The notes under the pieces: model-generated
Told to the model about the DNA's origin: nothing
What the model saw: only the letters and a program-made list of their open reading frames with translations
Databases searched by the model: none
Shown here: piece by piece, positions 1 to 64,000 of the stretch
Layout of the letters: every line of letters starts with the position of its first letter
How positions within the stretch are numbered: position 1 is the stretch's first letter
Made by a program: the position numbers and the translations under genes
Source of the DNA: Pacificibacter sp.
GTDB lineage: Bacteria > Pseudomonadota > Alphaproteobacteria > Rhodobacterales > Rhodobacteraceae
Reading direction: 5' to 3'
NCBI RefSeq assembly: GCF_039769035.1
Contig: NZ_JBDMZG010000023.1
Coordinates: 4,429-68,428 of the forward strand
Length of the DNA stretch: 64,000 bases

Positions 1-241
1 CTTCCAGCTCGTCAAACCCATCCAAAAGCGGCTCGCACATTGCAAGATAGGTGACGCCTGCGTCGGTCATGGACACATTGCGCGTCGTGCGGTTCAACAG
101 TTGAACGTCAAGGGACTCTTCCAGATCGGCAACATATTTACTGACCAGCCGGGCTGATCTGCCCATGCGGTGGGCGGCTACTGTGAATGATGCGTTCTTT
201 GCAACCAAAGCAAAGGCCCGCATGCGATCAATTTTGTCCAT
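1..241 (-). CDS. LysR-family transcriptional regulator (5' part; runs off window start)
   Basis: Manual translation from ATG at 241: MDKIDRMRAFALVAKNASFTVAAHRMGRSARLVSKYVADLEESLDVQLLNRTTRNVSMTDAG, a LysR HTH with the LLNRTTR motif; divergent from the GST gene. Confidence 0.9.
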   Translation of the reverse strand, partial: MDKIDRMRAFALVAKNASFTVAAHRMGRSARLVSKYVADLEESLDVQLLNRTTRNVSMTDAGVTYLAMCEPLLDGFDELE

Positions 242-352
242 GATGATTGCGCCCTCTCTGGGCTTAAAGTTCGCCTAATTCTGTCAATTATAACGAGTGA
301 CTGCAAGTGGTATCCGTATCCCAAGATATTTTACCCAAGCAGGAGCCGTCAC

Positions 353-979
353 ATGTCTAGCGCCGTTCGTATTCATCATTTTCCAAAATCCGGTCATGCG
401 CATCGCGCTTTGGTCTTTGCCAAGCTGGCGGGGATCGCCCATGAGGCGGTATTTGTTGACCTTGCCGCTGGCGCTCATAAGTCTGCCGATTTTCTGGCGA
501 TGAACCCAAACGGACAGGTGCCTGTGTTGGAAGATGGGGACACAGTTGTTTCAGATTCAAACGCCATTTTGGTGTATCTGGCGCGAAAATACGCCCCTGG
601 ATGGATGCCAGACGATGCAGCGAGCATGGCAAACATTCAGCGGTGGTTGACGCTCGCAGCGGGTGAGGTTGCCTTTGGAACCTGCGCTGCGCGGCTGATT
701 ACGGTGTTTGGAGCGCCGCTGGATGCGGATTTTGCAAAAGCCACTGCAAACAAGGCGCTTCAGAAATTGGAACAAGGTTTGGAAGGACGCGACTGGCTTG
801 TCGGTGACAAACCCAGCATCGCGGATGTTGCGACCTACTCCTATACAGCCCATGCGCCCGAGGGGAACGTATCGCTTGCGCTTTATCCGAATGTACAAGC
901 TTGGCTTGCGCGTTTTGAGGCTTTGCCAGGATTTGAGCCAATGCCAGCAACCGCCGTCGGCCTCGTAGCAGAAAGATAG
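353..979 (+). CDS. Glutathione S-transferase family protein
   Basis: SGHAHR N-terminus, NPNGQVPVLED, DSNAILVYLA and SIADVA motifs. Confidence 0.92.
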   Translation: MSSAVRIHHFPKSGHAHRALVFAKLAGIAHEAVFVDLAAGAHKSADFLAMNPNGQVPVLEDGDTVVSDSNAILVYLARKYAPGWMPDDAASMANIQRWLTLAAGEVAFGTCAARLITVFGAPLDADFAKATANKALQKLEQGLEGRDWLVGDKPSIADVATYSYTAHAPEGNVSLALYPNVQAWLARFEALPGFEPMPATAVGLVAER

Positions 980-988
980 GGTATTGAA

Positions 989-1465
989 ATGAAATTTGAA
1001 AATCCACGTCATCCCGTGCCCCCGTTCACACGGGAAACCGCCATTGAAAAAGTTCGCCTTGCCGAAGATGGCTGGAATGGTCGCAATCCAGCCAAGGTTG
1101 CAGGTGCCTATACCCCCGATAGCAAATGGCGCAATCGCGCCGAGTTTCCGCAAGGTCGTGTCCAGATCGAAGAGTTCCTGACCAGAAAATGGGCAAAAGA
1201 ACTCGACTATCGCCTGATCAAGGAACTTTGGGCCTATGACAGCAATCGTATCGCGGTGCGATATGCCTATGAATACCACGATGACAGCGGCAATTGGTTT
1301 CGCGCCTATGGCAACGAAAACTGGGAGTTTGACGAAAACGGGTACATGGAGCGCCGCTTTGCGAGCATCAACGAACACCCGATCCAAGAGACCGACAGAA
1401 AGTTTCGTTGGGCGCTCGGACGCCGGCCTGATGATCACCCAAGTCTGAGCGATCTCGGTCTCTAG
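989..1465 (+). CDS. DUF1348 / NTF2 (SnoaL-like) protein
   Basis: [36 protein letters not shown] and YGNENWEFD are typical of DUF1348. Confidence 0.88.
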
Positions 1466-1534
1466 TTCAATCAGGCGCAATGTCGGAGCAGCTCTTGCGA
1501 GGCAACCTTGTCACAAGAGTAGAAGGATCAAGCA

Positions 1535-3478
1535 ATGTCGCAGTCACATAAATCACACCGAGGTGAGCTGGTATTGCAAGAACGACGCAATACACCAAAA
1601 GAGCTTATTGACGCCATTCCGGGCTATATCCGCCGTGATATGCCAGTGCAGCACGCGGATTTCTTTGCGGATTTACCTTACCTGCCTCTGGCCACGCTTG
1701 ATCGGGACGGGCGCCCTTGGGTCAGCCTTTTGGTGACCGCGTCAAGCACTGACCCAAACGTCGGCATCAACGTACGCGGTGGGAATGTTACAGACATCAT
1801 TGCCGAGACAACGCCAAATGATCCCTTCGCGCGCGCGCTTGGACACAGGCCCGCGTCGGCGGGTGAAAAACGGTTTTTTGCAGGTGTCGGGGTCGATTTC
1901 AACAACCGGCGGCGCAATAAAATAGCCGGTACGATCGAAGCGGCCAACGTTGATGAAAAAGGGAAGGTGGAGCTCCGGCTCCGGTCCGACCAGCACCTTG
2001 GAAATTGCCCGAAATACATAACCGTGCGCGCGCTAGAGTATATGAAACGCGCGGGTGAATTGGTTCACGATAGTTTTGACACTGCCACGTCCATCCTGCC
2101 CGCCGACGCCAAAGCCGTTGTCGGCCGCGCAAGTACGGTGTTTCTGGCGACGAAACACGTGGCTGGAGACACGACTTTGGGCGCGCAGACTGACATGGGG
2201 GTGAACCATCGCGGCGGTGCTCCCGGTTTCACGCGCGTCTACGAAGAAAATGATGGCGATCAAATCACGACCTATCTGGTGTTGCCTGACCATTCCGGAA
2301 ATCGATTTTACCAGTCCCTGGGCAATATTGAGACCGACCCCCAAGTTGGTCTTATGTTCCCAGATTTCACAACGGGCGATGTTCTGTATATCACGGGTGA
2401 GGCCAAGAACTTAACCGGCCAAGACGTCGAGGCGCTCATGCCGCGGGTTGAGCTATTGACGCGTATCAAGGTGACTGGTGCGGTCTTTGTAAAACATGGT
2501 CTCAATCTGAGGCTAACCTCCGAGGAACAGCTCTCGCCGTATAATCCGCCGGTAAAATACCTGCGGCATGAATTGGATCAGATGGGGCAGACCGCGGTTG
2601 ACGTTGGCACAACGGCCACGCTTATCTCAACCAAAACGCTATCTGACAGTATCACGACCTTCAACTTTCAACTCTCGTCGCCGACGGATCTGCCATTGCC
2701 CGGAGGGTTTGGGATTTTCGATTTCTCACGCATTCTGGATCTTGGGTACAACCATATGTACGAGGCCAATCCGCAACTGGTGAACGAAGACTATGTACGC
2801 ACTTGGACGCTTTCGAGTGCGAGTGATTTTGATGCACAGTACAGTCTGTTCCGCGCCTCGGATCAAGTGAGCGTGACGGTCAAACGCAAAAAGAGTGGCT
2901 TGATCTCCAATCTGTTGCATGACAATGCCGATACATTGATCGCGCAAAACCTGCCGGTTACGTTCAAAGGCACGGGGGCGGGGTTCTCATGTTTTTCGCA
3001 CTCTGATGAGTCCGCGAAACCACATCTTCCTGCGCAGATGCTTTGGATCGCTGGCGGTGCTGGTATCACGCCCTTCATGGCGATGTGGGACGGTATCCTT
3101 AAGATGGCAAAGGCGCACCCAAGCAAGGTGAAAACCGATATCGTTCTTATGTTTGCGGGACGTGATGATGACGTAAATGTCTTGGCGGAATTTGCCGCAC
3201 AACAAAGCGAACTTGCCCCGAATGTGACACTTCGTATCCATGCATTTCAAAGCAGGCAGAACGCGTCGTCAGTCCCACAATTGACCCAGAAGAACACACC
3301 AGCCGTGCCCGTCAAGCAGCGTCGTATGGAGTTCGGTGACATCCAATCGGTGTCAGACCTCATGGCCCGCGAGATCTTCTTGTGCGGACCCGATGCTTTG
3401 ATGAACTGGAGTGAAACAAGCCTTACGGACCTTGGGATTGCACAGACGCGAATACACCGCGAATCCTTTGTTTTTTGA
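1535..3478 (+). CDS. Pyridoxamine-5'-phosphate-oxidase-like / FAD-NAD(P)H ferredoxin-reductase-type fusion oxidoreductase
   Basis: N-terminal HRGELVLQER, GNCPKYI, NHRGGAPGF and PDHSGNRFYQSLGNI; C-terminal RTWTLSS, IAGGAGITPF and FLCGP..IHRESF FNR motifs. Confidence 0.8.
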   Translation: MSQSHKSHRGELVLQERRNTPKELIDAIPGYIRRDMPVQHADFFADLPYLPLATLDRDGRPWVSLLVTASSTDPNVGINVRGGNVTDIIAETTPNDPFARALGHRPASAGEKRFFAGVGVDFNNRRRNKIAGTIEAANVDEKGKVELRLRSDQHLGNCPKYITVRALEYMKRAGELVHDSFDTATSILPADAKAVVGRASTVFLATKHVAGDTTLGAQTDMGVNHRGGAPGFTRVYEENDGDQITTYLVLPDHSGNRFYQSLGNIETDPQVGLMFPDFTTGDVLYITGEAKNLTGQDVEALMPRVELLTRIKVTGAVFVKHGLNLRLTSEEQLSPYNPPVKYLRHELDQMGQTAVDVGTTATLISTKTLSDSITTFNFQLSSPTDLPLPGGFGIFDFSRILDLGYNHMYEANPQLVNEDYVRTWTLSSASDFDAQYSLFRASDQVSVTVKRKKSGLISNLLHDNADTLIAQNLPVTFKGTGAGFSCFSHSDESAKPHLPAQMLWIAGGAGITPFMAMWDGILKMAKAHPSKVKTDIVLMFAGRDDDVNVLAEFAAQQSELAPNVTLRIHAFQSRQNASSVPQLTQKNTPAVPVKQRRMEFGDIQSVSDLMAREIFLCGPDALMNWSETSLTDLGIAQTRIHRESFVF

Positions 3479-3619
3479 TTGTGGGCATTCGTTTGCCTTG
3501 CGTCGGTCCGTAAGGAAGCCCCACGTCCCCTAGGTGTATCTTAAGTCCGCAACAGGCGACACGATAACACGGTGTCACCCGTTGCGGTTGGCACCGTATT
3601 TTCCCTATTGACTGCGCAC

Positions 3620-3635
3620 CCTACCTATTGGTAGG
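3620..3635. promoter_or_regulatory. Palindromic operator CCTACC-N4-GGTAGG, probable TetR site
   Basis: Perfect 6-bp inverted repeat just downstream of TTGACT (3608-3613), 50 bp upstream of the cupin gene. Confidence 0.55.
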
Positions 3636-3685
3636 TAAGGCTGAGCGGTTGATCTAGCCGGACAAGATAAAAAGGACTTGAGATA

Positions 3686-4354
3686 ATGGAGCTGAACGCT
3701 GACTTTGCAGTACGAACACTTGTCCAGTCGGAGCAAATCGATTGGGTTTCGTCTCCTGTGCCAGGAGTGGAGCGCCGCATGCTTGACCGTATCGGGGGCG
3801 AGGTTGCGCGCGCGACAACCATCGTGCGCTTTGCCGCCGACAGCAAGTTTTCGGAACATACCCATACCGGTGGCGAAGAATACATAGTGCTGGATGGCGT
3901 CTTCCAAGATCAATATGGTGATTTTCCCGCAGGCACTTATGTGCGCAATCCGCCAACCACATCTCACGCCCCAAGTTCAGACCTTGGATGCACGGTCTTT
4001 GTGAAGCTGTGGCAGTTTGACATGGACGACCGCAGCCAGTTTCGCAAGAACATGGCAGAAGAACTTGGTGCGCCAATAGATGGTGTGGCAACGGCGCAGC
4101 TTCATCGCGACGATCGCGAAGTGGTCACCTATCATCATCTCGATGCTGGGGCATCCATGACCAATGGCGATGCTGGTGGGATCGAGATGTTGGTGATCAG
4201 CGGTTCAGTCACGGAAAACGGTGCCGAACTTGGCAAAGGCGCTTGGTTGCGTTTGCCTGATGGCGAAAACCTGACCGTGGTCGCAGGCCAAGATGGTGCG
4301 AAACTCTGGATTAAAACTGGGCATTTGATCCACGCAAAACCACCGGCCGTGTGA
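3686..4354 (+). CDS. ChrR-like cupin domain protein
   Basis: [36 protein letters not shown] and [12 protein letters not shown] motifs. Confidence 0.88.
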
Positions 4355-4421
4355 TCCCGATGCCAGGAATGAGTGCAAAACCCGCCTCTTCGCGCGCGCG
4401 ATACCCGAAGGGGTATTACCT

Positions 4422-5495
4422 ATGACGACGCTGATTGTCGGTGGTGGCCTGTCCGGCCTTGCCCTCGCGGATGCCCTGCACGCAAAGGGTAGAGATTTCG
4501 TTTTGGTCGAAGCGCGCGCGCGCCTTGGCGGTCGTATAAAAACCGATACCTATGCGGGTGGAGCGTTTGACCTTGGACCGGCTTGGTTTTGGCCCGGGCA
4601 GCCACGTATCGCGTGCCTGATTGAACGCTTGAAACTTGCGAAATTCGACCAATTCGCAGACGGCGATTTGATGTATGAAAATGAACGGGGGCACGTACAG
4701 CGCGGCCGTGGGTTTTCCTCTATGCAAGGCTCTTGGAGGCTTGCAGGCGGTCTGGGTGCGTCGATCGACGCTCTGGCGGATGGCCTACCACAGGATCGTA
4801 TCCGCATGGGCACCGAAGTGACCGAACTAAAAAAGACAGAAGCCGGCATCGTGGCCACCTTTCGCACGGGTGAATTTGCGGTGTTCGACCGTGTGGTTTT
4901 GTGTTTGCCGCCACGTGTGGCGACCAATATTAAATTCTTGCCCGGCTTGCCCAGTGTCGCCACGAGGGCATTGGAAAAAACCCCCACATGGATGGCCGGT
5001 CAAGCGAAGGCGGTTGCCATTTATGATACACCATTTTGGCGCAACGCCGGCTTATCTGGAGATGCACAAAGCCGGTTTGGCCCCATGGTTGAAATACATG
5101 ATGCCTCACCCGAACATGGCGGGCCATACGCATTGTTCGGGTTTATTGGAGTGCCGCCAAAAGTACGCACAGACGTACAGATGTTGCGCCAGAACATTCA
5201 GGTACAACTCGGGCGACTGTTTGGGCCATTCGGGGCAAAGCCGAGACATCTGTTTGTAAAAGACTGGGCCTTTGACCCGTTTACGGCAACCGAGGCGGAT
5301 TTGGCCCCTTTACATGCCCATCCGTCTTATGGAATGCCGCGCTCGCTTGTCGGGCTTTGGGATGACCAGCTGCTGTTTTGTGGCACCGAAATGGCTCCCC
5401 AATTTGGCGGATATATCGAAGGGGCTTTGGAATCGGCCGAAAACGCATTGCGAACGTTGGACATTAAGATGGGTGGTCAAAATTCCGACTGTTGA
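4422..5495 (+). CDS. Flavin monoamine oxidase family protein
   Basis: IVGGGLSGL dinucleotide fold, EARARLGGRI, DLGPAWFW, GTE...GGYIEGAL. Confidence 0.85.
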   Translation: MTTLIVGGGLSGLALADALHAKGRDFVLVEARARLGGRIKTDTYAGGAFDLGPAWFWPGQPRIACLIERLKLAKFDQFADGDLMYENERGHVQRGRGFSSMQGSWRLAGGLGASIDALADGLPQDRIRMGTEVTELKKTEAGIVATFRTGEFAVFDRVVLCLPPRVATNIKFLPGLPSVATRALEKTPTWMAGQAKAVAIYDTPFWRNAGLSGDAQSRFGPMVEIHDASPEHGGPYALFGFIGVPPKVRTDVQMLRQNIQVQLGRLFGPFGAKPRHLFVKDWAFDPFTATEADLAPLHAHPSYGMPRSLVGLWDDQLLFCGTEMAPQFGGYIEGALESAENALRTLDIKMGGQNSDC

Positions 5496-5945
5496 CACAA
5501 AATCGCTTTGACAAATTCCGCCGAGCATGCCGCACGAACAATGGGTTTCGATGATTTTGGCTATGCCGATTTTGCTGCGGATGTCGGCATCCGCAAAGCA
5601 AGTATTCGCCACCGTTTCCCGTCCAATGCCAGGTAACCGGTGGCTTTGATGCCATTTGCGCGTTAATATAGGTCAGAACACTGCGACAGGTAGCCAAAAA
5701 TTGTTGGGACTGATTGGTCGGTATCGAGACAGCAAACAGCTTGCCTTCGTACATCGTTTTCTGCCAGTCATCATAGCCTTCCTGCCGAGGTGCTGACTTA
5801 GCAGCCAATTCCGCGCGATGATCATGACGTGGCTGAACGATATTGGCAATTACGGGACAATCTTAGAGGTTATCGAGCCTCCCTAGAGGCGGTAGCGACA
5901 CTTTCGATGCTAGAAGGGGGGGGCGGATCGCCGCACGCGGCGAAG
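5496..5945 (+). pseudogene. Degraded TetR/AcrR (NemR-like) regulator
   Basis: Frames read AEHAARTMGFDDFGYADFAADVGIRKASIRHRFP*, then LIGRYRD, CLRTSFSASHHSLPAEVLT*, QFRAMIMTWL and ATLSMLEG; several stops and frameshifts, no start. Confidence 0.75.
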
Positions 5946-6015
5946 AAAACCCGTGTTTGTTGGAAGGTGTCGCTAAATCTCTAGGTATACACATTTCGTA
6001 TAGGGGACTGGGGGC

Positions 6016-6852
6016 CTAGGCTGGCTTTGATCGGATTGGAAACCGCTGAAGCGCACTATGGGCCAGTTTTTTCGTGGGTTTTGCGTGGCCTGCTGAGTGC
6101 CACAGTTCCAAACCAACGGGTTTGCCAGACGATGTCCGCGCCCCGATCACATCTTCACCACGTTCAATGTTGCCAAAATAGTGCACACGCCGGCACCGCA
6201 CGGGGGCCCATTCTTTGGAGTTTTCGAGGCAGCGTTCAACTTGATCGAAAAAACGCGTAAAGCTTGGGAAATAGAGCAGCCCCACAGCGTTGAAATCAGT
6301 CCCCACACAGGGGTGTATCAGGACGTTCTTCTCCCATGTTTTGTCTTGGGCGCGGCAGGCACGGGCCGTTTGGCTTGTTTGCGCGGCAAATGCATCCGGC
6401 GCAGGATCAAGCACCGGAACCAAGTAGGGCATTGTGCGACAGATGCTCGAATTAAGGCCATCTTTCTCGTGGCACACAAATGTGGAAATCAACCGAAAGC
6501 GCGCAACAATGACATTGCCGACCATAAGGACATGGTTGGATTGAAGGCGGCTTCTGCCGGCCGCCCACAGTATGGAATTCACTTCTAAGACATCTCCCAA
6601 ACCGATGTGATCAGGATTGAGTTGGGCAAACTCGGTCGCACAAAAGGCCGCATAGACTTGCCGCCCAGAGGCATCTTTGAACACAGTTGTGGTTTGACCG
6701 AGGGAAGCGGCAATCAATTGCCAATGCACATCGCCAAGATGGCGCAGCCACCATTCTTCCGCCAGTCCACGCAACCCTAGCTGCGCCATGCCTAGAGTAT
6801 GGGTTGCACGGTGGCTGATGTGTTTTTGCGCGCTTGTGGGCTGTGCAATCAT
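6016..6852 (-). CDS. Pnap_2097/LnmK-like double hot-dog-fold protein
   Basis: LGMAQLGLRGLAEEWWLRHLGDVHW, VYAAF, DFNAVGLLYFPSF and RRVHYFGNI; ATGA-coupled to nitH. Confidence 0.7.
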   Translation of the reverse strand: MIAQPTSAQKHISHRATHTLGMAQLGLRGLAEEWWLRHLGDVHWQLIAASLGQTTTVFKDASGRQVYAAFCATEFAQLNPDHIGLGDVLEVNSILWAAGRSRLQSNHVLMVGNVIVARFRLISTFVCHEKDGLNSSICRTMPYLVPVLDPAPDAFAAQTSQTARACRAQDKTWEKNVLIHPCVGTDFNAVGLLYFPSFTRFFDQVERCLENSKEWAPVRCRRVHYFGNIERGEDVIGARTSSGKPVGLELWHSAGHAKPTKKLAHSALQRFPIRSKPA

Positions 6853-8105
6853 GATGCTTCGCGCATCTTGCTTTTTTGTCGTGCTGAAATCACGTCAACC
6901 AAGTATCTGGAGTCTTCATTAATCCCCAAAAATCGGCCGGATCCCCATGTGTTCAACCATCCTAGACCGATGAAATAGAACCCGTCTTCTTCACACACGC
7001 CGCGCCTGTAAACAGGACGCCCCAGATCGTCGAAGACATCGACGTCGATCCACCCATAGTTCGGGCGAAACCCGATCGCCCAAAGGATTGAAGTGATGCC
7101 GAGGGCCTCGCAATCAATGTGAGTGATCTCTTGTTCTGGACGCCAAACCTTTTCAAATTCCGGCTCTACAGGGGCATCGATATTGTTCCTCTCAATGTAG
7201 CCGTCAATGGCCGTACAAATGCCAAGATAGCTTTCATCCGCGTCATCCAGGTTCTTTTCCAAGTCTGGCAGAAATTGAATACTTTTGTCGTCCATGCCGC
7301 TGACCGAGCCATACAAAGACACTCCATCGCGGGCAAATTTGCGCAGATCAATTTCGTGTCCGCCGTCACGTCCAGTCATATAGTGATTGGTCTTCGATAC
7401 CGCGTGTTCAGGGTTTGGGTGTTTATCGATTGTGATGTCGTAGTGGCCCAAATCATACATCCAATCGGTCGCGTCTCGTCCTCGGTACATCCGAGGCGAG
7501 CGTGGTGCAGGGCCCACAGCGAGATGAACGTCGCGGCCAGCGAGGTGCAAATCCTCCATCAGCTGAACCCCCGATTGCCCCGTGCCAACCACAAGGGTTG
7601 CGCCCTCGGGCATTTGGCTTGGGCGGCGGTAGTCTACCGAATGCATTTGCATGATCGAGGGATCGAGGTCGGCCGCATAGGGCGGGACAATCGGGTTGTC
7701 ATAACCACCGGTGGCAATCACGACTTGGTCGGTCGAATAGTTACCCATGGACGTGTCAACAAGGTATCCGCCTTCGGGCCGTTTTGTGATCCGTGTCACT
7801 TCGCAATCTTCAACAATTGGCGGATTGAACGTCTGTGCAAAGGCATCCAGATAATTCGCAATCTCGTCCTTTACCATAAACCCACCAGGGTCATTTCCTG
7901 CATAAGGGAAATCAGGTAAACGGCATTGCCAATTGGGCGTGACCAGACAAAAAGTATCCCACCGATTGACCCGCCACGAATGGAATTTCTTCCGACGTTC
8001 CAAGATAACATGGTCGATGTTTTCCTGTGTTAGATAGTAACTTACCGACAGGCCGGCCTGACCACCGCCGACAACGACGATAGATTTATATTCGCGATGG
8101 TTCAT
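6849..8105 (-). CDS. nitH: MSMEG_0569-family flavin-dependent oxidoreductase (Nit1C NitH)
   Basis: VVGGGQAGL, RWDTFCLVTPNWQCRLP, VGTGQSGVQ and WLNTWGSGRF; position in Nit1C gene order; start moved to the ATG behind AAGGA. Confidence 0.85.
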   Translation of the reverse strand: MNHREYKSIVVVGGGQAGLSVSYYLTQENIDHVILERRKKFHSWRVNRWDTFCLVTPNWQCRLPDFPYAGNDPGGFMVKDEIANYLDAFAQTFNPPIVEDCEVTRITKRPEGGYLVDTSMGNYSTDQVVIATGGYDNPIVPPYAADLDPSIMQMHSVDYRRPSQMPEGATLVVGTGQSGVQLMEDLHLAGRDVHLAVGPAPRSPRMYRGRDATDWMYDLGHYDITIDKHPNPEHAVSKTNHYMTGRDGGHEIDLRKFARDGVSLYGSVSGMDDKSIQFLPDLEKNLDDADESYLGICTAIDGYIERNNIDAPVEPEFEKVWRPEQEITHIDCEALGITSILWAIGFRPNYGWIDVDVFDDLGRPVYRRGVCEEDGFYFIGLGWLNTWGSGRFLGINEDSRYLVDVISARQKSKMREAS

Positions 8106-8116
8106 GGATGTATTCC

Positions 8117-8395
8117 TTAGGTGATCGACAGGCATGTAACGTTGTCGGCTGCAGAAAAAGCGCGCGCGGCGTTTTCGATTTTTTCCAATTGTGCGTCCGC
8201 ACTCGTGCAGCGATACCCAAACTTGGCCTCTACGCGTGTGCTGGCTTCTTCTAATGCCAAGCGGCTCTGAGATAGAAAGTCACTCAGTGTATATGTGGTC
8301 CCCGCAGCTAGGAAATCTCGAATAACGGTCGATGGTGAGTAGCAGTCTTCGGTCTGACCATCAGGCCATTGAATGGTAAAACGTGCTTCAGGCAT
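8117..8395 (-). CDS. nitG: MSMEG_0570-family small protein (Nit1C NitG)
   Basis: MPEARFTIQWPDG..CYSPSTV..ASTRVEAKFGYRCTSA. Confidence 0.85.
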   Translation of the reverse strand: MPEARFTIQWPDGQTEDCYSPSTVIRDFLAAGTTYTLSDFLSQSRLALEEASTRVEAKFGYRCTSADAQLEKIENAARAFSAADNVTCLSIT

Positions 8396-9371
8396 GGTGG
8401 GGTCCTCTTGCTGTTAAATTCAAATAAGGGGTGCGTTCATGATCCCAGAATACGGCGGTTTCTTCGCGTCCTGAGAGCTGCACAGCGCTGCCATCGTTGA
8501 TGTCTCCGCAGGCTGCGGCGGAAACCCCTCGGGCGACAAATGCTTGGCAAATAGCCTCGACATTCTCTGGTCTTGCGCTGAGCAAAAAGCCGAAACTTGG
8601 GAAGCTGCGAAGCCAGCGATCTAGTGCAACCTCCGCTGGGCGCGGCACTGCATCGACTTGAATGTCGATGCCAACACCGGAGGCTTCAGCCAGCATCAGT
8701 GCAGTGCCAACGATGCCGCCTTGGCTTATGTCTTTGCCTGAATGTACAAGGTTACTGTTTGCCAGTTTAGGCAAAATATCCATAGTAGTCCGAAGCGTTT
8801 GAGGAGCTGCGGTCAGGGCTGCGTTCCAGTTGTCGAAGGGCTCTCGGTAGCTGCCTCGTAAATCTACCGCGCAGATCAGAACGTCACCGGGCTGGGCGGT
8901 AAAGCTTGAAATGACATTTGTCGCATGCCCAAGAATGGACACCGAAAGCTGTAATTCATCCGTATGGAGATTGGTGTGTCCGCCCACAATTGGCACGCCA
9001 TATGCCAGAGATGCGGCTTTCATTCCCGCAAGGACAGGCTGCGCTTTATCGGCGCTTGGGGCCCAAATCGCGTTGGTGACCGCCTTTGGGTGACCGCCCA
9101 TAGATAGAATATCCGAAATGTTCACCATCACGCCGCACCACCCTGCAAACCACGGATCGGCCTGTACGAAAGCGTTGATGAACCCTTCGCAGGCGAATAA
9201 ATCGTAACCGTCTTGGGTCGGCAAAACGGCGCAATCATCGCCTGGTTGGCCCGCGCTGTCAGAGGTCAAACCAAGTGTTGCGGTGCTTTGGGCGATGTCG
9301 AGCTTGCTGCGGATGGACGGATGGTCACGCAGCGTACGCGCGATCTGGCGAAGGGACTGCTGAGTTCTCAT
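8388..9371 (-). CDS. nitF: sll0787-family AIR-synthase-related protein (Nit1C NitF)
   Basis: GDDCAVLP, PWFAGWCGVMVNISDI, PIVGGHTN, KDISQGG and WLRSFPSFGF. Confidence 0.88.
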   Translation of the reverse strand: MRTQQSLRQIARTLRDHPSIRSKLDIAQSTATLGLTSDSAGQPGDDCAVLPTQDGYDLFACEGFINAFVQADPWFAGWCGVMVNISDILSMGGHPKAVTNAIWAPSADKAQPVLAGMKAASLAYGVPIVGGHTNLHTDELQLSVSILGHATNVISSFTAQPGDVLICAVDLRGSYREPFDNWNAALTAAPQTLRTTMDILPKLANSNLVHSGKDISQGGIVGTALMLAEASGVGIDIQVDAVPRPAEVALDRWLRSFPSFGFLLSARPENVEAICQAFVARGVSAAACGDINDGSAVQLSGREETAVFWDHERTPYLNLTARGPHHA

Positions 9372-9919
9372 GCGCTGCGCTTTCGGTGCGGGGAAAGGGA
9401 TTTCCAGCCGACGAATGGGTCCGTGATCGCAGGGTAGGCGTTAAGGTCGGCCTCCATCTCCATGTGGGGGACGCCGTGGACGTTCACCTCTTGCAAGGGG
9501 GTCCAGTGGAGGCGTTTAAAGAGGCGCACGTTTTGCATCTGAACCTGCGCAAGAAACCTGTCGCAGCCACGCCCATGTGCGGTGCAAACCGCCAACCGAA
9601 TGAGTTCGGCGCCAAGGCGCCCCATGCGTCGATGGCTTTCAGTCACCGCCAAACGCGAACCGCGCCACAACCGCGGTGCCTCTTCGTGAATGCGCACGGT
9701 GCCGACCACTTGATCCGCCTCAGACGCAAGCGTGCTTATGGCCGCGAGCGGCATGGCAATCGCGTCAATCGCGTCGCGGTCATGGTCTTTGAAAATGCCT
9801 TGTTCATCGACAAAGACTTGACGGCGCAGGGCCTCAACGCCGTTAAGTTCCCAAGGTTTGGCCGCCGCGCGGATAATAAAATCGGGTGAGAGAAAAATGC
9901 GGGGGTTCTGAAAACTCAT
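9368..9919 (-). CDS. nitE: MSMEG_0567/sll0786-family GNAT acetyltransferase (Nit1C NitE)
   Basis: LRRQVFVDEQGIF, VVGTVRIHE, WRGSRLAV and FLAQVQMQNV; ATGA overlap with nitD. Confidence 0.88.
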   Translation of the reverse strand: MSFQNPRIFLSPDFIIRAAAKPWELNGVEALRRQVFVDEQGIFKDHDRDAIDAIAMPLAAISTLASEADQVVGTVRIHEEAPRLWRGSRLAVTESHRRMGRLGAELIRLAVCTAHGRGCDRFLAQVQMQNVRLFKRLHWTPLQEVNVHGVPHMEMEADLNAYPAITDPFVGWKSLSPHRKRSA

Positions 9920-11002
9920 GACGCCCTCAATTTTTCGTAGACAGAAAGGGCCGAGCACGCGCCACATTTGGCACAGCCTGCTTTTACGCTTTCCGCGCTC
10001 ATGCCTGCCCGTAAAATCATGCCCGACAAAGGCTTAAGGATACGTGCCATGAAATCTGCATCGGGCGCGGGGTGGCTTTCCATTGGGGTGCCCGAAACAG
10101 GAACGAATGGCACCACAAAGGGGTAAACCCCGATATTGCAAAGCTCTTGCGAGGTCTCAAGGATCGCTTCGGGCGTATCCCCGAGGCCGGCCAAAATATA
10201 GGTCGAGACTTGGCCGCGACCGAACACTTGGACCGCGGATTTGAAGCTGTCAAAGTACTTCTCTAAGCTGACTTGCGCCTTGCCGGGCATCACGCGTGCG
10301 CGCACTTCTGGGGTCACGGCTTCAAGGTGCATGCCAAGCGCATCGATGCCCGCTTCAAACATGCGCTCGTGCCAGATGTTGTCTTCGGGTGGTTCGCATT
10401 GGCCTTGGATTGGCAAATCAACCGCGGCCTTGATCGCAAGGGCGCTGTCGACCATCACCGATGCGCCGCGATCTTTTCCGGCGGGGGTGCCTGTGGTCAT
10501 AACCATGTGTTTCACGCCATCCAATTCCACAGCGGCCTTGGCAACTTCGGCGAGCTGTTGGGGCGTTTTATGGGCAATCGTGCGACCCGCGGCGAGGGAC
10601 TGGCCGATAGAGCAGAACTGGCAGGTTTTCTTGCGGCTTTCATACCGAATGCAGGTTTGCAAAACCGTCGTGGCCAGAACGTCCTTTGAGTGCAGCGTCG
10701 CGATTTTGCTGTATTCCACCCCATCTGCGGTTTTCAGGTCATAGAATTTGGGGCGGTTCGGGAACCGAATTTTGGCCAACGGCTGGCCTTGTTTGCTGAC
10801 TTGCGCGAACCCGTCTTCGTCGGGCGCTTGCACCCAATAGGGGCTGTCAAAGGCCGGAGCGGTGTGGACAGGGACCATGACCGTGGTGTCGCCAATCGTG
10901 ACGGCCTTGTGATCCGTTGGACCCGCCCCGCCACGACGGCTTTCCATGCCCGCGGTCGGGTCAACCAGCCGCATTCCATGGGTCTGCAATTCATTGATCA
11001 AT

Positions 11003-11016
<14 letters not shown>
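9916..11016 (-). CDS. nitD: MSMEG_0568-family radical SAM protein (Nit1C NitD)
   Basis: [30 protein letters not shown] (spread CxxxCxxC) and terminal GCAKCGACS. Confidence 0.9.
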
Positions 11017-11989
<973 letters not shown>

Positions 11990-12058
11990 AGGCCATCCTT
12001 TGTGGGTGATCGGCGGGGAAAACCGCGCCATGATCAGATGAAGTCAAATTTGAAGGTC

Positions 12059-12097
12059 GGAGCCTTGGGGCGACGCCGTTGCCGCCCCAAAGCTTCC
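12059..12097 (-). terminator. Intercistronic stem-loop between nitB and nitC
   Basis: GGAGCCTTGGGGCG-N10-CGCCCCAAAGCTTCC imperfect inverted repeat. Confidence 0.5.
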
Positions 12098-12101
12098 GGT
12101 G

Positions 12102-12584
12102 TTAGACAGTCCAGGTGTCCACGATCACCGCATCGTCGCGGATGTGTAGCAACTTGAGATCAAGCACATCTTGCGGTGCGATTGGCACGATGCCAGGAAG
12201 CAAGGATGGCTCGCCGTGGCCCATAAGCATTTGCAGGGCAAAACGGCAGGCATAGACTTTGCCGCCCTCTTTCATGAACTTTTTCAGGTTGGCCGAATAG
12301 TTCTGCGCGCCCGGAAAGGCTTCGTCGCCCAATGTCGGGAAACCACGTTGAACACCCAAAGACACACCTGGGCCATAAAGCAGCACAGACGTCTCAAAAC
12401 CTTTGCGCTGTAGGCGGATGGCCTGAAGGATATTCACCAATCCAATAGAGCCCTCAAAGGCAACAGAGTGGAAGGTCACAAGTGCTTTCTGGCCTTCTTC
12501 GGCCTGTACGTCTTCGAATACTTTCTCTTCGTAGTCCACAAAGAAATCACCGTCTTTATGGGCTGGTGTTGTTACCTTTGGCAT
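12102..12584 (-). CDS. nitB: MSMEG_0572/sll0783-family DsrE-like protein (Nit1C NitB)
   Basis: [41 protein letters not shown] and VYACRFAL. Confidence 0.9.
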
Positions 12585-12655
12585 TTCGCTCTCCTGTAGT
12601 TTGCGGTTGTCTTGCCTTAGGTGTGTCAGGTCATGCGGTAGGCTTCTATTGGTGC

Positions 12656-12816
12656 GTACAAATATACATACAATGTAATTGTATTGATTGTACGCTTTTG
12701 CTTAACTGCTGTGCGATACCGGATAAAATATGCGAATATTTGGGCTGTATTTGTTTTTTTGGCGCTTTACAGGCTTGCTTCTCGTCCTAATATTGATTGC
12801 ATATTATGCATACAAT
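12656..12816. promoter_or_regulatory. Repeated TACAAT/ATTGTA motifs, candidate MocR operator array in the nitB-mocR divergent region
   Basis: ATACAAT-GTA-ATTGTAT perfect inverted repeat at 12668-12684, ATTGTAC at 12687-12693, ATACAAT at 12810-12816, and TGCATA-T-TATGCA at 12798-12810. Confidence 0.55.
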
Positions 12817-12849
12817 GTTGGCACTAAGCGCAAGGATGAACGAAGAGCA

Positions 12850-14214
12850 ATGGAGAATTGGTCGAAAAGAATCGAACAAGCGAGCAAACCGCGGTATTTG
12901 GCGATTGCCGATTGTATTGCGCAGGACATGAAGGATCGTGTGTTGTTACCCGGTGATCGGTTGCCGCCGCAGCGGCGGCTTGCCGACATGATTGGCGTTG
13001 ATTTCACAACCGTTTCACGTGGCTATACCGAAGCGATCAGTCGCGGACTTGTTGAATCACATGTTGGGCGTGGCACCTTTGTGTTGCCCCAGCACAATAT
13101 CAACGGTGCCAGCGATGAACGCCGCGCGATGGCGAATGATCTCACCATGAATGCGCCGCCCGAACCCACGGATCCTGATCTTATCGAACGCATGCGCTTA
13201 GGGCTTTCTGCCGTGTCCGAAGATCTCTTGCATCTGCTGCGCTATCAAGCACCGATGGGCGGCGATGTCGACAAAGAAGCGGCGTCGATCTGGCTGTCTA
13301 TGCGTGGGTTGGTGCCCAATCTGGATCGCGTGTCGGTCACCCCTGGGGCACATGCCACGATGCTCGCGATCCTCACTGTTTTGGCGCGCCCTGGTGATTG
13401 CATTTTGTGCGAAGATATTACCTATGCGGGCTTCAAAAAGATCGCGGCGCAGCTGGGTCTTGAACTGATTGGTTTGCCGATGGATAAGGATGGCATTTTG
13501 CCAGACGCCCTCGAAGAGGCCATTCACCGCCATGGTCCAAAAGCGCTTTATCTTAATCCGACCTTGCACAATCCGACCACTATGATTGTGCCTCAACATC
13601 GCCGCCTTGAGATTGCCAAGGTGATCAACCGCCACAGTCTTCCGCTGATTGAGGACGATGCCTATGGGTTTGTTCTACCTGATGCGCCGCCTCCGATGGC
13701 AACCAGCGCGCCTGAGTTGACGTGGTACATCGGGGGGCTTGCGAAGTGCATTGGCGCGGGGTTGCGTCTTGCCTATACCGTCACTCCCAATGCGAGGGCC
13801 AATTTCGCCCTTGAAAATGGTATTCGTGCCGTATCAGGCATGTCTTCGCCGGTGTGTATGGCGCTTGCGACCCGCTGGGTTCTAGATGGCACGGCGGATC
13901 AAATTCGACGCTATATTCGCAAAGAAAGCGCCATCCGTCAGGAAATCGCCGCGCAGGAAATCACCGAGGCCGAGTTTTGGTCACACCCGCATGCATTTAA
14001 TATCTGGCTGCGGCTCCCCGAGAACGTGAGCTGTGCGACGTTGATGTCCCATATGTCCAACCACGAGATCGGCATTGCCCCTGAAAACGCGTTTCGCACC
14101 GCGGGGATACATGACCAAAACGTGCGCATTTGTCTTGGCGGGCGTATTCAACGCGAAACTCTGCCAAAGCTTCTGTCCCATCTCAATAATCAAATTTGGC
14201 AGCTCAGCCAGTGA
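12850..14214 (+). CDS. MocR/GabR-family regulator (GntR wHTH + PLP aminotransferase-like domain)
   Basis: GDRLPPQRRLA..GVDFTTVSRGY..VGRGTFV; PTLHNPT, IEDDAYG, GGLAKCIGAGLRL; start set at MENWSKR. Confidence 0.9.
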   Translation: MENWSKRIEQASKPRYLAIADCIAQDMKDRVLLPGDRLPPQRRLADMIGVDFTTVSRGYTEAISRGLVESHVGRGTFVLPQHNINGASDERRAMANDLTMNAPPEPTDPDLIERMRLGLSAVSEDLLHLLRYQAPMGGDVDKEAASIWLSMRGLVPNLDRVSVTPGAHATMLAILTVLARPGDCILCEDITYAGFKKIAAQLGLELIGLPMDKDGILPDALEEAIHRHGPKALYLNPTLHNPTTMIVPQHRRLEIAKVINRHSLPLIEDDAYGFVLPDAPPPMATSAPELTWYIGGLAKCIGAGLRLAYTVTPNARANFALENGIRAVSGMSSPVCMALATRWVLDGTADQIRRYIRKESAIRQEIAAQEITEAEFWSHPHAFNIWLRLPENVSCATLMSHMSNHEIGIAPENAFRTAGIHDQNVRICLGGRIQRETLPKLLSHLNNQIWQLSQ

Positions 14215-14715
14215 TGCGGCTTGGAGGGTGTCTTGGCGTCGGCTCAATCAATTTAGCTCAAAACATCACTATAGCATCTAGAAGGTGTTGTGACTGATTT
14301 TGATCAAATTCGGGCTTGCTTGTCTCCGTGGCTGATGGCAGGAGCGATCCGCTCTAAGAGAGAGTTTGCCGCTTGCGAAAGCCTGAGAAAAGGTTCCTGT
14401 GCACTTGCAAGATGGTGGCGCAGGGGTTCCTTCAGCGGTGAAGATAGTTGCGATGATGAGTGCGGACTGTCCGAGATTGTATGCGTTGAAAATATCTTCA
14501 CCACGGCGTCTTCCTCCGGACAGATGATCGGCTCTCTGATCTTGAGGGGCTGGTGGTCAAGTTTGTATCCGAAATTCCGGCCACCACCTTATTTAGGAAC
14601 TTCCACACAATGATGTGCCTTTCATTTTAGGCGATATGCGGTTGTTTTGGGCAAATTGATAATTCGAAAGCTGATACTCATTTAAAATTGTTGACTCGAT
14701 GAATTGGCCTCGGCA

Positions 14716-14751
14716 TGCTGTATGTCAATACATATGTGCTGACATACAGCA
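14716..14751. promoter_or_regulatory. 12-bp perfect inverted repeat overlapping the promoter of the amino-acid SBP
   Basis: TGCTGTATGTCA-N12-TGACATACAGCA; TTGACT at 14691-14696 and CATGCT 17 bp later. Confidence 0.6.
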
Positions 14752-14772
14752 CAAACAACAAGGAGTGAAATC

Positions 14773-15810
14773 ATGAAAAAGAATACGACACTTGCAATTG
14801 CAGTGGGTCTTGCGGGCGCAGCCTTGGCTCCAACTGCATCATTCGCGCAGAGCGCGACGGTTCAGCAGATTATGGATCGCGGGACTATGTTGTGCTCTGG
14901 CCACAACGGTAGCTACTTCGGTTTTGTCGAAGTGAACGACAAGAACGAATGGAAAGGTCTTGATATCGACCTTTGCCGTGCAATGACCACCGCGATTCTT
15001 GGTGATCCAGACAAGGCGCAAATTGTGCCGCTTAGCTGGGCCCAACGTTTCCCTGCACTTCAGTCCGGCGATGTCGATATCATTATTAAGGCGACAGGTT
15101 GGACAATGGGCCGCGATACAGAGCTTGGTCTTCAGTTCAGCTTGCCTTACTTCTTTGGTGGGACACAGTTCATGGTCCACGGTGATCTGGGTATCTCGGA
15201 CTCGTCCGGCCTCGAAGGCGGTACCGTTTGTGTTGAAGCGGGTACAACGATTGAACGTATTTCCGCAAACTACCTTCAGACCGCTGGCGTTGAGCACACC
15301 ATGGTGTCCTACGAAAGCGCGGCTGAACTTCGTGCGGCATATCTTGCAAATCGCTGTGATGCCTTTGCGGGTTGGGGCCCAAGTCTGGCGGTTCTACGCG
15401 CGACCGAACTCGATAACCCAGACGCACACGTCATTCTGAATGACCAACTCTCGAGCGAGCCAATCGCAGCAGCAATGCGTCAAGGCGATGAAGGTTTCGT
15501 TGATATGGCGAACTGGACAATCGCGGCGCTTTTGATTGCCGAAGAAGAAGGCGTCACCTCTGCGAATGTCGAAGAAATGGCCGCAACACCTCCGAACCCT
15601 AAGGTGGCACGCCTTCTTGGTGTTGAACCGGGAATGGGCGAGCGTCTTGGCATCCGTGATACTTGGGCGCGTGAAATGATCGCAGCAGTTGGTAACTTCG
15701 GTGAAATCTACGATCGAAACCTCGGTTCTGAAAGCCCGTACAATCTTGAGCGTGGCTTGAACAATCTCTGGAGCCACGGCGGCGTTCTTTACGCTCCGAT
15801 CCTTGACTAA
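14773..15810 (+). CDS. Amino-acid ABC transporter substrate-binding protein (AapJ/BztA-like)
   Basis: Signal peptide; GLDIDLCRA, RFPALQSGDVD, SSEPIAAAMRQGD, VGNFGEIYDRNLG and ERGLNNLW..GGVLYAP. Confidence 0.9.
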   Translation: MKKNTTLAIAVGLAGAALAPTASFAQSATVQQIMDRGTMLCSGHNGSYFGFVEVNDKNEWKGLDIDLCRAMTTAILGDPDKAQIVPLSWAQRFPALQSGDVDIIIKATGWTMGRDTELGLQFSLPYFFGGTQFMVHGDLGISDSSGLEGGTVCVEAGTTIERISANYLQTAGVEHTMVSYESAAELRAAYLANRCDAFAGWGPSLAVLRATELDNPDAHVILNDQLSSEPIAAAMRQGDEGFVDMANWTIAALLIAEEEGVTSANVEEMAATPPNPKVARLLGVEPGMGERLGIRDTWAREMIAAVGNFGEIYDRNLGSESPYNLERGLNNLWSHGGVLYAPILD

Positions 15811-15821
15811 ACAGTATATGG

Positions 15822-15845
15822 ACCGCCCAATCGATATTGGGCGGT
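15822..15845 (+). terminator. Stem-loop after the SBP gene
   Basis: ACCGCCCAAT-CGAT-ATTGGGCGGT. Confidence 0.6.
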
Positions 15846-15867
15846 TCACTTATATTTGGGGGCTAAT

Positions 15868-17004
15868 ATGACGACAACAGAAGTGCTTCGAAAGAAGAGT
15901 AGACAGCGAAAAATTACGATACAAGTATTGCTTGTTATCATCTCAATCATAGCGATTTGGGGGGCAGTGAGCAGTGCCCAAGTCAACCTTGCTGCGCTAG
16001 GAATTACGAACGGTTTTGGGTTTTTAGATCGCAGTACAGGCTGGGACTACAGCTTTTCTCTGGTCGAGCGATCCATCAATGATCCCTATTCAAAGACTTT
16101 GGTGATAGGATTTCAAAATACGATTTTCGTCGGTTTTATTTCCATCTTTTTTGCAACGATTTTTGGCTTCATCATCGGAACTGGACGCGATTCATCCCAT
16201 CCTGGCGTGAAGGCCGCCGCAACAGTTTTTGTACAAACGTTCCGTAATATTCCTTTGATTTTGCAAGGCGTTTTCCTTTACTCAGTTCTCATACATTTCC
16301 CAGGACCGCGCCAATCCATGTCATTCGCTGACAGTGTATTTTTGTCAAATCGTGGGCTTATGTTGCCAGGCTTAAATGTATCGCCTAGCGTCGCGGTCGC
16401 TTTGATTTTGGCCATAGCTAGCGTGGCTGTGCTTTTGGTGTGGAGAAAGGTGCCTTTGCTGCGTGGTTTGATAATTTGGATTGCTGCGGCCATCTCGATG
16501 TCTGTGATTGTTGCGTTTGTGATGCGTCCCGAGGGTGAGCCGTTGTTGTCAATCCCATCATTGAAAGGGCTTCGATTTAATGGGGGCATAACCGTTTCTA
16601 TTGAACTCGTAGCGATGATCACAGCGATCACATTGTACGGAAGTGCGTATATCGCAGAAGTTGTGCGCGGTGGCCTCAAACAAGTGCCCCGTGGTTTGAT
16701 TGAAGCGGGGCAGGCTGTGGGACTAACACAAGGTCAAATTTGGCACCGCATCAAGATGCCCATGTCGCTACGCAGCATCATTCCGCCATTGGGCAATCAG
16801 TGGATTTTCATCATGAAAGCCACCACCATCGGTATCGCTATTGGCTTTAGTGATATGTTCTACATTGTATCGAATTCCATTACGCAATCTGGGCAGACGC
16901 TTGAACTTATCTTCTTGTTGATGGCGGCGTTTCTTACCGTGAATTTTTCAATCTCAATTTTTACGAATTGGTTGAACAATCGACTAAAGCTAAAGGCACA
17001 CTAA
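15868..17004 (+). CDS. Amino-acid ABC permease (AapQ/BztB-like)
   Basis: GFGFL, FRNIPLILQ, AYIAEVVRGG..VPRGLIEAG (EAA loop) and IIPPLGNQ. Confidence 0.9.
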   Translation: MTTTEVLRKKSRQRKITIQVLLVIISIIAIWGAVSSAQVNLAALGITNGFGFLDRSTGWDYSFSLVERSINDPYSKTLVIGFQNTIFVGFISIFFATIFGFIIGTGRDSSHPGVKAAATVFVQTFRNIPLILQGVFLYSVLIHFPGPRQSMSFADSVFLSNRGLMLPGLNVSPSVAVALILAIASVAVLLVWRKVPLLRGLIIWIAAAISMSVIVAFVMRPEGEPLLSIPSLKGLRFNGGITVSIELVAMITAITLYGSAYIAEVVRGGLKQVPRGLIEAGQAVGLTQGQIWHRIKMPMSLRSIIPPLGNQWIFIMKATTIGIAIGFSDMFYIVSNSITQSGQTLELIFLLMAAFLTVNFSISIFTNWLNNRLKLKAH

Positions 17005-17005
17005 G

Positions 17006-18088
17006 ATGGCACATACTCAAAAATTATCTCCCAACCGCTTTCACGCCTATATGGCGTCTTTCTCAAAACGCGCTTTCGGGACCCCATCTGCAGCAGTTTT
17101 GTCCATCGTCATTTTTGGCGCTCTCGGGTATTGGACTTGGCTTGCGGTTGATTGGGCCATTTTTCGAGCGGTGTGGTCCGCCGAAAATGTTGCCCACTGT
17201 ACCGAAGAGGCGGGTGCCTGTTGGTCTGTGATTGATGCGCGCCATCGCCTGATCCTCTTCGGTCTTTATCCCTATGAGGAACATTGGCGATCTACATTTG
17301 CTTGCCTGTCCATTATTGCGACAGTGATCATTTCTTGTTTTCCGGCCACCTGGACGGCGAAGCGACTCACAAGCCTTTGGGTGGCAGGATTTGCTGCATA
17401 TTATCTCCTGATGGAAGGGAGCTTGCTGGGCCTTGCGCAGGTTACAACGGATGGGTGGGGCGGGCTTTCCCTCACGTTATTTCTGTTTGCGTCTGTTGTT
17501 CTATTGGGCATGCCTATGGGGCTTGGCTTGGCGTTGATGCGCCGCTCTGAGATGCCTGTTGTGCGTAGCTTTGCGGTGATCGTGATCGATACAATTCGTT
17601 CATTGCCTCTTTTGACTACACTGTTTACCGCGGCTGTCGTCGTTCCAATCCTTTTGCCAAGCTGGCTTGAAGGTGACAAGATTTGGCGCGTTATCATCGC
17701 GTTTTCTTTGTTCTTTGGCTGTTATCAGGCCGAAGTTTTCAGAGGCGGTTTTCAGGCCATTCCGAAAGGGCAATTCGAAGCCGGCAAGGCCCTTGGTATA
17801 GGGTATTGGAAGATCATGGCGCGCATCATTTTGCCGCAAGTGTTCCGCCATGCTTTGCCAAGTACCATCAATATGGTTGTTGTGACGTTTAAAGAGACAG
17901 CCATCGTGATCATCATCGGCTTCTTTGATGTATTGGCATCGGCCAAGGCTGCTTTCGGGACAGGCGAGTGGGCGCCGCATTACATGGAGGTCTATGTCTT
18001 TGTCGGTGCGATATATTGGACATTCATCTTTTCGCTCGGCCAGTATGGCGAGTATTTGAAAGGAAGAATGGCCTTATCGACGCACTAG
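17006..18088 (+). CDS. Amino-acid ABC permease (AapM/BztC-like)
   Basis: GACW, YPYEEHWR, WGGLSLTL, AEVFRGGFQAIPKGQFEA and FKETA. Confidence 0.9.
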   Translation: MAHTQKLSPNRFHAYMASFSKRAFGTPSAAVLSIVIFGALGYWTWLAVDWAIFRAVWSAENVAHCTEEAGACWSVIDARHRLILFGLYPYEEHWRSTFACLSIIATVIISCFPATWTAKRLTSLWVAGFAAYYLLMEGSLLGLAQVTTDGWGGLSLTLFLFASVVLLGMPMGLGLALMRRSEMPVVRSFAVIVIDTIRSLPLLTTLFTAAVVVPILLPSWLEGDKIWRVIIAFSLFFGCYQAEVFRGGFQAIPKGQFEAGKALGIGYWKIMARIILPQVFRHALPSTINMVVVTFKETAIVIIIGFFDVLASAKAAFGTGEWAPHYMEVYVFVGAIYWTFIFSLGQYGEYLKGRMALSTH

Positions 18089-18106
18089 CGACCTAGGAGG
18101 TGCAAA

Positions 18107-18146
18107 GAAAAGGGGCGAAGAGGTAAAACCCGCTTCGCCCCTTTTC
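18107..18146. terminator. Bidirectional rho-independent terminator
   Basis: GAAAAGGGGCGAAG-N12-CTTCGCCCCTTTTC between convergent operons. Confidence 0.8.
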
Positions 18147-18167
18147 TATTGGATCAAGTGTTGGGTA

Positions 18168-18383
18168 TTACGAATTCAAATATCCAGCAATGAGTGCAAC
18201 AAAGGCCCCGATGTGCACGACCATCAGCGCTCGGTCCCTCCACATAAATCCAACGACAAACCACAGCACGATACCGATGACAAAGGCCGCAATATTCCAC
18301 GGCACGATATTCATCCCCGTCAAGGCATATCCAATAAGTTGCACGACCGTCGCAATCCATTTGATCACATCTACGCGTTCCAT
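18168..18383 (-). CDS. Small membrane protein (DUF6552-like)
   Basis: 71 aa, hydrophobic: IKWIATVVQLIGYALT..PWNI..LWFVVGFMWRDRALMVVH. Confidence 0.65.
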   Translation of the reverse strand: MERVDVIKWIATVVQLIGYALTGMNIVPWNIAAFVIGIVLWFVVGFMWRDRALMVVHIGAFVALIAGYLNS

Positions 18384-18413
18384 ATCTTTACTCTTTCGTT
18401 ATTTCGTTAAGGA

Positions 18414-19298
18414 TCACAACGCATCAATTGGCACAGTAAGCGTCATGTTACCGTCTTTATCTTTGGGAACTTCGCCGGCGCGCATATTGACTTGGAGCGA
18501 CGGAATAATCAATTTTGGCATGCCAAGGGTCGCGTCGCGGGCTTCGCGCATGGAGACGAACTCTTCACGAGACGCCCCTTCACCAACATGGATATTCGCT
18601 TTCTTTTGTGCGCCGATGGTCGTCTCCCAACGGATTGCGCGCCCATTGGGGCCGTAGTCGTGACATACAAACAGTCGCATTTCTTCAGGGAGAGCAAGAA
18701 CGCGTTCGATTGAATCGAACAACTCACCGGCATCGCCTCCAGGAAAATCCGCCCGCGCGGACCCGCCATCTGGCATGAATAATGTATCACCCGTAAAGAC
18801 CGCATCCCCTATGACATGCACCATACAGGCCGGCGTATGTCCGGGCGTATGCATGGCAAAACAAGTCATTTTGCCGACATTATAAACCTGATTGTCCGTG
18901 AACAGACAGTCGAACTGTGTGCCGTCCCGTTGGAATTCGGTGCCAGCATTAAAGATCTTTCCAAAGGTTTCTTGCACAGTCAGGATATGTTCACCGATCC
19001 CGATTTTACCGCCCAGTTTTTTCTGTATATAGGGCGCGCCAGATAGGTGATCTGCGTGAACATGTGTTTCAATAATCCATTCAAGTCTAAGCCCGCGTTC
19101 GGTTATGAATGCGATGATCTGATTCGCGGTATCAAAGCTGAGGCGTGCAGCCGCGTAATCAAATTGCATGACAGCATCAATGACCGCGCAAGACGTGCTT
19201 GCGGGGTCTTTGATGACATAGCTTATTGTGTTGGACTGCGCATCGAAGAATGCCGTTACGTCTGGCTTTTGATCCAGAGATGCAATTGGATGTTCCAT
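18414..19298 (-). CDS. MBL-fold persulfide (sulfur) dioxygenase, ETHE1/Blh type
   Basis: ETHVHADHLS, TPGHTPAC, GDTLFMPDGGSARADFPGG, CHDY and PKLIIPSLQVNMRAG. Confidence 0.85.
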   Translation of the reverse strand: MEHPIASLDQKPDVTAFFDAQSNTISYVIKDPASTSCAVIDAVMQFDYAAARLSFDTANQIIAFITERGLRLEWIIETHVHADHLSGAPYIQKKLGGKIGIGEHILTVQETFGKIFNAGTEFQRDGTQFDCLFTDNQVYNVGKMTCFAMHTPGHTPACMVHVIGDAVFTGDTLFMPDGGSARADFPGGDAGELFDSIERVLALPEEMRLFVCHDYGPNGRAIRWETTIGAQKKANIHVGEGASREEFVSMREARDATLGMPKLIIPSLQVNMRAGEVPKDKDGNMTLTVPIDAL

Positions 19299-19313
19299 GC
19301 CCGTCTTCCTTTT

Positions 19314-19952
19314 CTAATCGAGAGTTACAGCGCCTTTTGGTGTACTTAGATCAAAGGACAACGCGGCGGGGCCCTCGCTGACATTGGCCAAGTGATCGAC
19401 CTTGAGTGCTTTCAAAACTTCCAACAGTTCAGACGGGTTTGGGTGGGCCAAATGAACCTTGTCCAAGGTCACGCCCAAATCTTGTTGGCCTGTGCTTGGA
19501 TGGGGCCCTGGCGACCATTCGATGAACGCAGGCAACAAACCTCCCATCGGCAAGCTTCCGTCTTTTGGTACAGTCAAACGCCATGAGCGATCACCGCGCG
19601 TGAACAGTACCACTTCGCCCAGATCCACGGGGCTCGCGGCGATGACCGCATCCAGATCGTCGGTCCCAACGACCCAGCACAATGCACGAGGACGGGTTTT
19701 TAGGCGGGCTTGGGTGGCACGGTCATCCAGCGTGAACCAACGTACCCGCCCTGGATCGGCTGGTGCGTCGGGATCGATCGCGATAAGTTCAAAGAAGCTC
19801 TCGTTGCCTGATTGCATCACACAATTATGCGTGCTCATCGCGTCGTGTTTGCCGCCGCGTGGAACTTCGACGCCAAGGACGTCCTTCAGGCTTTCGATAC
19901 CTTGCTCCAAGCTGTCGGCGCCAATCGCAAAGTGGTCAATTTTGTTGTGCAT
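19314..19952 (-). CDS. VOC/glyoxalase-like domain protein
   Basis: IDHFAIGA..GGKHDAMSTHN..FELIAIDP..PAFIEW. Confidence 0.8.
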   Translation of the reverse strand: MHNKIDHFAIGADSLEQGIESLKDVLGVEVPRGGKHDAMSTHNCVMQSGNESFFELIAIDPDAPADPGRVRWFTLDDRATQARLKTRPRALCWVVGTDDLDAVIAASPVDLGEVVLFTRGDRSWRLTVPKDGSLPMGGLLPAFIEWSPGPHPSTGQQDLGVTLDKVHLAHPNPSELLEVLKALKVDHLANVSEGPAALSFDLSTPKGAVTLD

Positions 19953-19977
19953 TTGGGCACTCCGTTTTGATGGTAAA

Positions 19978-21153
19978 CTATGAATTCAAAAGAGGTAACG
20001 CGGCCTGCAGGTCTGCTTTCAGGCTATCTGTGTCTTCAAGGCCGATGTTAAACCGCACCAAGGCACCGGTCTCAGTCCAAGCTTTCGCGCTGCGCATGGG
20101 GTCAACGGGCAATACAAGGCTCTCGTATCCACCCCAGCTCACGCCGATACCAAAATGATGCAGGGCGTCGACAAAATCGCGGATTTGTGCCGCGCTGCAG
20201 GGGTGAAAAATCACGGAGAACAGACCTGCGGCGCCGGTGAAGTCACGCTTCCAGAAATCGTGGCCGGGGCAACTCTCAAAGGCTGGGTGCAGAACAGTCT
20301 TTACTTGTTTTTGTTGTCCCAGCCATGTCGCGATTTCACGGCCGGCCTTGTCAAAATACTCCATGCGGACCTTAAGCGTTCTAAGCCCGCGCAAGGCGAG
20401 GAAAACTTCGTGTGATCCTGGCTTGTCGCCGATTGCAAAAACGGTCTTACGTATCTGATCATGGTACATGGTATTGCTCGCGATCATGCCCATCATGCAA
20501 TCTGAATGCCCGCTGATGTATTTTGAGCAAGAGGCGACCACGACATCGCAGCCCAGATCAAGGGGTTTGCAAAACAACGGCGTGGCCCAAGTGCTATCGA
20601 TAATCGAGGGGATAGAGGCATCGCGTGCGGCTTTTGCAATGGCCGGAATGTCAGGTATTTCAAAGGTGCCCGACCCTGGGGCTTCGAGCATAATGGCGCA
20701 GGTTGTTTCACGAATTAAATCGTAGATATCTGTGCCGATCATGGGATCGTAGTATTCAATCTCAACGCCCATGCGGCTCAAAACGCCATCACAAAAGGCG
20801 CGCGTGTTGCCGTAGACGTGATCGGCGACCAATAGGTGTTTTCCCGGGGCAACGAATGTCATCAACGCCGTAGAGATGGCCGCCACGCCGGATGATGTTA
20901 AGGTGACACCGCGTGCGTTTTCGAGATTGGCAAGTAGCGCTTCCAGTTGAAATGAGGCGTCATTTCCATACCGCCCATAGTAAAGGGTACCGGATGCGTA
21001 GCGCGCATCGCGTGCGCTCTCAAAACTTGCCATACTGTCAAAGACAATCGTCGAGCCAAGCTCAATAGGCATGTTAACATGACGACCATCGACACGGGGA
21101 GGCCTACCGTTTTGCACGAGAGCATCGGCGTTATTTCTTGTATCTGAAGGCAT
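19978..21153 (-). CDS. PLP-dependent C-S lyase, cystathionine beta-lyase (MetC)-like
   Basis: GSTIVF, YGRYG, DSTWATP, SKYISGHSD (PLP lysine), RGLRTL and GVSWGGYESL. Confidence 0.85.
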   Translation of the reverse strand: MPSDTRNNADALVQNGRPPRVDGRHVNMPIELGSTIVFDSMASFESARDARYASGTLYYGRYGNDASFQLEALLANLENARGVTLTSSGVAAISTALMTFVAPGKHLLVADHVYGNTRAFCDGVLSRMGVEIEYYDPMIGTDIYDLIRETTCAIMLEAPGSGTFEIPDIPAIAKAARDASIPSIIDSTWATPLFCKPLDLGCDVVVASCSKYISGHSDCMMGMIASNTMYHDQIRKTVFAIGDKPGSHEVFLALRGLRTLKVRMEYFDKAGREIATWLGQQKQVKTVLHPAFESCPGHDFWKRDFTGAAGLFSVIFHPCSAAQIRDFVDALHHFGIGVSWGGYESLVLPVDPMRSAKAWTETGALVRFNIGLEDTDSLKADLQAALPLLNS

Positions 21154-21203
21154 GGAATAATCTCGCTTAATATAGACGTTCTGAGGATGACATCCCAGAT
21201 CTA

Positions 21204-21241
21204 CTGTGTCAATATGCAGAAAATATGTTCACTATAGCAGC
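21204..21241 (-). promoter_or_regulatory. Promoter/operator block of the C-S lyase operon (TTGACA -35)
   Basis: Minus strand GCTGCTATAGTGAACATATTTTCTGCATATTGACACAG; 28/38 identical to 24856-24893. Confidence 0.6.
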
Positions 21242-21254
21242 ACGTGAGAGTTGA

Positions 21255-23591
21255 ATGCCTAAGATTGAAACAAAGATTACTGCAAACCACTGGGGCGTTG
21301 GTGTCGCTGTGGTTGAAGATGAAAAAATTCAATCGGTCGCTGGGCATTGCGAGGATCCAAATCCGTCGCGGATCAACGATAATATCGCAAGCAGCTTGCA
21401 TGGCGATGCGCGTATCACGCGTCCAGCCGTGCGCAAATCATGGCTTGAGAACGGTCCCGAAGGGCGCGGTACAAGCGGCGAAACAGCACGCGGTCGCGAT
21501 GGCTTTGTCGAAGTCAGTTGGGATACGGCTCTCGATTTGATTGCCAAAGAACTTAGACGTATTCGTGAGGCGTATGGGAATGGAGCAATTTTTGCCGGTT
21601 CATATGGTTGGTCAAGCGCCGGACGCTTTCATCACGCCCAGAGTCAACTGAAGCGTTTTTTGAACACGCAGGGCGGGTTCGTGCGTTCAGAGGGTAACTA
21701 TAGCTATAATGCGGCCCTTGTCCTGATGCCGCATATCGTTGGGCCGTACCGACAACATGTTGTGGACGCGACCCGCTGGCCGGTCATTGCCAAACACAGC
21801 GATCTTGTTGTGTGTTTTGGTGGCATCGCACAGCGCAATACTCAAGTCAGCGATGGTGGCGTTGCGCGTCATCGGATGAAAGATAACTTGACCCTATGCA
21901 AGGACGCGGGCGTTGAGTTTGTCAACATCAGCCCATTACGCAGCGATATCTTAGAGACACTTGATGCTGTCTGGATGCCACCATTGCCGGGTTCTGACAC
22001 TGCATTGATGTTGGGGCTCGCGCATACCTTGCTAACCGAAGGTCTGCATGATGTTTCGTTTTTGGATAAATACACCGTCGGCTTTGACCGCGTCGCAGCG
22101 TACATTCTGGGCAAAACCGATGGCCAGCCAAAAGACGCCGCTTGGGCTGCGGCACAATCGGGAATCGACGCCGAAGACATTGCGGCCCTCGCTCGAAAAA
22201 TGGCGTCGTCCCGTACGATGATCAGTATTGCCGCGGGGGTACAGAGGGCAGATTATGGCGAACAACCCCTTTGGATGGGAGTGACTTTGGCAGCGATGCT
22301 GGGGCAAATCGGCTTACCTGGTGGCGGATATGTGATTGGGTACGGCGTGAACGCGAACATCGGGAATGTAGAGCGCCCATTTCGGTGGGGCGCCTTTTCA
22401 CAACTCAAGAACCCGCACGATGACTTTATCCCAGTCGCGATGATTTCCGAGATGTTACTAAGTCCCGGGAAAAGCTATGATTACAACGGGCGTAAACGGA
22501 AATTCCCCCATGCGCGTATGGTCTGGTGGGCCGGAGGAAACCCTTTTCATCATCACCAAGACCTGAATAGGTTACACGAGGCGTTCCAGGCCCCCGACAC
22601 CGTGATTGTGAATGAGCTGAATTGGACCGCAACCGCGCGTCATGCGGATATCGTTTTGCCGATTGCGTCTGCGCAAGAACGTACAGACTTTGGCGCAGGG
22701 AAATCAGACAATGCCCTTGTTCCGATGCCTGCATTAATCAAGCCGGTGGGCGAGGCGCGGATGGAATATGACATCTATGCAGACCTCGCAGGGCGTCTTG
22801 GAAATGCCGAGGCGTTTACGGAGGGGCGCAGCAGTGAAGACTGGTTGCGGTGCATTTGGCAACAAACGCAATCTACGGCTTCGAAGGCCGGTATTGATCT
22901 GCCGAACTGGGATGAATTTATCTCTGGGGACGTTGTGCATGTGCCAGATCCAGCGCCTGAGCAAGTATTTCTGGACAAATTTCGTGCCGATCCGGTGGCA
23001 AATCCCTTGTCGACCCCAAGCGGCCGCATCCAGCTATTCTCGCAAACCATTGCGTCGTTTGGTCGCCCTGACTGCCCAGGCCATGCGGCGTGGTTCGCGC
23101 CACGGGATGTGGCAGCCGGAGCGGAACAAAAATACCCACTGTATATGTTGTCGGGGCAACCAAAAACGCGGTTGCACAGCCAGCTTGATAATGGCGACTA
23201 TAGTAAAAGCCATAAGATCAAGGATCGCGAGCCGGTGCTGCTTCATCCAAGAGATGCGGCTGAGCGTGGGATTGAGCATGGAGATATCGTTGAGCTCTAC
23301 AATGATCGCGGGCGTTGTCTTGCTGGTGCAAAAATAACCGATGAAGTCCGCGAGGGCTGTGTCTTTTTGTGGACGGGAGCTTGGTATGATCCCGATTTCA
23401 ATGCGCCGCAAAACCGTGATCGACATGGAAATCCGAATGTTTTAACCCATGATCTTCGCACATCGTCCCTTAGTCAAAGCACGGCGGCACATTCAACCTT
23501 GTTGAATGTACGTAAGTTTGAAGGTGTATTGCCAAAAATCACGGCTCATTCAGCTCCTGACTTCCTGTTTCGGAATGAACCTGATACTTGA
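21255..23591 (+). CDS. Cytoplasmic bis-MGD molybdoenzyme, BisC/DMSO-reductase clade (S-oxide reductase-like)
   Basis: NHWG start with no Tat peptide or FeS cysteines; GSYGWSSAG, NYSYNAA (Ser ligand), WAGGNPFHHHQD, RLHSQL and GNPNVLT. Confidence 0.88.
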   Translation: MPKIETKITANHWGVGVAVVEDEKIQSVAGHCEDPNPSRINDNIASSLHGDARITRPAVRKSWLENGPEGRGTSGETARGRDGFVEVSWDTALDLIAKELRRIREAYGNGAIFAGSYGWSSAGRFHHAQSQLKRFLNTQGGFVRSEGNYSYNAALVLMPHIVGPYRQHVVDATRWPVIAKHSDLVVCFGGIAQRNTQVSDGGVARHRMKDNLTLCKDAGVEFVNISPLRSDILETLDAVWMPPLPGSDTALMLGLAHTLLTEGLHDVSFLDKYTVGFDRVAAYILGKTDGQPKDAAWAAAQSGIDAEDIAALARKMASSRTMISIAAGVQRADYGEQPLWMGVTLAAMLGQIGLPGGGYVIGYGVNANIGNVERPFRWGAFSQLKNPHDDFIPVAMISEMLLSPGKSYDYNGRKRKFPHARMVWWAGGNPFHHHQDLNRLHEAFQAPDTVIVNELNWTATARHADIVLPIASAQERTDFGAGKSDNALVPMPALIKPVGEARMEYDIYADLAGRLGNAEAFTEGRSSEDWLRCIWQQTQSTASKAGIDLPNWDEFISGDVVHVPDPAPEQVFLDKFRADPVANPLSTPSGRIQLFSQTIASFGRPDCPGHAAWFAPRDVAAGAEQKYPLYMLSGQPKTRLHSQLDNGDYSKSHKIKDREPVLLHPRDAAERGIEHGDIVELYNDRGRCLAGAKITDEVREGCVFLWTGAWYDPDFNAPQNRDRHGNPNVLTHDLRTSSLSQSTAAHSTLLNVRKFEGVLPKITAHSAPDFLFRNEPDT

Positions 23592-23612
23592 TACGTATCG
23601 GAGGATGAACCA

Positions 23613-24383
23613 ATGACAGATACGCCGCCTAAGACGCCCAAAGTTGACTCTACCCTCTCCAAGGGATTGAGCATTCTTGAAAACTTGGCACATGCCCCAT
23701 CAGGCAAGGGCGTTACCGAGTTATCGGTGGAGTTGGGTCTTACGAAATCTAACACATTTCGCCTTTTGCAGAGTCTCACAACACTTGGATATGTCAAACA
23801 CTTGGAAAGCAAAGCTTATGCCGCGACGTTGAAGACGTGGCAAATTGGACGAGCTTCGGTTGATAATTTGAACCTGCGCGAACTGGCCGCGCCTGAGATG
23901 TCATTCCTGTCCAAGGAAACCGGCGAGACGATTTATCTGGCCGTTCCTGAACATCTTGGGATCGTCTATATAGATAAGATTGAGAGCCAAAAACCCATCC
24001 GGTCTTGGAGCCCGATTGGCGGCGAAGCGCCGATTCATTGCGTGGGTACCGGGAAGGCCATCTTGGCGGCGAATTATGGTAGCATGCGCGAACGCATTAA
24101 GGGGCAACTGACCCGACATACGGAAAAGACAATATCCTCTATTGCGGCCCTTGATGATGATATAAATGCGACGCTTGCCCGAGGATATGCCGTAGACCAA
24201 GGCGAATTTCGCGAGCGCATTTGGAGTCTTGGGGCAGCGATTACGCTTCCCAGTGGAGAAAGCATAGCGTCGTTGGGGATTTCGTTGCCAGATGTGAGTA
24301 TGCCCGAAAACGGGTTAGATAGATATGGATCTTTGGTTGCCAATTGCGCCGAAAGCGTATCTGCGAAACTGGCGCGCCGCTAA
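23613..24383 (+). CDS. IclR-family regulator
   Basis: TLSKGLSILE..GVTELS..LTKSNTFRLL; PIHCVGTGKAILA; RGYAVDQGE. Confidence 0.92.
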   Translation: MTDTPPKTPKVDSTLSKGLSILENLAHAPSGKGVTELSVELGLTKSNTFRLLQSLTTLGYVKHLESKAYAATLKTWQIGRASVDNLNLRELAAPEMSFLSKETGETIYLAVPEHLGIVYIDKIESQKPIRSWSPIGGEAPIHCVGTGKAILAANYGSMRERIKGQLTRHTEKTISSIAALDDDINATLARGYAVDQGEFRERIWSLGAAITLPSGESIASLGISLPDVSMPENGLDRYGSLVANCAESVSAKLARR

Positions 24384-24441
24384 ATTTCACTTGATCTAAC
24401 TGTTTCGCGCCTTCTTTGTAGAGTGCGCGAAACAGAGTTTT

Positions 24442-24843
24442 TTAGCCCTTCTTTTCAGGAAATTCGACTGAACCGCCTTGTTTTTCCCAAGTGGAGAAAC
24501 CTTCTTTGAGGTGAGCCGCTTCAAACCCCATGTCTTGGAGCGTGGCAACTGTTAGCGACGAGCGCCAACCTGAGGCGCAATGGAAGACAAACTTTTTATC
24601 TTCTCCAAAGATGTCCTTGAAATATGGGCTGTCTGGATCGACCCAGAATTCGATCATGCCACGCGGCGCGTGAAAGCTGCCAGGAATAAAACCTGTGCGC
24701 TGGCGTTCACGTGGGTCGCGAATGTCAACCACGACAACATTTGGATTTTCGAGCATCGCGATGAGGTCGGCGGTTTCGACTTCCTCAATGCGCGCTCTTG
24801 CGGCTTTCACCATGTCAGATGATGACAATTTGAGCTTTTTCAT
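24442..24843 (-). CDS. Single-domain rhodanese (sulfurtransferase)
   Basis: VVDIRDPRE, HAPRGMIEFWVDP and active-site FHCASGWRS. Confidence 0.88.
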   Translation of the reverse strand: MKKLKLSSSDMVKAARARIEEVETADLIAMLENPNVVVVDIRDPRERQRTGFIPGSFHAPRGMIEFWVDPDSPYFKDIFGEDKKFVFHCASGWRSSLTVATLQDMGFEAAHLKEGFSTWEKQGGSVEFPEKKG

Positions 24844-24855
24844 AAAGACCTCTGT

Positions 24856-24893
24856 GCTGATATATAGAACTTATATATCATATATTGACACAG
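24856..24893 (+). promoter_or_regulatory. Promoter/operator block of the FAD-oxidase operon
   Basis: TGATATATA-GAACT-TATATATCA palindrome (24858-24880) abutting TTGACA (24885-24890). Confidence 0.65.
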
Positions 24894-24954
24894 AGGAGAA
24901 GCTGTTGCAACCTTTCCTCAATCGCAGCCATTCCGTTTGAGGTAGGGAATCTAT

Positions 24955-26229
24955 ATGAGTGCACAAAATGCAATTTCGCTTTGGAACGCCACGGCGATTG
25001 AAGAAGATTTTCATGCGCCGCTCGATACGCAAGGTATCTTGGATGTCGTGATTATCGGCGGTGGGTTCACCGGGTTATCATCAGCGCTTCATTGCGCCGA
25101 GCAGGGACTGTCGGCGCATGTGCTTGAGGCGAATCAAATCGGTTTCGGTGGGTCAGGACGCAACTGTGGGCTGGTAAATGCCGCGCTTTGGTTGCCACCC
25201 CAAAAAGTGCGTGAGAAATTGGGACCGGTATATGGTCCGCGTTTCATCGATATGTTCGGTCAAGGCCCAGGGTATGTGTTTTCTCTAATTGAAAAGCACC
25301 AAATCCGCTGTGAAGTGACCAAAACTGGGACAATTCATGGTGCGCATGCCCCTTCAGGTTTTCGCGACCTACAGGACCGCCACAAAGAGTGGCAGCGCCT
25401 GGGTCAGCCAGTGGATCTGCTATCGCGTGAGGAGGTATCCGAGAAATTGGGCACGACTGTGTTCCATGGTGGCCTTTTGGATCACCGCGCCGGCACGATA
25501 AACCCAATGGGCTATGTGCGAGGACTTGCACGTGCGGCGCTCGGAGCCGGTGCGAAAATAAGCACCAAGGTCCGCGCGACCAAATTATCCAAAGAAGGTG
25601 ATCTGTGGATCGTTGAAACGGATAAGGGCACAGTGAAAGCTAAGGCGGTTGTTCTGGGAACCAACGCTTACACGGATGACCTATGGCCAGGCTTGAAGCA
25701 GAACTTTACGTTGATCAATTACTTTCAACTCGCCACCAAGCCGCTGGGGCCAGAGGCCGCGCATATTATGCCCGAAAAACAGGGTTTGTGGGATACCGGT
25801 CAGATCATGTTTAATGTGCGCCGCGATGCATACGATCGCCTGCTGATTGGATCTATGGGTAAGGTCATGGGTGATATTAATGGCGGCGTTTCACAGCGTT
25901 GGGCGCGCAAACAAATCGCGCGTTTGTTCCCAACACTTGGCCCCGTCGAGTTCGAAGAGGCGTGGACAGGGCAAATTGCAATGACACCAGATCATCTGCC
26001 CCGCATTCATGAGCTTGATAAAAATCTATTCACGCCAATTGGTTACAATGGTCGTGGTATCACAACCGGTACGATGTTTGGGCGCACGATGTCGCAATTA
26101 TTGACCGGCATGGATCGTGCAGATCTGCCGCTACCTATGACGGACCCATCGACAGTGAAATCTGCTCCTGTCTTTTCGCGCTTGTACCAAACGGCGTTCA
26201 CAGCAAAACAAATCTTGAAAGCAATTTGA
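24955..26229 (+). CDS. FAD-dependent oxidoreductase, DAO/PuuB-like
   Basis: IIGGGFTGLSSAL, GFGGSGRNCGLV, INPMGYVRGLA and GYNGRGITTG. Confidence 0.88.
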   Translation: MSAQNAISLWNATAIEEDFHAPLDTQGILDVVIIGGGFTGLSSALHCAEQGLSAHVLEANQIGFGGSGRNCGLVNAALWLPPQKVREKLGPVYGPRFIDMFGQGPGYVFSLIEKHQIRCEVTKTGTIHGAHAPSGFRDLQDRHKEWQRLGQPVDLLSREEVSEKLGTTVFHGGLLDHRAGTINPMGYVRGLARAALGAGAKISTKVRATKLSKEGDLWIVETDKGTVKAKAVVLGTNAYTDDLWPGLKQNFTLINYFQLATKPLGPEAAHIMPEKQGLWDTGQIMFNVRRDAYDRLLIGSMGKVMGDINGGVSQRWARKQIARLFPTLGPVEFEEAWTGQIAMTPDHLPRIHELDKNLFTPIGYNGRGITTGTMFGRTMSQLLTGMDRADLPLPMTDPSTVKSAPVFSRLYQTAFTAKQILKAI

Positions 26230-26231
26230 CT

Positions 26232-28319
26232 ATGACACTGGCTTCTACACGCGTCGGCGTGGATATCGGCGGCACCTTTACGGATGTTGCATTGCAACAT
26301 GCGGGCGGGCTTTCGACGTGCAAAGTTCTGACCAACTACACTCAACCTGAACAGGCGATTTTGGATGGAATTGCCTTGGCTTCCAAACAGGCTGGGATCG
26401 AATTGTCTGATATTGATCAAGTGATCCACGGCACCACTTTGGTGACGAACTCTTTGATTGAGCGTCGCGGAGCAAAGCTGGCGTTTATCACGACCGAAGG
26501 TTTTCGCGACGTCATCGAAATGCGTTCTGAAAATCGGTTTGAGCAGTATGACCTGAACCTTAACCTGCCAAAGCCGATGGTGCCTCGTCAGGATCGTTTC
26601 ACATTGAATGAACGGATCGGCGCAAGTGGCGCGGTCCTGTTGCCGCTTGAGCAAGACGACGTGGACGCAATGGTACAAACCATTCTGGCCGGCGACTTTG
26701 AAGCCGTCGCGATTGGGTTGATGCACTCCTATGCCAATGATGCGCACGAACGTCAGATGGCGGATGCATTGCGTGCGGCGGCCCCTGATTTGTCGATTTC
26801 GATCTCATCTGTGATTTCGCCACAAATGCGCGAACTGCCACGGTTTAATACAGTGATCGCAAACGCATATGTACAACCACAGGTCGCGGATTATCTTGGA
26901 CGTTTGGTCGCCCGCCTTCGTGGCGCCGGCGTCGCGGCCCCAGTCTTTATGTTACATTCTGGGGGTGGTTTGATTTCGGTAGAAACAGCCGCAGAACAGC
27001 CTGTCCGTCTGCTTGAATCTGGTCCCGCAGGGGGCGCAATTTTTGCCGCCGATTTTGCGCGGGCGCATGATCTCGACAAAGTCTTGAGCTTTGATATGGG
27101 GGGCACCACTGCCAAGATTTGCTTGATCGAAGATGGTGCGCCCAAGACGGCGAATACCTTCGAAGTCGCGCGTACATATCGTTTCAAAAAAGGCTCGGGC
27201 ATGACCGTGTCCACACCCGTTGTTGAAATGGTCGAGATCGGCGCGGGAGGCGGTTCAATTGCGTCCATCGACAGCATGAACCGAATCCAAGTTGGACCTC
27301 GATCCGCGGCCTCAGAGCCAGGCCCGGCGTGCTATGGCCGAGGCGGAGAAGAGCCAACTGTGACGGATGCGAACCTGCTTTTGGGTCGCCTTGATCCAAA
27401 CAATTTCGCGGGAGGTGCGATCCAACTGCACCCTGACGCATCGGACACTGCCGTGGCTGCGAAACTTGGCGAAACTTTGAGTATTACAAGCAGCGACGCC
27501 GCCTTTGGTGTTACCGAAATGGTTGACGAAAACATGGCCAATGCGGCGCGTGTTCACACGGTTGAAAATGGCCGTGATATTGAACATTTTACCATGATCG
27601 GTTTCGGAGGTGGGGCACCGCTTCATGCCTGTCGTCTCTGTGAAAAACTCGGCATACGTGATTTGATCATTCCGCCAGGTGCGGGTGTTGGTTCTGCGAT
27701 TGGCTTCCTGAAGGCCCCCTTCAGTTATGAAGCTACGCGCGGATTGTTTCAGCAACTCGCTGATTTCAATGGCGCTGCAGTGAACTCAGCTTTGGCTGAG
27801 CTGGAGCAAGAGGCCCGCGCTTTTGTTGAAGCAGGGGCCAAGGACGCGGATACCTCATCTAAACTGACTGCGTTTATGCGATATGCGGGGCAGGGTTGGG
27901 AAATCCCAGTGTCCCTACCGTACAAACCGTTTGCGGACTCGGATAAATCAGAGATCCAAGATGCGTTTGAAGCCGCATATGAAATGTTGTTTGGCCGGAC
28001 CATCGATGGGCTTGCGATTGAAATCACCAACTGGTCGCTTGTGGTTGCATCCGTGCTGCCTGATGTTGCAAAGGCCGCGCATTTCGCATCGGGAGATGCA
28101 GCAACAGAGCGACGGACACGTCAATTCTATGACGCTGCACTGCGAAGCACCGTGGATGCGCGCGAAGTAGAGCGTAGCGAAATGAGCGCTGGGAAATCTG
28201 TCGAAGGCCCCGCCGTGATTATCGAAAATGAGACCACCACAATTGTCACATCCGCCTATACGGCGATTGGCCAAGGCGACGGCAGCTTGCTGCTGCGCCG
28301 CAAGGGAGACGCACTATGA
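26232..28319 (+). CDS. Hydantoinase A / 5-oxoprolinase ATP-binding subunit
   Basis: GVDIGGTFTD, HGTTLVTN, ESGPAGG, DMGGTTAK, IGAGGGSI and GPACYGRGG. Confidence 0.92.
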   Translation: MTLASTRVGVDIGGTFTDVALQHAGGLSTCKVLTNYTQPEQAILDGIALASKQAGIELSDIDQVIHGTTLVTNSLIERRGAKLAFITTEGFRDVIEMRSENRFEQYDLNLNLPKPMVPRQDRFTLNERIGASGAVLLPLEQDDVDAMVQTILAGDFEAVAIGLMHSYANDAHERQMADALRAAAPDLSISISSVISPQMRELPRFNTVIANAYVQPQVADYLGRLVARLRGAGVAAPVFMLHSGGGLISVETAAEQPVRLLESGPAGGAIFAADFARAHDLDKVLSFDMGGTTAKICLIEDGAPKTANTFEVARTYRFKKGSGMTVSTPVVEMVEIGAGGGSIASIDSMNRIQVGPRSAASEPGPACYGRGGEEPTVTDANLLLGRLDPNNFAGGAIQLHPDASDTAVAAKLGETLSITSSDAAFGVTEMVDENMANAARVHTVENGRDIEHFTMIGFGGGAPLHACRLCEKLGIRDLIIPPGAGVGSAIGFLKAPFSYEATRGLFQQLADFNGAAVNSALAELEQEARAFVEAGAKDADTSSKLTAFMRYAGQGWEIPVSLPYKPFADSDKSEIQDAFEAAYEMLFGRTIDGLAIEITNWSLVVASVLPDVAKAAHFASGDAATERRTRQFYDAALRSTVDAREVERSEMSAGKSVEGPAVIIENETTTIVTSAYTAIGQGDGSLLLRRKGDAL

Positions 28320-29962
28320 GCCCGACAGCAATCGATTATCAAATCATGTGGAACCGCTTGATTGCGGTTGTCGAAGAACAAGCCACGACATTGATCCGAA
28401 CCGCTTTTTCAACCTCAGTGCGCGAAGCGGGCGATTTGTCGGCAGGGCTTTTTGATCGCCAAGGCCGAATGATGGCGCAGGCGGTCACCGGCACGCCAGG
28501 TCACGTGAACGCAATGGCCGAGAGCGTGACGCATTTTGTACGTGAGCTGGGACTGGATAACGTATTTGAAAACGACGTTTTCATCACCAACGACCCATGG
28601 CTTGGCACGGGGCACCTTCACGACATTACGGTTGTGTCGCCAACGTTTCGCAACGGCCAACACATCGGTTTCTTTGCCTGTACTGCGCATGTTGTGGATA
28701 TTGGTGGTCGGGGTTTTGGGCCTGACGCGAACGAAGTGTATGAAGAGGGTCTCTTGATCCCGATCATGAAGTTCGCCGAACGGGGAAACGTGTCCAAGGA
28801 TCTTATCCGTATGGTGCGCTCTAACGTGCGTGAACCGGATCAAGTGGTCGGCGATCTTTATTCTCTAGCGGCCTGTAACGAGGCAGGGGATCGCCGCTTA
28901 CAGACCATGATGGGCGAATTTGGCATCTCTGATCTGGAGGGTCTGTCGGATTTCGTGATTGAGACATCGCGCAAAGCCACCCATGAGGCCATCGCCAAAG
29001 TTCCCGATGGCACGTTTCGTCATTCTATGCAGGTGGATGGGTATGATGCACCGGTCAATATGGTTGTGCGTTTGGATGTCGCTGGGGATAAAATCAAAGC
29101 CGATTTTGATGGTACCTCAGGCATGAGCCGCTTTGGCGTAAACGTTCCCGAGGTCTACACACGTGCCTATGCGTGCTATGGCTTGAAATGCGCGATTGCG
29201 GCAGAGGTGCCGAATAACACGGGTTCACTTGAACCCTTTGAAATTACCGCTCCTGAGGGATGCATCTTGGCCGCGCGTCGACCTGCTCCGGTTTCGGTGC
29301 GCCATGTCTTGGGACATTTGGTGCCTGATGTGGTGCTGGGCGCTTTGCACCAAGCGATGCCCGACACAGTTCCCGCCGAGGGGGCAAGCGCACTTTGGAA
29401 TATCCAAATTTCGGCACGCGCCAGTGATCCCGCAAGCGGTTTGCCGAATGCCGAGGTCCTGATGTTCAACTCTGGCGGGACAGGGGCCCGCCCAACATTG
29501 GACGGATTGTCTGCGACGGCCTTCCCATCTGGTGTGTCGACGATGAGCGTCGAAGCGACCGAGCACGTTGGCCCGATCACAGTGTGGCGAAAAGATCTTC
29601 GTGAGGGATCAGGCGGGGCGGGGGCCTTTCGGGGCGGCCTTGGTCAGAACATCGAAATCGAACCCCGCGAAGGCTATGACTTTTACTTTAACGCCATGTT
29701 CGATCGGGTGGAAAATCCCGCGCGCGGTCGCGAAGGTGGCCATGCGGGTGCCAAGGGACAGGTCGAACTTTCAGATGGCACCAAGATGAGAAGCAAGGGG
29801 CGCCAGTTGGTCAAAAATGGCCAACGTCTCAAACTCAGCCTCCCAGGAGGGGGCGGATATGGCGCGCCAAGCGCGCGCGACAAAACGGAAGTGGCCCAAG
29901 ATCTGGCCGCTGGATTCATCACAGAAGAGCAAGCGACCGGCGTTTACGGTCTGAAAAAGTAG
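28316..29962 (+). CDS. Hydantoinase B / 5-oxoprolinase catalytic subunit
   Basis: RTAFSTSVREAGDLS, NDPWLGTGHLHD, HVVDIGG, EEGL, SGGAGAFRGG and PGGGGYG; ATGA-coupled to subunit A. Confidence 0.92.
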   Translation: MSPTAIDYQIMWNRLIAVVEEQATTLIRTAFSTSVREAGDLSAGLFDRQGRMMAQAVTGTPGHVNAMAESVTHFVRELGLDNVFENDVFITNDPWLGTGHLHDITVVSPTFRNGQHIGFFACTAHVVDIGGRGFGPDANEVYEEGLLIPIMKFAERGNVSKDLIRMVRSNVREPDQVVGDLYSLAACNEAGDRRLQTMMGEFGISDLEGLSDFVIETSRKATHEAIAKVPDGTFRHSMQVDGYDAPVNMVVRLDVAGDKIKADFDGTSGMSRFGVNVPEVYTRAYACYGLKCAIAAEVPNNTGSLEPFEITAPEGCILAARRPAPVSVRHVLGHLVPDVVLGALHQAMPDTVPAEGASALWNIQISARASDPASGLPNAEVLMFNSGGTGARPTLDGLSATAFPSGVSTMSVEATEHVGPITVWRKDLREGSGGAGAFRGGLGQNIEIEPREGYDFYFNAMFDRVENPARGREGGHAGAKGQVELSDGTKMRSKGRQLVKNGQRLKLSLPGGGGYGAPSARDKTEVAQDLAAGFITEEQATGVYGLKK

Positions 29963-29970
29963 GACATGAC

Positions 29971-30723
29971 ATGAGCAAACAACCAATCGCATTGGTCACG
30001 GGCGCCGCCCAAGGGATCGGCTATGCCTGTGCAGAAGCCATCGCAGAAGATGGTGCAAAGGTGATTTTGGCAGATATCAACGCCGAAGGTGTCGCGGCAG
30101 CGGCCGATAAACTTGGTGGTGGTGCCGTTGGCATGGCCTGTGACATGGGGGATCCTGCGCAGATCGAAGCCATGTTCGACGCAATCGAAGCAGAGCATGG
30201 CCCTGTTGAAATTCTTGTGAACAACGCGGGCATCGCGATGCCGGGAGATTTTCTTGAAACGTCGCTCGAGAGCTTTCAAAAGGTGATCGACGTTAATCTC
30301 ACTGGGACGTTCCTTGCACTTCAACGTGCTGCAAAAACCATGGCCGCCAATAACATTGAGGGCGCGATTGTGAATATGTCGTCCATCAATGCGGTCGTCG
30401 CAATCCCGTCAATCCCTGCGTATTGTGCCTCAAAGGGCGGTGTGATGCAGTTGACCAAGGCGACGGCGCTGGCATTGGCTCCGCACAATATTCGGGTGAA
30501 TGCTGTTGGACCTGGTTCGATCGATACCGAAATGATGGCCGGCGTGAATGCAAACCCAGAAGCCATGAAAATGGTTATGTCGCGTACGCCTCTGAAACGT
30601 GTCGGCGAGCCACGTGATATTGGCGATGCCGTCGCATTTCTCGCGAGCAAAAAAGCCAAATATATCACTGGCGAAACCATCTATGTGGATGGTGGGCGCA
30701 TTGGTATGAACTACACGTGCTGA
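29971..30723 (+). CDS. Short-chain dehydrogenase/reductase
   Basis: TGAAQGIG, NNAG, SSINA and YCASK. Confidence 0.92.
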   Translation: MSKQPIALVTGAAQGIGYACAEAIAEDGAKVILADINAEGVAAAADKLGGGAVGMACDMGDPAQIEAMFDAIEAEHGPVEILVNNAGIAMPGDFLETSLESFQKVIDVNLTGTFLALQRAAKTMAANNIEGAIVNMSSINAVVAIPSIPAYCASKGGVMQLTKATALALAPHNIRVNAVGPGSIDTEMMAGVNANPEAMKMVMSRTPLKRVGEPRDIGDAVAFLASKKAKYITGETIYVDGGRIGMNYTC

Positions 30724-30728
30724 GGTAA

Positions 30729-32648
30729 ATGATGTCGAAATACCCACAAACCTATGCCGATTGGCAGGCGGATCCCGCGGCCTTTTGGGCCAATGCCGCT
30801 AAAGCAATTGATTGGTTCACCCCGCCGACGTCCACGTTCAATGCCGACAAAGGCGCCTATGGGCGTTGGTTTGATGGGGCGACATGCAATACCTGTTACA
30901 ACTGCGTTGATCGCCATGTCGAAGCCGGCCACGGCGACCGCGCGGCTGTTATTTATGATAGCCCTGTTACGGGAACCGCGAAAACCTATTCCTATGCCCA
31001 AACCAAGGACGAGGTCAGCGCGTTGGCGTCTGTTCTGCGTGGGCTAGGCGTCACCAAAGGTGATCGTGTTATTATATACATGCCAATGGTGCCTGAGGCG
31101 ATCTTTGCGATGCTGGCCTGTGCGCGCCTTGGTGCGATCCATTCGGTTGTATTCGGTGGTTTTGCTGCGCGCGAATTGGCAACCCGAATTGACGATGCTG
31201 CTCCAAAAGCGATCATTTCGGCGTCCTGTGGGATCGAGACAAATCGGGTGATCGCCTATAAGCCGTTATTGGATGAAGCGATTGAAATCGCATCGGCCAA
31301 GCCTGATCACTGTGTGATCTTGCAACGCGATACCCAGTCATGTGAGCTGATCGAAGGGCGCGATGTTGATTACGCGCAATCGGTTCAATCTGCCATTGCG
31401 GCTGGCGAGGGTACAGAATGTGTGCCGGTCGAGGCGACTGATCCGCTTTATATCCTTTATACATCGGGTACGACGGGCCAGCCCAAAGGCGTTGTTCGCG
31501 ACAATGGCGGGCATATGGTCGCGCTGCGTTGGTCGATGGAGTATCACTATGATATCAAACCGGGAGAAACCTTCTGGGCCGCCTCTGATGTGGGTTGGGT
31601 CGTTGGCCATTCCTATATCTGCTACGGACCATTGCTGAATGGCAGTGCAACGGTTGTCTTTGAGGGCAAACCCGTTGGCACACCGGATGCTGGGGCGTTC
31701 TGGCGCGTGATCCAAGACCACAAAGTCGCGGCGATGTTCACCGCACCGACCGCGCTTCGCGCGATCAAAAAGGTTGATCCCTCGGGGCTGCTTATTCAGG
31801 ATTACGATCTAAGCAACTTCAGGACCTTGTTCTTGGCGGGTGAACGATCTGATCCGGCGACGATTGAATGGGCGCAGGAGAAACTCGACCGTCTTGTTAT
31901 CGACCATTGGTGGCAAACCGAAACCGGATGGGCCATGTCTGGCAACCCTGTGGGGCTGGGGGCATTTCCGATCAAGCTTGGTTCACCTGGGAAACCAATG
32001 CCTGGTTACGATATCCGTGTGCTGGATGACGAGGGTAACCCTGTAGAAGCTGGTACGTTGGGGAATATCGTCTGCAAGCTACCGTTGCCCCCTTCGGGAT
32101 TTCCTACATTGTGGAATGCTGAAGAGCGTTTCCGATCCTCCTATATGGAGGAGTTCCCTGGGTATTATGCGACATCTGACGCTGGTATGATCGACGAAGA
32201 CGGATATGTTTTTATCATGGCGCGCACAGATGACATCATCAATGTCGCAGGGCACCGGTTGTCCACCGGCGCGATGGAGGAAGTTATCTCGGGGCATGAA
32301 GACATCGCCGAATGCGCAGTGGTGGGTGCAGCCGATGCGCTTAAGGGACAGATGCCGCTCGGATTTTTTGTTGTGAACGATGGTGTGGATCGCGACCCTG
32401 CTGACTTGGAAAAAGAACTGGTTCAGTTGGTCCGTGCCAAGATTGGCGCAGTTGCGGCGTTTAAATTGGCTGTGCCGGTAAAACGTTTGCCCAAAACGCG
32501 ATCAGGCAAAGTGTTGCGTGGGACGATGCAAAAAATCGCAAACGGCGAGACTTACAAGATACCCGCAGCGATTGATGACACAATGATTTTAACCGAAATC
32601 CACGAGGCGCTTGGCGCACGAAACTTGATTGGAAAACCCAATGATTGA
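30729..32648 (+). CDS. prpE: Propionyl-CoA synthetase-like acyl-CoA ligase
   Basis: [32 protein letters not shown] and LPKTRSGK. Confidence 0.82.
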
Positions 32649-32985
32649 ACGCATTCACACATCTGAACGCATGAGCAAAATCGTCAAACACAACGGTGTC
32701 GCCTACCTTTGTGGTCAAGTCGGCGCGGGTGACAGCGTCGCCGAGCAAACCGCTGACTGTCTGGCGCGTGTAGATGCGCTTCTTGCGGAGGCAGGCTCAG
32801 ACCGCGAACACATTCTTCAGGCTGTAATTTGGGTGTCTGACATGGCTCATTTCGCTGAAATGAACGCGGTTTGGGATGCTTGGGTGCCTGCCGGCCATGC
32901 GCCTGCCCGCGCCTGCGGCGAAGCCAAGCTTGCCCGCGATGTGTTGAAGGTAGAAATCATCGTTACCGCCGCCGTTAAATCGTAA
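32641..32985 (+). CDS. RidA (YjgF/Rid) family imine/enamine deaminase
   Basis: [31 protein letters not shown] and VEIIVTAA. Confidence 0.88.
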
Positions 32986-33000
32986 ACAAAAGGATCGCCT

Positions 33001-33738
33001 ATGACTTATGCAGTAGAAATGAAAGATGTGAACAAGTTTTACGGAACGTTTCATGCCTTGAAGGGCATTAATCTTTCGGTGAAAAAGGGTGAGAAAATCG
33101 TGGTTTGCGGGCCGTCTGGTTCAGGTAAGTCAACGATGATCCGCACGATCAACCAGCTCGAAGAGCATCAATCCGGCGAGATATTGATCAACGGTGACCC
33201 GATCAACGCCGATGCGCCAAATATCGAAGAAATGCGTCGTGAGGTGGGGATGTGTTTCCAGCATTTTAATCTCTTCCCGCATCTGTCCATTTTGGAAAAC
33301 TGCACGCTTGCACCGATGCTTGCGCGTAAAGAAACCCAAGCAGATGCAGAGGCGACCGCGATGGCATTCTTGGAAAAAGTTCAAATCGCCAACCAAGCCG
33401 ACAAATTTCCAGGTCAACTGTCTGGCGGTCAACAACAGCGTGTTGCGATCGCGCGGGCACTTTGCATGAAGCCGGAAATTTTGCTCTTTGATGAACCGAC
33501 TTCGGCGCTTGATCCCGAGATGATTGGTGAGGTTTTGGATGTCATGGAAACATTGGCCCAAGAAGGCATGACGATGGTCTGCGTGACGCATGAAATGGGT
33601 TTTGCGCGCAAGGTTGCTGACCGTGTTATCTTTATGGATGCCGGGGAAATCATCGAAGAAAGCGATCCGGAAACTTTCTTCACCTCGCCAGCCAATGAGC
33701 GGACACGGAACTTCTTAGATCAAGTTCTCACTCACTAA
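33001..33738 (+). CDS. Amino-acid ABC ATP-binding protein (AapP/BztD-like)
   Basis: [45 protein letters not shown] and THEMGFA. Confidence 0.93.
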
Positions 33739-33779
33739 TAAACTAGCGGCGCTTCAGCGACACGCAAACTCGAGGGCTC

Positions 33780-35516
33780 GTGATGATACACAACTACGTT
33801 CCGATATTGTCGTGGGGCCGGCGTTATTCGAAAAAGATAATGCTGGAGGATCTGCTTGCTGCTGTGATCGTCACGGTCATGCTTATCCCGCAATCTTTGG
33901 CCTATGCATTGCTTGCTGGCCTGCCTCCCCAGGCAGGCCTATATGCGTCCATAGCGCCGATCATCCTCTATGCGATCTTTGGGACAAGCAGCGCACTTGC
34001 CGTTGGTCCTGTTGCTGTTGTCTCCCTGATGACCGCCGCAACGCTCAGCCAGATCGCTGAACAAGATACAATGGGATACGCGATTGCAGCGCTTTCTCTG
34101 GCGGGATTGTCCGGGCTTATCTTGCTTGTGATGGGCATGCTTCGCCTTGGATTTGTCGCGAATTTTCTTTCTCATCCGGTGATGTCCGGGTTTGTCTCGG
34201 CATCAGGGATTATTATTGCCGCAAGCCAAATTCAACATATCCTCGGCATCGACGCGTCTGGCCAAAGCCTGTGGCAGTTAATGCAGTCATTGAGTAAAAA
34301 CATTTCGCAAACAAACATCTATACGGCCGTGATTGGCGTTGGTGCTACTGCATTTTTGTTCTGGATGCGGCTTGGGTTGAAGCCACTTTTGAGTAGGCTA
34401 GGGGTAGGGGCACCCTTGGCTGGGGTCGTCGTCAAGATTGGACCTATTTTCGTTGTCGTTCTCACAACCCTCGCTGTATGGCTCGCGGGACTGATGAACA
34501 AAGGTGTCCGAATTGTCGGGGAGGTACCTCAGAGTTTGCCTCCATTGACGTTCCCGTCTTTGTCCACAGAGTTATTAGATGCATTGGTGATGCCAGCGGT
34601 CTTAATCTCGATCATTGGTTTCGTGGAATCTATTGCTGTGGCCCAAACTCTAGCGGCTAAAAAACGCGAGCGAATTGACCCAGACCAGGAGTTGATTGGA
34701 TTGGGCGCTGCGAATATCGGTGCATCTCTCACGGGTGGTTTCCCGGTGACCGGCGGTTTCTCTCGGTCGGTGGTGAATTTTGATGCGGGGGCTGCAACAC
34801 CTGCGGCGGGGGCCTTTACGGCGATCGGGTTGGCCTGTGCCGCGCTTTTCTTGACCCCACTGATCTATTTCCTACCTAAGGCAACACTGGCGGCCACGAT
34901 CATTGTCGCTGTGGCGAATTTGGTTGATTTCAGTATTCTACGCCGGAGCTGGTCGTATTCAAAACCGGATTTTGCGGCCGTGTTCGTGACACTCATTCTG
35001 ACCTTGGGGTTCGGCGTTGAGGCCGGTGTCTCAGTCGGAGTAGGGGTGTCAATTTTGCTCCATTTATACCGGACATCAAAGCCCCATATTGCCGAAGTTG
35101 GTCTTATTGAAGGAACGGAACATTTTCGTAATGTGCTGCGACATGACGTTCAGACGGATCCGAGCGTGGTCAGCCTGCGTGTCGATGAAAGCCTTTATTT
35201 CGCCAATGCGCACTACCTAGAAGAGGCGATCTACAATAGGGTTATGGGGGATGCAGCGGTACGTCATGTGATCTTGCAATGCTCAGCGGTGAACGACATT
35301 GATCTCAGCGCGCTTGAGGCACTGGAGACGATTAACAAGGTACTAAATGAGATGGATGTGAAACTTCATCTTTCAGAAGTGAAAGGTCCAGTTATGGATC
35401 ATCTTGGATCGGAGCAATTCTTAAGCGACCTCACAGGCTTTGTTTTTCTCTCTCAATTTGAAGCCGTAAAAGCGGTAGGTCGACATTCAAAAGATGAAAC
35501 TTTGCCCACTCGTTAA
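33780..35516 (+). CDS. SulP-family anion permease with STAS domain
   Basis: IPQSLAYA, GLY, GPVAVVSL, GGFSRS and RVDESLYFANA. Confidence 0.92.
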   Translation: MMIHNYVPILSWGRRYSKKIMLEDLLAAVIVTVMLIPQSLAYALLAGLPPQAGLYASIAPIILYAIFGTSSALAVGPVAVVSLMTAATLSQIAEQDTMGYAIAALSLAGLSGLILLVMGMLRLGFVANFLSHPVMSGFVSASGIIIAASQIQHILGIDASGQSLWQLMQSLSKNISQTNIYTAVIGVGATAFLFWMRLGLKPLLSRLGVGAPLAGVVVKIGPIFVVVLTTLAVWLAGLMNKGVRIVGEVPQSLPPLTFPSLSTELLDALVMPAVLISIIGFVESIAVAQTLAAKKRERIDPDQELIGLGAANIGASLTGGFPVTGGFSRSVVNFDAGAATPAAGAFTAIGLACAALFLTPLIYFLPKATLAATIIVAVANLVDFSILRRSWSYSKPDFAAVFVTLILTLGFGVEAGVSVGVGVSILLHLYRTSKPHIAEVGLIEGTEHFRNVLRHDVQTDPSVVSLRVDESLYFANAHYLEEAIYNRVMGDAAVRHVILQCSAVNDIDLSALEALETINKVLNEMDVKLHLSEVKGPVMDHLGSEQFLSDLTGFVFLSQFEAVKAVGRHSKDETLPTR

Positions 35517-35569
35517 GTCTCTTAGAGGCGCGGGACGACAACCGCGCTCCATTAAATGTGTTCGCCTTT

Positions 35570-36470
35570 CTAAAGCGTGCATTTCAATCGAGGAAATTTA
35601 CGGCGGTTGCGCCTTCCCGCAAACACTTGAACCGACAACCCGCCCTTAAAACGGCGGGTGTTGTTGTTTTGGGGGTCTGTGAGATCTAAGATTGCAGCCA
35701 ATTCCCCAAAGAGTTCAATCATATGACCATCATCAGCTGCTTCATCCGGATGCAGGCGCACCTTTGGAACAAGGCTACGAAGTAGCTCTGAGGCTTCAGA
35801 TCTGTTCGTCTCGTCATTGAGGCTGTCCGACAAGGCGGTGATCTTCTTGCTGTAGGTCTCTGCGAGGGCAGGGTGTAGCACAATTGGATCTTGTTCGGGC
35901 AGGGCTGCGAGCTTTGCTGTTAACTCGGTTTTGCGCGCCTCTAGGGCATCCATTTTTGTCTTCATAGAGGCGTGGAACATGCCCGCTGTGATGGCGTAAA
36001 CGATCTTCTGGATCTGCACGCCGAGCTGTTTGAGCTCACGTTCAATGGAGCTTCGCGCTGATGTGCTCTCGCTGTGCAGTCGGTTCCATTCCCTTTGATA
36101 TTCCGTGACGAACTCCTTGAGCAGCTCTGGATGCATCAGCTTGGATTTGAGGCCACTCAGAATACGCTCTTCAACACTCTCGCGTTTGATGAGCTTGCGG
36201 TTGTCGCAAGTGCCTTTATTGAGAGCGGAAGCGCAGCCGTATTTGGTCTTGTTCATCAGGGTATAGGAGCCACCGTAGTGGCCACACTTAAGAAGACCTG
36301 AAAACAGGTGTTTGGTACGTTTTGCTCGAGCGAGTGGATTGCTATCGTTGGTCTGCTGGGCTTCGCTCAATGTTGATCTGATCACGCCTTGGCGCCGCTT
36401 GATCCGTTGCCACATATCAGCTTCGATCAGGCGAAGGTCTGGTACTGCGTTTTTCAAGTGGCCGCCTCCC
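35570..36470 (-). pseudogene. Large serine recombinase, C-terminal remnant (Zn-ribbon and coiled coil; catalytic domain lost)
   Basis: VPDLRLIEADMW, HLFSGLLKCGHYG (CxxC degraded), YGC..KGTCDN, LHPALAETY and IELFGELAAIL; the upstream sequence is not recombinase-like. Confidence 0.8.
35601..35625 (+). repeat. att-like 25-bp repeat, copy 1
   Basis: CGGCGGTTGCGCCTTCCCGCAAACA; 23/25 identical to 63136-63160; lies inside the recombinase 3' end. Confidence 0.7.
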
Positions 36471-36699
36471 AGTCCTGTCCAACGTCGCTGCGCAATGTCA
36501 ATTATGTTGTTAGGTTTCGACAATGGGCCAAACATGAAGACTTAAACTTTTGTGGCACAGTTTGTACGCTAAATGGGTCAGCCGCAGCCCGCTCTCAATC
36601 AAAAAATCTATGGACGCGATTTCCAAAGAATCGCCGCATTCTGTGCGGTTTGCTGAACGCACGTCGTCCATTTGCGTCAACAGCTCTTGCTGCTCGTGA

Positions 36700-37379
36700 C
36701 ACATCCCTCGTAATTACCCCGGAAGTCGCCTTAATCGCGTCGTGAGTCGGAAAAACCCCCATGAGCAAGGCCATAAGAAGTTCGACCGAATTAAGGCGGG
36801 AGCCGATTATGCGGAAACGCCCAACCGATCCGTTATACAGCTGCATCAAGACCTGCCCGCTGAGATTGCCGCACGGCAAGCTGAGCTCAACGCAAAGGAA
36901 GCAAAGCGTCTGAAAACATATGAGGCGCCTCGCGAAGAAACAAGAAGAACAGACCAAAATCGAGCCACGTCAAATGGACCTGATGACCCAAATGAAAAGT
37001 GCCGAAACGGAACTCCAAAAGGGGCGCGAGCAGATGGCTCAGAAAAAGGCGGAGGCGCTCAGATAATTCCATGAGGCCAACACCTGTCTTGCTGCAATCG
37101 AAGCCGTTGCAGCTGAGTTTGAAGCGAGCAACATTGGCTGAGATGAGCAGGGCAAGTTAAAGGTGAACGATGCGTCAAACCAAAGGCATTGCCTGTAGGC
37201 TCGCCAATATCGCGAAACGTTTCGTGGACCATCGCGCTCGTCTCGAGCGCAAAGAGCGGCTTTTTGGCTGGCTGACCGTAGCGCTTCGTACGTTTTTGAA
37301 ACGGGATGATTTGACGGAAAGCGCGCGTGTGGAGGCTGAGGCATTGCAGATAGAACTGGATGAGGGGCTGGAAGTTTAG
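36700..37379 (+). pseudogene. Fragmented coiled-coil gene, possibly a mobilisation/relaxase C-terminus
   Basis: Consecutive helical, charged fragments in shifting frames (36742-37074, MDLMTQMKSAETELQKG..., 37170-37379) next to the recombinase remnant; family not firmly recognised. Confidence 0.3.
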
Positions 37380-37384
37380 ATCAA

Positions 37385-37406
37385 GTGGCACAGTATTAGG
37401 AGGCCA
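37385..37406 (+). mobile_element. Isolated IS3-family (IS407-group-like) right inverted repeat
   Basis: GTGGCACAGTATTAGGAGGCCA is 20/22 identical to the reverse complement of the IS end at 62450-62471. Confidence 0.7.
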
Positions 37407-37709
37407 AGACAAAGCAATTGATCTAACGCGCCTAAAGCGAATACTGCATCGCCTAGCGCTTCGGCGCAGCCAGTGCTAAAAACACCTGACCTCAATGAGT
37501 TAAGTTTGCAGATCAAGACAGGGGATGTCGCAATGTTCTTAACTTGGTAAGATACTGTATTGAAGATATACTGTCCTAAAAGCCAGCCCTGCTATGTATT
37601 CATTTAGTGCCCCAAAAGTTTGCATTGACTTTGCGGGTCTTATGGCGGGCGTAAATGTAAACGTCATAGATGCTATGAAGGTGGCTATGTGGCCAAGAAA
37701 CGAGCGACA

Positions 37710-38399
37710 ATGAGAGTCACGTACAAAGAAGTCAAAGCGGATATCTTGGCTAAGATTGTCAGGGGCGATTGGGGGCCGGGCGAATTGGTTCCCAACGAAA
37801 TGGATCTGACGGAAACCTACAATTGCGCCCGCGCCACAGTGAACCGCGCGATGCGCGAGCTTGCGGATGAAGGCATTATTGAGAGACGCCGCAAAGCAGG
37901 CACGCGCGTGCGCGAGACCCGCATTCTTCAGGCCAAATTTGATATTCCAGTGTTGCGCAACGAAATCGAAGCGCTCAACGCGGAATACAGATATTCATTG
38001 GTGTCTAGTAGCGTTGAAAACGCGCCTGATTGGCTGCGAGCGCGCCTGCAATTGCCCAAGGCAGCAGATGTACTGCATCTCATTTGCATGCACTATGCAG
38101 ACGGAAACCCATATCAATACGAAGATCGCTGGATCAATCTTGATGCGTTGCCGCAAGCGAGAGAGATTGATTTTTCCAAACTCGGTCCAAATGATTGGTT
38201 GATGAGTGAAATACCATACTCAGAAGCTGAAATTAGCTTTTCTGCAGCATTGGCAGACAAAGAGATGACTGAGTTTTTGGAATGTGCTGTAGGGGATCCG
38301 ATTTTCATCGTCGAGAGATCTACGTGGCACGCTGAGCAAGCGATGACCTATGTTAGGTTGTCGCACAAGCCTGGGCACCGGATGACAACGCGCTATTGA
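37710..38399 (+). CDS. hutC: Histidine utilization repressor (GntR/UTRA)
   Basis: wHTH PNEMDL..CARATVNRAMREL..RRRKAGTRV plus UTRA YEDRWINL; convergent with hutU. Confidence 0.85.
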   Translation: MRVTYKEVKADILAKIVRGDWGPGELVPNEMDLTETYNCARATVNRAMRELADEGIIERRRKAGTRVRETRILQAKFDIPVLRNEIEALNAEYRYSLVSSSVENAPDWLRARLQLPKAADVLHLICMHYADGNPYQYEDRWINLDALPQAREIDFSKLGPNDWLMSEIPYSEAEISFSAALADKEMTEFLECAVGDPIFIVERSTWHAEQAMTYVRLSHKPGHRMTTRY

Positions 38400-38428
38400 T
38401 ATCGCAAGCCCTAAGGCGCCCATAGAAA

Positions 38429-38452
38429 ATGGCGGACCCGAAGGCCCGCCAT
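38429..38452. terminator. Terminator between hutC and hutU
   Basis: ATGGCGGACC-CGAA-GGCCCGCCAT hairpin (one mismatch). Confidence 0.55.
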
Positions 38453-38473
38453 CTCGACGAAATGTCGCTCTAT

Positions 38474-40144
38474 TTACCCAAGAATACCGGGCAGATTTAG
38501 ATCATGCGCGCGGGCACATGCTTTGGCGTCATCATAGCCCGCATCGGCGTGACGCATGACACCTGTGGCCGGATCGTTCCACAAGACACGTTCAATGCGG
38601 CGATCCGCATCCTCAGAGCCGTCACAGCAAATCACCATGCCGGAGTGTTGCGAAAAGCCTATGCCAACGCCGCCGCCGTGGTGTAATGACACCCAAGTCG
38701 CGCCTGAAGCTGTGTTTAGAAGCGCATTCAAAAGCGGCCAGTCCGATACAGCATCTGAGCCGTCCATCATCGCCTCTGTTTCGCGATTGGGGGAGGCGAC
38801 CGATCCTGAGTCGAGGTGGTCGCGGCCAATCACGATCGGCGCGCTGAGCTCGCCAGTGCGAACCATTTCGTTGAAGGCAAGACCTAGCTTGTGGCGAATG
38901 CCCAAACCAACCCAGCAGATGCGTGCAGGCAAGCCTTGGAATTCGATACGTTCGCGAGCCATATCGAGCCAAGTGTGCAGATGCTTGTCCTCGGAAAGAA
39001 TTTCCTTAACTTTGGCGTCTGTTTTGTAGATGTCCTCTGGATCACCAGACAGCGCCGCCCAGCGGAACGGACCGATGCCGCGGCAAAAGAGCGGACGGAT
39101 ATATGCTGGAACGAAGCCTGGGAAATCAAAGGCGTTTTCAAGACCTTCTTCAAGCGCAACCTGGCGAATGTTGTTGCCGTAATCAAACGTAGGAATGCCC
39201 AGTTTCTGGAAATCGATCATCGCTGCTACATGCGCTTTCATCGAGGCGCGGGCGGCAGCTTCTACAGCCTTCGGATCGCTTTCGCGTTTCTCTTTCCATT
39301 GCGCCATGCTCCAACCTTGGGGCAGGTAACCGTTGATTGGGTCATGCGCAGAGGTTTGATCTGTGACCATATCTGGACGCACGCCGCGCTTTGCGATTTG
39401 CGCAAAGACATCTGCCGCATTGCCCAAAAGGCCAACAGATTTTGCTTCACCAGCGGCGGTCCATTTTTCGATCAACGCCAAAGCTTCGTCCAACGTATCG
39501 GCGCGCTCATCTACATAACGGGTGCGCAGGCGGAAATCGATGCTGTCTGGGTTACATTCAACAGCCAAGCAGCATGCGCCTGCCATAACTGCCGCCAAAG
39601 GTTGCGCGCCGCCCATGCCGCCAAGGCCGCCTGTGAGGACCCATTTGCCCGTCAGATCGCCGCCGTAATGTTGGCGACCAGCCTCGACGAAGGTTTCATA
39701 CGTCCCCTGCACGATGCCTTGGGAGCCGATGTAAATCCAAGAGCCGGCCGTCATCTGGCCGTACATGGCCAAGCCCTTTTTATCGAGCTCATTGAAGTGA
39801 TCCCAATTTGCCCAATGCGGTACGAGGTTGGAGTTAGCGATCAAAACGCGTGGGGCGTCTTTGTGGGTTTGGAACACGCCGACAGGCTTTCCAGACTGCA
39901 CCATCAACGTTTGATCTTCTTCAAGGTTTTTCAGTGCCTCAACGATGAGATCAAAATCTTTCCATGTGCGCGCAGCGCGCCCGATACCGCCGTACACCAC
40001 CAGTTCATGGGGGTTTTCGGCTACATCAGGATGGAGGTTGTTCATCAACATCCGCATCGGCGCTTCGGTCAGCCAGCTTTTGGCAGTGATGTCAGAGCCC
40101 GTCGCGGGGAAAATATCACGGGTGTTCTTGTGGGGATCGCTCAT
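38474..40144 (-). CDS. hutU: Urocanate hydratase
   Basis: [62 protein letters not shown] and [18 protein letters not shown]. Confidence 0.97.
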
Positions 40145-40941
40145 GATGTGCCTTTCGGGAAAGGGGCCAATTCGGCCAGTTTGGTCAAAATTGATTGGAG
40201 GTGAGGACGCAGCTTTGCGGCTTTTTCCTCGTCATAAGTCCAAGGGCTTGTCTCAGATTGCAGATACATGCTTTGCGCCAATTCCATTTGGATCGCGTGA
40301 AAACCTTCTGCAGGGCGGCCATAAGCGCGGGTCGTCCAGCCGCCTTTAAAGCGGCCATTGGTGACTGAGGAATAACCTTCTGCAGCGGCGCAAATGTCTT
40401 GGGTGATTTGCGCGACCTTCGGATCGCATGTGGTGCCTAGATTCGTCCCGATGTTGAAGTCGGGCAGGGTGCCTTCGAACAGAAAAGGGATGTCCGATCG
40501 GATCGAATGGCAGTCATACAGAATGACAAAACCATGTAGGCTCTTAACACGCTCAAGTTCGGCCACAAGGGCGGCGTGATAGGGCGCATGAAAAGCCAGA
40601 CGACGTGTTTCATTAGTCGCAGCATCGGGTGCCTTGTCCCAAATATCATGGCCGTCAAAGTCAGTGAGCGGCACCAGACCTGTCGTGTTTTGGCCAGGGT
40701 AGAGCGACACACCAGAGGGATCACGATTGGCGTCCACAACATAGCGGTGAAACGTTGCGCGCACAGTCGTGACGTCGGGCAAGAGGCCCTCATAGAGCGT
40801 GTGAATGTGCCAATCCGTATCATCCAATCCGCGCCCGCGGTCGTTGAGATCCGCCAAAACATCCTCTGGTACATAAGTTCCTGTGTGTGGCAGGCCCAAA
40901 ACGATCGGGCTATCACCTTGTGTGATTTCTACGGGTGTCAT
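40141..40941 (-). CDS. hutG: N-formylglutamate deformylase
   Basis: [40 protein letters not shown] and HAIQMELAQ. Confidence 0.93.
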
Positions 40942-41033
40942 GGTGTCATCTCCTGCGTGTCGCTGGCTGCTGTGGTAATGTCCTCGGATGCGATCATTGT
41001 TGCCGCCTCAGACTTAAAAGGCTGCGGGCTCAC
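40938..41033 (-). pseudogene. 31-codon ORF at the hutH position, probable in-frame deletion scar of hutH
   Basis: GTG overlaps the hutI stop (GTGA) behind GGAGG; TGA overlaps the hutG start (ATGA); translation [31 protein letters not shown]. Confidence 0.55.
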
Positions 41034-42241
41034 AATTTGCCTCCGAAAATACGCGCGTGAAGTGGGTTGAAGCCAATCCGATAAGAGAGTTCGGCTGGGT
41101 GTTTGATGTCCCAAACGGCCATGTCAGCACGCATGCCAACAGCAAGTGTGCCCGTGTCCGTTAGGCCCAAAGCACGCGCTGCGTTTTGCGTCACGCCGCG
41201 CAGGGTTTCTTCGGGTGTCATACGAAACAGAGTGCACCCCATGTTGAGGGTGAGCAGCAGCGAATTTAGGGGGGACGATCCGGGGTTGATGTCTGTCGCG
41301 AGCGCCATCGGCACCTTGTGTTGGCGCAGCGCATCGATTGGCGGCGCTTGTGTTTCGCGCAAGGTGTAGAACGCACCGGGCAGGATGACAGCAACCGTGC
41401 CCGCATCCTTCATGGCGACGACGCCGTCCTCGTCCAGATATTCGATATGGTCGGCAGACATAGCGCCATAGCGTGCAGCCAGTTTTGCGCCGCCGAGGTT
41501 GGAGAGCTGTTCAGCATGCAGCTTGACCGGTAAGCCCAGCTCCTGAGCCACATCAAACACGCGCGCGATTTGTTCAGGCTGAAAAGCGATGCCTTCGCAA
41601 AACCCGTCCACAGCGTCGACCAAGCCTTCGGCATGGGCTGCGCGTAGGGCAGGGATGCAGACATTATCGATGTACGCATCATCTCGACCGGCATATTCAG
41701 CTGGTGTTGCATGCGCGCCAAGGAAGGTCGTTTTCACACGTAAGGGGCGGTGTTTCGGGATCGCGCGGGCGACACGCAGCATGCGCAGCTCGGTCTCCAG
41801 ATCCAAGCCATAACCAGATTTCACTTCAATACATGTGACGCCTTCTGCAATCAAAACATCCACTCGGCGCAAGGCATCGCGAAGCAGGTCTTCTTCGGTT
41901 GCAGCGCGTGTGGCATTGACCGTCGATACAATCCCGCCGCCTGCGCGTGCGACCTCTTCATAGCTGGCGCCACTCAGTCGCATCTCGAACTCTGCTGCGC
42001 GGTCGCCGCCATGTACAATATGCGTATGGCAATCGATCAGCCCAGGGGTGACGAGGCGACCACCAAGGTTGGTTTCAGGCAGAGCTTTATACTGTTCAGG
42101 GATCTTGGACTGAGGTCCGATCCAATCGATAACCCCGTCCACGACTGGCACTGCTGCATCTTCGATCAGTCCGTATGGCGCGTCTGTTTCACCCATTGTC
42201 ACAAGATTCAGGTGGGAGAAGAGTCTGTTGTCTTTCGGCAT
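41030..42241 (-). CDS. hutI: Imidazolonepropionase
   Basis: [41 protein letters not shown] and [10 protein letters not shown]. Confidence 0.96.
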
Positions 42242-42268
42242 TATCAATCCGGTTTGGCTAAGAATATA

Positions 42269-42312
42269 CATTTAAGGTATGCAAAGATATGCTTTATGTC
42301 TATACATAAAGC
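42269..42312. promoter_or_regulatory. HutC operator box 1 within a duplicated 40-bp promoter block
   Basis: GCTTTATGT-CTAT-ACATAAAGC palindrome with core TATGTCTATACATA upstream of hutI. Confidence 0.8.
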
Positions 42313-42445
42313 GGGCTCCGAGTTGATTTTCTTAGACAGTCGACACTCTCTTGTCAGCCTCGGGAAATCTGCTCAGCCATAACTTTCAACTGCCACTCGA
42401 GTATCGAGCTGCTCTCGTACTTAAAAATATTCAGGTTCAATCAAG

Positions 42446-43420
42446 ATGAATTACCGCCAAGCCGTGCTCTTCATGCCAGGGGTGCTTATTTGTTCAATCG
42501 TCGCGGCCGCCTCGCGATTTTTATCAGATCACTACAGTGCTCCCACGATGTTATTTGCGCTGCTCATTGGGTTGAGTCTGCATTTCTTGGTGGATGACCA
42601 GAAAGTGGCGCCGGGGATAAGGTTCGCGGCGGCGGATTTGTTGAAATTGGGGGTGGCATTGTTGGGGTTGCGAATCACGTTGGCTGATATTGGCGATTTA
42701 GGTGTGCAAACGATTGGTCTCGTTATTGGCGGCGTAATCTTTTCCATCTCTATCGGGATTGCGATCACGTTATTGCTTGGAAAAAATATCAGGTTCGGCG
42801 TTTTGTCTGGCGGAGCTGTTGGTATCTGCGGGGCGTCTGCGGCCTTGGCCATTTCAGCAGTGTTGCCCACGTCTGACACCAGAGAACGCGATACCGCTTT
42901 TATCGTAGTTGCCGTCACAACACTCTCTACAGTAGCAATGGTTCTCTACCCGATTTTGGGAAAACGTTTGGGATTAGACGACCAGCACATTGGGATCCTT
43001 TTAGGGCTAACAATTCACGATGTGGCGCAGGTTGTCGGTGCCGGGTTTTCGGTTTCAGAAGAAACGGGCAACATCGCAACCCTCATTAAGCTGTTTCGTG
43101 TCTCCATGCTTGTCCCAGTCATAATTGTGATCTCATTCGCGTTCCGCAAGCAAAACGCGCAATGCAATCGCAGCGGTGTTCCCTGGTTCGTTCATGGCTT
43201 CGCAATCGCTATTGTGATCAACAGTCTAGGTGTTCTTCCTGAGACGATCAGGGTGTTGCTAGCGGCGGTTTCATCATGGATGTTAGTGATTGGGATTGTT
43301 GGGATCGGGATAAAAACCTCCCTAAAAAGCTTGGGCCATGTCGGGGGTGCAGCGCTGGTTATTGTCTGCCTGGAAACCCTCCTGCTTTTTGCGGTGGCGG
43401 CTGTAATCCTTGTGCTGTGA
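42446..43420 (+). CDS. YeiH / putative sulfate exporter (TauZ/SuyZ-like) membrane protein
   Basis: LKLGVALLGLRI, GAVGICGASAALA, GLTIHDVAQVVGAG, IKLFRVSML and GIGIKTSL. Confidence 0.88.
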   Translation: MNYRQAVLFMPGVLICSIVAAASRFLSDHYSAPTMLFALLIGLSLHFLVDDQKVAPGIRFAAADLLKLGVALLGLRITLADIGDLGVQTIGLVIGGVIFSISIGIAITLLLGKNIRFGVLSGGAVGICGASAALAISAVLPTSDTRERDTAFIVVAVTTLSTVAMVLYPILGKRLGLDDQHIGILLGLTIHDVAQVVGAGFSVSEETGNIATLIKLFRVSMLVPVIIVISFAFRKQNAQCNRSGVPWFVHGFAIAIVINSLGVLPETIRVLLAAVSSWMLVIGIVGIGIKTSLKSLGHVGGAALVIVCLETLLLFAVAAVILVL

Positions 43421-43626
43421 CAGTTCAATGCAACTGTCATCGTATCGCTAAGCGATCTAGAGGCTTCTAAAATTTATCTTACGCAGGCCATGCATACTTG
43501 GAGTTTTAGGACTTAGGTCACCGCATCTTCCGTGATTTCACGGAAGGCCGTGGATGTCATTTTGCGGCGCTCAAAACGGCAAAGAAACAAGAACAGGTTG
43601 ACGGTTCAATATAACGGAGAAAACCG

Positions 43627-44211
43627 ATGCAAATTCTGAAATCAAATGCCTTGATTGATGTGCCATGGAAAAACGGCGGCGGGATCACGCGCAACATCGC
43701 GAAAGGTTTGCGTGAGGGCAAGATTGCTTGGACCATTAGCCGCGCTGATGTCGCCGAGGCTGGCCCTTTTTCTGATTTTGCAGGCATGATACGTGTGCTG
43801 ACTGTAGTGTCTGGCGGGACGATGGTTTTGGACACACCCAAAACGTCCCTCACGGCGGTGCTTTTTTCGCCAGTTCGCTTTGATGGGGCGCTGAAGGTGT
43901 TTTCGCGTTTGGAAGATGGCCCGATTACTGATCTGAATCTTATGTTTGATCCGAGCTTTTGTGACGGGGATGTCGTGGTCCACAAAGGCCCGTGCGATCT
44001 CAAAGCCACGTGTCCGGAGCACGGAGTGTTGGCGTTTCATGGGCTTGCCGGAGGCCCCTGCGTCGACGGAACGGCAATCAGCTCCGCGGATACGGCGTTT
44101 GTCACACAGCCCAACGCGATGCTTCAGTTGAAAGAAGGAGAGGCATTGCTTGAGCTACGCTTAAGCTATCTGGATCAAGACAATGCCATCAAGCTGTGCA
44201 TTGCAGATTGA
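43627..44211 (+). CDS. hutD: HutD-family protein
   Basis: PWKNGGGITRNI, ISRADV..GPFSDFAG..R and TDLNLM. Confidence 0.9.
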   Translation: MQILKSNALIDVPWKNGGGITRNIAKGLREGKIAWTISRADVAEAGPFSDFAGMIRVLTVVSGGTMVLDTPKTSLTAVLFSPVRFDGALKVFSRLEDGPITDLNLMFDPSFCDGDVVVHKGPCDLKATCPEHGVLAFHGLAGGPCVDGTAISSADTAFVTQPNAMLQLKEGEALLELRLSYLDQDNAIKLCIAD

Positions 44212-44353
44212 TCGGCTAAGCGAACCTGACCGCGGTTATCCTTGCAAGCAAATGGCTCGGCAAGGCTGCATCGCCCGCTCTTCTAGGCCTTCTGGCTATC
44301 AAAGAGTGGGGTGCGAAACTTGCAGGCCAAGTTTTGGTTTCTGCCGAAGGCCG

Positions 44354-46456
44354 CTAAGTTGGATCCGCTTCCGCTGCGGTTTTAATGACCGGCTCCATGG
44401 ACGCTAAGGCCTCGGGGCTTAGGTGACATTTGACTTGATGCCCATCCGCAAGGTTCTGCACGTCTGGAACTTGGGTCTCACAGAGATTGCCTGCCACCGA
44501 CGATTTCCAACGGCACCGCGTTTGGAACGGGCAACCAGAAGGTGGGTTCATGGCGGAAGGAATGTCGCCTTCAAGGACGATTTGTTGCTTCTGGATCGTG
44601 GTGTCCGCAATCGGAACCGCCGACAACAATGCTTCGGTGTAGGGGTGGTACGGAGGCGAGAACACCTGATCAGCTGTGCCAAGCTCCACGACGTGACCGA
44701 GATACATCACCAGCACTCGATCACTGAGGTAGCGCACAATGGAAAGATCGTGAGAGATAAACAGCAACGTGGTGCGGTTCTTACGTTGAATCTCCATCAG
44801 AAGATCTGTCACTGCGGCCTGCACAGACACATCAAGGGCAGACACAGGTTCATCCGCGACGACGATCTTGGCGTCGCCGGCAAACGCACGCGCGATCCCT
44901 ACGCGTTGCTTTTGACCGCCTGAGAGCTGCCGCGGGGTGCGTTCGGCGAAAGCGCGAGGCAGTTTGACCAAATCCAGAAGTTCAAGCATACGATTGCGGC
45001 GCTCTGCATCATTGCTGCCAATCTTGAAAATTTCCAACGCGCGGATGATCTGGCGCCCAATGGTCATGGAGGGATTGAGCGTGTCGAAGGGGTTTTGAAA
45101 AACCATTTGAACACTGGAAACGGCCGTTGTGCCACGTTCGGCAATCGGCGTGTCTTGGATCTCGGTGTCGAGCAGTTGGATCTTACCATCGGTGGCTGTT
45201 TCAAGGCCCAACAGCATTTTAGCGAGCGTGGACTTGCCGCAGCCAGACTCTCCAACAATGGCGAGGGTTTCTGCTTCGTGAGCACTGAAGCTGATGTCCT
45301 CGTTGGCCTTCACAACGGCGACATCGCTTTTGTTTTTGAACATCGAGCTTGAGGCGACTTCATAGTATTTTTGAAGGTTTTGCAGATCAAGGATCTTTGC
45401 ACCGCGATCGGTTTTCTCCGTTTGTCGCGCCACTTCTGGCTCGGCCAGCCAATCGATCTCTTCATAGCGGCGGCATCGTGTCTCGTGAAGGCCGTTGCCA
45501 TCGACGGATGCCATTTCAATAGCCCCTTGGTCGCATTGGCCTTTAACAGCGTAAGAACAGCGTGGACCAAAATTACACCCTATCGGGCGTTCGTGCGGCA
45601 AGGGAAAGTTGCCGGGAATTGCCATAAGCGGACGGCTGTTTTTGTCCGCACCGGGCAGGGGGATCGAGCGGAAGAGAGCTTGCGTGTAGGGATGGCGCAT
45701 TTTGTCAAAGACGTCTTTGATTGACCCGCGCTCAATCGCTTCGCCGGAGTACATCACGCAGATGCGGTCGCAGGTTTCCAGAACCAAACCAAGGTTGTGC
45801 GAGATAAACAGGATGGATGTCCCGTATTTCTTACCAAGGTCTTTCACCAATTCAATCACCGCTGCCTCAACCGTTACATCCAGCGCAGTGGTGGGCTCAT
45901 CTAGGATGAGCAACTTGGGCTTTGACATCAATGCCATGGCAATCACGATACGTTGTTGTTGCCCGCCTGAGAGCTGGTGAGGATAGCTGTTCAAAACGCG
46001 TTTTGGGTCTGGAAGTTTGACGTCTGTGACGACCTCCAAGGCACGCGCATAAGCGTCATTCGCGCACATGTTCTCGTGCAGCATGGGCACTTCCATCAAC
46101 TGCTTCCCGATTTTCATCGCAGGGTTTAGCGAGGCCATGGGCTCTTGGTAAATCATGGCGATTTCTTTGCCGCGGATGCGGCGCAGTTCTTCTGCGGGCA
46201 TTGTTGTCAGATCTTTGCCTTTGAACTTGATCGTTCCTCCAACAATTTCACCGTTCTTGCCAAGATCGCGCATGATCCCGAGCGCGACTGTAGATTTCCC
46301 GCAGCCAGATTCACCCACAAGGCCCAGTGCTTCGCCCGGCATGATTTTCGCGGAGAAGTCCATCACGGCGGGAATTTCCATTAAGCGCGTCATGAAGCTG
46401 ATCGACAGTTTGTCGATTTCCAAGATAGGGCCGGCATAGTCTGTTTGATCGGACAT
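44354..46456 (-). CDS. Peptide/opine/nickel ABC transporter, fused double ATPase
   Basis: Two GESGCGKST Walker A motifs, two LSGGQ motifs and two C-terminal GCxFxxRC oligo-HPY domains. Confidence 0.93.
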   Translation of the reverse strand: MSDQTDYAGPILEIDKLSISFMTRLMEIPAVMDFSAKIMPGEALGLVGESGCGKSTVALGIMRDLGKNGEIVGGTIKFKGKDLTTMPAEELRRIRGKEIAMIYQEPMASLNPAMKIGKQLMEVPMLHENMCANDAYARALEVVTDVKLPDPKRVLNSYPHQLSGGQQQRIVIAMALMSKPKLLILDEPTTALDVTVEAAVIELVKDLGKKYGTSILFISHNLGLVLETCDRICVMYSGEAIERGSIKDVFDKMRHPYTQALFRSIPLPGADKNSRPLMAIPGNFPLPHERPIGCNFGPRCSYAVKGQCDQGAIEMASVDGNGLHETRCRRYEEIDWLAEPEVARQTEKTDRGAKILDLQNLQKYYEVASSSMFKNKSDVAVVKANEDISFSAHEAETLAIVGESGCGKSTLAKMLLGLETATDGKIQLLDTEIQDTPIAERGTTAVSSVQMVFQNPFDTLNPSMTIGRQIIRALEIFKIGSNDAERRNRMLELLDLVKLPRAFAERTPRQLSGGQKQRVGIARAFAGDAKIVVADEPVSALDVSVQAAVTDLLMEIQRKNRTTLLFISHDLSIVRYLSDRVLVMYLGHVVELGTADQVFSPPYHPYTEALLSAVPIADTTIQKQQIVLEGDIPSAMNPPSGCPFQTRCRWKSSVAGNLCETQVPDVQNLADGHQVKCHLSPEALASMEPVIKTAAEADPT

Positions 46457-46508
46457 ATTTTCTTCTTTCGTTCGCTGGATCTGGCGGTTTGACACCGCCG
46501 GATGTGAC

Positions 46509-47699
46509 TTAGTCGCGCAGGCTTTCTTCGCGCAGACCGTCGGCAAGAAGGTTGAGGCCAAGCACGAGGCTCAAAAGAGCGATGGCTGGCGGTAGGGCGG
46601 GATGAAGGTAGATTGACAAGAGTTTGCGGCCCTCATTGATCGTTGAGCCCCAATCCGGACTCTCGGGCGGAAGGCCCAAACCGAAGAAGCCAAGTGTCCC
46701 CAGAAGGATGGTCGTGTAGCCAATGCGCAGGCAGAAATCCACGATGAGCGGGCCGCGCACGTTGGGCAAAATTTCCCACAACATGATGTACCAATGCGAT
46801 TCACCGCGTGTTTGCGCCGCGGCAACGTAGTCGCGGGTTTTAACATCGAGGGTAAGCCCCCGCACGATCCGAAAGACGGTTGGCGCATTTACGAAAACCA
46901 CGGCAACAAAAACAACAAGAATGCCGCCAGGAACGTCGAAGCCGTCTAGCAAAGCTGGCACGAGATCTATGGCTCCGCCTTTTTCGGAAATCAAAGACAG
47001 GTAAATCCAGCCCATGCTCCCGAGCACCACGATCAAAAGCGGAGTGCGCACGCTGGGCCGAGTGTGAAAGCGCGAGTTCAGCAAAACGCCCACAAAAATC
47101 AGCGGGAATATGAAGAGGACGGCTGCCATATAATTGGGAATGCCAGATTCTACGATCTCTGGTGTGACCAAGAGGTAGAACAGGAGAATAACAGGAAAGG
47201 CTAAGATCAGGTTGGCTGCAAAAGAGAGGGCTGTGTCCAAATACCCGCCAAAATAGCCCGCAGGCAATCCCAGTGTGATGCCAACCATAAAGGCAAAAAG
47301 AGTTGAGAGAGGTGCGATTTGCACGACAACGAAAGCGCCTTTGACCATTCGGCTGAACACATCACGCGCCAAGTTGTCACCACCAAGAAGATAGTAGCCA
47401 GAATATTTGCTCGAGTCTGGCACCGGTGTTCCCGGAGCTTTGTTTTTGAGGCCCGAAATTTGGGTCAGTGGATCATGCGTGATGATCATATCCATCGCGC
47501 CAAACAGGCCGGTGAAGATCCAAAACATAACGAGGAAAAATCCTACCATGCCAACCTTGCTGTCAAAGAGCTTACCGTAGAGGCCAAGCTTGCGTTTGTA
47601 GGTGATGGACAGCACAAACACAGCGGCCAAAGCAATCCAAACCGGCATAAACTGCAATAAGATGCGCACGATGATTGCGCCCCAGCTCAGAGTTTCCAT
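46509..47699 (-). CDS. Peptide/opine ABC permease (DppC-like)
   Basis: LGGDNLARDVFSR, DYVAAAQTRGE, ILPNVRGP and LGFFGLG..PDWG. Confidence 0.9.
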   Translation of the reverse strand: METLSWGAIIVRILLQFMPVWIALAAVFVLSITYKRKLGLYGKLFDSKVGMVGFFLVMFWIFTGLFGAMDMIITHDPLTQISGLKNKAPGTPVPDSSKYSGYYLLGGDNLARDVFSRMVKGAFVVVQIAPLSTLFAFMVGITLGLPAGYFGGYLDTALSFAANLILAFPVILLFYLLVTPEIVESGIPNYMAAVLFIFPLIFVGVLLNSRFHTRPSVRTPLLIVVLGSMGWIYLSLISEKGGAIDLVPALLDGFDVPGGILVVFVAVVFVNAPTVFRIVRGLTLDVKTRDYVAAAQTRGESHWYIMLWEILPNVRGPLIVDFCLRIGYTTILLGTLGFFGLGLPPESPDWGSTINEGRKLLSIYLHPALPPAIALLSLVLGLNLLADGLREESLRD

Positions 47700-47713
47700 G
47701 AGTCAATTCCCTC

Positions 47714-48760
47714 TTAGGATACGCGAATGCGCGGGTTGAGATAGACATATCCAATGTCGCTGATGAGCTGCGTAAGCAGGACAACCACAACGGATACCAC
47801 GGACACTCCCAGCAGAAGCGAGATGTCATTATTGCCAGCGGCTTGCACCAGTGCCCAGCCAAAACCTTTGTAGTTGAACAGGGTCTCGACGATGACCACG
47901 CCGTTCAACAGCCATGGGATTTGCAGCATAATAACGGTGAAAGGGGCGATCAGAGCGTTTCGCAGCGCATGGCGAATAACAATGTCGCGGAACTTCACGC
48001 CCTTGAGACGCGCCGTGCGGATATATTGCGCGGTCATGACCTCAGCCATCGAAGCGCGCGTCATCCGTGCGATATAGCCCATGCCATACAACGCGATTGT
48101 GACAACTGGTAAAAAGAAATTCCGGAAAGTCGCGTCGTCCATTGCTTTCGTGGCGGTGCCAGTGAACCATTTCAATCCAACGGCCGACGAGGCGAAGACA
48201 GCAATGAGAATGACGCCTGACACGTATTCAGGTGTGGCCGTTGTGGTGATGGCGATCGAGGACAACGTGCGATCGGTTTTTGAGCCCTCTTTCATACCAG
48301 CAATGACACCAAGGATCAGCGCAGATGGGATCATCACCACAAGCACCCAGAACATCAATTTGCCTGTGAGAGCGAGGCGGGTGCCGATGATGGTGCTGAC
48401 GTCATCGCGGAAAACCGTAGACGTCCCCCAATCCCCCTGCAAAACACCGCAGTACTTTGGGGCATTTGCGGGATCGATACTACGTTTGATACAGGTCCCT
48501 GTTACGTCACCAGCTTCATCCGAAATTGTGAAGCCGGGAACGACGCCGAGCCATTCGCCGTATTTCGTGAGCATCGGGCGATCATAACCACGCTTGTGCA
48601 GCCATGATGTCACCTCAGCGTCAGCCATGCGGCTGTTGCCTTGCGTTTTAGCGAGTTTTTCAAGGTTGGGCGGCAGGTTTGTCAGCGCAAAGACTATGAA
48701 GGTGAGGCAAAGTGCTGTCAAAATCATAAACGCAAGGCGTCGCAGTAAAAAGAGTACCAT
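47714..48760 (-). CDS. Peptide/opine ABC permease (DppB-like)
   Basis: GDWGTS, ARMTRASMAEV..YIRTARLKG, HALRNAL and VETLFNYKGFG. Confidence 0.9.
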   Translation of the reverse strand: MVLFLLRRLAFMILTALCLTFIVFALTNLPPNLEKLAKTQGNSRMADAEVTSWLHKRGYDRPMLTKYGEWLGVVPGFTISDEAGDVTGTCIKRSIDPANAPKYCGVLQGDWGTSTVFRDDVSTIIGTRLALTGKLMFWVLVVMIPSALILGVIAGMKEGSKTDRTLSSIAITTTATPEYVSGVILIAVFASSAVGLKWFTGTATKAMDDATFRNFFLPVVTIALYGMGYIARMTRASMAEVMTAQYIRTARLKGVKFRDIVIRHALRNALIAPFTVIMLQIPWLLNGVVIVETLFNYKGFGWALVQAAGNNDISLLLGVSVVSVVVVLLTQLISDIGYVYLNPRIRVS

Positions 48761-48848
48761 TTTTGTCCTCAGTTGGCTGGCCACTACAGGCGGCAAAAGG
48801 CTTGGCGCTGAATGTGGCACGCCTCACGCGGATCGGATGTAGGTGGAA

Positions 48849-48874
48849 AAGCAGCTGACCTAAGTCAGCTGCTT
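48849..48874 (-). terminator. Stem-loop after the SBP gene
   Basis: AAGCAGCTGAC-CTAA-GTCAGCTGCTT perfect 11-bp stem. Confidence 0.65.
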
Positions 48875-48884
48875 GTATTTTGAA

Positions 48885-50531
48885 TTAGGCCTCAAACGAG
48901 ATTTCGCTGGGTCTAATTTCATGTGTTGGGTGCATGTCAGCGTTCACCACATTTTGCGCAGAGTGACGGTAGAGCAAGCGCCAGTACGGCTGAATTGTCA
49001 CGGCTTCATCTTGCATAATCCGTTGCAATTTTTCCATCAATTCACGGCGCGTGTCCGCATCCGCAATGGAGAGAGCTTGGTCCAGCGTTTCGTCAAACTC
49101 TTTGTTTGCGAAGCCCGTTTCGTTCCAAGCAACTCCAGAACGATACGCTAGATTGTACACTTCTACCCCCAAGGGTCGGTGGCCCCATGTTGTGGTTGAG
49201 AATGGGTACTTGGTCCAATCATTCCAGAACGTGGACCCTGGCAAAAGCTTGCGTGAAACGTTGAGGCCTGCATCTCGCAACTGGCCTGCCACTGCATCAG
49301 CGGTGTCTTTGGAGAAGCCGCCGTCTGTTGAAACCAGTTCGAATTCCACATCGGCCAAACCAGATTCTTGTGCGAGCGCCAAGGCCGCGTCCGGGTCGTA
49401 GCTCAGTGGTGGGAGCTCTGCATAATCGGGGTGAATGGGGCTGACATGATGGTTTTCGGCAGCAATACCGCGGTCTGCGTAGCCCAGCTCCAGTGTGACA
49501 GCATTGCTGCTCGCCATCTGCAAAGCCTTGCGCGCGCGCACATCTTCGAAAATCTTTTTGCCATCGACTTCGGCGAGTTGGTTGGGGCGCACAACAATCG
49601 TACTGGCAGTGGTTGCCGATGTCTGCTTCCAACCAAGGCTGTCCATGATGTCGACAAATTCGCCGGTGGTTTCATACACCAGATCGATTTCTTCGCTTTC
49701 AACAGCTGCAAGAAGAGATGCGGGCTCTGTGCCGTAATCGATGTACTCGACACCGTCCAGTGACACTTCACCGCCCCACCACGTGTGGTTTTCCGCTTTC
49801 ACGATGACGGCCTTCACACCAATTTCGATGCTTTCCAAACGGAAGGGGCCCGTGCCTATTGGATTTACTGTCGGATCACCTTCGTGGGATGAATGCGTCA
49901 CCGCAGCTGGGTAGTCAGCAAAGGACGCAATGATCGAAATGTCAGGCTTTGAGAGGGAGAGTTTAACAGTGTGTTCATCAACAATCTCGATCGCATCGGC
50001 ACGTATCACGCCAGATTCCGCATCGGTGAGGGATGACATCCGCGCTGCCATTGAGTTGCCTTCGACCGAACTGTCTGCCCACATAGAGATATTGCGTACG
50101 ACATCCTGCGCTGTAAAAGCATCTCCGTTATGCCATGTGACGCCTTTGCGAACATGCAATGTGTATTCAGTTGCATCCGCGTTGGCTTCCCACGCTTCAA
50201 GCAGCATAGGGCTGAAGCTGCCGTCACGTTCGTAGCTTACAAGGTATTCCAACCAACCGCGTGTCAGGTTGCCCAGCTCTGGCCAGTCAAACGTGCGCGG
50301 GTCTTTTGGTGATTTGATTGGCATGCCGACACGCAGTGTGCCACTAGATGCATCTGACGCAGCTTGAGCTGGTTGAACGAGCCCCATAGCGCCATAGGCA
50401 ACCGAGGCAGTGACACCCAGCGCAGTCGCACGACTTAGAAATTCGCGGCGGCTGAGCTTGCCTGCGGTGTGTTCTTGTAGATACATATGCGCTGCATTGG
50501 GCAGCTCTGGCTTTGCTGTTTTCTGTGTCAC
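48885..50531 (-). CDS. Tat-exported family-5 solute-binding protein
   Basis: GTG start behind GGAGA; SRREFL twin-arginine motif and AQA cleavage site; [24 protein letters not shown] and GTGPF. Confidence 0.9.
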
Positions 50532-50811
50532 GTTACGTTCTCCATGTTGTGGTTCTTCTGCTTCAGGTTTTCCTGTTAAGCGGCGTTTTGCTATGAAACT
50601 TTGGATGTCTGCGCGCCTGGGCGTGATCGCTACAGTCGTTGACTGTGATTGCTCTCGGAACGGCAATTCGGTGTAAGCCGTCACGCAGTCCCTTAGCGGC
50701 GCTCAATGAGGCATCAAGCGCTGTGAAAAAAACGATATAGATCGAGCATTGGCCGAAGAAAAACGGCGCTTTCATCTCACTGGGTTGCGTTGTCATGGCG
50801 CATCATCATTC

Positions 50812-50831
50812 CATTATGTCTGCACATAATG
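50812..50831. promoter_or_regulatory. HutC operator box 2, in the SBP / lyase-1 divergent region
   Basis: CATTATGT-CTGC-ACATAATG; core TATGTCTGCACATA is 12/14 identical to boxes 1 and 3. Confidence 0.7.
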
Positions 50832-51099
50832 AGACTTAAGCAATTAACGACCTGTCAATAAATGGTTGAAAGCACACAGAACGGAAAATCTTGATTTAAT
50901 TCACAACAAGTCAAGTTAACCATTTGAAATATAAGTATTAATAATATTGCGAATGCGGAGGGTATGCTCATTTTTTGAGCTGATTTTGAGAGTTGTCACG
51001 CAAAAACGCAATTTTGCTCGCATTTAGCACATGTTGAACCCCGCATTTCCCACATAAGAATTGCTGAGTTTTATACTTCTCAGGATGACCGGAGCGACG

Positions 51100-52569
51100 A
51101 TGCAATACGATAAGCAAACCCCTACAACTGAATTGACAGGTGATATGTTGACCTGCGAAGTCCTCGTGGCGATCTCGAAGGGACAAATGCATGCGAGCTT
51201 ATCTGAAGCAGCAACACAGCGTATAGCCGAGTCTCGCAAGCATGTGGATAAGATTGTCAATGAAAGGCGTCCTGCATACGGTATTACAACGGGAGTTGGA
51301 TCTCAAAAAGATCATCAAATCGATATGGAGGCTGTCGCCTTGTACAATCGGCGTTTGGTGAAAGGGCATGCGACGCGTGTGCCGGGGCCATCTTACGACC
51401 CTTCGATTGTGCGCGGCGCATTGGTCGTCCTCTTGAATGGGTTCGCCAAAGGTGGATCTGGTGTCACACCGGAGCTGACAAAAATTTTGAAACAGAAAAT
51501 TTCCGCGAGCGAGATGCCAACAATTGATGCAAGCGGATCGGTCAGTGCATCCGACCTTGTGCCTCTGGCTCAAACCGCCGACTGGTTGCTATCAAGCGAA
51601 GACGCCGAGTCAGCAGGACTGCCCAAGGCAAAAGAAACGCTCTCTTTGATCAACTGGAATGCATTTACTCTGTCCGAAGGGGCGCAGCACATAACGGAAC
51701 TGCTGCGTTTGCTGGACGTTTATACTCTTGCGTTGGCGACAACATACGAAGGCTTTCGAAGCAATCTTGATGCCATTGCGGAGCCCGTGAATGCGCTTCA
51801 CCGGCGAGGCGGACAGTCTAAAGTTGCGGCCGATCTGCGGGCTCACCTTAAGGGCAGTGCGCTTTGGCAATCTGGTGCCTCGCGGTTCCTCCAAGATCCT
51901 CTAAGCTTTCGGACGGCCTCACAGATCCATGGGGCTACATTTGAGTGCTTTAAGTCGCTAGAATCCGTTTGGAACAGCGAGTTGAACACCGTCAATGACA
52001 ACCCTATTATTGATCGCGCTGATGGTCGGGCATATTCACATGGCAACATGGACACCACGCGGTTTACGCTGGCGCTGGACACTGCGCGGCAAGCCTTGGC
52101 TAAGGTGGTGGATGTGTCTGGTGAGCGTATTCACAAACAACAATGGCCCGTTTTTTCCGGTCTGCCTATTGGCCTTTCTGAAGAGGATTCCGCGACTGGG
52201 GGCGTTCAGTTTTTGAACCTTGGGCACATCTCTTCTTCCCTGATCACATCGGTGAAAATTTGGGCCACACCACACTTGCTAAACTCAGTTGGACAGGTGG
52301 CTGATGGGGTTGAAGACACTGCAAGCCATGCCATGCACGCCGTACATGATTTGAAAAGGCAATTGGATGCGAGCTGGAAGATTGCCGCTTTAGAAATGCT
52401 GGTGGCTGTTTGGGCCATTCACCGCCGTAAATTGCCTTTGGATGAGTTGGGAAAAGATGTGCGAGAGGTGTATCAAACGCTTCTCCCTTTGCTGCCCATC
52501 GGTCATGAAGGTGATGCAGTTTTCGATCTGGCGGAGGTCATAGCTGCGGTTAAGGCAATCAGGGTTTAG
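51100..52569 (+). CDS. HAL/PAL-superfamily lyase lacking the MIO motif (lyase 1)
   Basis: YGITTGVG, NGFAKGGSGV, QDPLSFR..QIHGA, NTVNDNP, HGN and VED; GSVSASDL at 51535-51558 instead of GSVGASGDL. Confidence 0.85.
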   Translation: MQYDKQTPTTELTGDMLTCEVLVAISKGQMHASLSEAATQRIAESRKHVDKIVNERRPAYGITTGVGSQKDHQIDMEAVALYNRRLVKGHATRVPGPSYDPSIVRGALVVLLNGFAKGGSGVTPELTKILKQKISASEMPTIDASGSVSASDLVPLAQTADWLLSSEDAESAGLPKAKETLSLINWNAFTLSEGAQHITELLRLLDVYTLALATTYEGFRSNLDAIAEPVNALHRRGGQSKVAADLRAHLKGSALWQSGASRFLQDPLSFRTASQIHGATFECFKSLESVWNSELNTVNDNPIIDRADGRAYSHGNMDTTRFTLALDTARQALAKVVDVSGERIHKQQWPVFSGLPIGLSEEDSATGGVQFLNLGHISSSLITSVKIWATPHLLNSVGQVADGVEDTASHAMHAVHDLKRQLDASWKIAALEMLVAVWAIHRRKLPLDELGKDVREVYQTLLPLLPIGHEGDAVFDLAEVIAAVKAIRV

Positions 52570-53473
52570 GGGCCGCTTGTTTTAGCAGCTGTTGAATGTG
52601 ATCCAAATATTGCGACTTGCGCGGCTTAACTTCGCTTAGGCTCCGTGCGTTTTGCGACACATAATATCCGTACGGCAAGCTGAGTTGAGTGCTGGCGAGC
52701 GCAGTGACTTGGCCTGCCGTTATGGCCTTTTGCGCTAAGCTGAGCGGGGCAAGCATGATACCAGCGCCTCGGATCGCCAGTTCCAGCCCTATGTTTGTCC
52801 CAGCAACGCGCAGACCTGCACGCGCATCGGAGATTTTACGGTTTCCAAAATTTCGAAACCAAGTCGCCCAAGTCGGATATGACGTATATGTTTCGCCCCA
52901 ATCTACATGAATGAGCAGCCTGTCGGGGATGTCCAAAAGATCCGGCGGCAGGTGCTGTGCCAAAGGGGGGGCACAGATGGGGGCCACGGTGTCTTGGAAA
53001 AGCAATTGGCTGGTGACGTTTGCGGAGTTGTGGTCTTGAAACGAGACTCTCAAGTCGATCTCGTGTTGGTCAAAGACAAACGGATCTGAGTCTATTTGAA
53101 GCGACACGCCCACCTGAGGGTTGGAGTGCCGAAACTTGGCGACAGCGGGAACAACCAAACCTTCGGCAAGCGATTGAATTGTGCTGATCACAATTCTGGA
53201 GCGCATATCCTGCTCAAGAAATCGCTCCGTGATTTCAGAAAGATCTGACAGGGCACGGGCCACGTGGGGGTATAGCATCTGTCCCGCATCCGTCGTCGTT
53301 AGGAAGTTGTTGCCGCGCAGAAATAATTGCTTTCCAAGGAACTCTTCGGCTTTGCTGACTTGAAGACTGACGGCTGCGGATGAGACGCCGAGTTCCGCAC
53401 CGGCAGCCGTGAATGTTCCGCATCTGACCGTGGCTTCGAAGGCTTTAATCGCGTTGAGAGGGGGTAATTTCAT
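52559..53473 (-). CDS. LysR regulator, GcvA/AmpR type
   Basis: MKLPPLNAIKAFEA..FTAAGAELGVSSAAVSLQV; divergent from the OCD gene. Confidence 0.9.
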   Translation of the reverse strand: MKLPPLNAIKAFEATVRCGTFTAAGAELGVSSAAVSLQVSKAEEFLGKQLFLRGNNFLTTTDAGQMLYPHVARALSDLSEITERFLEQDMRSRIVISTIQSLAEGLVVPAVAKFRHSNPQVGVSLQIDSDPFVFDQHEIDLRVSFQDHNSANVTSQLLFQDTVAPICAPPLAQHLPPDLLDIPDRLLIHVDWGETYTSYPTWATWFRNFGNRKISDARAGLRVAGTNIGLELAIRGAGIMLAPLSLAQKAITAGQVTALASTQLSLPYGYYVSQNARSLSEVKPRKSQYLDHIQQLLKQAAPKP

Positions 53474-53578
53474 AGGGCCAGTATTGGCATAAGAAAAACT
53501 TGTGCAATGCCCAATTTTTCTAGAATCACGTTTTTCTTGAAAGCGCGTAATCTGTTCCAAACTGAATTGGAGGAAACG

Positions 53579-54589
53579 ATGTCGCGTATGGAAATTGAAT
53601 ATTTGGGCAAACCGGAAATCGATGCACTGGCTCTGACGAACGATGAAATTTTAAATGCCATCGAGCAGGGCTTGATTGCAGCTGGGCAGGGCAAAACCGT
53701 TATCGAGCCGCGCATGCACCTGACCCCTGACCCGAGCTTCGATGGGCATTTCAACGTTCTGCGCGGATATGTTGAGCCGCTCAACTATGCTGGCGTTAAA
53801 GTCGTGGGTGATTTTGTCGACAACTACAAACATGGGTTACCCAGTGAGTTGGCCCTGCTGAACCTGTTCTGTCCACGCACTGGTGCGCCCAAAGCCGTGA
53901 TCGATGCCGCAGGCATTACGGATATGCGGACGGGAGCATTGACTGCGCTCGGGGCGAAATGGCTTGGTCCAAAAAATCCAAAAGTATTGGGGCACCTTGG
54001 GGCCCGAGGGACGTCCTATTGGAATGTGCGTCTTCTCGATCACCTTTTTGACTTTGAAGAAATTCGTGTGCATTCGCGCCGCCCAGAAAGCCGCAATGCT
54101 TTTGCAGAGAAGCTGACACAGGACCTCGGCAAGAAAATCACTGTAACGGAAGATTGGGAAAGCTGCCTTAAAAGCGCTGACATTATGATAGAAGCAACGC
54201 GTCTGAATGAACCAACGCCAAAGTTCGACCGGTCATGGGTGAAAAAAGGAAGCTTGGTCATACCGTATGGCACGATGAGCACGCTGCCGTTGGATTTCGT
54301 GGAGGGCATAGACAAATTCGTCATGGATGATTTGGGGCAAATGCGTGCGGGGCACCTCGGAGCACTGCGGCCACATATTGATGCGGGTCTGATCTCAGAA
54401 GAGAACTTTTACGCAGAGATCGGTGAGATAGCAGCCGGATTGAAACCTGGACGTGAACATGAGGATGAGACCATCTTGTTTTGGCACCGGGGTATGTCGA
54501 CCGGCGATATCGCTTTGGGAGCAGCGATTTTGGAAAAAGCACGCGCACGCGGCAATGTGCAAAATCTGCTTTACCGAGAAGACCAATGA
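53579..54589 (+). CDS. Ornithine cyclodeaminase / mu-crystallin family protein
   Basis: GVKVVGDF, TDMRTGA, GARG Rossmann motif, ADIMIEAT, EIGEIAAG..GRE and GDIALG. Confidence 0.88.
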   Translation: MSRMEIEYLGKPEIDALALTNDEILNAIEQGLIAAGQGKTVIEPRMHLTPDPSFDGHFNVLRGYVEPLNYAGVKVVGDFVDNYKHGLPSELALLNLFCPRTGAPKAVIDAAGITDMRTGALTALGAKWLGPKNPKVLGHLGARGTSYWNVRLLDHLFDFEEIRVHSRRPESRNAFAEKLTQDLGKKITVTEDWESCLKSADIMIEATRLNEPTPKFDRSWVKKGSLVIPYGTMSTLPLDFVEGIDKFVMDDLGQMRAGHLGALRPHIDAGLISEENFYAEIGEIAAGLKPGREHEDETILFWHRGMSTGDIALGAAILEKARARGNVQNLLYREDQ

Positions 54590-56115
54590 AAGCGCTGAGA
54601 TTAGACGGTTCAAACTTGACTGTTGGCGTCTTGGCGCGAGCGGCTTGTGGGGAATACCAAGTCGAGCTTTCAGACACGGGCTTAGAACGCATGCGCCGCG
54701 CGCGAGCACTTGTGGACCGCGTGATCGAACAGCGCGTTCCTGTCTACGGTGTGACAACTGGCCTTGGGGCCAGATCATCCGAAGCGCTCGATGCGCACAC
54801 CTTGCAGGAATTCTCAATCCAAACTCTGCGTGGGCGGGCGCAAGCGATGGGGTCAAAGGCGCCCCGCGAAATTGTGCGCGCCGCCATGATCGTCAGGGCG
54901 AACACAATGCTGACGGGATATAGTGGCGCTCGGCCGCAAGTCGCGCTGCATCTAGCGGCCTGTCTGAATGCCAATTTGACCCCTGTCGTTGGTGAGGTCG
55001 GCTCGATTGGCGCCGCAGATCTTGTGCAGAACGCAACGCTTGGTCTTGCTTTGATTGGCGAAGGAGAGATGCAAGATGCGTCAGGTGAAATCGGGCCGAG
55101 CGCTGATAAAATGCGTGCATACGGCATCACCCCACTGACGTTGGGGCCCAAAGACGGCTTGGCTTTGGCCAATCATACAGGCTTTTCAAGTGGAGCTGCT
55201 GCTCTGGCGTGTCATGCCGCTGAGGTTGCATTTGAAGTGGCGCAAACGGCGGCCTCTTTGTCATTAGAAGCCTTTCGCGCCAATTTAACCCCCTTCAAAC
55301 ACAGCGTGCTTGCGGCGAAACCGTTGCCCGGGCAAAGCTTGGTGGCCGCAGGGCTGAGAGCGCGCTTAGAGGGGAGTTTGCTGTGGGATGAAAAACATGC
55401 ACGCCGTCTTCAAGATCCGCTGTCCTATCGCAATATCTGCCAAATTCATGGGGCGACCGCCAGTGCCTTAGAGCAGGCTCGATTGGTCGTTGAGATTGAA
55501 GCGAACGGCTCAAGTGACAATCCGATTGCATTGATCGAAAGCGATGAGATTATCTCGTGCGGCAACTACTATACGGCTGAATTGGGTCAGGGGATTGAGG
55601 GGATAAGCCGCGCAATCGCCTCGCAGGCCATGGCTCAATTGTCGCGGATGTCCAAACTGCTTCATCCTGACTTTAGCGGGCTGCCCGCATTTTTGGCGCA
55701 GGAGAACAGTGGATCAAATGGGTTCGCTCCCGTTATGAAGACCGCCGAGGCGTGGTTGGCCAAACTCGTACATGCTGCGCAACCGGTGCCAATTTGGCCG
55801 AGCATCAATGCCAATGGGGTAGAAGATTGTCTGCCCAATTCACCACAGTCTATTTCTGCGTTGTCTACTGCGGTTGAGTGCATGCGCCATATGAATGCTC
55901 TGGAGCTTTTGATTGCTGCGCAAGCGATCGAGCTGCGTGCGTGTCAGGTTGAGATGGCGCCCTTTGTTCAAGGCACTTTCGCCATGGTGCGCACGCATGC
56001 AAAGGCTTTGACGATAGACCGCTCTTTTGGCTGCGATGTGGATGGGCTGGTGCAGGTCATGCGGGCTGGTGCAAGCTCCGCACTCTTTCCGGTGTGTGCT
56101 ATGTCGCGTAAATGA
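54586..56115 (+). CDS. HAL/PAL-superfamily lyase lacking the MIO motif (lyase 2)
   Basis: VYGVTTGLG, GYSGAR, LGPKDGLALAN, QDPLSYRNICQIHGA, SDNP and VED; GSIGAADL at 55000-55023; ATGA-coupled to the OCD gene. Confidence 0.85.
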   Translation: MKALRLDGSNLTVGVLARAACGEYQVELSDTGLERMRRARALVDRVIEQRVPVYGVTTGLGARSSEALDAHTLQEFSIQTLRGRAQAMGSKAPREIVRAAMIVRANTMLTGYSGARPQVALHLAACLNANLTPVVGEVGSIGAADLVQNATLGLALIGEGEMQDASGEIGPSADKMRAYGITPLTLGPKDGLALANHTGFSSGAAALACHAAEVAFEVAQTAASLSLEAFRANLTPFKHSVLAAKPLPGQSLVAAGLRARLEGSLLWDEKHARRLQDPLSYRNICQIHGATASALEQARLVVEIEANGSSDNPIALIESDEIISCGNYYTAELGQGIEGISRAIASQAMAQLSRMSKLLHPDFSGLPAFLAQENSGSNGFAPVMKTAEAWLAKLVHAAQPVPIWPSINANGVEDCLPNSPQSISALSTAVECMRHMNALELLIAAQAIELRACQVEMAPFVQGTFAMVRTHAKALTIDRSFGCDVDGLVQVMRAGASSALFPVCAMSRK

Positions 56116-56239
56116 GTGAATGCGATAGATAGTCGGTGATGTGTTTGGAAATCCCGCGAATGCGACCAACTCACGACAGGTAAGTACGTCTCATCTATGC
56201 GAAATACTGTTCAGTTAAACTTCGCAGAATGGGACATCT

Positions 56240-57232
56240 ATGAAACTCGAACAGAACACTGCAGCGCTCGCTGAGACGGGACGCATCTATTCGGAGAAAC
56301 ATGACAATTTAGCTGTTGGTATCGAGTGGCCGACGCTGGGTATCGCAGCGGTTTGTATTGTTCTTATGCCATTGATCACCTACTTTTCCGACAGCTTTCC
56401 CTTGGTGCTATCCGTGCTGGCGCTCGGGATTGTCCTCGCCCTTCAATCTTCTTTGCAGCATGAAGTTTTGCATGGTCACCCCTTTTCGAGCGAAGCCTTA
56501 AATGAGCTTTTGGTTTTTCTGCCTGCCGGCCTATTTGTGCCCTATCGCCGTTTTAAGGACACGCATATCCAGCATCACTATGATCCAAATTTAACTGACC
56601 CTTATGATGATCCAGAAAGCAATTTCTTGGACCCAAAAAAATGGGATCAAATGGGCCCGCTGCACCGACTGATCTATCGAATGAACAACACAATGTTTGG
56701 GCGGATGGTGCTAGGGCCTGCACTTGGTATGATCTGTTTCTACACGTCAGATTTACGCGAAATATCACGGGGAAATACACGAGTTTTGACGGCTTATGCG
56801 CTGCATTTCATTGGTTTCATTCCGTTAGCTTTCTGGCTCACTACCCTTAGTACAATGCCGTTTTGGGCCTATTTTTGTGCGGCCTATTTCGGAATGTCGT
56901 TGCTCAAAATACGAACTTTTCTAGAGCACCAAGCCCACGAGAAAGTGCCAGGGCGAACAGTTGTCATTGAAGATCGTGGGCCTTTGTCACTCCTGTTTTT
57001 GAACAATAATTTCCATTCGGTGCATCATGCCCACCCGAAGGTTGTTTGGTACCGGCTGCCGCAACTCTATGCACTGCGCCGAGAAGAGTATTTGCGCATG
57101 AACCAAGGGTATCTTTTTGAGAGCTATGGTGACGTGTTCCGACGTTTCCTCTTTAAAGCTAAAGATCCGGTCCCCCATCCACTGCGTGCCAGCCCTTGTG
57201 ACTTGGATTCAAAACAGGATTTACCAAACTGA
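56240..57232 (+). CDS. Membrane diiron fatty-acid-desaturase-superfamily protein
   Basis: His boxes QHEVLH, HIQHH and NFHSVHH; hydrophobic segments. Confidence 0.85.
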   Translation: MKLEQNTAALAETGRIYSEKHDNLAVGIEWPTLGIAAVCIVLMPLITYFSDSFPLVLSVLALGIVLALQSSLQHEVLHGHPFSSEALNELLVFLPAGLFVPYRRFKDTHIQHHYDPNLTDPYDDPESNFLDPKKWDQMGPLHRLIYRMNNTMFGRMVLGPALGMICFYTSDLREISRGNTRVLTAYALHFIGFIPLAFWLTTLSTMPFWAYFCAAYFGMSLLKIRTFLEHQAHEKVPGRTVVIEDRGPLSLLFLNNNFHSVHHAHPKVVWYRLPQLYALRREEYLRMNQGYLFESYGDVFRRFLFKAKDPVPHPLRASPCDLDSKQDLPN

Positions 57233-58047
57233 TGAGAATGACACCTAAACACGCTAGCTTGCCGATGTATGATTTCGCAGGGGTAGCGGAGGCGACGGAT
57301 CTACTTTGGTCGCACTTGAAGCGCGGACCTCTTTCTGAGTTTTACGATGCCCCTGATCGACTGACGCGAGGTATGGATCTTTGGGACCTGTGGCAGCGTG
57401 AGAACTTGTTTCTGGCGCAGACTTGCGGGTTTCCATTTGTACATAAATTACGAGGGCAGGTCGGGCTTGTGGGAACGCCGGACTACGGCGTCGTGCCAGA
57501 AAAACCCGGTTGGTACTATAGCGTGATCCTATGCCGCCAAGACGATCCACGCAGGACTTTGGCGGATTTTGAGGGGGCAAAATTTGCCCTCAATGAAACC
57601 GGTAGCCAGTCCGGATGCCATGCCTTGATGCACACGCTAAATACGCAATTCGGTACCGAAAAATTGCTGGGAGGCAGCTTGTTGACGGGCGCGCATGTGC
57701 ACTCTGCCCTCGCGGTTTTAGAAGGCGAAGCCGACATTGCGGCCGTGGATATTGTGACATGGTTGCATGTTCAGCGCGATCATCCCGAAGTGTCTGGATT
57801 AAGGGTTCTCTTGCAAACGGAGCCAACACCTGGATTACCTTATATTACGGCCAATGCACAGGATGCAGCGCAACTGGGAGAATGCATTTCTGAAGGCATT
57901 CAATCCTTACCTGCGCAGACTGCGAAAGCTCTCTTTCTGAAGGGGGTCTGGCGCTCTAGCGAGGCGGATTATGATATTATTGAGGCCCGAGCCCATGCCG
58001 CAAAAGCCGTTTTTGAAAGCTATTTTCCAAACGGTCTTGCTCATTAG
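57232..58047 (+). CDS. PhnD-like PBP2-fold protein without an obvious signal peptide
   Basis: ASLPMYD, LAQTCGFP, YYSV, ALNETGSQSG, TGAHVHSALAVLEGEADIAAVD and TPGLPYIT; TGATG-coupled to the desaturase. Confidence 0.75.
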   Translation: MRMTPKHASLPMYDFAGVAEATDLLWSHLKRGPLSEFYDAPDRLTRGMDLWDLWQRENLFLAQTCGFPFVHKLRGQVGLVGTPDYGVVPEKPGWYYSVILCRQDDPRRTLADFEGAKFALNETGSQSGCHALMHTLNTQFGTEKLLGGSLLTGAHVHSALAVLEGEADIAAVDIVTWLHVQRDHPEVSGLRVLLQTEPTPGLPYITANAQDAAQLGECISEGIQSLPAQTAKALFLKGVWRSSEADYDIIEARAHAAKAVFESYFPNGLAH

Positions 58048-58218
58048 CTGACGGTTGATATGCCGTCCTCGTTGATCTCTTTGGTGCGCATTCTGCGCCG
58101 GCTCCCTGTGTGTTGAGCGAGAGGCTTTGGGAGGCATCAATGGCGTCATGAAACTGCCTCGATATCAGGCAGTTTGCGTTTCTGCTGTTGAAAAGGCGGT
58201 ATTCTGAAGCTTATCAGT

Positions 58219-59115
58219 TTGCAGTATTTCGTAACAAATGGTGTAAAAGAAAACAAAAAGGGTGCACGCAAATTGATTGATAAACGCGATACTGTGGCGG
58301 TTTTCCGTTCAAGACTTGGAATGTTGATCACGCGCCGTCGTGAGACAACATCGGCCTTTGCGCGGCGTTGCAAGTTGGACCGGTCCGCGCTCAGTCAATT
58401 TCTTGACCCTGGATCCGTTAGGTTGCCGCGGGCGGAAACCCTGACGTCAATTGCTGTGAATGAAGGCGTGAGCATTGATTGGTTACTGGGCATCAGTCAG
58501 GACGAAGAGTCTGTTGGCGAGGTCGCCTCGCTGTTGAATGTTGAACGCGGGCAGCTCGGCACGCGCGATTCACCTTTGGCCAAATGGCACAGCGATGCGA
58601 TTGGCTACAAAATCAGATATTCGCCGTTATCAATTCCGGACCTGCTAAGGACCGAAGCCGTGACCGAATATGAGTTCGATACAAACACACGTATACAGGC
58701 TGATGTGAAACAGGGCCAATCCCGTCATCAATTGGATTACTCCCGAAAACCAGAAACCGACATGGAGACGGTTGTGCCAATGCGTCACCTGCAGGATTTG
58801 GCTTCTGGGACAGGGGCATGGGCGGGATTGAGTAGATCGCACCGCAAAGAGCAGTTCGATCATATGATTCAATTGATCGATGAGCTCTATCCCACGTTCC
58901 GCCTCTTCTTGTACGATGGCCGTGCGCATTATTGTGCGCCTTTCACCTTGTTTGGGCCAAAGCGAGCAGCTGTCTTTTTGGGAGATATGTATTTGGTCAT
59001 CAACTCCGTAGAGCACATTCGGGAATTGACCAATTTCTTTGACAATATCATCAGGCATGCCGTGGTGGGGCCTGACCGCAGCTCTGCGTGGCTCAAAGCA
59101 TTGAAGGTTCAGTAG
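58219..59115 (+). CDS. XRE-type HTH transcriptional regulator with ligand-binding C-terminal domain (start uncertain, possibly TTG at 58273)
   Basis: SAFARRCKLDRSALSQFL..RLPRAETL..SIDWLLG; YPTFRLFLYD. Confidence 0.75.
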   Translation: MQYFVTNGVKENKKGARKLIDKRDTVAVFRSRLGMLITRRRETTSAFARRCKLDRSALSQFLDPGSVRLPRAETLTSIAVNEGVSIDWLLGISQDEESVGEVASLLNVERGQLGTRDSPLAKWHSDAIGYKIRYSPLSIPDLLRTEAVTEYEFDTNTRIQADVKQGQSRHQLDYSRKPETDMETVVPMRHLQDLASGTGAWAGLSRSHRKEQFDHMIQLIDELYPTFRLFLYDGRAHYCAPFTLFGPKRAAVFLGDMYLVINSVEHIRELTNFFDNIIRHAVVGPDRSSAWLKALKVQ

Positions 59116-59121
59116 CGCCTT

Positions 59122-60498
59122 CTATGAGGCAGCTTTAGCCGCGGTGGGTGTTTTTAACATGCCCCATGCTGCATAAGCGCTAATCAAGCATAGGATACAG
59201 CCAACCCAAAGCGCCAAAATGAAGCCACTATGAGCGCCCTCCAGTGGTTGGCCGACATCGGTGAACGTCACCCCCAACAGCGATCCGGCCAATAGCGCAC
59301 CAACACGTGCGACTGCTGTGTTGACGCCAGAAGCGATGCCAGACATCCGTGTTTCGACACTGTTTAAGGCGGATGTTGTTAAGGGGGCGACGACAATGCC
59401 CATGCCGATTGCCAGCAGGCATTCTCCGGGTAAAATCGCAGCCCAAGGATGTATTGGATGGAGTGGCAGCTGTGCGAGCGAAGCAAACCCAGTACCGACA
59501 ATGAGCGCACCTGAGGTGAGAACTGCGCGTTCTCCATATCTCATGGCTAAGCGCGTTCCGCCTTTGGAAATTACCCCAATGATCACGGAAAAGGGCATCA
59601 AAATTGCGCCTGCACCAGTCCCACTAAAGCCGTAAATCGTAATCAGCACATAGGGGAAAGAAATCAGGAAGCCACCTATCGCCATGTATAGGAAAAAAGT
59701 GATGACGGTAATTCCTAGAAAATCGCCCTCACGAAACAGTCTTATGGGCAGCATCGCGTAATCGGCTTTTTGGTGCTCAACTTTGATCAGCAGGCCACCC
59801 AAGACGAGTGCTCCGATGAACTGCGCCAGTGATTTTAGCAGGTGGGGCGAAGCGCTTGTTGCATCTGTGAGCCACCAAATGAGCGTGGCGAGAAAAAGTG
59901 AGGCAAGCAGTGTGCCTTGCCAGTCGAGCGATGATGCCTGCTTTTCATCGTCTTGTTTTGAGGCGATGTAAACGTGTCCCAAAATGAGGGTGATCAACCC
60001 TAATGGGACAAAGAGGCCCAAACACACACGCCACCCAAATGCATCAATGATCCAGCCGGCAAGAAGCGGGGCGGCGGCCCCCAAAATCGCTGTGGCTGCA
60101 GACCATGTGCCGATGGCACGGGCGCGGGCATCGCCTGTGTGGGTAATGGCAAGGATAGCCAGACTGGAGGGCACAATAAGAGCAGATCCAACGCCTTGTA
60201 CAAACCGCGCTATGAGCAGGGTTGTAAAATGAGGGGCAACAGCTGATGTGAGGCTGCCGGCTGTGAAGAGCCACAGCCCCAAGCTGAAGACTCGTTTGTG
60301 CCCAAAGTGATCCCCCAAGGCACCGCCTGTTAAAATGAGAGCGCCAAGCGGCAACATAAAGCTCGTGACAATCCACTGTAGTTGCGTTGGAGAGAGACCA
60401 AATTCTTGCTGTATGCTCGGTAGGGCGAGATTGGCAACGACGACGATTATGAGCGTCAGTGCTGATGCAAAAATTGAGGTGATCAAGATGGGGTTCAT
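59122..60498 (-). CDS. MFS efflux transporter, DHA2-like
   Basis: ALPSIQQEF, LQWIVTSF, GALGDHFGHKRVF, ARFVQGVGSAL and ASGVNTAVARVG. Confidence 0.88.
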   Translation of the reverse strand: MNPILITSIFASALTLIIVVVANLALPSIQQEFGLSPTQLQWIVTSFMLPLGALILTGGALGDHFGHKRVFSLGLWLFTAGSLTSAVAPHFTTLLIARFVQGVGSALIVPSSLAILAITHTGDARARAIGTWSAATAILGAAAPLLAGWIIDAFGWRVCLGLFVPLGLITLILGHVYIASKQDDEKQASSLDWQGTLLASLFLATLIWWLTDATSASPHLLKSLAQFIGALVLGGLLIKVEHQKADYAMLPIRLFREGDFLGITVITFFLYMAIGGFLISFPYVLITIYGFSGTGAGAILMPFSVIIGVISKGGTRLAMRYGERAVLTSGALIVGTGFASLAQLPLHPIHPWAAILPGECLLAIGMGIVVAPLTTSALNSVETRMSGIASGVNTAVARVGALLAGSLLGVTFTDVGQPLEGAHSGFILALWVGCILCLISAYAAWGMLKTPTAAKAAS

Positions 60499-60713
60499 GC
60501 GCCGTGTGAAAGTCAATGAGTGCTCCCTAATTGCTACGCAGCAATTCGTTGAGTTGAAATATAGGTCTAGAAAAGAGCTGCGCTATTAAACGACGTGCCG
60601 CACAGTTTCAAAACAGGTGAATGTCCGACTTCATGTTGTGACTTCACATGGTTGAGTGCGCAGTAGCACAGATTTTCGCGCTGATTTAAAACTTCACTAT
60701 GGCAAAAAAATTC

Positions 60714-60753
60714 CATTTAAGGTATGTGCTGATATGAGTTATGTCTATACATA
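60714..60753. promoter_or_regulatory. HutC operator box 3 / second copy of the 40-bp block
   Basis: CATTTAAGGTATGtgctGATATGagTTATGTCTATACATA; 34/40 identical to 42269-42308; upstream of hutF. Confidence 0.8.
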
Positions 60754-60768
60754 TAAACAGAGGTTGAA

Positions 60769-62127
60769 ATGATTTTTGCAAAGCAAGCACTGCTTTCAAG
60801 TGGATGGGCGTCAGGTGTTCGCCTCGATGTGACGCAGGGGACGATCACAAAAATTGAAACGCAGCAGCAGGCTCACGCAGGTGATGTGACAGTCGACACC
60901 CTCTTGCCTGCCTTGGCAAATCTACACAGTCACAGCTTTCAGCGGGCTATGGCAGGAATGACCGAATACCGCATGGCTGGTAAGGACAGTTTCTGGACGT
61001 GGCGCGATTTGATGTACAAGTTCACCTCAACGATATCAGCTGAACAAGTCGAGGCAATTGCAGCCTTTGTGTTCTTGGAAATGCAAGAGGCGGGCTATGC
61101 CAGCGTTGGTGAGTTTCACTACCTTCACCACCAACCGGGCGGCATGCCTTATGATGATCTTGGCGAACTGTCGTCCCGCATCGCATCCGCGGCAGATGTG
61201 ACCGGCATTGGCCTAACACATCTCCCAGTTCTCTATACATATGGCGGGGCTGGGCAGGTGCCGCTCAAAGCAGGACAGGCGCGTTTCGGAAACTCTGCCG
61301 ATCAGTTTAATGCATTGGTCGATAAAGCAAAAAACGCGGTGTCTTCCCTCGCAGATGATTGCCGCGTCGGCATCGCACCGCACTCATTGCGCGCGATATC
61401 GCCCGATGACCTCAAAGCCGTCTTGGCCGCTCGCTCCAACGGGCCAATCCATATTCATATTGCCGAACAACCCAAAGAAGTCGCTGATATTCAAGCTTGG
61501 CTCGGCGCACGTCCCGTTGAGTGGTTGCTGGCAAACACGGACGCCAATGAAGATTGGTGCCTGATCCATGCCACCCATATGACAGAAGTCGAAACAAAGA
61601 ACATGGCCCAGTCTGGCGTGGTTGCTGGCCTGTGCCCTGTCACCGAGGCCAATCTGGGAGATGGCCCGTTCAATGGACAGGCATATGTGAACCATGGTGG
61701 AGCCTTTGGTGTCGGATCTGACTCCAATGTTCTGATCTCATTGACGGAAGAGCTGCGTACTTTGGAATATTCGCAACGTCTGCGTGATGTTGCGCGAAAC
61801 ATCATGGTCAAAGGTGAGGGCTCCGTTGGGGCGAAACTCTATTGTGGTGCAGCAAAGGGCGGCGCGCAGGCGCTGAGCCGTCAAGCGGGCGACATTTCCG
61901 TTGGAAACCTCGCAGATCTTGTAGCCATCGACAGCACGGCGCCGGCACTCTGCGCGCTACGCCAAGATCAAATCCTCGATGGTCTTGTGTTCGCAGCGAA
62001 GGATACAGTCGTGACAGATGTTTGGTCCGCTGGCAGACACGCGGTGCAAACTGGCCGCCATGTGAAACGGGATGAGATCACTGCAGCCTACACCTCAGCA
62101 ATGCACGCTTTGGTGGCCTCGCTCTGA
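60769..62127 (+). CDS. hutF: Formimidoylglutamate deiminase
   Basis: NLHSHSFQRAMAGMTE, SFWTWR, GEFHYLHH, HIHIAEQPKEV, CPVTEANLGDG and GSDSNV. Confidence 0.96.
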   Translation: MIFAKQALLSSGWASGVRLDVTQGTITKIETQQQAHAGDVTVDTLLPALANLHSHSFQRAMAGMTEYRMAGKDSFWTWRDLMYKFTSTISAEQVEAIAAFVFLEMQEAGYASVGEFHYLHHQPGGMPYDDLGELSSRIASAADVTGIGLTHLPVLYTYGGAGQVPLKAGQARFGNSADQFNALVDKAKNAVSSLADDCRVGIAPHSLRAISPDDLKAVLAARSNGPIHIHIAEQPKEVADIQAWLGARPVEWLLANTDANEDWCLIHATHMTEVETKNMAQSGVVAGLCPVTEANLGDGPFNGQAYVNHGGAFGVGSDSNVLISLTEELRTLEYSQRLRDVARNIMVKGEGSVGAKLYCGAAKGGAQALSRQAGDISVGNLADLVAIDSTAPALCALRQDQILDGLVFAAKDTVVTDVWSAGRHAVQTGRHVKRDEITAAYTSAMHALVASL

Positions 62128-62449
62128 TCCTGACAGCTTAGCTATAGCTCAAGCTGCCTTTTCCAAACGAAACCTCCTCCTTTGAGATCCCCTTACTCTG
62201 GCCGGGTCAGGGGCAGGGTATCCTTCCAATCAAAGCGCCCGCGAGCCTTCTCTTTGCACCGAAATATTGAGAGCGGCAGCTAGAAGGCTCAAGCGTGCTA
62301 AAGGAAGACGCAAAGATCTTGGTCCGGCATCAAGATTATGACCGTTCCGCGAGCTGCATTTGAAGCTGTCTAGGGAATTCTAGCTGAAGATCTTCTACTT
62401 CTCGACTCTGCCTTTCGTTTAGACCACTGCCAAGAAGAACCGGGAGGCT

Positions 62450-62800
62450 TGGCCCCCTAAAACTGTGCCACTATTTGTTGATAGCAGGAGTTTAGAGGCA
62501 TGGCATTTAAACTGTATTCTGATGAATATGCGCTAAGGCTGTCGCGCGAGATTGATGTTCATTTGCACGATGGTATGGATGTTGCTGGAGCTGTCCGCAA
62601 GGCTGGGATTTCGGATAAGAACTATGACTACTGGCGCAAGAAGTGTGGAGGGATGGCGAGACCACAACTTTCTGAGATGAAGGTTCCCAAAACAGAGAAT
62701 GAAATTTTAAAGAGGATCGTCGTGGATCTACAATTTGATAAGGTGATTTTGAAGGAAAGTTTCGATTATCTAAAGCTTCTAGGCGTTGACGTCAGAGACA
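62450..62800 (+). mobile_element. Truncated IS3-family (IS407-group-like) element: left IR plus degenerate orfA
   Basis: TGGCCCCCTAAAACTGTGCCAC, then GGAG and orfA YSDE..AGISDKNYDYWRKKCGGM..EN..LK.IV.DL..DK.ILKE; no orfB. Confidence 0.8.
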
Positions 62801-63135
62801 CTCCCCAAGATACTGATCTGTTTTGGATTCACCAATTCAACTAGCTCCTTTCAAACACACGCTTGCAATCAAATCAATTGGCGACCCTTTACCGTCTAGT
62901 GGACCTTCTTCGGGTAGATTTCTCAGGGTGTTCGTTACTTTCACCTTGCCCAAAGTAGGGCCTTCCCACTGCCTGCGGTAACCACACACAGGCCCTCCCG
63001 CTGCGCTTCCGCGGGCCTAAGCTATGTCGAGAGGGGAATTATTTTACGCCGTGGTCGTTGGCGGCGTTCGCAGTGAGAGAGGTCTTGTCGTCGGTCACAT
63101 TAGGTTAAACAACACATTTTAACTTTGGTCGGCTT

Positions 63136-63160
63136 CGGCGGTTGCGCCCTCCCGCAACCA
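63136..63160 (+). repeat. att-like 25-bp repeat, copy 2, ending in CCCGCAACCA (tRNA-fMet-like 3' end)
   Basis: The antisense frame reads LVAGGRNRRSRPKLKCVV*, homologous to the recombinase tail VFAGRRNRRKFPRLKCTL*, but an in-frame stop lies a few codons upstream. Confidence 0.7.
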
Positions 63161-63265
63161 ATTCTCTACTTACTCTGACGTACTACTGAAACTTGATAAC
63201 GCAAGGCCCTCTGCATGTAAAATGGCGTCGACCATTTGCTGAGATCGCGTGTGGCTTGGGCAAGC

Positions 63266-64000
63266 TCAGCCGTCGGCGCGTCTTTGTCCGTGTGGTGGCT
63301 TTGCAAGGAATGCAGGGCTCGCTTTTTTCGCTCTGTCGGCGAATTCAGAAATGAGATTGTTCCAAGATTCCTGAAAAACCGCCAATTGATTGATCCCGCC
63401 GTTTGGAATGCTGATACCATTGCTCTGTTTCGCAAGTCTCGACATGGCTGCGGCCAAATGGGTTTTGGTGTAGGTGTTGAAATAGTCCGTGCCCAGTGAC
63501 GCGTGATCCATCAGCCCGTCAACACGCGAGCACAGCAGCCGTCGGCCGGCTGCCCGCGCTTCTATCGCGACCAGGCCAAAAGCTTCCCACCGCGATGGCA
63601 TGACGACGGCGTCAACATCTTTGAACGGTAGGGATGGGTCAGTGCAGAACCCCATGAATTCAATTCTTCCGTCCCCTGCAGCTGTCTCGCGTAGTGCTTG
63701 TTCTTCAGGGCCCGTTCCAAAGATCTTTAGCCTAAGCGATGGATCTGGCAGGGCTTTGAACGCGTTGATTAGCATATCAAACCCTTTTTGCTGATCTAGT
63801 CGGCCTATCGCGCCAAATGTTTTTATCGGACCAGCCGCTGGGTTGATTGCATGAAACGGGGTTAGATCGACGCAAGATTGGATCGTGGTGAGGCGCTGCG
63901 CGGAAACGAGCTTTCGCGATGTCATCCAGTTTGCTTGCGCATGGCTGACCGCAACGACCCGATCAAACAAGGAAAAGGCCGCCTTAAGTAGGCTCGAGAA
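63266..64000 (-). CDS. Glycosyltransferase family 4 (3' part; starts beyond window end)
   Basis: RVVAVS, GAIGRLDQQKGFD, GTGP and VMPSRWEAFGLVAIEARAAG. Confidence 0.88.
   Translation of the reverse strand, partial: FSSLLKAAFSLFDRVVAVSHAQANWMTSRKLVSAQRLTTIQSCVDLTPFHAINPAAGPIKTFGAIGRLDQQKGFDMLINAFKALPDPSLRLKIFGTGPEEQALRETAAGDGRIEFMGFCTDPSLPFKDVDAVVMPSRWEAFGLVAIEARAAGRRLLCSRVDGLMDHASLGTDYFNTYTKTHLAAAMSRLAKQSNGISIPNGGINQLAVFQESWNNLISEFADRAKKASPAFLAKPPHGQRRADG

Follow-up and report, generated by a model that had tools for sequence, protein, structure and literature searches.

The inducible tailed phage phiPam-6 of Paracoccus aminophilus carries a serine-family recombinase and resides at an elongator tRNA-Met, flanked by 17-bp direct repeats, CCCTCCTCCGCTACCAT, that correspond to the 3' end of the tRNA (PMC3925955). 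C089B-type nickel islands of Mesorhizobium (PMC10990125) and serine-recombinase IMEs (PMC8627217) pair a serine recombinase ORF with a distal 14-bp direct repeat, and carry mobilisation genes, often without conjugation genes. tRNA-Met is thus already on record as a target of elements with large serine recombinases (LSRs), and the islands reported here are a further member, not a new kind. The composite SCC islands of Staphylococcus enter the 3' end of rlmH/orfX by means of Ccr large serine recombinases. In integration-dependent immunity phages, and with SSV-type integrases, attP lies within a gene, and integration alters the product.

The locus lies in a 64,000-nucleotide stretch of Pacificibacter sp. 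DNA (GCF_039769035.1, NZ_JBDMZG010000023.1:4429-68428), referred to below as the window, in whose coordinates positions are given unless a contig is named. Two 25-bp direct repeats, at 35601-35625 (copy 1) and 63136-63160 (copy 2), agree at 23/25 positions; a preliminary description had reported them, copy 1 within a recombinase tail and copy 2 with an orphan tail, and the sequence bears this out. A window-wide search allowing up to 3 mismatches returned these two matches only, and 0/100 shuffles gave two. The repeats are real attachment-site junctions of an LSR island family at the initiator tRNA end, and the window very probably holds the distal two members, E_left and E_right, of an LSR-built island array at the 3' end of tRNA-fMet. 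The features are as follows (P and P', element arms; O, core; B', native downstream flank of tRNA-fMet):

1-35569: right-hand 35.6 kb of E_left, which is ~65 kb as a whole in genome G061
35570-35613, minus strand: P arm of E_left, with the excised-form tail (G)RRNRRKFPRLKCTL and stop codon 35570-35572
35570-36535, minus strand: recombinase ORF as printed (P0001), the C-terminal 321 aa of an LSR
35601-35625, plus strand: repeat copy 1, CGGCGGTTGCGCCTTCCCGCAAACA; P-O-P', an attP-like tandem junction
35614-35625: core O of copy 1, TTCCCGCAAACA, two substitutions from the tRNA
35615-36451, minus strand: truncated LSR of E_right (P' arm, zinc-ribbon and C-terminal parts)
36452-37688: unique non-coding spacer in place of the two N-terminal domains of the LSR
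37689-62127: E_right cargo (Pfam)
62500-62844, plus strand: IS transposase fragment (HTH_Tnp_1, Pfam), 81-83% identical to contig-end repeats of G019
63105-63148, minus strand: P arm of E_right, with the orphan tail (VAG)GRNRRSRPKLKCVV and a stop
63136-63160, plus strand: repeat copy 2, CGGCGGTTGCGCCCTCCCGCAACCA; attR, P-O-B'
63149-63160: core O of copy 2, CTCCCGCAACCA, same as the tRNA-fMet 3' end
63161-63221, plus strand: B' (61 nt), from the flank match to contig C56
63266-64000, minus strand: GT4 glycosyltransferase (Pfam), first gene of a GT4/GT2/GT2 cluster

Each copy comprises a 13-bp element arm (P) and a 12-bp core (O), the latter corresponding to the 3' end of the genome's own tRNA-fMet. 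Copy 2 terminates in CCCGCAACCA; because the tRNA-fMet at contig C177:19-95 ends in TCCTACTCCCGCAACCA, copy 2 has 12 nt in common with it, followed by ATTCT past the CCA. The copy 1 core has TT where the tRNA has CT and AACA where the tRNA has ACCA and, given these changes, copy 1 may never have been a functional site or may no longer be one. A palindrome in the core region, GGTTGCGCC-CT-CCCGCAACC, is centred on CT, the putative crossover dinucleotide. In a four-way flank comparison, all four site types were present, with the breakpoints falling at the core: B-O-B' occurs on contig C56, and B-O-P' at C177:10065-10110, where the P' arm and its counterpart in copy 1 share 84.6% identity. On the left side of copy 1, homology to the attR of G061 stops at 35625; on its right side, homology to attL-type loci begins at 35615. 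We rejected a tyrosine-integrase tRNA island as the source of the window repeats, whose tRNA-like part is only 12 nt long, where islands of that type duplicate a tRNA 3' segment of about 46 nt, and whose neighbouring gene is a serine recombinase.

Copy 1 lies inside the last 18 codons of ORF 35570-36535, which ends in FAGRRNRRKFPRLKCTL and a stop. P0001 aligns with residues ~270-590 of homologues 560-650 aa long, and Pfam assigns it Zn_ribbon_recom alone, at residues 77-129. The N-terminal ~283 residues are missing, including the resolvase catalytic domain with the serine nucleophile, and the Recombinase domain (PF07508) is nearly all deleted; the zinc ribbon (PF13408) is kept. Lacking the resolvase domain and aligning only from about residue 270-285, P0001 is an LSR remnant and not a working enzyme. 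At the DNA level, 35615-36451 is 84-89% identical to LSRs abutting tRNA-fMet, with every match ending at ~36446; in the spacer beyond, Pfam and sequence searches found no family-bearing ORF and no match anywhere. The orphan tail ORF at 63105-63158 encodes LVAGGRNRRSRPKLKCVV before its stop and extends into the core of copy 2, to the right of which no recombinase body was found.

The cargo of E_left is metabolic, comprising an oxoprolinase-type operon, an acyl-CoA synthetase, an ABC ATPase and a SulP xenologue (33780-35516) with 62-68% identity to genus orthologues, the true orthologue being on contig C23. No orthologue-level match to the E_left portion of the window was found in ten same-genus genomes. 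In G061, which is a different species, contig C6 carries a tRNA-fMet (94-170), an intact minus-strand LSR, 65 kb and P-O at 65140-65164, in that order. Window positions 1-35569 are 99.7% identical to G061:C6:25110-65161, and contigs C25 and C122 (the window's contig), up to window position 35625, are 98.9-99.7% identical to G061:C6. The E_left P arm has the same sequence and tail as the G061 attR (L153, C6:65140-65164), and homology to the window ceases exactly after the CCA of the G061 distal repeat (65153-64). E_left thus occurs alone in G061, with an attL and attR of its own, as expected from the earlier proposal that 35.6 kb is the junction of two elements. The G061 LSR has 565 aa, with Resolvase (residues 10-150), Recombinase and Zn_ribbon_recom domains and the motif YARYSTDLQ. 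The chromosomal flank of G061 is only ~80% identical to G000; set against 99.7% for the element, this points indirectly to transfer between hosts, with E_left probably a recent arrival. A Mob_Pre match at C25:4572-5951 is marginal (25.6 bits against a cut-off of 25.5), and the proteins scanned, which took in the left 35 kb of the window only in part, included no T4SS components.

E_right is bounded distally by copy 2 and proximally by the P-O-P' junction at copy 1. It encodes hutC, hutU, hutG, hutI, hutD, two aromatic amino-acid lyases and hutF, which form the sole hut cluster of the genome, together with a Dpp/Opp-type ABC importer, LysR, OCD, a desaturase and an MFS transporter. Its hutF has merely 72-75% identity to congeners, and E_right was found in no other genome searched. 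Its ends, and these alone, suggest that it was once mobile.

From these observations a history can be proposed. The LSRs would target the 3' end of tRNA-fMet, the initiator tRNA and last gene in rRNA operons, and insert DNA there. Within its element the LSR gene occupies the end nearest the tRNA and is encoded on the other strand, with its last codons spanning the attachment site. When integrated (attL, tRNA-O-P'), the ORF runs antisense into the tRNA and ends in VAGVGFEPTTFRL and a stop; in the attP configuration (P-O-P'), it ends in VAG-x-RNRR, a further 9 aa and a stop. Since the last codons cross the att site, integration would part the tail from its gene and leave it, orphaned, at the element's distal end (attR, P-O-B'). 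Every integration would restore a complete tRNA-fMet, so that attL would stay targetable, with newcomers landing beside the tRNA and older elements shifting distally. The array, in part reconstructed, would begin proximally with an rRNA operon and tRNA-fMet, a 10-kb tyrosine-integrase island, a 46-nt tRNA repeat and E_left (LSR, Mob_Pre relaxase and ~65 kb of metabolic cargo), and continue distally with P-O-P' at 35601-35625, E_right (truncated LSR and 27.5-kb hut island) and P-O-B' at 63136-63160. With 99.7% identity between species on the one side, and a truncated LSR and mutated core on the other, the elements would differ in age, E_right being the older, immobilised one and E_left the newer.

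Canonical LSRs recombine attP with attB at a 2-bp crossover, with no duplication, and excise only with the help of a directionality factor. For them, attL is no substrate, and the proposed route to a tandem array therefore departs from textbook behaviour. The two islands could instead be one composite element, pre-joined head-to-tail as a cointegrate or dimer with an internal attP, or E_right could have come second, at the attR of E_left. The end structure B-O-P' ... P-O-P' ... P-O-B' is the same under all three histories, canonical rules bar attP x attL and attP x attR equally, and P-O-P' with a full-length LSR is common in other genomes, an LSR lying immediately to the right in 19/120 P-O instances. 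We nevertheless consider both alternatives unlikely: G061 holds E_left alone between its own att sites, the ages differ with the newer element adjoining the tRNA, and E_right was found nowhere else.

Successive integration beside the tRNA draws on a recombinase gene that overlaps its att site and targets tRNA-fMet, as the preliminary description had read it, and other genomes agree. In 24/35 Rhodobacteraceae loci of the genome collection, the LSR homologue reads into an antisense tRNA-Met, and among same-genus and other relatives it adjoins tRNA-Met in 8/18 loci scanned for tRNAs. Seven of these eight have an LSR ORF whose end falls on tRNA positions 34-36, the eighth being an IS-interrupted remnant; the stop in the loci examined is the complement of positions 34-36. 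G021 has a single complete element, with tRNA-fMet, an LSR (654-aa open frame), 25.5 kb and then P-O. Across 115 instances of the P-O motif in public genomes, mostly Alphaproteobacteria, an in-frame stop falls at codons 14-20 in 82, compared with 13 and 3 in the other two frames. These data bear on a second alternative, that the repeat is merely the conserved 3' ends of paralogous recombinase genes, one nearly all deleted, and has no att function. The protein-level similarity of the copies does reach the stop codons, and the copy 1 recombinase is itself degraded; yet four comparisons, each independent of the others, place the homology breakpoint precisely at the tRNA-like core, the orphan tail adjoins the native tRNA-fMet flank, fixed-length orphan tails occur without an LSR at ~100 loci, and in G021 and G061 the tail lies exactly one element-length from the LSR at tRNA-fMet, which leaves this explanation highly improbable.

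Contigs from public runs bear on the integrity of the locus. In Logan contigs of four seawater runs, copy 1 is crossed (34600-35881) with 0 differences in all four, and unitigs of three runs pass from the P arm through the core of copy 2 into B' (62600-63178, 63131-63178 and 62995-63217), again with 0 differences; no unitig listed for run X4 crosses copy 2. An assembly chimera or mis-binned contig, with junctions from repeat collapse in a 223-contig draft, has in its favour that the draft is broken at k = 97 overlaps and that the copy 2 core plus 61 nt forms a 73-nt repeat that branches in run unitigs, but it is the least credible explanation of all, given these crossings, a repeat shorter than the 97-nt overlap of the assembler and the same P arm seen independently in G061.

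Upstream, the preliminary description had predicted an intact tRNA-fMet next to a minus-strand recombinase. A tRNA search found none on C122 or on the preceding C25, and the prediction held in its essentials: a tRNA-fMet 3' fragment on C177 abuts the 3' end of a minus-strand LSR, the assembly graph joins C25 to C122, and run contigs join C25 to the LSR-proximal module. No intact tRNA stands directly beside the LSR, the two being separated in the Pacificibacter genome by the 10-kb tyrosine-integrase island of C177 (integrase at 8719-9918, 46-nt tRNA repeat). At least two LSR copies are present in the reads and missing from the assembly. Because the path from C177 through the LSR to C25 is unclosed across the LSR gene, we infer the tRNA-fMet copy of the array. 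No excised form was found in run contigs, which drop rare variants, circles and empty sites alike.

On the right, 63161-63221 shares 98.6% identity with the DNA after a 46-nt tRNA-fMet fragment of C56, and G019 has the tRNA-flank arrangement at 81%; run contigs show 2-3x depth over this segment and a branch into GGTTCAAATCCTA. The native tRNA-fMet flank is demonstrable, on sequence comparison, for the first 61 nt past the CCA only. None of 10 congeners gave an orthologous match to the GT4 flank, and in three relatives GT4 homologues lie away from any tRNA. The earlier view that GT4 marks the return to the chromosome finds no support here: the right flank past 61 nt is accessory DNA, and the evolutionary end of the array may differ from 63160.

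It is conceivable, though doubtful, that the LSR exists in two isoforms that report the state of the element, the tail acting as a switch of activity, stability or directionality. The integrated isoform would have its last 10 residues, VGFEPTTFRL, set by antisense tRNA-fMet, and the excised or tandem-junction isoform a basic, element-encoded end of 14 residues, x-RNRR-x-LP-x-LKC-xx. The tail length is fixed over ~80 loci, and third-codon-position variation in the tail is in excess; both fit selection on the peptide, and selection on attP half-site DNA can explain both too. If true, the two-isoform tail would give serine recombinases an analogue of integration-dependent immunity.

The array illustrates how one recombinase family moves and stacks whole catabolic modules behind rRNA operons in marine Rhodobacteraceae, here the one histidine-utilisation cluster in the genome, together with a ~65-kb block of genes for transport and for amide or lactam degradation. 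The 65-kb block, 99.7% identical between hosts whose chromosomes are ~80% identical, would give a dated transfer. An orphan VAG-x-RNRR tail beside CCCGCAACCA is a simple signature that delimits such islands in draft genomes and serves where assemblies usually break, at the rRNA operon. The LSRs are also candidate tools: these serine integrases have a defined target, the initiator tRNA, that is conserved in all bacteria, and the family may tolerate a target already used by a previous integration.

Compared with described systems, the window islands resemble phiPam-6, likened here by description, in the serine recombinase, the tRNA-Met target, the short repeats and the related alphaproteobacterial host (PMC3925955), and in the relative G036 a homologue of the window LSR reads into the exact tRNA end used by phiPam-6. 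They differ in carrying metabolic cargo and a relaxase, with no phage genes, and in using an initiator tRNA-fMet after rRNA operons; neither a tandem array nor a gene tail overlapping the att site is reported in the phiPam-6 paper (PMC3925955). With its LSR, Mob_Pre relaxase and cargo, E_left is like the Mesorhizobium islands in architecture, the feature by which they are likened (PMC10990125; PMC8627217), but those belong to another genus, have other cargo and encode a traACD-like relaxase where E_left has a marginal Mob_Pre match. Bounding repeats and an intact tRNA at one end, as in tRNA-Met elements, are found in the E_left of G061 and the G021 element; the serine recombinase is tRNA-proximal, and the window keeps its remnant at 35615-36451. 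Like the window islands, SCC islands depend on an LSR that inserts them where a conserved gene ends (3'), restore the target, form tandem arrays between short direct repeats and include old members without a recombinase; unlike them, SCC has its ccr genes inside the element rather than over the att site, a protein-gene target and an unrelated LSR subfamily. The immunity phages and SSV share with the present LSR family an att site in coding sequence and C-termini that differ between the integrated and excised states, but their recombinases are tyrosine recombinases, and it is a repressor that is affected (mycobacteriophages) or the integrase that is split (SSV), whereas the enzymes of the present family are serine recombinases in which only the final 10-14 residues change.

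Two att junctions of tandem islands had been proposed on the basis of a 25-bp direct repeat, with one copy inside the 3' end of a recombinase remnant and the other carrying a homologous tail that lacks a recombinase body. The underlying observations hold in every part.

35601-35625, copy 1 of the repeat, CGGCGGTTGCGCCTTCCCGCAAACA
63136-63160, copy 2 of the repeat, CGGCGGTTGCGCCCTCCCGCAACCA
35570-36535, minus strand, open reading frame of the recombinase remnant (P0001)
35626-63160, E_right, the island between the copies: recombinase remnant, spacer, hut cluster, importer, regulators, IS fragment

The copies agree at 23 of 25 positions, and no other match occurs in the window at up to three mismatches. 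A chance repeat is rejected, as none of 100 dinucleotide-preserving shuffles yielded two matches; a repeat of the tyrosine-integrase type was considered as a reading of the copies and likewise rejected. Copy 1 falls within the final codons of the minus-strand frame, which ends in ...FAGRRNRRKFPRLKCTL before its stop, whereas copy 2 codes for ...LVAGGRNRRSRPKLKCVV and a stop, and no recombinase-like sequence was found to its right. The frame at copy 1 is what is left of a large serine recombinase (LSR): its Pfam match is a zinc-ribbon domain only, and in alignment it covers residues ~270-590 of homologues of 560-650 aa, which start with the serine-recombinase motif YARYS(T/S)D-Q. DNA homology of the remnant to all related loci ends at ~36446.

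The tRNA-fMet of this genome (C177:19-95, on another contig) has the 3' end ...TCCTACTCCCGCAACCA, and copy 2 therefore has a 12-nt core, O (CTCCCGCAACCA), in common with it. Lining up every place in the genome that carries this core gave four site types, with P and P' denoting element arms and B and B' tRNA-side arms.

B-O-B', contig C56: 46-nt tRNA-fMet 3' fragment, O, then 'attctctactt...'
P-O-B', copy 2: element arm 'cggcggttgcgcc', O, then the 61 nt of C56
B-O-P', C177:10065-10110: 46-nt tRNA fragment, O, then 'cttgaaacgacaaccc...'
P-O-P', copy 1: element arm, O, then 'cttgaaccgacaaccc...'

Copy 2 and C56 are 98.6% identical over 73 nt. On C177, the P' arm runs on into the 3' end of a second minus-strand LSR, truncated by the contig end and sharing 83% protein identity with that of the window. 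The 61-nt B' is native flank; in a close relative, G019, the tRNA end is followed by a C56-type flank (81%). About 75 nt past the 46-nt fragment, C56 (19600-19806, minus strand) holds a second, decayed tRNA-fMet 3' end (ggggtcgtaggggcaaagccgactcctaaaacca). This double arrangement is common to G019, and scars of earlier events thus build up downstream of tRNA-fMet.

An assembly chimera is rejected because unitigs from public seawater runs (X1-X4) cross the junctions. Copy 1 is crossed in all four runs (34600-35881) with no differences; at copy 2, unitigs of X1-X3 extend from the P arm across the core and into B', with none among the X4 unitigs listed. The core of copy 2 plus 57 nt stands at 2-3x depth and branches left to the tRNA and right to the C56 flank, the outcome predicted by the att model.

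The DNA left of copy 1 was found as an independent element, E_left, in another species. A locus from our P-O motif scan (L153) has exactly the tail of copy 1, and its genome, G061, is that of an uncultured Rhodobacteraceae isolate. The relevant features lie on its contig C6.

94-170, tRNA-fMet, followed immediately by P' and an intact LSR
12181-25206, equivalent to C25:4513-17541 (98.9%)
25110-65161, equivalent to C122:1-40050 (99.7%)
65140-65164, P-O, with a terminator-like flank after it

The intact LSR has Resolvase, Recombinase and Zn_ribbon_recom domains. C25 joins C122, the contig on which the window occupies 4429-68428, through a 97-nt graph overlap. Homology between G061 and the window stops exactly after CCA (window 35625), and rightward of P-O, G061 is ~80% identical to another contig of our genome, C94. 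Since the flank reaches only ~80%, the hosts differ, and the element they share is nearly identical. With E_left present alone in G061 and homology ending at 35625, the proposal that 35.6 kb is a junction between two elements is borne out, and E_left can be described, on the sequence comparison, as a discrete and recently transferred LSR element of ~65 kb. No orthologue-level DNA match to window 1-35569 or C25 was found in ten congeners. The relaxase of E_left is a marginal match of Mob_Pre type. Between the hosts, ~53 kb of metabolic cargo (window 1-35569 plus C25; G061 C6:12181-65164) is 98.9-99.7% identical, and the left module (LSR, AAA-peptidase, helicase) ~90-93%, with 9 kb in place of a 4.6-kb segment.

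The SulP permease that directly adjoins copy 1 on the left (33780-35516) shows 62-68% identity to the single SulP of every congener, and the true orthologue resides on C23 (77-94%); the permease beside copy 1 is thus a xenologue. Together with a 294-aa gene at 18414-19298, it forms a divergent copy (65-70% DNA identity) of a core gene pair that is adjacent in all congeners and on C23 and lies 15 kb apart within the island.

An intact tRNA-fMet next to another minus-strand recombinase had been predicted upstream. ARAGORN found no tRNA on C122 (72 kb) or C25, and the prediction was examined through C177, G061 and run contigs instead. It is borne out in substance: on C177 the LSR tail abuts the 46-nt tRNA repeat, but the intact tRNA is found another 10 kb upstream, beyond a third island.

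C177:96-10110, tyrosine-integrase island of 10 kb between the intact tRNA-fMet and the 46-nt direct repeat of the tRNA 3' end
C177:8719-9918, tyrosine integrase (Phage_integrase and Arm-DNA-bind_3)

This island further carries a primase/helicase-like 737-aa gene and ATPase genes. A related island in G021 (82% in the primase-like gene) sits on the far side of its LSR element, and the two island types are therefore found in either order.

No N-terminal LSR sequence was found in the assembly, and the missing left-end pieces were taken from Logan contigs of seawater runs containing this Pacificibacter. An 11,366-nt contig of X2 (depth 134) covers C25:1-5049 with positions 6318-11366 and matches G061 C6:6422-7605 with positions 639-1822. 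A 10,515-nt contig of X1 unites C6:1723-3180, 3265-4530 and 6422-7605, which takes it from the start of the LSR through the adjacent AAA-peptidase gene. Bridging of the left end is complete except for a stretch inside the LSR gene. The LSR body (G061 C6:435-1736; runs X1-X3) stands at about 2.5-3x depth, with two sequence variants at C6:869-1252; besides the window remnant, two or more LSR copies that include N-terminal parts therefore exist, and the draft assembly omits at least two recombinase genes.

E_right carries the sole hut cluster of the genome (hutC, U, G, I, D, F and two lyases), along with a peptide-type ABC importer, LysR, OCD, a desaturase, an MFS transporter and an IS fragment. 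The 1.2-kb spacer (36452-37688) had no match by blastn or tblastx, no hut cargo was found beside any LSR locus in other genomes, and a codon-degenerate pattern did not find the E_right P arm in the genome collection. Two direct repeats of roughly 54 nt (80-81%) occur upstream of hutI and hutF (42255-42388 and 60700-60941); bracketing 18.4 kb of the island, they could mark a secondary insertion within E_right. To the right, a GT4/GT2/GT2 cluster follows the 61 nt of B'. The GT4 gene had been taken to lie back in the chromosome, a placement that the comparisons did not support: neither the cluster nor the ~10.7 kb after it is matched at DNA level in 10 congeners, and no tRNA lies within 1.5 kb of the GT4 homologues in three relatives.

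LSR homologues are present in 18 of 60 relatives' genomes, and at 8 of 18 loci scanned for tRNAs the gene adjoins tRNA-Met. Seven of these eight frames read antisense into the tRNA, ending in ...VAG(V/A)GFEP(T/A)TFRL with a stop complementary to tRNA positions 34-36; the eighth (G029) is an IS-interrupted remnant. One homologue reads likewise into elongator tRNA-Met. Of 35 loci in the genome collection that code for relatives of the remnant, mostly from Rhodobacteraceae, 24 have an antisense tRNA-Met at the gene's 3' end, and many of their contigs break at tRNA-Met, as expected beside an rRNA operon. In G021 the whole element can be followed, from rRNA genes and tRNA-fMet through a 654-aa LSR frame and 25.5 kb to 'gcggcggttgcgctctCCCGCAACCA', with the distal tail VAGERNRRNLPILACAV before the stop. 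In two closed congeners (G018 and G029) the LSR or its remnant abuts tRNA-fMet, yet no P-O arm occurs within 50-58 kb downstream. Two further congeners (L006 in G015, L007 in G020) have an 84-nt terminator-containing piece after tRNA-fMet, then P-O-P' with a full-length LSR whose frame traverses both cores (…VAGTRNRRS…VAGAGFEPATFRL, then stop); the piece resembles the miniature remnant of an element within a tandem array.

Scanning the whole collection for the P-O motif gave at least 119 loci, mostly in Alphaproteobacteria. Among the matches listed, the LSR frame stops 14-20 codons past VAG (peak 17) in 82 of 115 instances, compared with 13 and 3 of 115 for the other two frames; ~100 instances are orphans, and 19 have P-O-P' with an LSR directly to the right, as at copy 1. 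Tail types among these matches are lineage-specific, which suggests that several LSR subfamilies target tRNA-fMet in common: ...LPxLKCxV occurs in Rhodobacteraceae, ...YQQGLFQAAA mostly in Rhodospirillales/Hyphomicrobiales-type records, ...SHHSTVPI in Acetobacteraceae among others, and ...YLHLDFAxx in SAR116-like and other alphaproteobacterial MAGs, each followed by a stop.

C148 has a further pair of P-O arms 15.5 kb apart (20658-20682 and 36173-36197, minus strand), whose orphan tails are VAGGRNRRSLPMLKCVF and VAGGHNRRSLPVQKCII before their stops. Judged from ORF translations, they flank apparent acyl-CoA/keto-acid dehydrogenase-type genes and a C-terminal fragment resembling a tyrosine recombinase (30855-31550). 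The contig has no LSR, and the arms are probably another decayed array.

The overlap of gene and att site gives the LSR two alternative ends, ...VAGVGFEPTTFRL and ...VAGGRNRRKFPRLKCTL, and this state-dependent C-terminal tail is possibly a new detail. Codon entropy in 21 Rhodobacteraceae-subtype tails averages 1.45 at third positions versus 1.07 and 0.86 at first and second. Since the tails were picked by their protein pattern, and their inner part coincides with the attP half-site, this is a weak hint of selection on the peptide.

The four site types, their common 12-bp core, the alternative LSR ends and the independent existence of E_left were seen directly, and a mechanism may be proposed. 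The crossover dinucleotide would be CT, at the centre of GGTTGCGCC-CT-CCCGCAACC, with G-GGTTGCG on both attP half-sites at equal distance from it. After integration, the last 10 nt of the tRNA would come from P', and attL, again a whole tRNA-fMet, could then be targeted by the next element, which would place the newest beside the tRNA. In line with this order, E_left is almost identical to its G061 counterpart, and E_right has a truncated LSR and a mutated core (TT, AACA). By the canonical rule, attL is not used by LSRs, and an attL-as-target route to arrays would conflict with it.

Taken together, the observations of the preliminary description are confirmed and its att-island interpretation is supported, with the merely putative chromosomal status of the GT4 flank and the third island, of tyrosine-integrase type between tRNA and LSR, as caveats. 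Staphylococcal SCC elements are a known case of tandem LSR arrays. Literature searches found no paper pairing 'serine recombinase' with 'tRNA-fMet', and none with the phrase 'overlaps the attP' for a serine integrase. Serine-recombinase elements at tRNA-Met are already on record. The inducible Paracoccus phage phiPam-6 uses a serine recombinase at tRNA-Met with 17-bp repeats, CCCTCCTCCGCTACCAT (PMC3925955), and it is this tRNA end into which one LSR homologue reads. In Mesorhizobium, nickel islands at tRNA-Met combine a 14-bp repeat with a serine recombinase and mobilisation genes (PMC10990125), and serine-recombinase IMEs have been described in the same genus (PMC8627217). The present array is a well-resolved further case.

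Follow-up and report, generated by a model that had tools for sequence, protein, structure and literature searches.

The window, a stretch of 64,000 nt, holds a Hut locus from a marine roseobacter whose pathway appears to have been rewired: hutH would have been replaced by a new entry, in which a HAL-fold lyase (HAL1) and an importer feed a trimethylated histidine, likeliest hercynine, into the remaining enzymes. We regard this reading as probable on balance. At that level it bears out the preliminary description, which had proposed that the locus dropped HutH, took on MIO-less lyases and an importer, and passes N-alkyl histidines into the urocanate pathway.

Hut genes and the hutH remnant

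As described earlier, hutC, hutU, hutG, hutI, hutD and hutF are all intact, and domain matches (Pfam) were found for each. These genes and the hutH remnant are:

37689-38399, + strand: hutC, GntR/UTRA repressor of the hut regulon (Pfam GntR and UTRA)
38474-40144, - strand: hutU, urocanase (all three urocanase domains matched)
40141-40941, - strand: hutG, N-formylglutamate amidohydrolase (PF05013, E 4e-67)
40938-41033, - strand: hutH scar, an in-frame remnant of 96 nt, reduced from 513 to 31 codons (aligned with the 3′ end of hutH in relatives)
41030-42271, - strand: hutI, imidazolonepropionase (amidohydrolase domains)
43627-44211, + strand: hutD (PF05962)
60769-62127, + strand: hutF, formiminoglutamate deiminase (HutF_N and Amidohydro_1)

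HutU, HutI, HutF and HutG make up a complete predicted pathway from urocanate to glutamate, under the urocanate-sensing repressor HutC. Identities to relatives are 92-94% for hutU (against canonical hut operons), 79-88% for hutI, 74-85% for hutF and 80% for hutC, the last against a Sulfitobacter gene whose position also matches; hutU gives the single PF01175 match genome-wide and is the sole urocanase homologue. Further, hutD has been moved and flipped with respect to an ancestral convergent hutD/hutF pair, and an inverted remnant pair lies at 44148-44207 and 62095-62154.

The ancestral gene order in relatives is hutI-hutH-hutG-hutU. Here, hutI and hutG are spaced by 88 nt, a 31-codon ORF whose GTG start overlaps the hutI stop (GTGA), with an ATGA overlap with hutG at its other end; its final 23 residues align with the HutH C-terminus of relatives (compared relatives' end ...LEKAAALIASGDIVAAAGIDMPELSS*). 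The sister strain L204 has a gap of the same 88 nt, and its remnant carries a stop at codon 7. The alignment thus confirms the scar noted earlier at the hutH position, and indicates that histidine ammonia-lyase was lost by a clean in-frame deletion common to this diverged sister strain. Moreover, a search with the TIGR01225 profile for another, ASG-containing hutH found none in the 98.7%-complete genome, which supports the removal of hutH; the only matches genome-wide are the two HAL-like genes, which score 317 and 206 bits where the cut-off is 539.

The insert, its lyases and its importer

Between hutI and hutF lies an 18.4-kb insert, bracketed by a duplicated block (hutI start, operator and 5′ end of hutF; ~80% identity), with the YeiH-family exporter, hutD, an Opp-type importer, HAL1, HAL2, OCD and a desaturase-like/PhnD-like/XRE module as its content. 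The features of this region are:

42335-42388, + strand: hutF 5′ coding remnant, left copy of the duplicated block (81% identity to 60888-60941 in hutF)
42446-43420, + strand: YeiH-family membrane protein, putative sulfate/sulfite exporter family (PF03601, E 2e-62)
44354-50531, - strand: Opp/Dpp-type ABC importer with an SBP_bac_5 protein, two permeases and a fused double ATPase (Pfam)
51100-52569, + strand: HAL1, predicted cytoplasmic MIO-less HAL-fold lyase (PF00221; under the hutH cut-off)
52559-53473, - strand: GcvA-type LysR regulator, divergent from OCD-HAL2 (Pfam and NCBIfam)
53582-54589, + strand: OCD/mu-crystallin family NAD(P)-enzyme (PF02423)
54586-56115, + strand: HAL2, second predicted cytoplasmic MIO-less lyase, ergothionase-like (Pfam, active-site map, fold match)
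56240-57232, + strand: FA_desaturase-like membrane di-iron enzyme (Pfam)
57232-58047, + strand: PhnD-like, signal-less PhnD-fold protein (Pfam)
ending at 59115, + strand: XRE-type regulator (HTH seen in the sequence)
59122-60516, - strand: DHA2-type MFS transporter, divergent from hutF (PF07690; TIGR00711 under cut-off)

The right copy of the block spans 60700-60941, where 60700-60753 has 80% identity to segment 42255-42308 on the left. The locus as a whole is flanked by mobile-element remnants and by inverted repeats of 25 nt. Its layout is shared by sister strain L204 at a dS of 0.26-0.57, with dN/dS values of 0.074 for HAL1, 0.131 for HAL2, 0.037 for OCD, 0.053 for the binding protein and 0.05-0.07 for the importer genes; purifying selection acts on all genes of the locus.

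HAL1 most likely acts in the cytoplasm as a hercynine-type trimethylammonia-lyase, a candidacy to which its active site points. In particular, its loop (GSVSAS-DL, and GSVGAS-DL in its family) is one residue shorter than the GSVGASGDL of HAL and has the length found in ergothionase; it has Leu at the position of HAL Tyr280, as does ergothionase; and it keeps the catalytic Tyr, the carboxylate-binding Gln, Arg and Asn and, for the two imidazole nitrogens, the binding His and Glu. The catalytic, carboxylate and imidazole residues, the shortened loop and the Leu are invariant in 35 sequences of the family. No signal peptide was found in HAL1, and its best PDB match by sequence and by fold is ergothionase (6s7j). 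An 'ASG' in HAL1 (DASGSV) was considered as the MIO triad and rejected, because it precedes the MIO position by four residues. The loop of HAL2 (GSIGAA-DL) is likewise one residue shorter than that of HAL and ergothionase-length; the earlier statement that both HAL-family genes are without ASG therefore stands, with both loops shortened and no triad in either.

In 19/80 genomes from several phyla, a HAL1 homologue immediately follows hutU, <=86 nt downstream and in the same orientation, and the nearest sampled relative (P0126) comes after hutI-hutH-hutU. Many other HAL1 homologues occur outside hut, in clusters that also contain oxygenases and an M24 hydrolase, and the family's substrate may therefore derive from another precursor. 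The HAL1 and HAL2 clades form very deep branches apart from the T. denticola ergothionase and HutH, so that function is transferred over large distances.

The OCD/mu-crystallin enzyme named in the preliminary description is present and is translationally coupled to HAL2 via ATGA; its homologues (73-88% identity) adjoin HAL2 homologues in 9/10 family loci, and in another genus the OCD-HAL2 pair directly follows hutF-hutC (L195). The divergent LysR gene is kept beside the pair in L097, L192, L193 and L194, and the desaturase-like/PhnD-like/XRE module recurs beside HAL1 or HAL2 homologues in L104, L105, L140, L141, L170, L192 and L194.

The importer's SBP_bac_5 protein carries a Tat signal in its translation (twin-arginine SRREFL) and has weak similarity to AgaA, NikA and DppA; NCBIfam matches of the importer are all far under their cut-offs, including those of the binding protein to CntA and NikA. 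The YeiH exporter reported earlier also proved to be present, with a TIGR00698 score (118.6 bits) under the cut-off, and it was not found in the hut loci of relatives.

HutC operators and the proposed route

A HutC matrix was built from 44 operators of relatives; 20 shuffles scored 15.9 at most. All three HutC-type boxes noted earlier outscore the shuffles, and we take these predicted operators to be real:

42292-42311, unstranded: HutC operator 1, CTTTATGTCTATACATAAAG, between hutI and yeiH (score 29.7)
50812-50831, unstranded: HutC operator 3, CATTATGTCTGCACATAATG, in the intergenic region from which the binding-protein gene and HAL1 diverge (score 19.6)
60737-60756, unstranded: HutC operator 2, AGTTATGTCTATACATATAA, upstream of hutF, within the block's right copy (score 25.5)

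Operator 1, behind which the YeiH gene sits, is identical to the consensus of the hutF/hutI operator of relatives. Operator 3 overlaps the -10 element of a sigma-70-like promoter facing HAL1 (promoter scan), these operator and promoter calls being consensus matches only; it is kept in the diverged sister strain L096 (score 19.4), where intergenic identity is only 76%. No HutC box was found before OCD-HAL2 at this locus. The two lyases were both recruited, as proposed, but differ from each other: a HutC box is found only for HAL1 and the importer, OCD-HAL2 has a LysR regulator of its own, and HAL2 carries Arg at the position of the imidazole-binding His.

MIO-less HAL homologues act on ergothioneine, hercynine or N(pi)-methyl-hercynine by releasing trimethylamine, and require the trimethylammonium group (bioRxiv 10.1101/2025.08.13.670108, 10.64898/2026.04.22.720169). 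In the proposed route, the Tat-exported binding protein and the Opp-type ABC importer would take up N-alpha-trimethylated histidine, likeliest hercynine, and cofactor-less cytoplasmic HAL1 would eliminate trimethylamine to yield trans-urocanate. The genome has no EgtD, and the substrate must therefore be imported. Urocanate would then relieve HutC at the three operators (serving hutI-hutG-hutU with yeiH-hutD, the importer with HAL1, and hutF), so that the system would induce itself, and the imidazole-acrylate carbon and nitrogen would pass to glutamate. The trimethylamine would probably be released, because the genome has no clear candidate for a trimethylamine monooxygenase. More tentatively, OCD-HAL2 may be a second module that converts another histidine betaine, whose ring probably bears an anionic or sulfur substituent, to a Hut-pathway intermediate; HAL2 would perform the elimination and NAD(P)-dependent OCD a redox step. 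Against the hercynine route, the usual betaine carriers are not Opp/Dpp-type importers, and hercynine, being free of sulfur, would give the YeiH exporter no evident role.

Alternative substrates and known lyases

The main substrate could instead be ergothioneine, from which one or both lyases, as ergothionases, would give thiourocanate, with the sulfur then removed, for example by the OCD-type reductase or an oxidative step, and exported via YeiH. Ergothionase is the top fold match of HAL1 and HAL2 alike, HAL2 keeps the equivalent of its thiolate-binding Lys384 (invariant in 35 sequences), and both the tight OCD-HAL2 coupling, found within a hut operon in one genus, and a putative sulfate exporter behind operator 1 agree with this. 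However, the lone urocanase is so close to ordinary HutU that there is no thiourocanate hydratase, HAL2 has an invariant Arg where HAL has the imidazole-binding His83 and ergothionase also has His, HAL1 has His rather than Lys at position 384, and the YeiH gene falls under its family cut-off. OCD-family enzymes are not known to desulfurise thiourocanate. We consider ergothioneine an unlikely main substrate.

It is quite unlikely that the Hut remnant merely scavenges external urocanate while the insert, having landed at a recombination-prone spot, degrades unrelated compounds (such as non-histidine betaines, peptides or opines) through lyases that feed no urocanate. The flanking mobile-element remnants and inverted repeats, the many HAL1 and HAL2 homologues outside hut loci, the missing imidazole-binding His of HAL2 and an importer type typical of peptides would fit such a scheme; on the other side stand the kept HutC operator in the importer/HAL1 promoter region, the adjacency of HAL1 to hutU in those 19 loci, the full set of imidazole- and carboxylate-binding residues in HAL1, and the Hut genes of all 13 other carriers (versus ~50% of the family).

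An opine could also be split, with HAL2 (or HAL1) converting histopine or another N-(carboxyalkyl)histidine to urocanate and an amino acid, OCD oxidising that amino acid and the Opp-type importer carrying the opine. The nearest structures to OCD are an archaeal alanine dehydrogenase (E 3e-38) and Pyr2C reductase, the former favouring this idea together with the OCD-HAL2 coupling and the presence of the opine binders AgaA and AccA among SBP_bac_5 proteins. We hold it improbable: a protonated secondary amine is a leaving group no better than ammonia, for whose release the family needs MIO; the published MIO-less lyases need trimethylammonium; histopine is a crown-gall compound and is not known from seawater; and the binding protein matches opine and metallophore binders weakly, with scores under cut-off. 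The opine and metallophore substrates suggested earlier are thus unsupported. Lastly, direct deamination of free histidine by HAL1 or HAL2 without MIO, an ordinary pathway with its first enzyme replaced, would suit the full histidine-binding residue set of HAL1, but is most improbable given the shortened loop, the change of Tyr280 to Leu, the lack of histidine ammonia-lyase activity in the Shewanella MIO-less enzyme, and the true HutH that always accompanies such lyases elsewhere.

For the preferred hercynine route through HAL1, the chemistry itself is not new, hercynine-cleaving lyases being known since a 2025 preprint. The specificity position 384 of HAL1, an invariant His, speaks against it in matching neither ergothionase (Lys) nor the Shewanella hercynine lyase (Asn, as its paper reports). 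Across the host's family, hutU and hutH are both present in 13/13 of the other genomes with HAL1 or HAL2, the background for hutH being 76/151 genomes; the co-occurrence of hutH loss with these lyases, raised earlier as a check, is therefore not general. Overall, such lyases add to HutH elsewhere rather than replace it, and the loss of hutH alongside them is confined to this lineage.

Gene content and ancestry of the locus

The gene order of the hut locus was obtained from the ORF listing together with Pfam and NCBIfam scans.

Genes of the hut locus, in order along the window
hutC, + strand, first gene of the locus
hutU, hutG and hutI, in that order, all on the - strand
hutH remnant, 40938-41033, - strand, between hutI and hutG
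YeiH-family (PF03601) membrane protein, + strand
hutD, + strand
Opp/Dpp-type ABC importer, - strand: fused double ATPase, two permeases and SBP_bac_5 binding protein
HAL1, HAL-family gene, + strand
GcvA-type LysR regulator, - strand, between HAL1 and OCD
OCD/mu-crystallin gene (OCD), + strand, joined to HAL2 by an ATGA overlap
HAL2, second HAL-family gene, + strand
FA_desaturase-like gene, + strand, overlapping a PhnD-fold gene without signal peptide, + strand
298-aa protein with an XRE-type helix-turn-helix, + strand
DHA2-type MFS transporter, - strand
hutF, + strand

The window's HutU is 92-94% identical to the HutU of Shimia and Sulfitobacter-type Rhodobacteraceae. In sixteen relatives' loci the genes are ordered, minor gaps aside, hutD> <hutF hutI> hutH> hutG> hutU> <hutC, with a single short intergenic region between hutF and hutI. 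In the window, hutI and hutG are separated by only 88 nt. This gap reads as a 31-codon ORF. Its GTG shares bases with the stop of hutI in exactly the manner of the relatives' hutH start, its last 23 residues align to the HutH C-terminus, and its own stop overlaps the hutG ATG. The gene hutH has been lost through an in-frame deletion of about 482 codons, and the scar that the preliminary description placed at the hutH position is this in-frame remnant with its HutH C-terminal residues. In another genome of the family, hutU lies beside a bare 108-aa C-terminal HutH fragment (G221:C1:26457-28593), possibly the result of a separate truncation of hutH; a different contig of that genome has a second, intact hut copy.

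The hutF-hutI region is interrupted in the window by 18.4 kb. A block comprising the hutI start, the operator and the hutF 5′ end is found at both ends of this insert (42255-42388 and 60700-60941; about 80% identity), the left copy lacking 108 nt that include the hutF start. Further, a 60-nt inverted remnant pair (44148-44207 and 62095-62154) indicates that hutD moved out of its convergent overlap with hutF. Overall, the locus shares operator sequence, gene order and genes of 74-94% identity with the canonical alphaproteobacterial (Sulfitobacter/Shimia-type) hut locus, from which it differs by the deletion of hutH, the duplication of the single hutF-hutI operator region around the insert, the relocation of hutD and the addition of a third operator.

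The arrangement has persisted. A Logan contig from SRR28780247, a sister strain (L096/L204), has every gene of the window's locus in the same arrangement, with the 88-nt gap between hutI and hutG, at a dS of 0.26-0.57; the common layout makes the hutH deletion and the insert older than the split of the two lineages. The dN/dS ratios between the strains range from 0.037 (OCD) to 0.131 (HAL2), with hutU at 0.047, the binding protein at 0.053, the permeases and ATPase at 0.05-0.07 and HAL1 at 0.074, and all parts of the locus are under purifying selection. The sister strain's hutH remnant has a stop at codon 7, so the full 31-codon ORF is not conserved as such. In 32 other species of the genus, no close homologue of HAL1 or HAL2 is present.

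The whole 25-kb hut-plus-insert locus is enclosed by a 25-nt inverted repeat (37384-37408 and 62448-62472; 92% complementary), flanked on the left by a recombinase zinc-ribbon fragment (35570-36535) and on the right by an IS3-type transposase HTH ORF (62500-62844). In the sister strain, an rve integrase fragment adjoins hutC (L204, 20396-20623). The rewired locus may once have been mobile as one unit. Upstream, within 24442-35516, an operon that looks unrelated encodes a DAO-type oxidase, hydantoinase/oxoprolinase A and B, an SDR and an acyl-CoA synthetase, near a rhodanese, an IclR regulator, a molybdopterin oxidoreductase and a SulP sulfate permease. The hydantoinase A/B operon (24955-32985) was considered as a partner in ergothioneine breakdown and dropped, because it is not part of the hut locus and has no connection to it.

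The binding protein has a twin-arginine signal (SRREFL) and its likely start is M67 of a long ORF. A peptide/opine importer had been described here; its Opp/Dpp-type ABC genes are present, and the opine assignment is not borne out by NCBIfam, where the binding protein falls far below the cut-offs of both CntA (61 versus 800 bits) and NikA (90 versus 393 bits). OCD matches PF02423 (E = 2e-47 in Pfam), with all NCBIfam equivalogs far under their cut-offs (top, an archaeal AlaDH, 162 versus 409 bits). Queried against the PDB, OCD, the PhnD-like protein and the binding protein each matched only distant, uninformative relatives.

Two lyases without the MIO triad

Both lyases belong to the HAL/PAL fold family PF00221 (E = 2e-87 for HAL1 and 2e-115 for HAL2), and neither has a signal peptide. 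The ergothionase structure 6s7j is the top fold match to both AF2 models (pLDDT 90.7 and 91.5; TM 0.87-0.93), and ranks first for HAL1 and second for HAL2 in the PDB sequence search. HAL1, HAL2, the T. denticola ergothionase (Td_ETL) and relatives' HutH were aligned, and conservation was checked in 35 members of each lyase family. The MIO loops read GSVSAS-DL in HAL1, GSIGAA-DL in HAL2 and SSIGEG-DI in ergothionase, compared with GSVGASGDL in HutH; the loop is one residue shorter than HutH's across the 35 + 35 family members. The shortening leaves HAL1, HAL2 and ergothionase without Ala-Ser-Gly, in agreement with the original observation of two HAL-family genes without ASG.

The catalytic Tyr is the beta-proton acceptor, the Gln, Arg and Asn bind the carboxylate, and HAL His83 and Glu414 bind the imidazole. 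Equivalents of the catalytic Tyr, Gln277, Arg283, Asn313 and Glu414 are retained in HAL1, HAL2 and ergothionase, and HAL Tyr280 is replaced by Leu in all three (QDPLSxR versus QDPYCIR); the (V/A)YG Tyr, QDPLSxR and DNP are invariant in both lyase families. In particular, the HAL1 imidazole-binding residues His90 (HAL His83) and Glu405 (HAL Glu414) are invariant (35/35). The HAL2 family keeps Glu413 and has Arg84 at the His83 position (35/35), which is His in ergothionase as well as in HAL and HAL1. Where ergothionase has its thiolate-binding Lys384 (T. denticola numbering), HAL1 has His376 (35/35) and HAL2 the equivalent Lys385 (35/35). In a maximum-likelihood tree, subject to a warning of long-branch joining, HAL1, HAL2, HutH and ergothionase form four long, fully supported, separate branches; HAL1 and HAL2 thus appear to be distinct clades, without a close relative among the characterised enzymes in the tree.

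Neither lyase is accompanied by a histidase. The preliminary description had called for a search for another ASG-containing hutH, and none is found in the assembly (3.43 Mb, 223 contigs, 98.7% complete), where HAL1 and HAL2 are the sole matches to the hutH model TIGR01225, at about 317 bits for one and 206-212 bits for the other, under the cut-off of 539. The known ergothioneine catabolic pathway consists of ergothionase, thiourocanate hydratase, a desulfhydrase, a hydantoinase and a carbamoylase. The single PF01175 match in the genome is the canonical hutU; there is no second urocanase homologue to serve as thiourocanate hydratase, and the known five-step pathway is therefore absent from the genome. 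EgtD was not found in the genome either, so the organism makes neither hercynine nor ergothioneine itself. A search of the genome for trimethylamine monooxygenase gave just one weak FMO-like match (64 bits).

HutC operators and genomic neighbourhoods

The relatives' hutF-hutI operator is strongly conserved (consensus TTATGTATAGACATAA), and a matrix built from 44 of these sites was scanned over the 64-kb window. The three highest matches are at 42292-42311 between hutI and yeiH (score 29.7), at 60737-60756 ahead of hutF (25.5), and at 50812-50831 between the divergently oriented binding-protein and HAL1 genes (19.6). The fourth match scores 11.5 and the top of 20 shuffles 15.9, placing the three HutC-type boxes of the earlier description above background. 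The predicted operator at 50812-50831 is a perfect 8+8 palindrome, CATTATGT-CTGC-ACATAATG, whose core is kept in the sister strain amid intergenic DNA just 76% identical; according to a promoter scan, it overlaps the -10 element of a sigma-70-like promoter directed at HAL1. In Pseudomonas, histidine- and urocanate-induced hut expression is mediated by HutC (PMC8034625). We infer membership of the HutC regulon for the importer and HAL1. OCD-HAL2 has no HutC box ahead of it in the window, where the pair stands with its divergent LysR. A site at 50476-50485, found with the generic HutC motif TGTANNTACA, was also considered as the third box; it scores only 3.7 with the lineage matrix, and 50812-50831 is preferred. 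It is a perfect TGTAGATACA palindrome overlapping the probable ATG of the binding-protein gene (ATGTATCTACAA), is also present in the sister strain (L096), and may be a chance occurrence or a weak auxiliary site.

Homologues elsewhere link both lyases to the Hut pathway. A pattern-based scan of the species-genome collection yielded 80 HAL1-family loci. A HAL1 homologue follows hutU by at most 86 nt on the same strand in 19 of them, in lineages that include Nisaea, Taklimakanibacter, Litoreibacter, Pseudoruegeria and Acidimicrobiales; in those that were checked, the operon also contains a true hutH. Of the relatives sampled, the one closest to the window's HAL1 (P0126, 67% identity) is placed after hutI-hutH-hutU. 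The HAL2 family is present in 11 of 401 genera of the host family; OCD, at 58-88% identity, adjoins HAL2 in nine of ten loci, usually with a divergent LysR, and in one genus (L195) OCD-HAL2 directly follows hutF-hutC of a complete hut locus, behind a HutC box. In two Rhizobiales loci (L117 and L120, about 750-1950) whose hut operons end in hutU-HAL1, an OCD homologue of 66-67% identity adjoins hutG, showing OCD associated with hut loci even without HAL2.

Both hutU and a true hutH occur in all 13 other host-family genomes that carry HAL1 or HAL2; against a family background of hutH in 76 of 151 genera, the probability of this by chance is about 1e-4. It follows that the two lyases rely on the Hut pathway or at any rate accompany it. 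The same count contradicts the expected co-occurrence of hutH loss with these lyases; that loss is peculiar to the window's lineage.

Other HAL1 members occupy clusters under LysR control that also encode two oxygenases (HalD-like 2OG and Rieske), an M24/creatinase-like hydrolase and a PhnD-like protein. Some bacteria may thus obtain the HAL1 substrate from a precursor through oxygenase and hydrolase steps. Some further members adjoin Opp-type importers. The arrangement of a LysR gene next to 2OG oxygenase, M24 hydrolase, PhnD-like, HAL1-homologue and Rieske genes is conserved between Lentibacter algarum (L140, 5773-12804) and Kiloniella (L099). A membrane di-iron enzyme and/or a PhnD-fold protein without signal peptide, as at 56240-59115 of the window, recur beside HAL1 or HAL2 homologues in unrelated genomes (L104, L105, L140, L141, L170, L194 and L192), the enzyme being of the FA_desaturase type but FA_hydroxylase in L192. 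In L141, the desaturase and an XRE regulator flank a hut operon that contains HAL1. The di-iron enzyme and the PhnD-fold protein may form a small-molecule oxygenase with a binding-protein partner. In Cochlodiniinecator piscidefendens (L194, 9745-16188), an orphan SBP_bac_5 gene and an FA_desaturase-like gene come after HAL2-OCD-LysR; the SBP_bac_5 product shares 48% identity with the binding protein of the window, and no permease genes adjoin it; a HAL1 homologue lies on another contig of this genome, beside mobile-element genes.

Proposed functions and comparison with known lyases

These observations are best accommodated if HAL1 is a cytoplasmic hercynine-type trimethylammonia-lyase that would convert an imported betaine to urocanate, replacing HutH at the entry to the Hut pathway; this urocanate would then derepress the whole locus. 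The main weaknesses of the reading are the deep phylogenetic distances over which a function would be transferred to HAL1 and HAL2, the His at position 384 of HAL1, which has no counterpart in a characterised enzyme, an importer type that is atypical for betaines, and the unexplained non-hut contexts of many family members.

More tentatively, OCD-HAL2 may act on another histidine betaine, one that probably bears a sulfur or other anionic substituent, and the YeiH-family exporter may deal with the released sulfur. A more specific version, which we consider unlikely as a whole, is that OCD-HAL2 forms an undescribed two-enzyme shunt of elimination by HAL2, reductive sulfur removal by OCD and export by YeiH, ending in plain urocanate. 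HAL2 would free trimethylamine from a ring-substituted histidine betaine (candidates are ergothioneine, its sulfonate or sulfinate, and a 5-thio analogue), with the invariant Arg84 and Lys385 binding the anionic sulfur group; an NAD(P)H-dependent OCD would strip this group reductively; and the sulfur would leave through the HutC-controlled exporter. If so, a bacterium without HutH could, with the shunt and HAL1 together, draw on the entire ergothioneine/hercynine pool for growth, and roseobacters would be a marine source of trimethylamine from these compounds.

If HAL1 and HAL2 act as proposed, two widespread clades labelled 'histidine/aromatic amino acid ammonia-lyase' are not histidases, and genome-based predictions of histidine use would be wrong for their carriers. 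The window's organism would be predicted to degrade histidine, which it probably cannot do. The HAL1 reaction would constitute a catabolic, aerobic and cytoplasmic route by which hercynine-type betaines join the Hut pathway, the versions described to date all being periplasmic and respiratory. Trimethylamine is a volatile of relevance to climate, and the reaction would be a further marine source of it, starting from ergothioneine-family compounds. The locus is also an unusually clean case of pathway evolution, in which the first enzyme was removed in frame, the operator was duplicated, an importer and a lyase were newly boxed, and the rewired arrangement has been kept under purifying selection in two diverged strains. 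The OCD-lyase pair is, in addition, a conserved and uncharacterised enzyme couple.

This kind of enzyme is already known, ergothionase since 2013-2019 and hercynine lyases since 2025-2026. Judged by sequence, what appears new is the cytoplasmic, HutC-wired version of the lyase and the complete substitution of HutH, together with the conserved OCD-lyase couple and the recurrent link to di-iron, PhnD-like and oxygenase genes; a literature search turned up neither a cytoplasmic hercynine lyase linked to hut nor a lyase coupled to OCD. Ergothionase removes trimethylamine from ergothioneine without MIO. The enzymes of T. denticola (PDB 6s7j/6s7q) and S. oneidensis (SO_3057) have in common with HAL1 and HAL2 the shorter MIO loop and the Tyr280-to-Leu change, but the identity is only 25-26%, the clades are separate and deep, and the window's lyases differ in the His at position 384 of HAL1 and the Arg at the His83 position of HAL2.

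The Shewanella trimethylammonia-lyases of two preprints are periplasmic and coupled to respiratory flavocytochromes (bioRxiv 10.1101/2025.08.13.670108, 10.64898/2026.04.22.720169); according to their authors, MIO-deficient lyases all need the trimethylammonium group. One of the enzymes in these preprints, SO_3299, cleaves N(pi)-methyl-hercynine and has Gln at position 384. Swoo_3913 of S. woodyi forms urocanate and trimethylamine from hercynine but does not act on histidine; its residue at this position is Asn (bioRxiv 10.1101/2025.08.13.670108), where HAL1 has His. Its likeness to HAL1, which extends as far as the published description, consists of a HAL fold without Ala-Ser-Gly that retains the catalytic Tyr, the Gln/Arg/Asn set and the imidazole-binding His and Glu. 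Swoo_3913 is periplasmic, serves anaerobic respiration together with a urocanate reductase and lacks a neighbouring regulator gene, whereas HAL1 is predicted to be cytoplasmic, is paired with an ABC importer, is HutC-boxed and would feed the catabolic Hut pathway. The genomic logic of the hutU-HAL1 pairs in 19 of the 80 loci resembles that of hutH1 of P. fluorescens SBW25, a second hutH homologue in a HutC-controlled hut locus, which is dispensable when the strain grows on histidine (PMC8034625); Pseudomonas still has its true HutH (HutH2), whereas in the window it has been deleted.

Follow-up and report, generated by a model that had tools for sequence, protein, structure and literature searches.

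The window, by which we mean the whole stretch of 64,000 nucleotides that was analysed, carries a hut operon in which a 31-codon open reading frame lies between hutI and hutG, and the question that it raises is what this frame is and why it stands there. The original prediction was that hutH had been lost from this position by a clean in-frame deletion, and that the remaining frame was retained because it keeps ribosomes coupled to hutG and hutU. The genes hutI, hutG, and hutU are all full-length and intact (Table 1). The 3' end of hutI reads ...TTC GGA GGC AAA TTG TGA, with the stop at 41030-41032, and the GTG at 41031-41033, which starts a 96-nt frame, consists of the last G of the hutI leucine codon and the TG of the hutI stop, giving a GTGA overlap. 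At the other end, the TGA of the small frame (40938-40940) overlaps the hutG ATG (40939-40941) in an ATGA. That TGA is made up from the hutG ATG and the first base of the second hutG codon, a base that is A in all relatives with an ATGA junction. A further ATGA overlap joins the hutG stop to the hutU start. The two overlaps, the GGAGG ribosome-binding site, and the 96 nt in frame were thus all present as first described. The arrangement is that expected of a translationally coupled cistron, with NTGA overlaps at both ends (41030-41033 and 40938-40941) and suitably spaced Shine-Dalgarno sites, each within the upstream cistron. The second of these, the AGGAG that belongs to hutG itself and lies inside the small frame, was absent from the original account. 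The longest hutI reading frame, starting at 42271, would encode 413 amino acids, and HutI proteins of relatives have 403 to 405; judging from the sequence, translation of hutI probably begins at the ATG at 42241 (MPKDNR...), giving 403 amino acids.

Table 1. Features of the hut locus in the window (positions of the window) and hutH-less or hutH-defective loci in other genomes of the family
Feature	Position or locus	Strand	Basis or remark
hutC repressor, convergent with hutU	37689..38399	+	NCBIfam equivalog
hutU, urocanate hydratase	38474..40144	-	NCBIfam equivalog, 950 bits
hutG, N-formylglutamate deformylase	40141..40941	-	NCBIfam equivalog, 351 bits
Very probable hutH relic, 31-codon GTG-initiated ORF	40938..41033	-	Sequence, HutH tail homology, metagenome junctions
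HutH-aligning part of relic, residues 5-30	40944..41021	-	Local alignment
AGGAG Shine-Dalgarno of hutG, inside relic	40950..40954	-	8 nt 5' of hutG ATG
hutI, imidazolonepropionase	41030..42271	-	NCBIfam equivalog, 482 bits
GGAGG Shine-Dalgarno-like site, in hutI 3' end	41040..41044	-	6 nt 5' of relic GTG
54-nt direct repeat, left copy	42255..42308		hutI 5' end and promoter
HAL-family paralogue 1	51061..52569	+	GSVSAS-DL, without Ala-Ser-Gly MIO triad; His and Glu-Asp positions kept
HAL-family paralogue 2	54481..56115	+	GSIGAA-DL, without MIO triad
54-nt direct repeat, right copy	60700..60753		80% identical, just 5' of hutF
hutF, formiminoglutamate deiminase	60769..62127	+	
G441 hutH relic (G441 is a congener of G075)	L063, G441:C58:7329-8213	-	294-codon open frame between hutI and hutG
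G392 hutH, split over three frames	L056, G392:C1 4515-6030		
hutH-less locus of G075	L053		
hutH-less locus of G145	L054		
hutH-less locus of G443	L066		

In each of 12 close relatives, hutH lies at exactly this position. The order hutI-hutH-hutG was found in all seven same-genus genomes that carry an orthologous hutG (61 to 79% identity) and in four of the five closest HutG relatives in public data (81 to 85% identity), each of the four with a 512-aa hutH; the fifth is a short contig that ends in a HutH-like tail directly 5' of hutG. In the closest relatives, the GGAGG...GTGA and ...ATGA junctions are identical to those of the window and flank an intact hutH of 512 to 514 amino acids, the hutI/hutH junction reading ...GGAGGCACAT(C/T)GTGAC... 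and the hutH/hutG junction ...ATGA.... The 4-nt overlaps (GTGA or ATGA between hutI and hutH, ATGA between hutH and hutG) occur in all relatives except the two most distant, and the same GGAGG precedes hutH in relatives. Every relative examined also has a purine-rich, Shine-Dalgarno-like site for hutG at the position of the AGGAG. Among 10 relatives with this spacing, it is CGGAG in six and the weaker CCGAG, CGAGG, or ACAGG in three, and it reads AGGAG in the window through a C-to-A change. The HutG proteins closest to that of the window (85%) come from genomes of other genera (G365 and G219), those of the same genus reaching only 61 to 79%. This points either to horizontal movement of the hut operon among roseobacters or to a very broad genus.

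The peptide itself carries the trace of HutH. The original prediction had noted that the stretch EAATMIAS..ITTAAS loosely resembles HutH C termini, and had proposed a comparison with the hutH ends of the closest relatives. When this alignment was run, the likeness proved real. Residues 5 to 30 of the mini-ORF are colinear with HutH residues 485 to 511 of 512 in local alignments against the whole HutH of each of the four closest relatives tested, an example being PDLEKAATLIASGDIVSAAGIDMPELST, followed by the stop, against a 27-residue counterpart. Smith-Waterman scores were 44 to 48 against 25 +/- 3.7 for shuffled sequences, none of 2,000 shuffles reached the score, and BLASTP of the mini-ORF against HutH gave E = 9e-4 in a single comparison. 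An open stretch of 29 codons of such composition has a probability of about 0.35, so the ORF as such is not beyond chance. The similarity to the HutH C terminus at a syntenic position is far beyond chance. Together with the gene order of the relatives and the shared junctions, this tail homology supports the predicted in-frame deletion, which we place at this locus with high confidence.

Compared with a hutH of 1,539 nt, 1,443 nt or 481 codons are missing. What was kept is the GTG start codon, then 3 to 7 codons that are not assigned to either end, and then the last 23 to 27 codons. Protein-level local alignment was used to place the relic; breakpoints from a single long-gap DNA alignment were dropped, as that alignment returned scattered spurious blocks. 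For relic codons 2 to 8, colinear positions match the hutH ends at 7 to 11 of 24 and random best hits reach 13 to 14 of 24, so these codons are not attributable to either end. The 5' breakpoint could fall anywhere from the start codon to codon 8, and the loss may have involved more than one event. The retained tail has also diverged. It shows 46 to 50% protein identity (58 to 64% for DNA) to the tails of relatives, against 72 to 76% (64 to 75% for DNA) between equally distant intact HutH tails, a drift of the peptide about twice that of intact tails, and the flanking hutI, hutG, and hutU show normal divergence. The low identity of the relic tail indicates that constraint on its amino acid sequence has been lifted. 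Among the 481 of 512 codons that were lost are those for the MIO triad and for every catalytic residue of hutH. The homology to HutH covers only the C-terminal tail, and the full-length HutH fold with its Ala-Ser-Gly MIO triad and a score above the family cut-off is lacking; with 31 residues and no NCBIfam match, the product is a relic or pseudogene and not a functional member of the HutH family (TIGR01225/PF00221). In our reading, the 96-nt frame is very probably a remnant of hutH left by one or a few deletions of about 1,443 nt in all, and it would now serve as a short translated spacer whose peptide has no function.

A good Shine-Dalgarno site, a start codon, and an open frame might also mark a small protein with a function of its own, or a leader peptide controlling the operon by attenuation; several observations weigh against this reading. 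The peptide matches no family, and a full HMMER scan found no homologues of it, of similar length or otherwise, among 1.84 billion representative proteins, a search of low power for a 31-aa query. Its sequence is a drifting copy of the HutH tail. For a leader peptide or attenuator one would look for histidine codons and alternative hairpins; the 31 codons include no histidine codon, and the spacer has no terminator or antiterminator structure. We therefore regard a functional small protein or leader peptide as very improbable. A structured RNA, riboswitch, or attenuator within the spacer was likewise considered and is ruled out by a fold z-score of -0.2, the lack of any match to an Rfam family, and the failure to find a promoter or a terminator there.

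The source genome is a draft of 223 contigs, and hutH might simply have been collapsed out of a metagenome-assembled contig. Junction-spanning contigs from seawater metagenomes of five studies, however, show zero differences from the window. These include contigs of 7.1 kb (X1, study P1), 22.9 kb with a depth of 130 (X2, study P2), and 1.8 kb (X5, study P1), a contig from study P3 (X3), and short pieces from studies P5 (X11) and P7 (X13). Across the relic there were zero SNPs, and no alternative form of the junction at more than 95% likeness was seen in metagenome contigs. Metagenome pieces of lower identity break exactly at the hutI stop and continue into the start of a hutH (VTTLTLSPGAV); these come from other species. 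The recurrence of the same junction in metagenomes of five studies argues that it is not an assembly error, and a collapse could not produce the divergence of the relic from the tails of its relatives. The chance that the junction is an artefact is, in our estimate, negligible.

Given a genuine in-frame relic of hutH, the origin and present working of the locus can be pictured as follows. The ancestral operon would have been hutI-GTGA-hutH-ATGA-hutG-ATGA-hutU, and a deletion internal to hutH would have left the hutI stop, the hutH Shine-Dalgarno site and start, the hutG Shine-Dalgarno site in the hutH tail, and the hutG start. Overlaps of the NTGA type between stop and start codons mediate translational coupling by termination-reinitiation, as in trpB-trpA and galT-galK of Escherichia coli, and from this established behavior we infer termination-reinitiation at both 4-nt overlaps here. 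Ribosomes finishing hutI at the UGA, or brought in by the GGAGG, would start at the overlapping GUG, read 31 codons, and stop at the UGA overlapping the hutG AUG, and reinitiation could follow there; hutG may also initiate by way of its own AGGAG. The relic would then be a short spacer that is translated, contains the hutG initiation region, and keeps the operon free of untranslated gaps, and its peptide would have no function of its own. A search of RNA runs found none that contains the stretch. An in-frame, nonpolar deletion would be the kind best tolerated as long as hutG and hutU were still needed.

Loss of hutH is not confined to this genome. In a survey of 400 genomes of the family, hutG was found in 170 and hutH in 212. 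Two of these genomes, G075 and G145, have the arrangement hutF<->hutI-hutG-hutU-hutC without hutH, and in both the hutI stop was read to overlap the hutG start in an ATGA. No HAL-family gene was found in either genome, which suggests urocanate-only pathways. The same hutH-less layout occurs in G443, a congener of G145, again with no HAL-family match found. In G392, a complete single-contig genome, hutH is split over three frames beside hutI, hutG, hutU, and hutF genes that look intact; this is either a recent pseudogene or a sequencing error. A partial hutH in G414 was not counted, as hutI is broken too in that single-contig assembly of 72% completeness, and we read it as a sequencing error. 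Intact hutH genes in G440 and G444, congeners of the hutH-losing genomes, indicate that the losses are recent at the genus level.

Another such locus is that of G441, where a relic of 294 codons shares an ATGA with the hutI stop at its start and terminates 51 nt 5' of hutG. The motif GSVGASGDL is replaced by KDRFSTSVY, the Ser-His motif by Ser-Tyr, and NQEDH by NQKNH, and about 200 central residues have been lost in frame. The product has 36 to 38% identity to any intact HutH, compared with 68 to 94% among the intact proteins, and from its sequence we judge it to be recognizably HutH and catalytically dead. When neutral substitutions were simulated up to the observed excess divergence, the frame remained free of stops in about 0.07% of trials (P ~0.0007), or in 1.3% (P = 0.013) under a conservative setting. 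Either the G441 frame has been held open by selection or the protein has taken on a new role; the observation fits the idea of coupling or of protection against polarity.

Whether selection also keeps the 31-codon frame open and in register, on the ground that full output of HutG and HutU needs translation through the relic, is the second part of the original prediction. The benefit could lie in termination-reinitiation, or in sparing the operon the Rho-dependent polarity that an untranslated stretch would invite. The start, the Shine-Dalgarno site, the frame, and the overlapping stop of the relic are all intact, successive genes of the operon are linked by 4-nt overlaps, and an internal deletion that stays in frame is of the nonpolar kind. 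The dead but open relic of G441 points the same way, and the hutH-less operons of G075, G145, and G443 have re-formed a direct ATGA overlap between hutI and hutG, as read in G075 and G145, so tight coupling seems to be favored here. Against this, the neutral probability of the state at this locus is not small. A chance of 1 in 3 for the frame, multiplied by 0.35 to 0.9 for freedom from stops, gives about 0.1 to 0.3, the stop-free probability being 0.62 to 0.95 after 10 to 60 random substitutions and 0.35 for a fully random sequence of the same composition. The start and stop triplets of the relic, moreover, simply arise from the codons that end hutI and begin hutG; since both overlaps are embedded in those codons, any deletion internal to hutH retains them. 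Having its own AGGAG and an initiation region predicted to be unstructured, hutG can probably initiate alone. The broken hutH of G392, lying beside apparently intact hut genes, indicates that an open frame is not obligatory, and the G441 relic could have gained a new protein function. Retention of the 31-codon frame for the sake of coupling is thus plausible on the sequence evidence, and we put its chances at this locus well below even.

The same evidence bears on a neutral leftover, in which the deletion happened to be in frame by luck, the ORF is inconsequential and will erode, and only the region with the hutG Shine-Dalgarno site and start is under selection. The neutral probability just given, the drift of the peptide, the Shine-Dalgarno site and predicted unstructured initiation region that hutG has for itself, and the complete loss of the spacer in other genera all suit this reading. 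It accounts less readily for the absence of any stop or frameshift from the relic of the window despite the drift, and the G441 relic shows that maintained open frames are possible at such a position. We give this neutral account a probability only just short of one-half. A broader and more tentative proposal, doubtful as a general rule at present, is that after the loss of a gene from inside a tightly coupled operon, selection may keep the leftover frame open and translated as a protein-free "ribosome bridge" that guards downstream expression through reinitiation, avoidance of Rho polarity, or both. The 31-codon and the 294-codon relics would then be two stages of one process, with the direct ATGA overlap of G075 and G145 as the end point.

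The surroundings of the operon offer a possible reason for the loss. No canonical hutH above the TIGR01225 cut-off was found in the genome of this bacterium (3.43 Mb, 98.7% complete), the only HAL-family matches being the two paralogues in the window. The closest relatives have hutF next to hutI in divergent orientation, whereas in the window 18.4 kb separates the two genes. This 18.4-kb insert is bracketed by the two copies of a 54-nt direct repeat that holds a palindromic ATGTCTATACATA box, and it contains a YeiH-like gene, hutD, a peptide/opine-type ABC importer, a LysR regulator, an ornithine-cyclodeaminase-family gene, and the two HAL-family paralogues. The first 17 nt of the longer hutI reading frame fall within this duplicated promoter block. 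On the other side of the locus, at positions 35570-37689 before hutC, a 321-aa ORF matches a serine recombinase (XisF model, 25.6 bits) only weakly and in part. Some 1.15 kb with no long ORF comes next, and the region may represent mobile-element debris beside the hut locus.

Both HAL-family paralogues have lost the MIO triad through a one-residue deletion, so neither is a canonical histidine ammonia-lyase, and the two were rejected as a simple replacement for hutH. The second is absent from same-genus relatives and has ergothionase (PDB 6s7j) among its best matches of solved structure. HAL-family members without MIO are trimethylammonia-lyases, among them one that forms urocanate from histidine betaine (bioRxiv 10.1101/2025.08.13.670108). 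From their sequences, the two MIO-less paralogues are likely to be trimethylammonia-lyases acting on histidine betaines. Urocanate would now be derived from histidine betaines or reach the cell from outside, making hutH dispensable while hutU, hutI, hutF, and hutG stay useful.

The relic can be set beside several known arrangements. It shares with the hutH of roseobacters its position, the GGAGG and GTGA overlap with hutI, and the ATGA overlap with hutG, and differs in that 481 of 512 codons are gone and the tail is 46 to 50% identical. Like the coupled cistrons trpB-trpA and galT-galK, it has 4-nt overlaps at both ends and a Shine-Dalgarno site in the preceding cistron, but here the middle cistron codes for no functional protein, and hutG has its own Shine-Dalgarno site. 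In engineered nonpolar deletions, too, the start, the last codons, and the frame are kept so that downstream genes stay expressed; the present deletion differs in being of natural origin and the sole form seen in metagenome contigs of five studies. The relic in G441 likewise lies between hutI and hutG, overlaps the hutI stop by 4 nt, and is dead and open, yet it has 294 codons instead of 31, ends 51 nt before hutG without an overlap, and is unlikely to be open under neutrality. The operons of G075, G145, and G443 also hold the urocanate-to-glutamate genes without hutH and differ in having no relic at all. A search of the literature on natural in-frame relics that preserve coupling found no paper.

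A gene relic in a coupled operon is a fresh example of a familiar kind. What sets this ordinary kind of relic apart is that nature has here produced, in unusually clean form, the in-frame nonpolar deletion used by geneticists, and that it is the sole form in a free-living marine bacterium across the metagenomes of several studies. The statistics of the G441 relic further hint that dead internal cistrons can stay open, an idea that is testable genome-wide. For the organism itself, the loss means that it makes no urocanate from histidine by the canonical enzyme and has kept the rest of the pathway, which fits the neighboring cofactor-less lyases that probably supply histidine betaines to it. Within the family, hutH has repeatedly been lost while hutI, hutG, and hutU were kept, the loss appearing as clean junctions, as a decayed open relic, and as a frameshifted copy, and this recurrence indicates that the urocanate branch leads an existence independent of hutH in marine roseobacters.

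Follow-up and report, generated by a model that had tools for sequence, protein, structure and literature searches.

The hut regulon of Pseudomonas includes HutT-type permeases and the HutXWV ABC system, histidine/urocanate importers under the control of HutC that are conserved in many hut loci. Accessory exporters attached to catabolic operons are found in the taurine and sulfolactate clusters of Alphaproteobacteria, where TauZ and SuyZ, which we take to be putative sulfate/sulfite exporters of the PSE family (TC 2.A.98), adjoin Xsc or SuyAB-like sulfite-releasing enzymes. TauZ has been included in TauR regulons (PMC5320631). A yeiH deletion mutant of Salmonella has been found to be sulfite-hypersensitive, and sulfite induces yeiH through YeiE (bioRxiv 10.1101/2025.07.27.662810), while in Bordetella the YeiH-family gene BP2808 responds to cysteine with a 140-fold induction and is required when cysteine becomes a stress (PMC13689094).

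The window analysed here, a stretch of 64,000 nucleotides from Pacificibacter sp. (Rhodobacteraceae; assembly GCF_039769035.1, contig NZ_JBDMZG010000023.1, positions 4,429 to 68,428), holds a yeiH-like gene in a hut locus, behind a HutC-type operator and beside hutD. In this respect it resembles the HutC-regulated transporters of Pseudomonas, but its product belongs to an unrelated, exporter-type family that occurs in the hut loci of two genomes only. The gene (42446–43420, + strand) encodes a secondary carrier of 324 aa with an intact core, which matches Pfam PF03601 (Cons_hypoth698) with 211.1 bits (E 2.3e-62, gathering cut-off 24.5) over model positions 1–302 of 304, and it is the only PF03601 gene of the host genome (98.7% complete). 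The family is common to this protein, to YeiH of Salmonella enterica and E. coli and to BP2808 of Bordetella pertussis, and so is the predicted carrier architecture of ~9 transmembrane helices with re-entrant/broken helices. On TIGR00698 ("YeiH family putative sulfate export transporter") the product reaches 118.6 bits and stays below the cut-off of 232.6; it is therefore assigned to the PF03601/PSE family and not to the curated YeiH subfamily, and differs from YeiH also in that its substrate is predicted by family. The AlphaFold2 model (pLDDT 89.4, pTM 0.84) has a fold of the CPA/AT type with re-entrant/broken helices, and its best Foldseek match is the Na+/citrate symporter CitS, a 2HCT transporter (5xar, 5a1s; TM-score 0.51–0.53), followed by Na+/H+ antiporters. 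A relationship of the PSE family to 5a1s has been reported (PMC8396727), and a sequence search of the PDB chains with the yeiH product returned nothing at E <= 1. The reading frame ends with TGA where relatives have TCA, and the proteins of the relatives extend by 32–37 further, non-conserved residues. A damaging C-terminal truncation has been ruled out, as the tail past the last helix is unconserved and distant homologues end at the same place. Purifying selection acts on yeiH: compared with L005, the sole relative with the same layout, dN/dS is 0.127 over a dS of 0.50, so that in both species the gene has kept its function in this location.

In the preliminary description, yeiH and hutD had been placed co-oriented at about 135 bp from a HutC box, and this arrangement has been confirmed, both genes being intact on the + strand and the distance from the end of box 1 to the yeiH ATG measuring 136 bp. 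Box 1 (42294–42309) is the palindrome TTATGTCTATACATAA with the core GTcTAtAC and has the same sequence in L005. With <=3 mismatches allowed, the 16-mer occurs at four sites of the window (42294, 50814, 60739 and, weakly, 14720), compared with ~0.14 expected by chance (strand matches), and this count was reached in 0/100 shuffles. The position of yeiH behind a HutC operator, also claimed before, is real, and it arose when the region that controls the native hutF was duplicated. The block ahead of yeiH (42262–42345) is the left copy of what natively separates hutI from hutF; it aligns with the right copy at ~60700–60790 and with the hutI–hutF intergenic regions of two same-genus genomes (G008, G019), and carries the operator together with a decayed hutF start, which near 42323 reads TTG in place of ATG. 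In the right copy the operator, box 3 (60739–60754), lies 14 bp before the real hutF (60769–62127), and an 18-kb island now separates hutI from hutF. Judged by its sequence, box 1 lies upstream on the transcription path of yeiH, with no terminator-like site on the + strand between box 1 and the ATG; across genomes, this link of operator and yeiH is common only to L005, an 88%-identical relative.

The hut genes of the locus are of the established types, with hutC, hutU, hutG, hutI, and hutF all exceeding their NCBIfam equivalog cut-offs. The imidazolonepropionase gene hutI (41030–42271, − strand; TIGR01224 481.6 bits, cut-off 298) probably starts at 42241, which corresponds to the 403 aa called for hutI in the 88%-related locus L005. 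Downstream of yeiH follows hutD (43627–44211, + strand, 194 aa; Pfam HutD, PF05962, 107.7 bits; dN/dS 0.31). It is the native hutD in a new place and with its orientation reversed: it shares 70–77% nucleotide identity with hutD of G008 and G019, in which it stands convergent behind hutF, and its product is 61–63% identical in amino acids to HutD of same-genus genomes. The spacer between yeiH and hutD (43421–43626, + strand) contains two conserved hairpins (folding z-score −2.8) and no clean intrinsic terminator, the one terminator-like match (43537–43554) being weak; with 91% identity to that of L005, it has changed less than have the synonymous sites in the genes on either side.

The 64 bp directly before the yeiH ATG (42382–42445, + strand) bear on the origin of the gene. 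They have been identified by nucleotide homology as the 3' end (~20 codons) of a gene resembling that of aldoxime dehydratase (Oxd, PF13816), which is frameshifted and has lost its stop; the homology to L002 and L006 begins at 42382 within their upstream PF13816 gene, and the relic translates to FNCHSSIELLSY vs FNCHPSTGLLPYFENCQV* in L002. The window gene thereby retains a piece of the upstream partner that yeiH has in its closest relatives. Its nearest orthologues (L002, L006, L045, L048, L063, L064; 55–85% identity) are Oxd-linked and directly adjoin this aldoxime-dehydratase-like haem gene (gaps of 2–18 bp in four loci), with a catalase following in the closest ones, and their loci contain nitrile hydratase, amidase, nitrilase and GST genes, with no sulfur enzyme seen. 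In the window, by contrast, the partner is gone and yeiH is joined to the hut promoter; tblastn, on which this absence rests, detected no further PF13816 homologue in the genome, as the family search matched no control genome either. A quick maximum likelihood tree (IQ-TREE, SH-aLRT support only, midpoint root) groups the window protein with P0005, both in hut context (100), inside the Oxd-linked clade (99), which is nested in a group with SuyB- and Xsc-linked members (97). Vertical inheritance within the genus has been ruled out, since same-genus homologues are only 45–51% identical; in the three same-genus genomes with both on one contig, they lie 31–47 kb from hut. Among the other members of the clade, one Oxd-linked gene adjoins a SorA-like molybdoenzyme and a cytochrome c, another gene adjoins SulP, and a third is near a TauD-family gene. 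A Ruegeria homologue (P0010) is 67% identical, its exact sequence being matched by no contig, and the locus of P0025 is known from gene calls alone. The duplicated control block, the Oxd relic, the relocation and inversion of hutD, and the purifying selection on yeiH are new here.

The island between the two operator copies encodes two HAL-family lyases without MIO. In lyase 2 (54481–56115, + strand) and in 7/7 orthologues, the MIO tripeptide is missing and the equivalent of Lys384 of the Treponema denticola ergothionase is present, a residue that binds the thiolate (bioRxiv 10.64898/2026.04.22.720169). This lyase provides the sole hint of a sulfur-bearing substrate in the island, and because the lysine is conserved in it and in the seven orthologues, it is plausible that the island acts on a histidine betaine that carries sulfur. 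It pairs with an OCD-family gene (53507–54589), a pairing that recurs in 6 other genera. Lyase 1 (51061–52569, + strand) has His at the Lys384 position and lies behind box 2 (50814–50829), whereas lyase 2 and its OCD partner are preceded by a LysR regulator gene and not by a HutC box. An ABC importer of the island is likewise located behind box 2. The regulator, the only LysR gene of the island (52559–53560), is GcvA-like (187 bits on the GcvA model; partial match to YeiE with E 1e-13). The preliminary description had reported no second urocanase, i.e., no thiourocanate hydratase, in the window, which holds and extends to the whole genome. The genome has a single urocanase, to which the hutU model (cut-off 375) gives 949.8 bits; on the models for thiourocanate hydratase (677 vs 930) and S-methyl-thiourocanate hydratase (689 vs 880) it does not reach the cut-off. 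Release of SO2 has been ascribed to an actinobacterial ergothioneine dioxygenase together with a desulfinase.

We tentatively propose that a working PF03601/PSE carrier has been captured behind a copied hut promoter and may act as an accessory sulfur-oxyanion valve, an explanation that, taken as a whole, we consider possible but short of probable. A yeiH cassette of ~1.1 kb would have been cut from an aldoxime-dehydratase–yeiH operon of another Rhodobacteraceae lineage and would have landed behind the duplicated hutI/hutF control region during the building of the 18-kb island, and the native hutD would subsequently have moved in behind it. Since the cassette lies directly behind the copied hutF control region, transcription should enter yeiH, and the copied promoter would probably transcribe on into hutD, HutC bound at 42294–42309 repressing it until urocanate accumulates. 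Such control of yeiH by HutC through promoter capture is likely, because the block is a duplicate, the Oxd relic is present, hutD has moved, and yeiH is under purifying selection; a private yeiH promoter could sit in 42345–42445. Induction by a metabolite-sensing regulator encoded beside the gene is a likeness to YeiH and BP2808 that, in the case of the window gene, is predicted. The YeiE–YeiH module has a divergent YeiE-type LysR sensor, and the window yeiH has a GntR/HutC operator instead: such a sulfite sensor is absent beside it, its upstream neighbour being hutI and the island LysR gene lying 9 kb away. Judged by its family, the carrier would most likely use an elevator-type mechanism to move a small sulfur oxyanion, sulfite or sulfate, out of the cytoplasm, and it may be a relief valve, accessory and non-essential, whose activation coincides with that of urocanate catabolism. 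Sulfur from an ergothioneine-type substrate of lyase 2 might be handled by this valve, although both the substrate of the carrier and its link to thiohistidines are tentative. What speaks for the proposed function of yeiH is solely its position.

The same position may have come about by chance. In that case yeiH would be a passenger, with a part in general sulfite/anion homeostasis or another cell-wide role that has nothing to do with the catabolism of histidine derivatives. It would have landed in the locus when illegitimate recombination built the island, and HutC control would be a tolerated accident, or a promoter within the relic would circumvent it. The adjacency of hut and yeiH, which is a single event, has been found in two closely related genomes and thus in one small clade, and the cassette bears the scar of its former operon, as would suit a passenger. 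As yeiH is the sole PF03601 gene of the genome, selection for a general role would equally lower its dN/dS, and the lyase-2 module works elsewhere without an exporter nearby. A housekeeping exporter behind a repressor-bound operator would, however, be mostly silent; the exact placement of the gene, with the copied promoter before it and the relocated hutD after it, looks like operon building, and the layout has been kept in two species at a dS of ~0.5. We hold a chance passenger to be rather unlikely.

The link of the carrier to sulfite has been followed in censuses across genomes. At the family level, the association of YeiH/TauZ/SuyZ-type proteins with desulfonation pathways, as stated earlier, has been borne out: among 80 YeiH loci, the transporter has Xsc as a neighbour in 9, SuyB-like in 6, DsrE2 in 6, and HdrA-like in 5. 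Xsc, SuyB-like, and DsrE2/Hdr-like systems are known for cytoplasmic sulfite release. They recurrently adjoin relatives of the window protein at 44–56% identity, among which are the TauZ/SuyZ proteins of the same bacterial family that form the wider clade around it in the quick tree; the window yeiH differs from these in having no such neighbour, as no sulfite-releasing enzyme (Xsc, SuyAB, CuyA etc.) adjoins it within the window. A role as the TauZ of the cell has been ruled out, the genome having no Xsc above cut-off. Five TauE/TSUP genes are present in the genome. For the hut context, PF03601 was found within 20 kb of hutU in 0 of ~45 genera of the family with both genes placed, among the matches listed (a census that excludes five genomes without a listed hutU position), and a hut or HAL-like gene lies within 10 kb in 0/80 YeiH loci. 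Within 20 kb of the lyase-2/OCD module, PF03601 occurs in 0/7 other genera, of which 3 have none genome-wide, and TauE is on the lyase contig in 0 of the 5 lyase-2 genomes searched for it.

The Oxd-linked relatives raise the further question of the transported solute, as their subclade may have shifted to an organic anion, e.g., a carboxylate product or an aldoxime–nitrile substrate; in the hut island such a carrier would import or export an organic intermediate, for instance a histidine betaine, urocanate or something formed in their breakdown. This would agree with the placement of the closest clade in aldoxime–nitrile clusters devoid of sulfur enzymes, and with CitS as the best structural match (TM-score 0.53). 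Yet the tree places the Oxd clade within a group that has Xsc- and SuyB-linked members, some of the Oxd clade's own members have the SorA-like and cytochrome c, SulP, or TauD-family neighbours, the island already has its ABC importer behind box 2, and we know of no PF03601 member that carries an organic solute, so that this shift appears improbable.

The preliminary description had gone further and suggested a sulfur-bearing histidine as substrate, whose sulfur leaves as sulfite and is exported by yeiH. The substrate part remains plausible in the form of a betaine, given the lysine of lyase 2, whereas the exit of sulfite through yeiH has found no support. In the censuses, PF03601 is not linked to hutU and no exporter stands beside the lyase-2 module; a cysteine-dioxygenase-type gene (CDO, PF05995) is missing from the genome as is Xsc, and no sulfite-forming enzyme has been recognised in island or genome. 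Moreover, the nearest orthologues are Oxd-coupled and not sulfur-coupled. In the literature searched, no ergothioneine dioxygenase and no route to hercynine and sulfite have been found, and the described ergothioneine/thiourocanate routes release H2S (PMC13405746; bioRxiv 10.64898/2026.04.22.720169). An oxidative desulfurisation of a thio- or sulfo-histidine in the cell, with sulfite as an obligatory product and YeiH as its dedicated, HutC-controlled exporter, is thus very doubtful: it would draw on the ergothionase-type lyase 2 with its conserved thiolate lysine, on the association of PF03601 with sulfite, and on the missing thiourocanate hydratase, owing to which sulfur must leave before HutU acts, but no oxygenase has been found for the sulfur step, the NAD(P)-type OCD-family partner of lyase 2 better fits reductive chemistry, both lie behind the LysR gene and not behind a HutC box, and the same module has no nearby exporter in the other genera examined.

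Independent of the solute, the locus offers a clean, datable case of regulon growth, in which a control block has been duplicated, a foreign cassette with its scar inserted, and a native gene added. It also brings to light the recurrent pairing of a YeiH clade with an aldoxime-dehydratase-like gene, for which there is no explanation so far. That an undescribed aerobic route converts ergothioneine-type betaines to urocanate, with the sulfur leaving as sulfite via a YeiH valve recruited by promoter duplication and controlled by HutC and urocanate, we regard as a long shot. If true, a Hut regulon would for the first time include a dedicated sulfur-oxyanion exporter. If the exporter is wired to HutC and serves the island substrate, marine bacteria would show a new, aerobic fate of the sulfur of ergothioneine, and the poorly understood YeiH/PSE family would gain a physiological substrate context.

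The yeiH gene (42446-43420, + strand; 324 aa) is located in a histidine utilization (hut) locus, in which hutC (37689-38399, + strand) is followed on the minus strand by hutU (38474-40144), hutG (40141-40941) and hutI (41030-42271), each of which reaches its NCBIfam equivalog cut-off. A gap of 174 bp separates hutI from yeiH and one of 206 bp separates yeiH from hutD (43627-44211, + strand), beyond which an Opp/Dpp-type ABC importer is encoded on the minus strand. The YeiH protein has been assigned by Pfam PF03601 (211 bits), scores 118.6 bits on TIGR00698 (cut-off 232.6) in the profile search, and is encoded by the single PF03601 gene of a genome that is 98.7% complete. The palindrome TTATGTCTATACATAA (42294-42309) ends 136 bp before the yeiH ATG; near-copies are found at 50814, with the ABC operon on one side and a HAL-like gene on the other, and 14 bp 5' of hutF, at 60739, and a weak copy at 14720, with ∼0.14 matches expected by chance in the window scan. 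Given these gene models and the position of the palindrome, the arrangement noticed in the preliminary description, i.e., yeiH and then hutD co-oriented behind a HutC box, has been confirmed. The weak copy (14720-14735), with three mismatches, follows the gene of a MocR-type GntR-aminotransferase regulator (12730-14214) and precedes by 38 bp an amino-acid ABC transporter (SBP_bac_3 and two permeases, 14773-18088); it may be bound by MocR instead of HutC. The longest hutI reading frame starts at 42271, 22 bp off the operator, and the gene call in L005, a metagenome-assembled relative, together with a better Shine-Dalgarno spacing suggests 42241 as the real start.

The anatomy of the locus is that of a duplicated promoter, a foreign cassette with its scar and a relocated hutD, and is clearer than could be seen at first reading. 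In two genomes of the same genus (G008 and G019), hutC is accompanied by hutU-hutG-hutH-hutI, separated by a divergent gap of ∼60 bp from hutF, with hutD convergent behind hutF and no transporter at the hut locus. Compared with these, the window has lost hutH, and the distance between hutI and hutF has grown to ∼18 kb. Alignment of the native hutI/hutF intergenic block has revealed a second copy at 42262-42345, which contains the operator and the decayed first codons of hutF (ATG to TTG), and the right-hand copy (∼60700-60790) retains the real hutF. By this duplication the hutF promoter, whatever its nature, is now also directed into yeiH. The transporter gene itself has same-genus homologues of at most 51% identity, and its nearest homologues (82-85%) belong to other Rhodobacteraceae, in which yeiH starts 5 bp after a PF13816 aldoxime-dehydratase-like haem gene (Oxd) and a catalase gene comes next. 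Nucleotide homology with these Oxd-linked loci starts 64 bp 5' of the window's yeiH ATG, within their dehydratase gene, and has left a relic (FNCHSSIELLSY versus FNCHPSTGLLPYFENCQV* in the Oxd-linked locus L002), with no dehydratase homologue remaining in the genome. In a quick maximum-likelihood tree (midpoint root, SH-aLRT support), the window's YeiH pairs with P0005, likewise from a hut context (support 100); the pair is nested in the Oxd-linked clade (99), and this clade in a group whose other members adjoin SuyB-like or Xsc genes (97). The hutD gene, at 70-77% nucleotide identity to its counterparts in G008 and G019, is the native orthologue, now in inverted orientation and relocated to a place behind yeiH. 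An identical layout has been found in one relative, L005 (SRR28780247), at 89% nucleotide identity across 14 kb. Mobile-element debris adjoins the hut locus, namely a recombinase fragment (zinc beta-ribbon, XisF-like; 35570-36535), and L005 carries an rve integrase fragment (L005:2655-2882) on the matching side.

The yeiH gene is under purifying selection, with a dN/dS of 0.127 against L005 (dS 0.50), comparable to that of hutC (0.106), and has a complete protein core. The stop codon TGA (43418-43420) reads TCA (Ser) in the closest relatives, which continue for another 32-37 residues that show no conservation; in the window a similar tail is still encoded in frame 3' of the stop. Against L005, hutD, the gene removed from its native place behind hutF, is more relaxed (0.31, with the six remaining genes of the comparison at 0.05-0.13) and the fastest-evolving of the hut genes. 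No terminator-like site has been found on the + strand between box 1, the palindrome at 42294-42309, and the yeiH ATG. The yeiH-hutD spacer (43421-43626) is 91% identical to that of L005, which is above the synonymous-site conservation of the flanking genes, and forms a pair of adjacent hairpins on folding (z-score -2.8), but a clean terminator is absent; co-transcription of yeiH and hutD is therefore probable, and the spacer could serve as a processing site, attenuator or internal promoter. Judging from the position and origin of the control block, yeiH is rather likely to be controlled by HutC.

The preliminary description had proposed that YeiH exports sulfite derived from a sulfur-bearing histidine. 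Canonical hutH is absent from the genome, and its only two PF00221 genes, lyase 1 (51061-52569, + strand) and lyase 2 (54481-56115, + strand), both lie in the ∼18-kb island and lack Ala-Ser-Gly, the tripeptide from which the MIO cofactor is formed. In the ergothionase of T. denticola, the thiolate is bound by Lys384, a residue absent from betaine lyases whose substrates contain no sulfur (bioRxiv 10.64898/2026.04.22.720169), and this position has been used here as the discriminator of sulfur substrates. The position is occupied by His in lyase 1, by Val in canonical HutH, and by Lys in lyase 2 and all seven of its orthologues from other genera of the family, none of which has the Ala-Ser-Gly tripeptide. 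Since the Lys384 equivalent is kept, an ergothioneine-type substrate is plausible for lyase 2. An OCD-family enzyme (53507-54589) is its conserved partner, and at 73-87% identity across six genera is far better conserved than lyase 2 itself (46-57%) when the window pair (53507-56115) is compared with L147-L152. As first noted, the window holds no second urocanase; the genome has no urocanase but HutU, which is of the plain type, and the sulfur would thus have to leave before the HutU step. No oxygenase for sulfur has been recognised, a CDO-type gene is absent from the genome, and the ergothioneine routes described in two papers release H2S (PMC13405746; bioRxiv 10.64898/2026.04.22.720169).

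Sampling one genome per genus across 300 genera of the family, PF03601 occurs in 100 and hutU in 159, and in the roughly 45 genera where the positions of both could be established, the two are never less than 20 kb apart (smallest distances, 31 kb and 40 kb). Likewise, no hut or HAL-like gene is found within 10 kb of YeiH in 80 loci, and no PF03601 gene within 20 kb of the lyase-2 module in the seven other genera, three of which have none at all. In one of the genomes, G208, the OCD/lyase-2 pair directly follows hutC inside a complete hut locus with hutH still present, and the exporter is absent there too; TauE is missing from the lyase contig in all five lyase-2 genomes searched for it. For the lyase-2 pathway a linked exporter is evidently dispensable, and the hut-yeiH coupling is a single recent event. 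The comparisons lend no support to the proposal and no sulfite-forming step has been recognised; export of thiohistidine-derived sulfite by YeiH is an improbable, minority possibility.

The AlphaFold2 model of YeiH is confident (pLDDT 89.4) and has a fold like that of Na+/H+ antiporters and of CitS, the elevator-type Na+/citrate symporter, in agreement with the published description of the PSE family (PMC8396727). Neighbours within 4 kb have been clustered for the 80 loci, which come from species-representative genomes and carry YeiH homologues of 44-82% identity; they include Xsc in nine loci (TIGR03457, 946 bits), a SuyB-like dehydratase-family protein in six, a sulfolactate-dehydrogenase-like protein in five, DsrE2 in six and an HdrA-like protein in five. 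Such enzymes and systems are known to release sulfite in the cytoplasm. At the family level, the association of YeiH/TauZ/SuyZ-type proteins with desulfonation pathways has accordingly held. In seven loci of soil and freshwater Alphaproteobacteria (L078, L081, L083, L084, L089, L100 and L134), DsrE2 and an HdrA-like flavoprotein adjoin the YeiH homologue, which fits an export of sulfite from sHdr-type sulfur oxidation. In the closer, Oxd-linked subclade no sulfur partner is evident among the neighbours, although three members offer hints: a SorA-like molybdoenzyme and cytochrome c adjacent, SulP adjacent, and a TauD-family gene near. Here the PF13816 haem gene and the YeiH-family gene form a recurrent tight pair (L002:6967-9086, L006:6967-9086, L045:870-3069, L048:5949-8002, L063 and L064) within aldoxime-nitrile clusters (nitrile hydratase, amidase, nitrilase, GST; often catalase), in which a sulfur step is not evident. 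In Salmonella, sulfite tolerance requires YeiH, and sulfite induces yeiH via YeiE (bioRxiv 10.1101/2025.07.27.662810), and in Bordetella the YeiH-family gene BP2808 is cysteine-induced and needed under cysteine stress (PMC13689094). Based on the neighbour census and these reports, the tie of the YeiH/PSE family to sulfur oxyanions is sound. Sulfur-oxyanion efflux by the YeiH of this Pacificibacter would fit the family.
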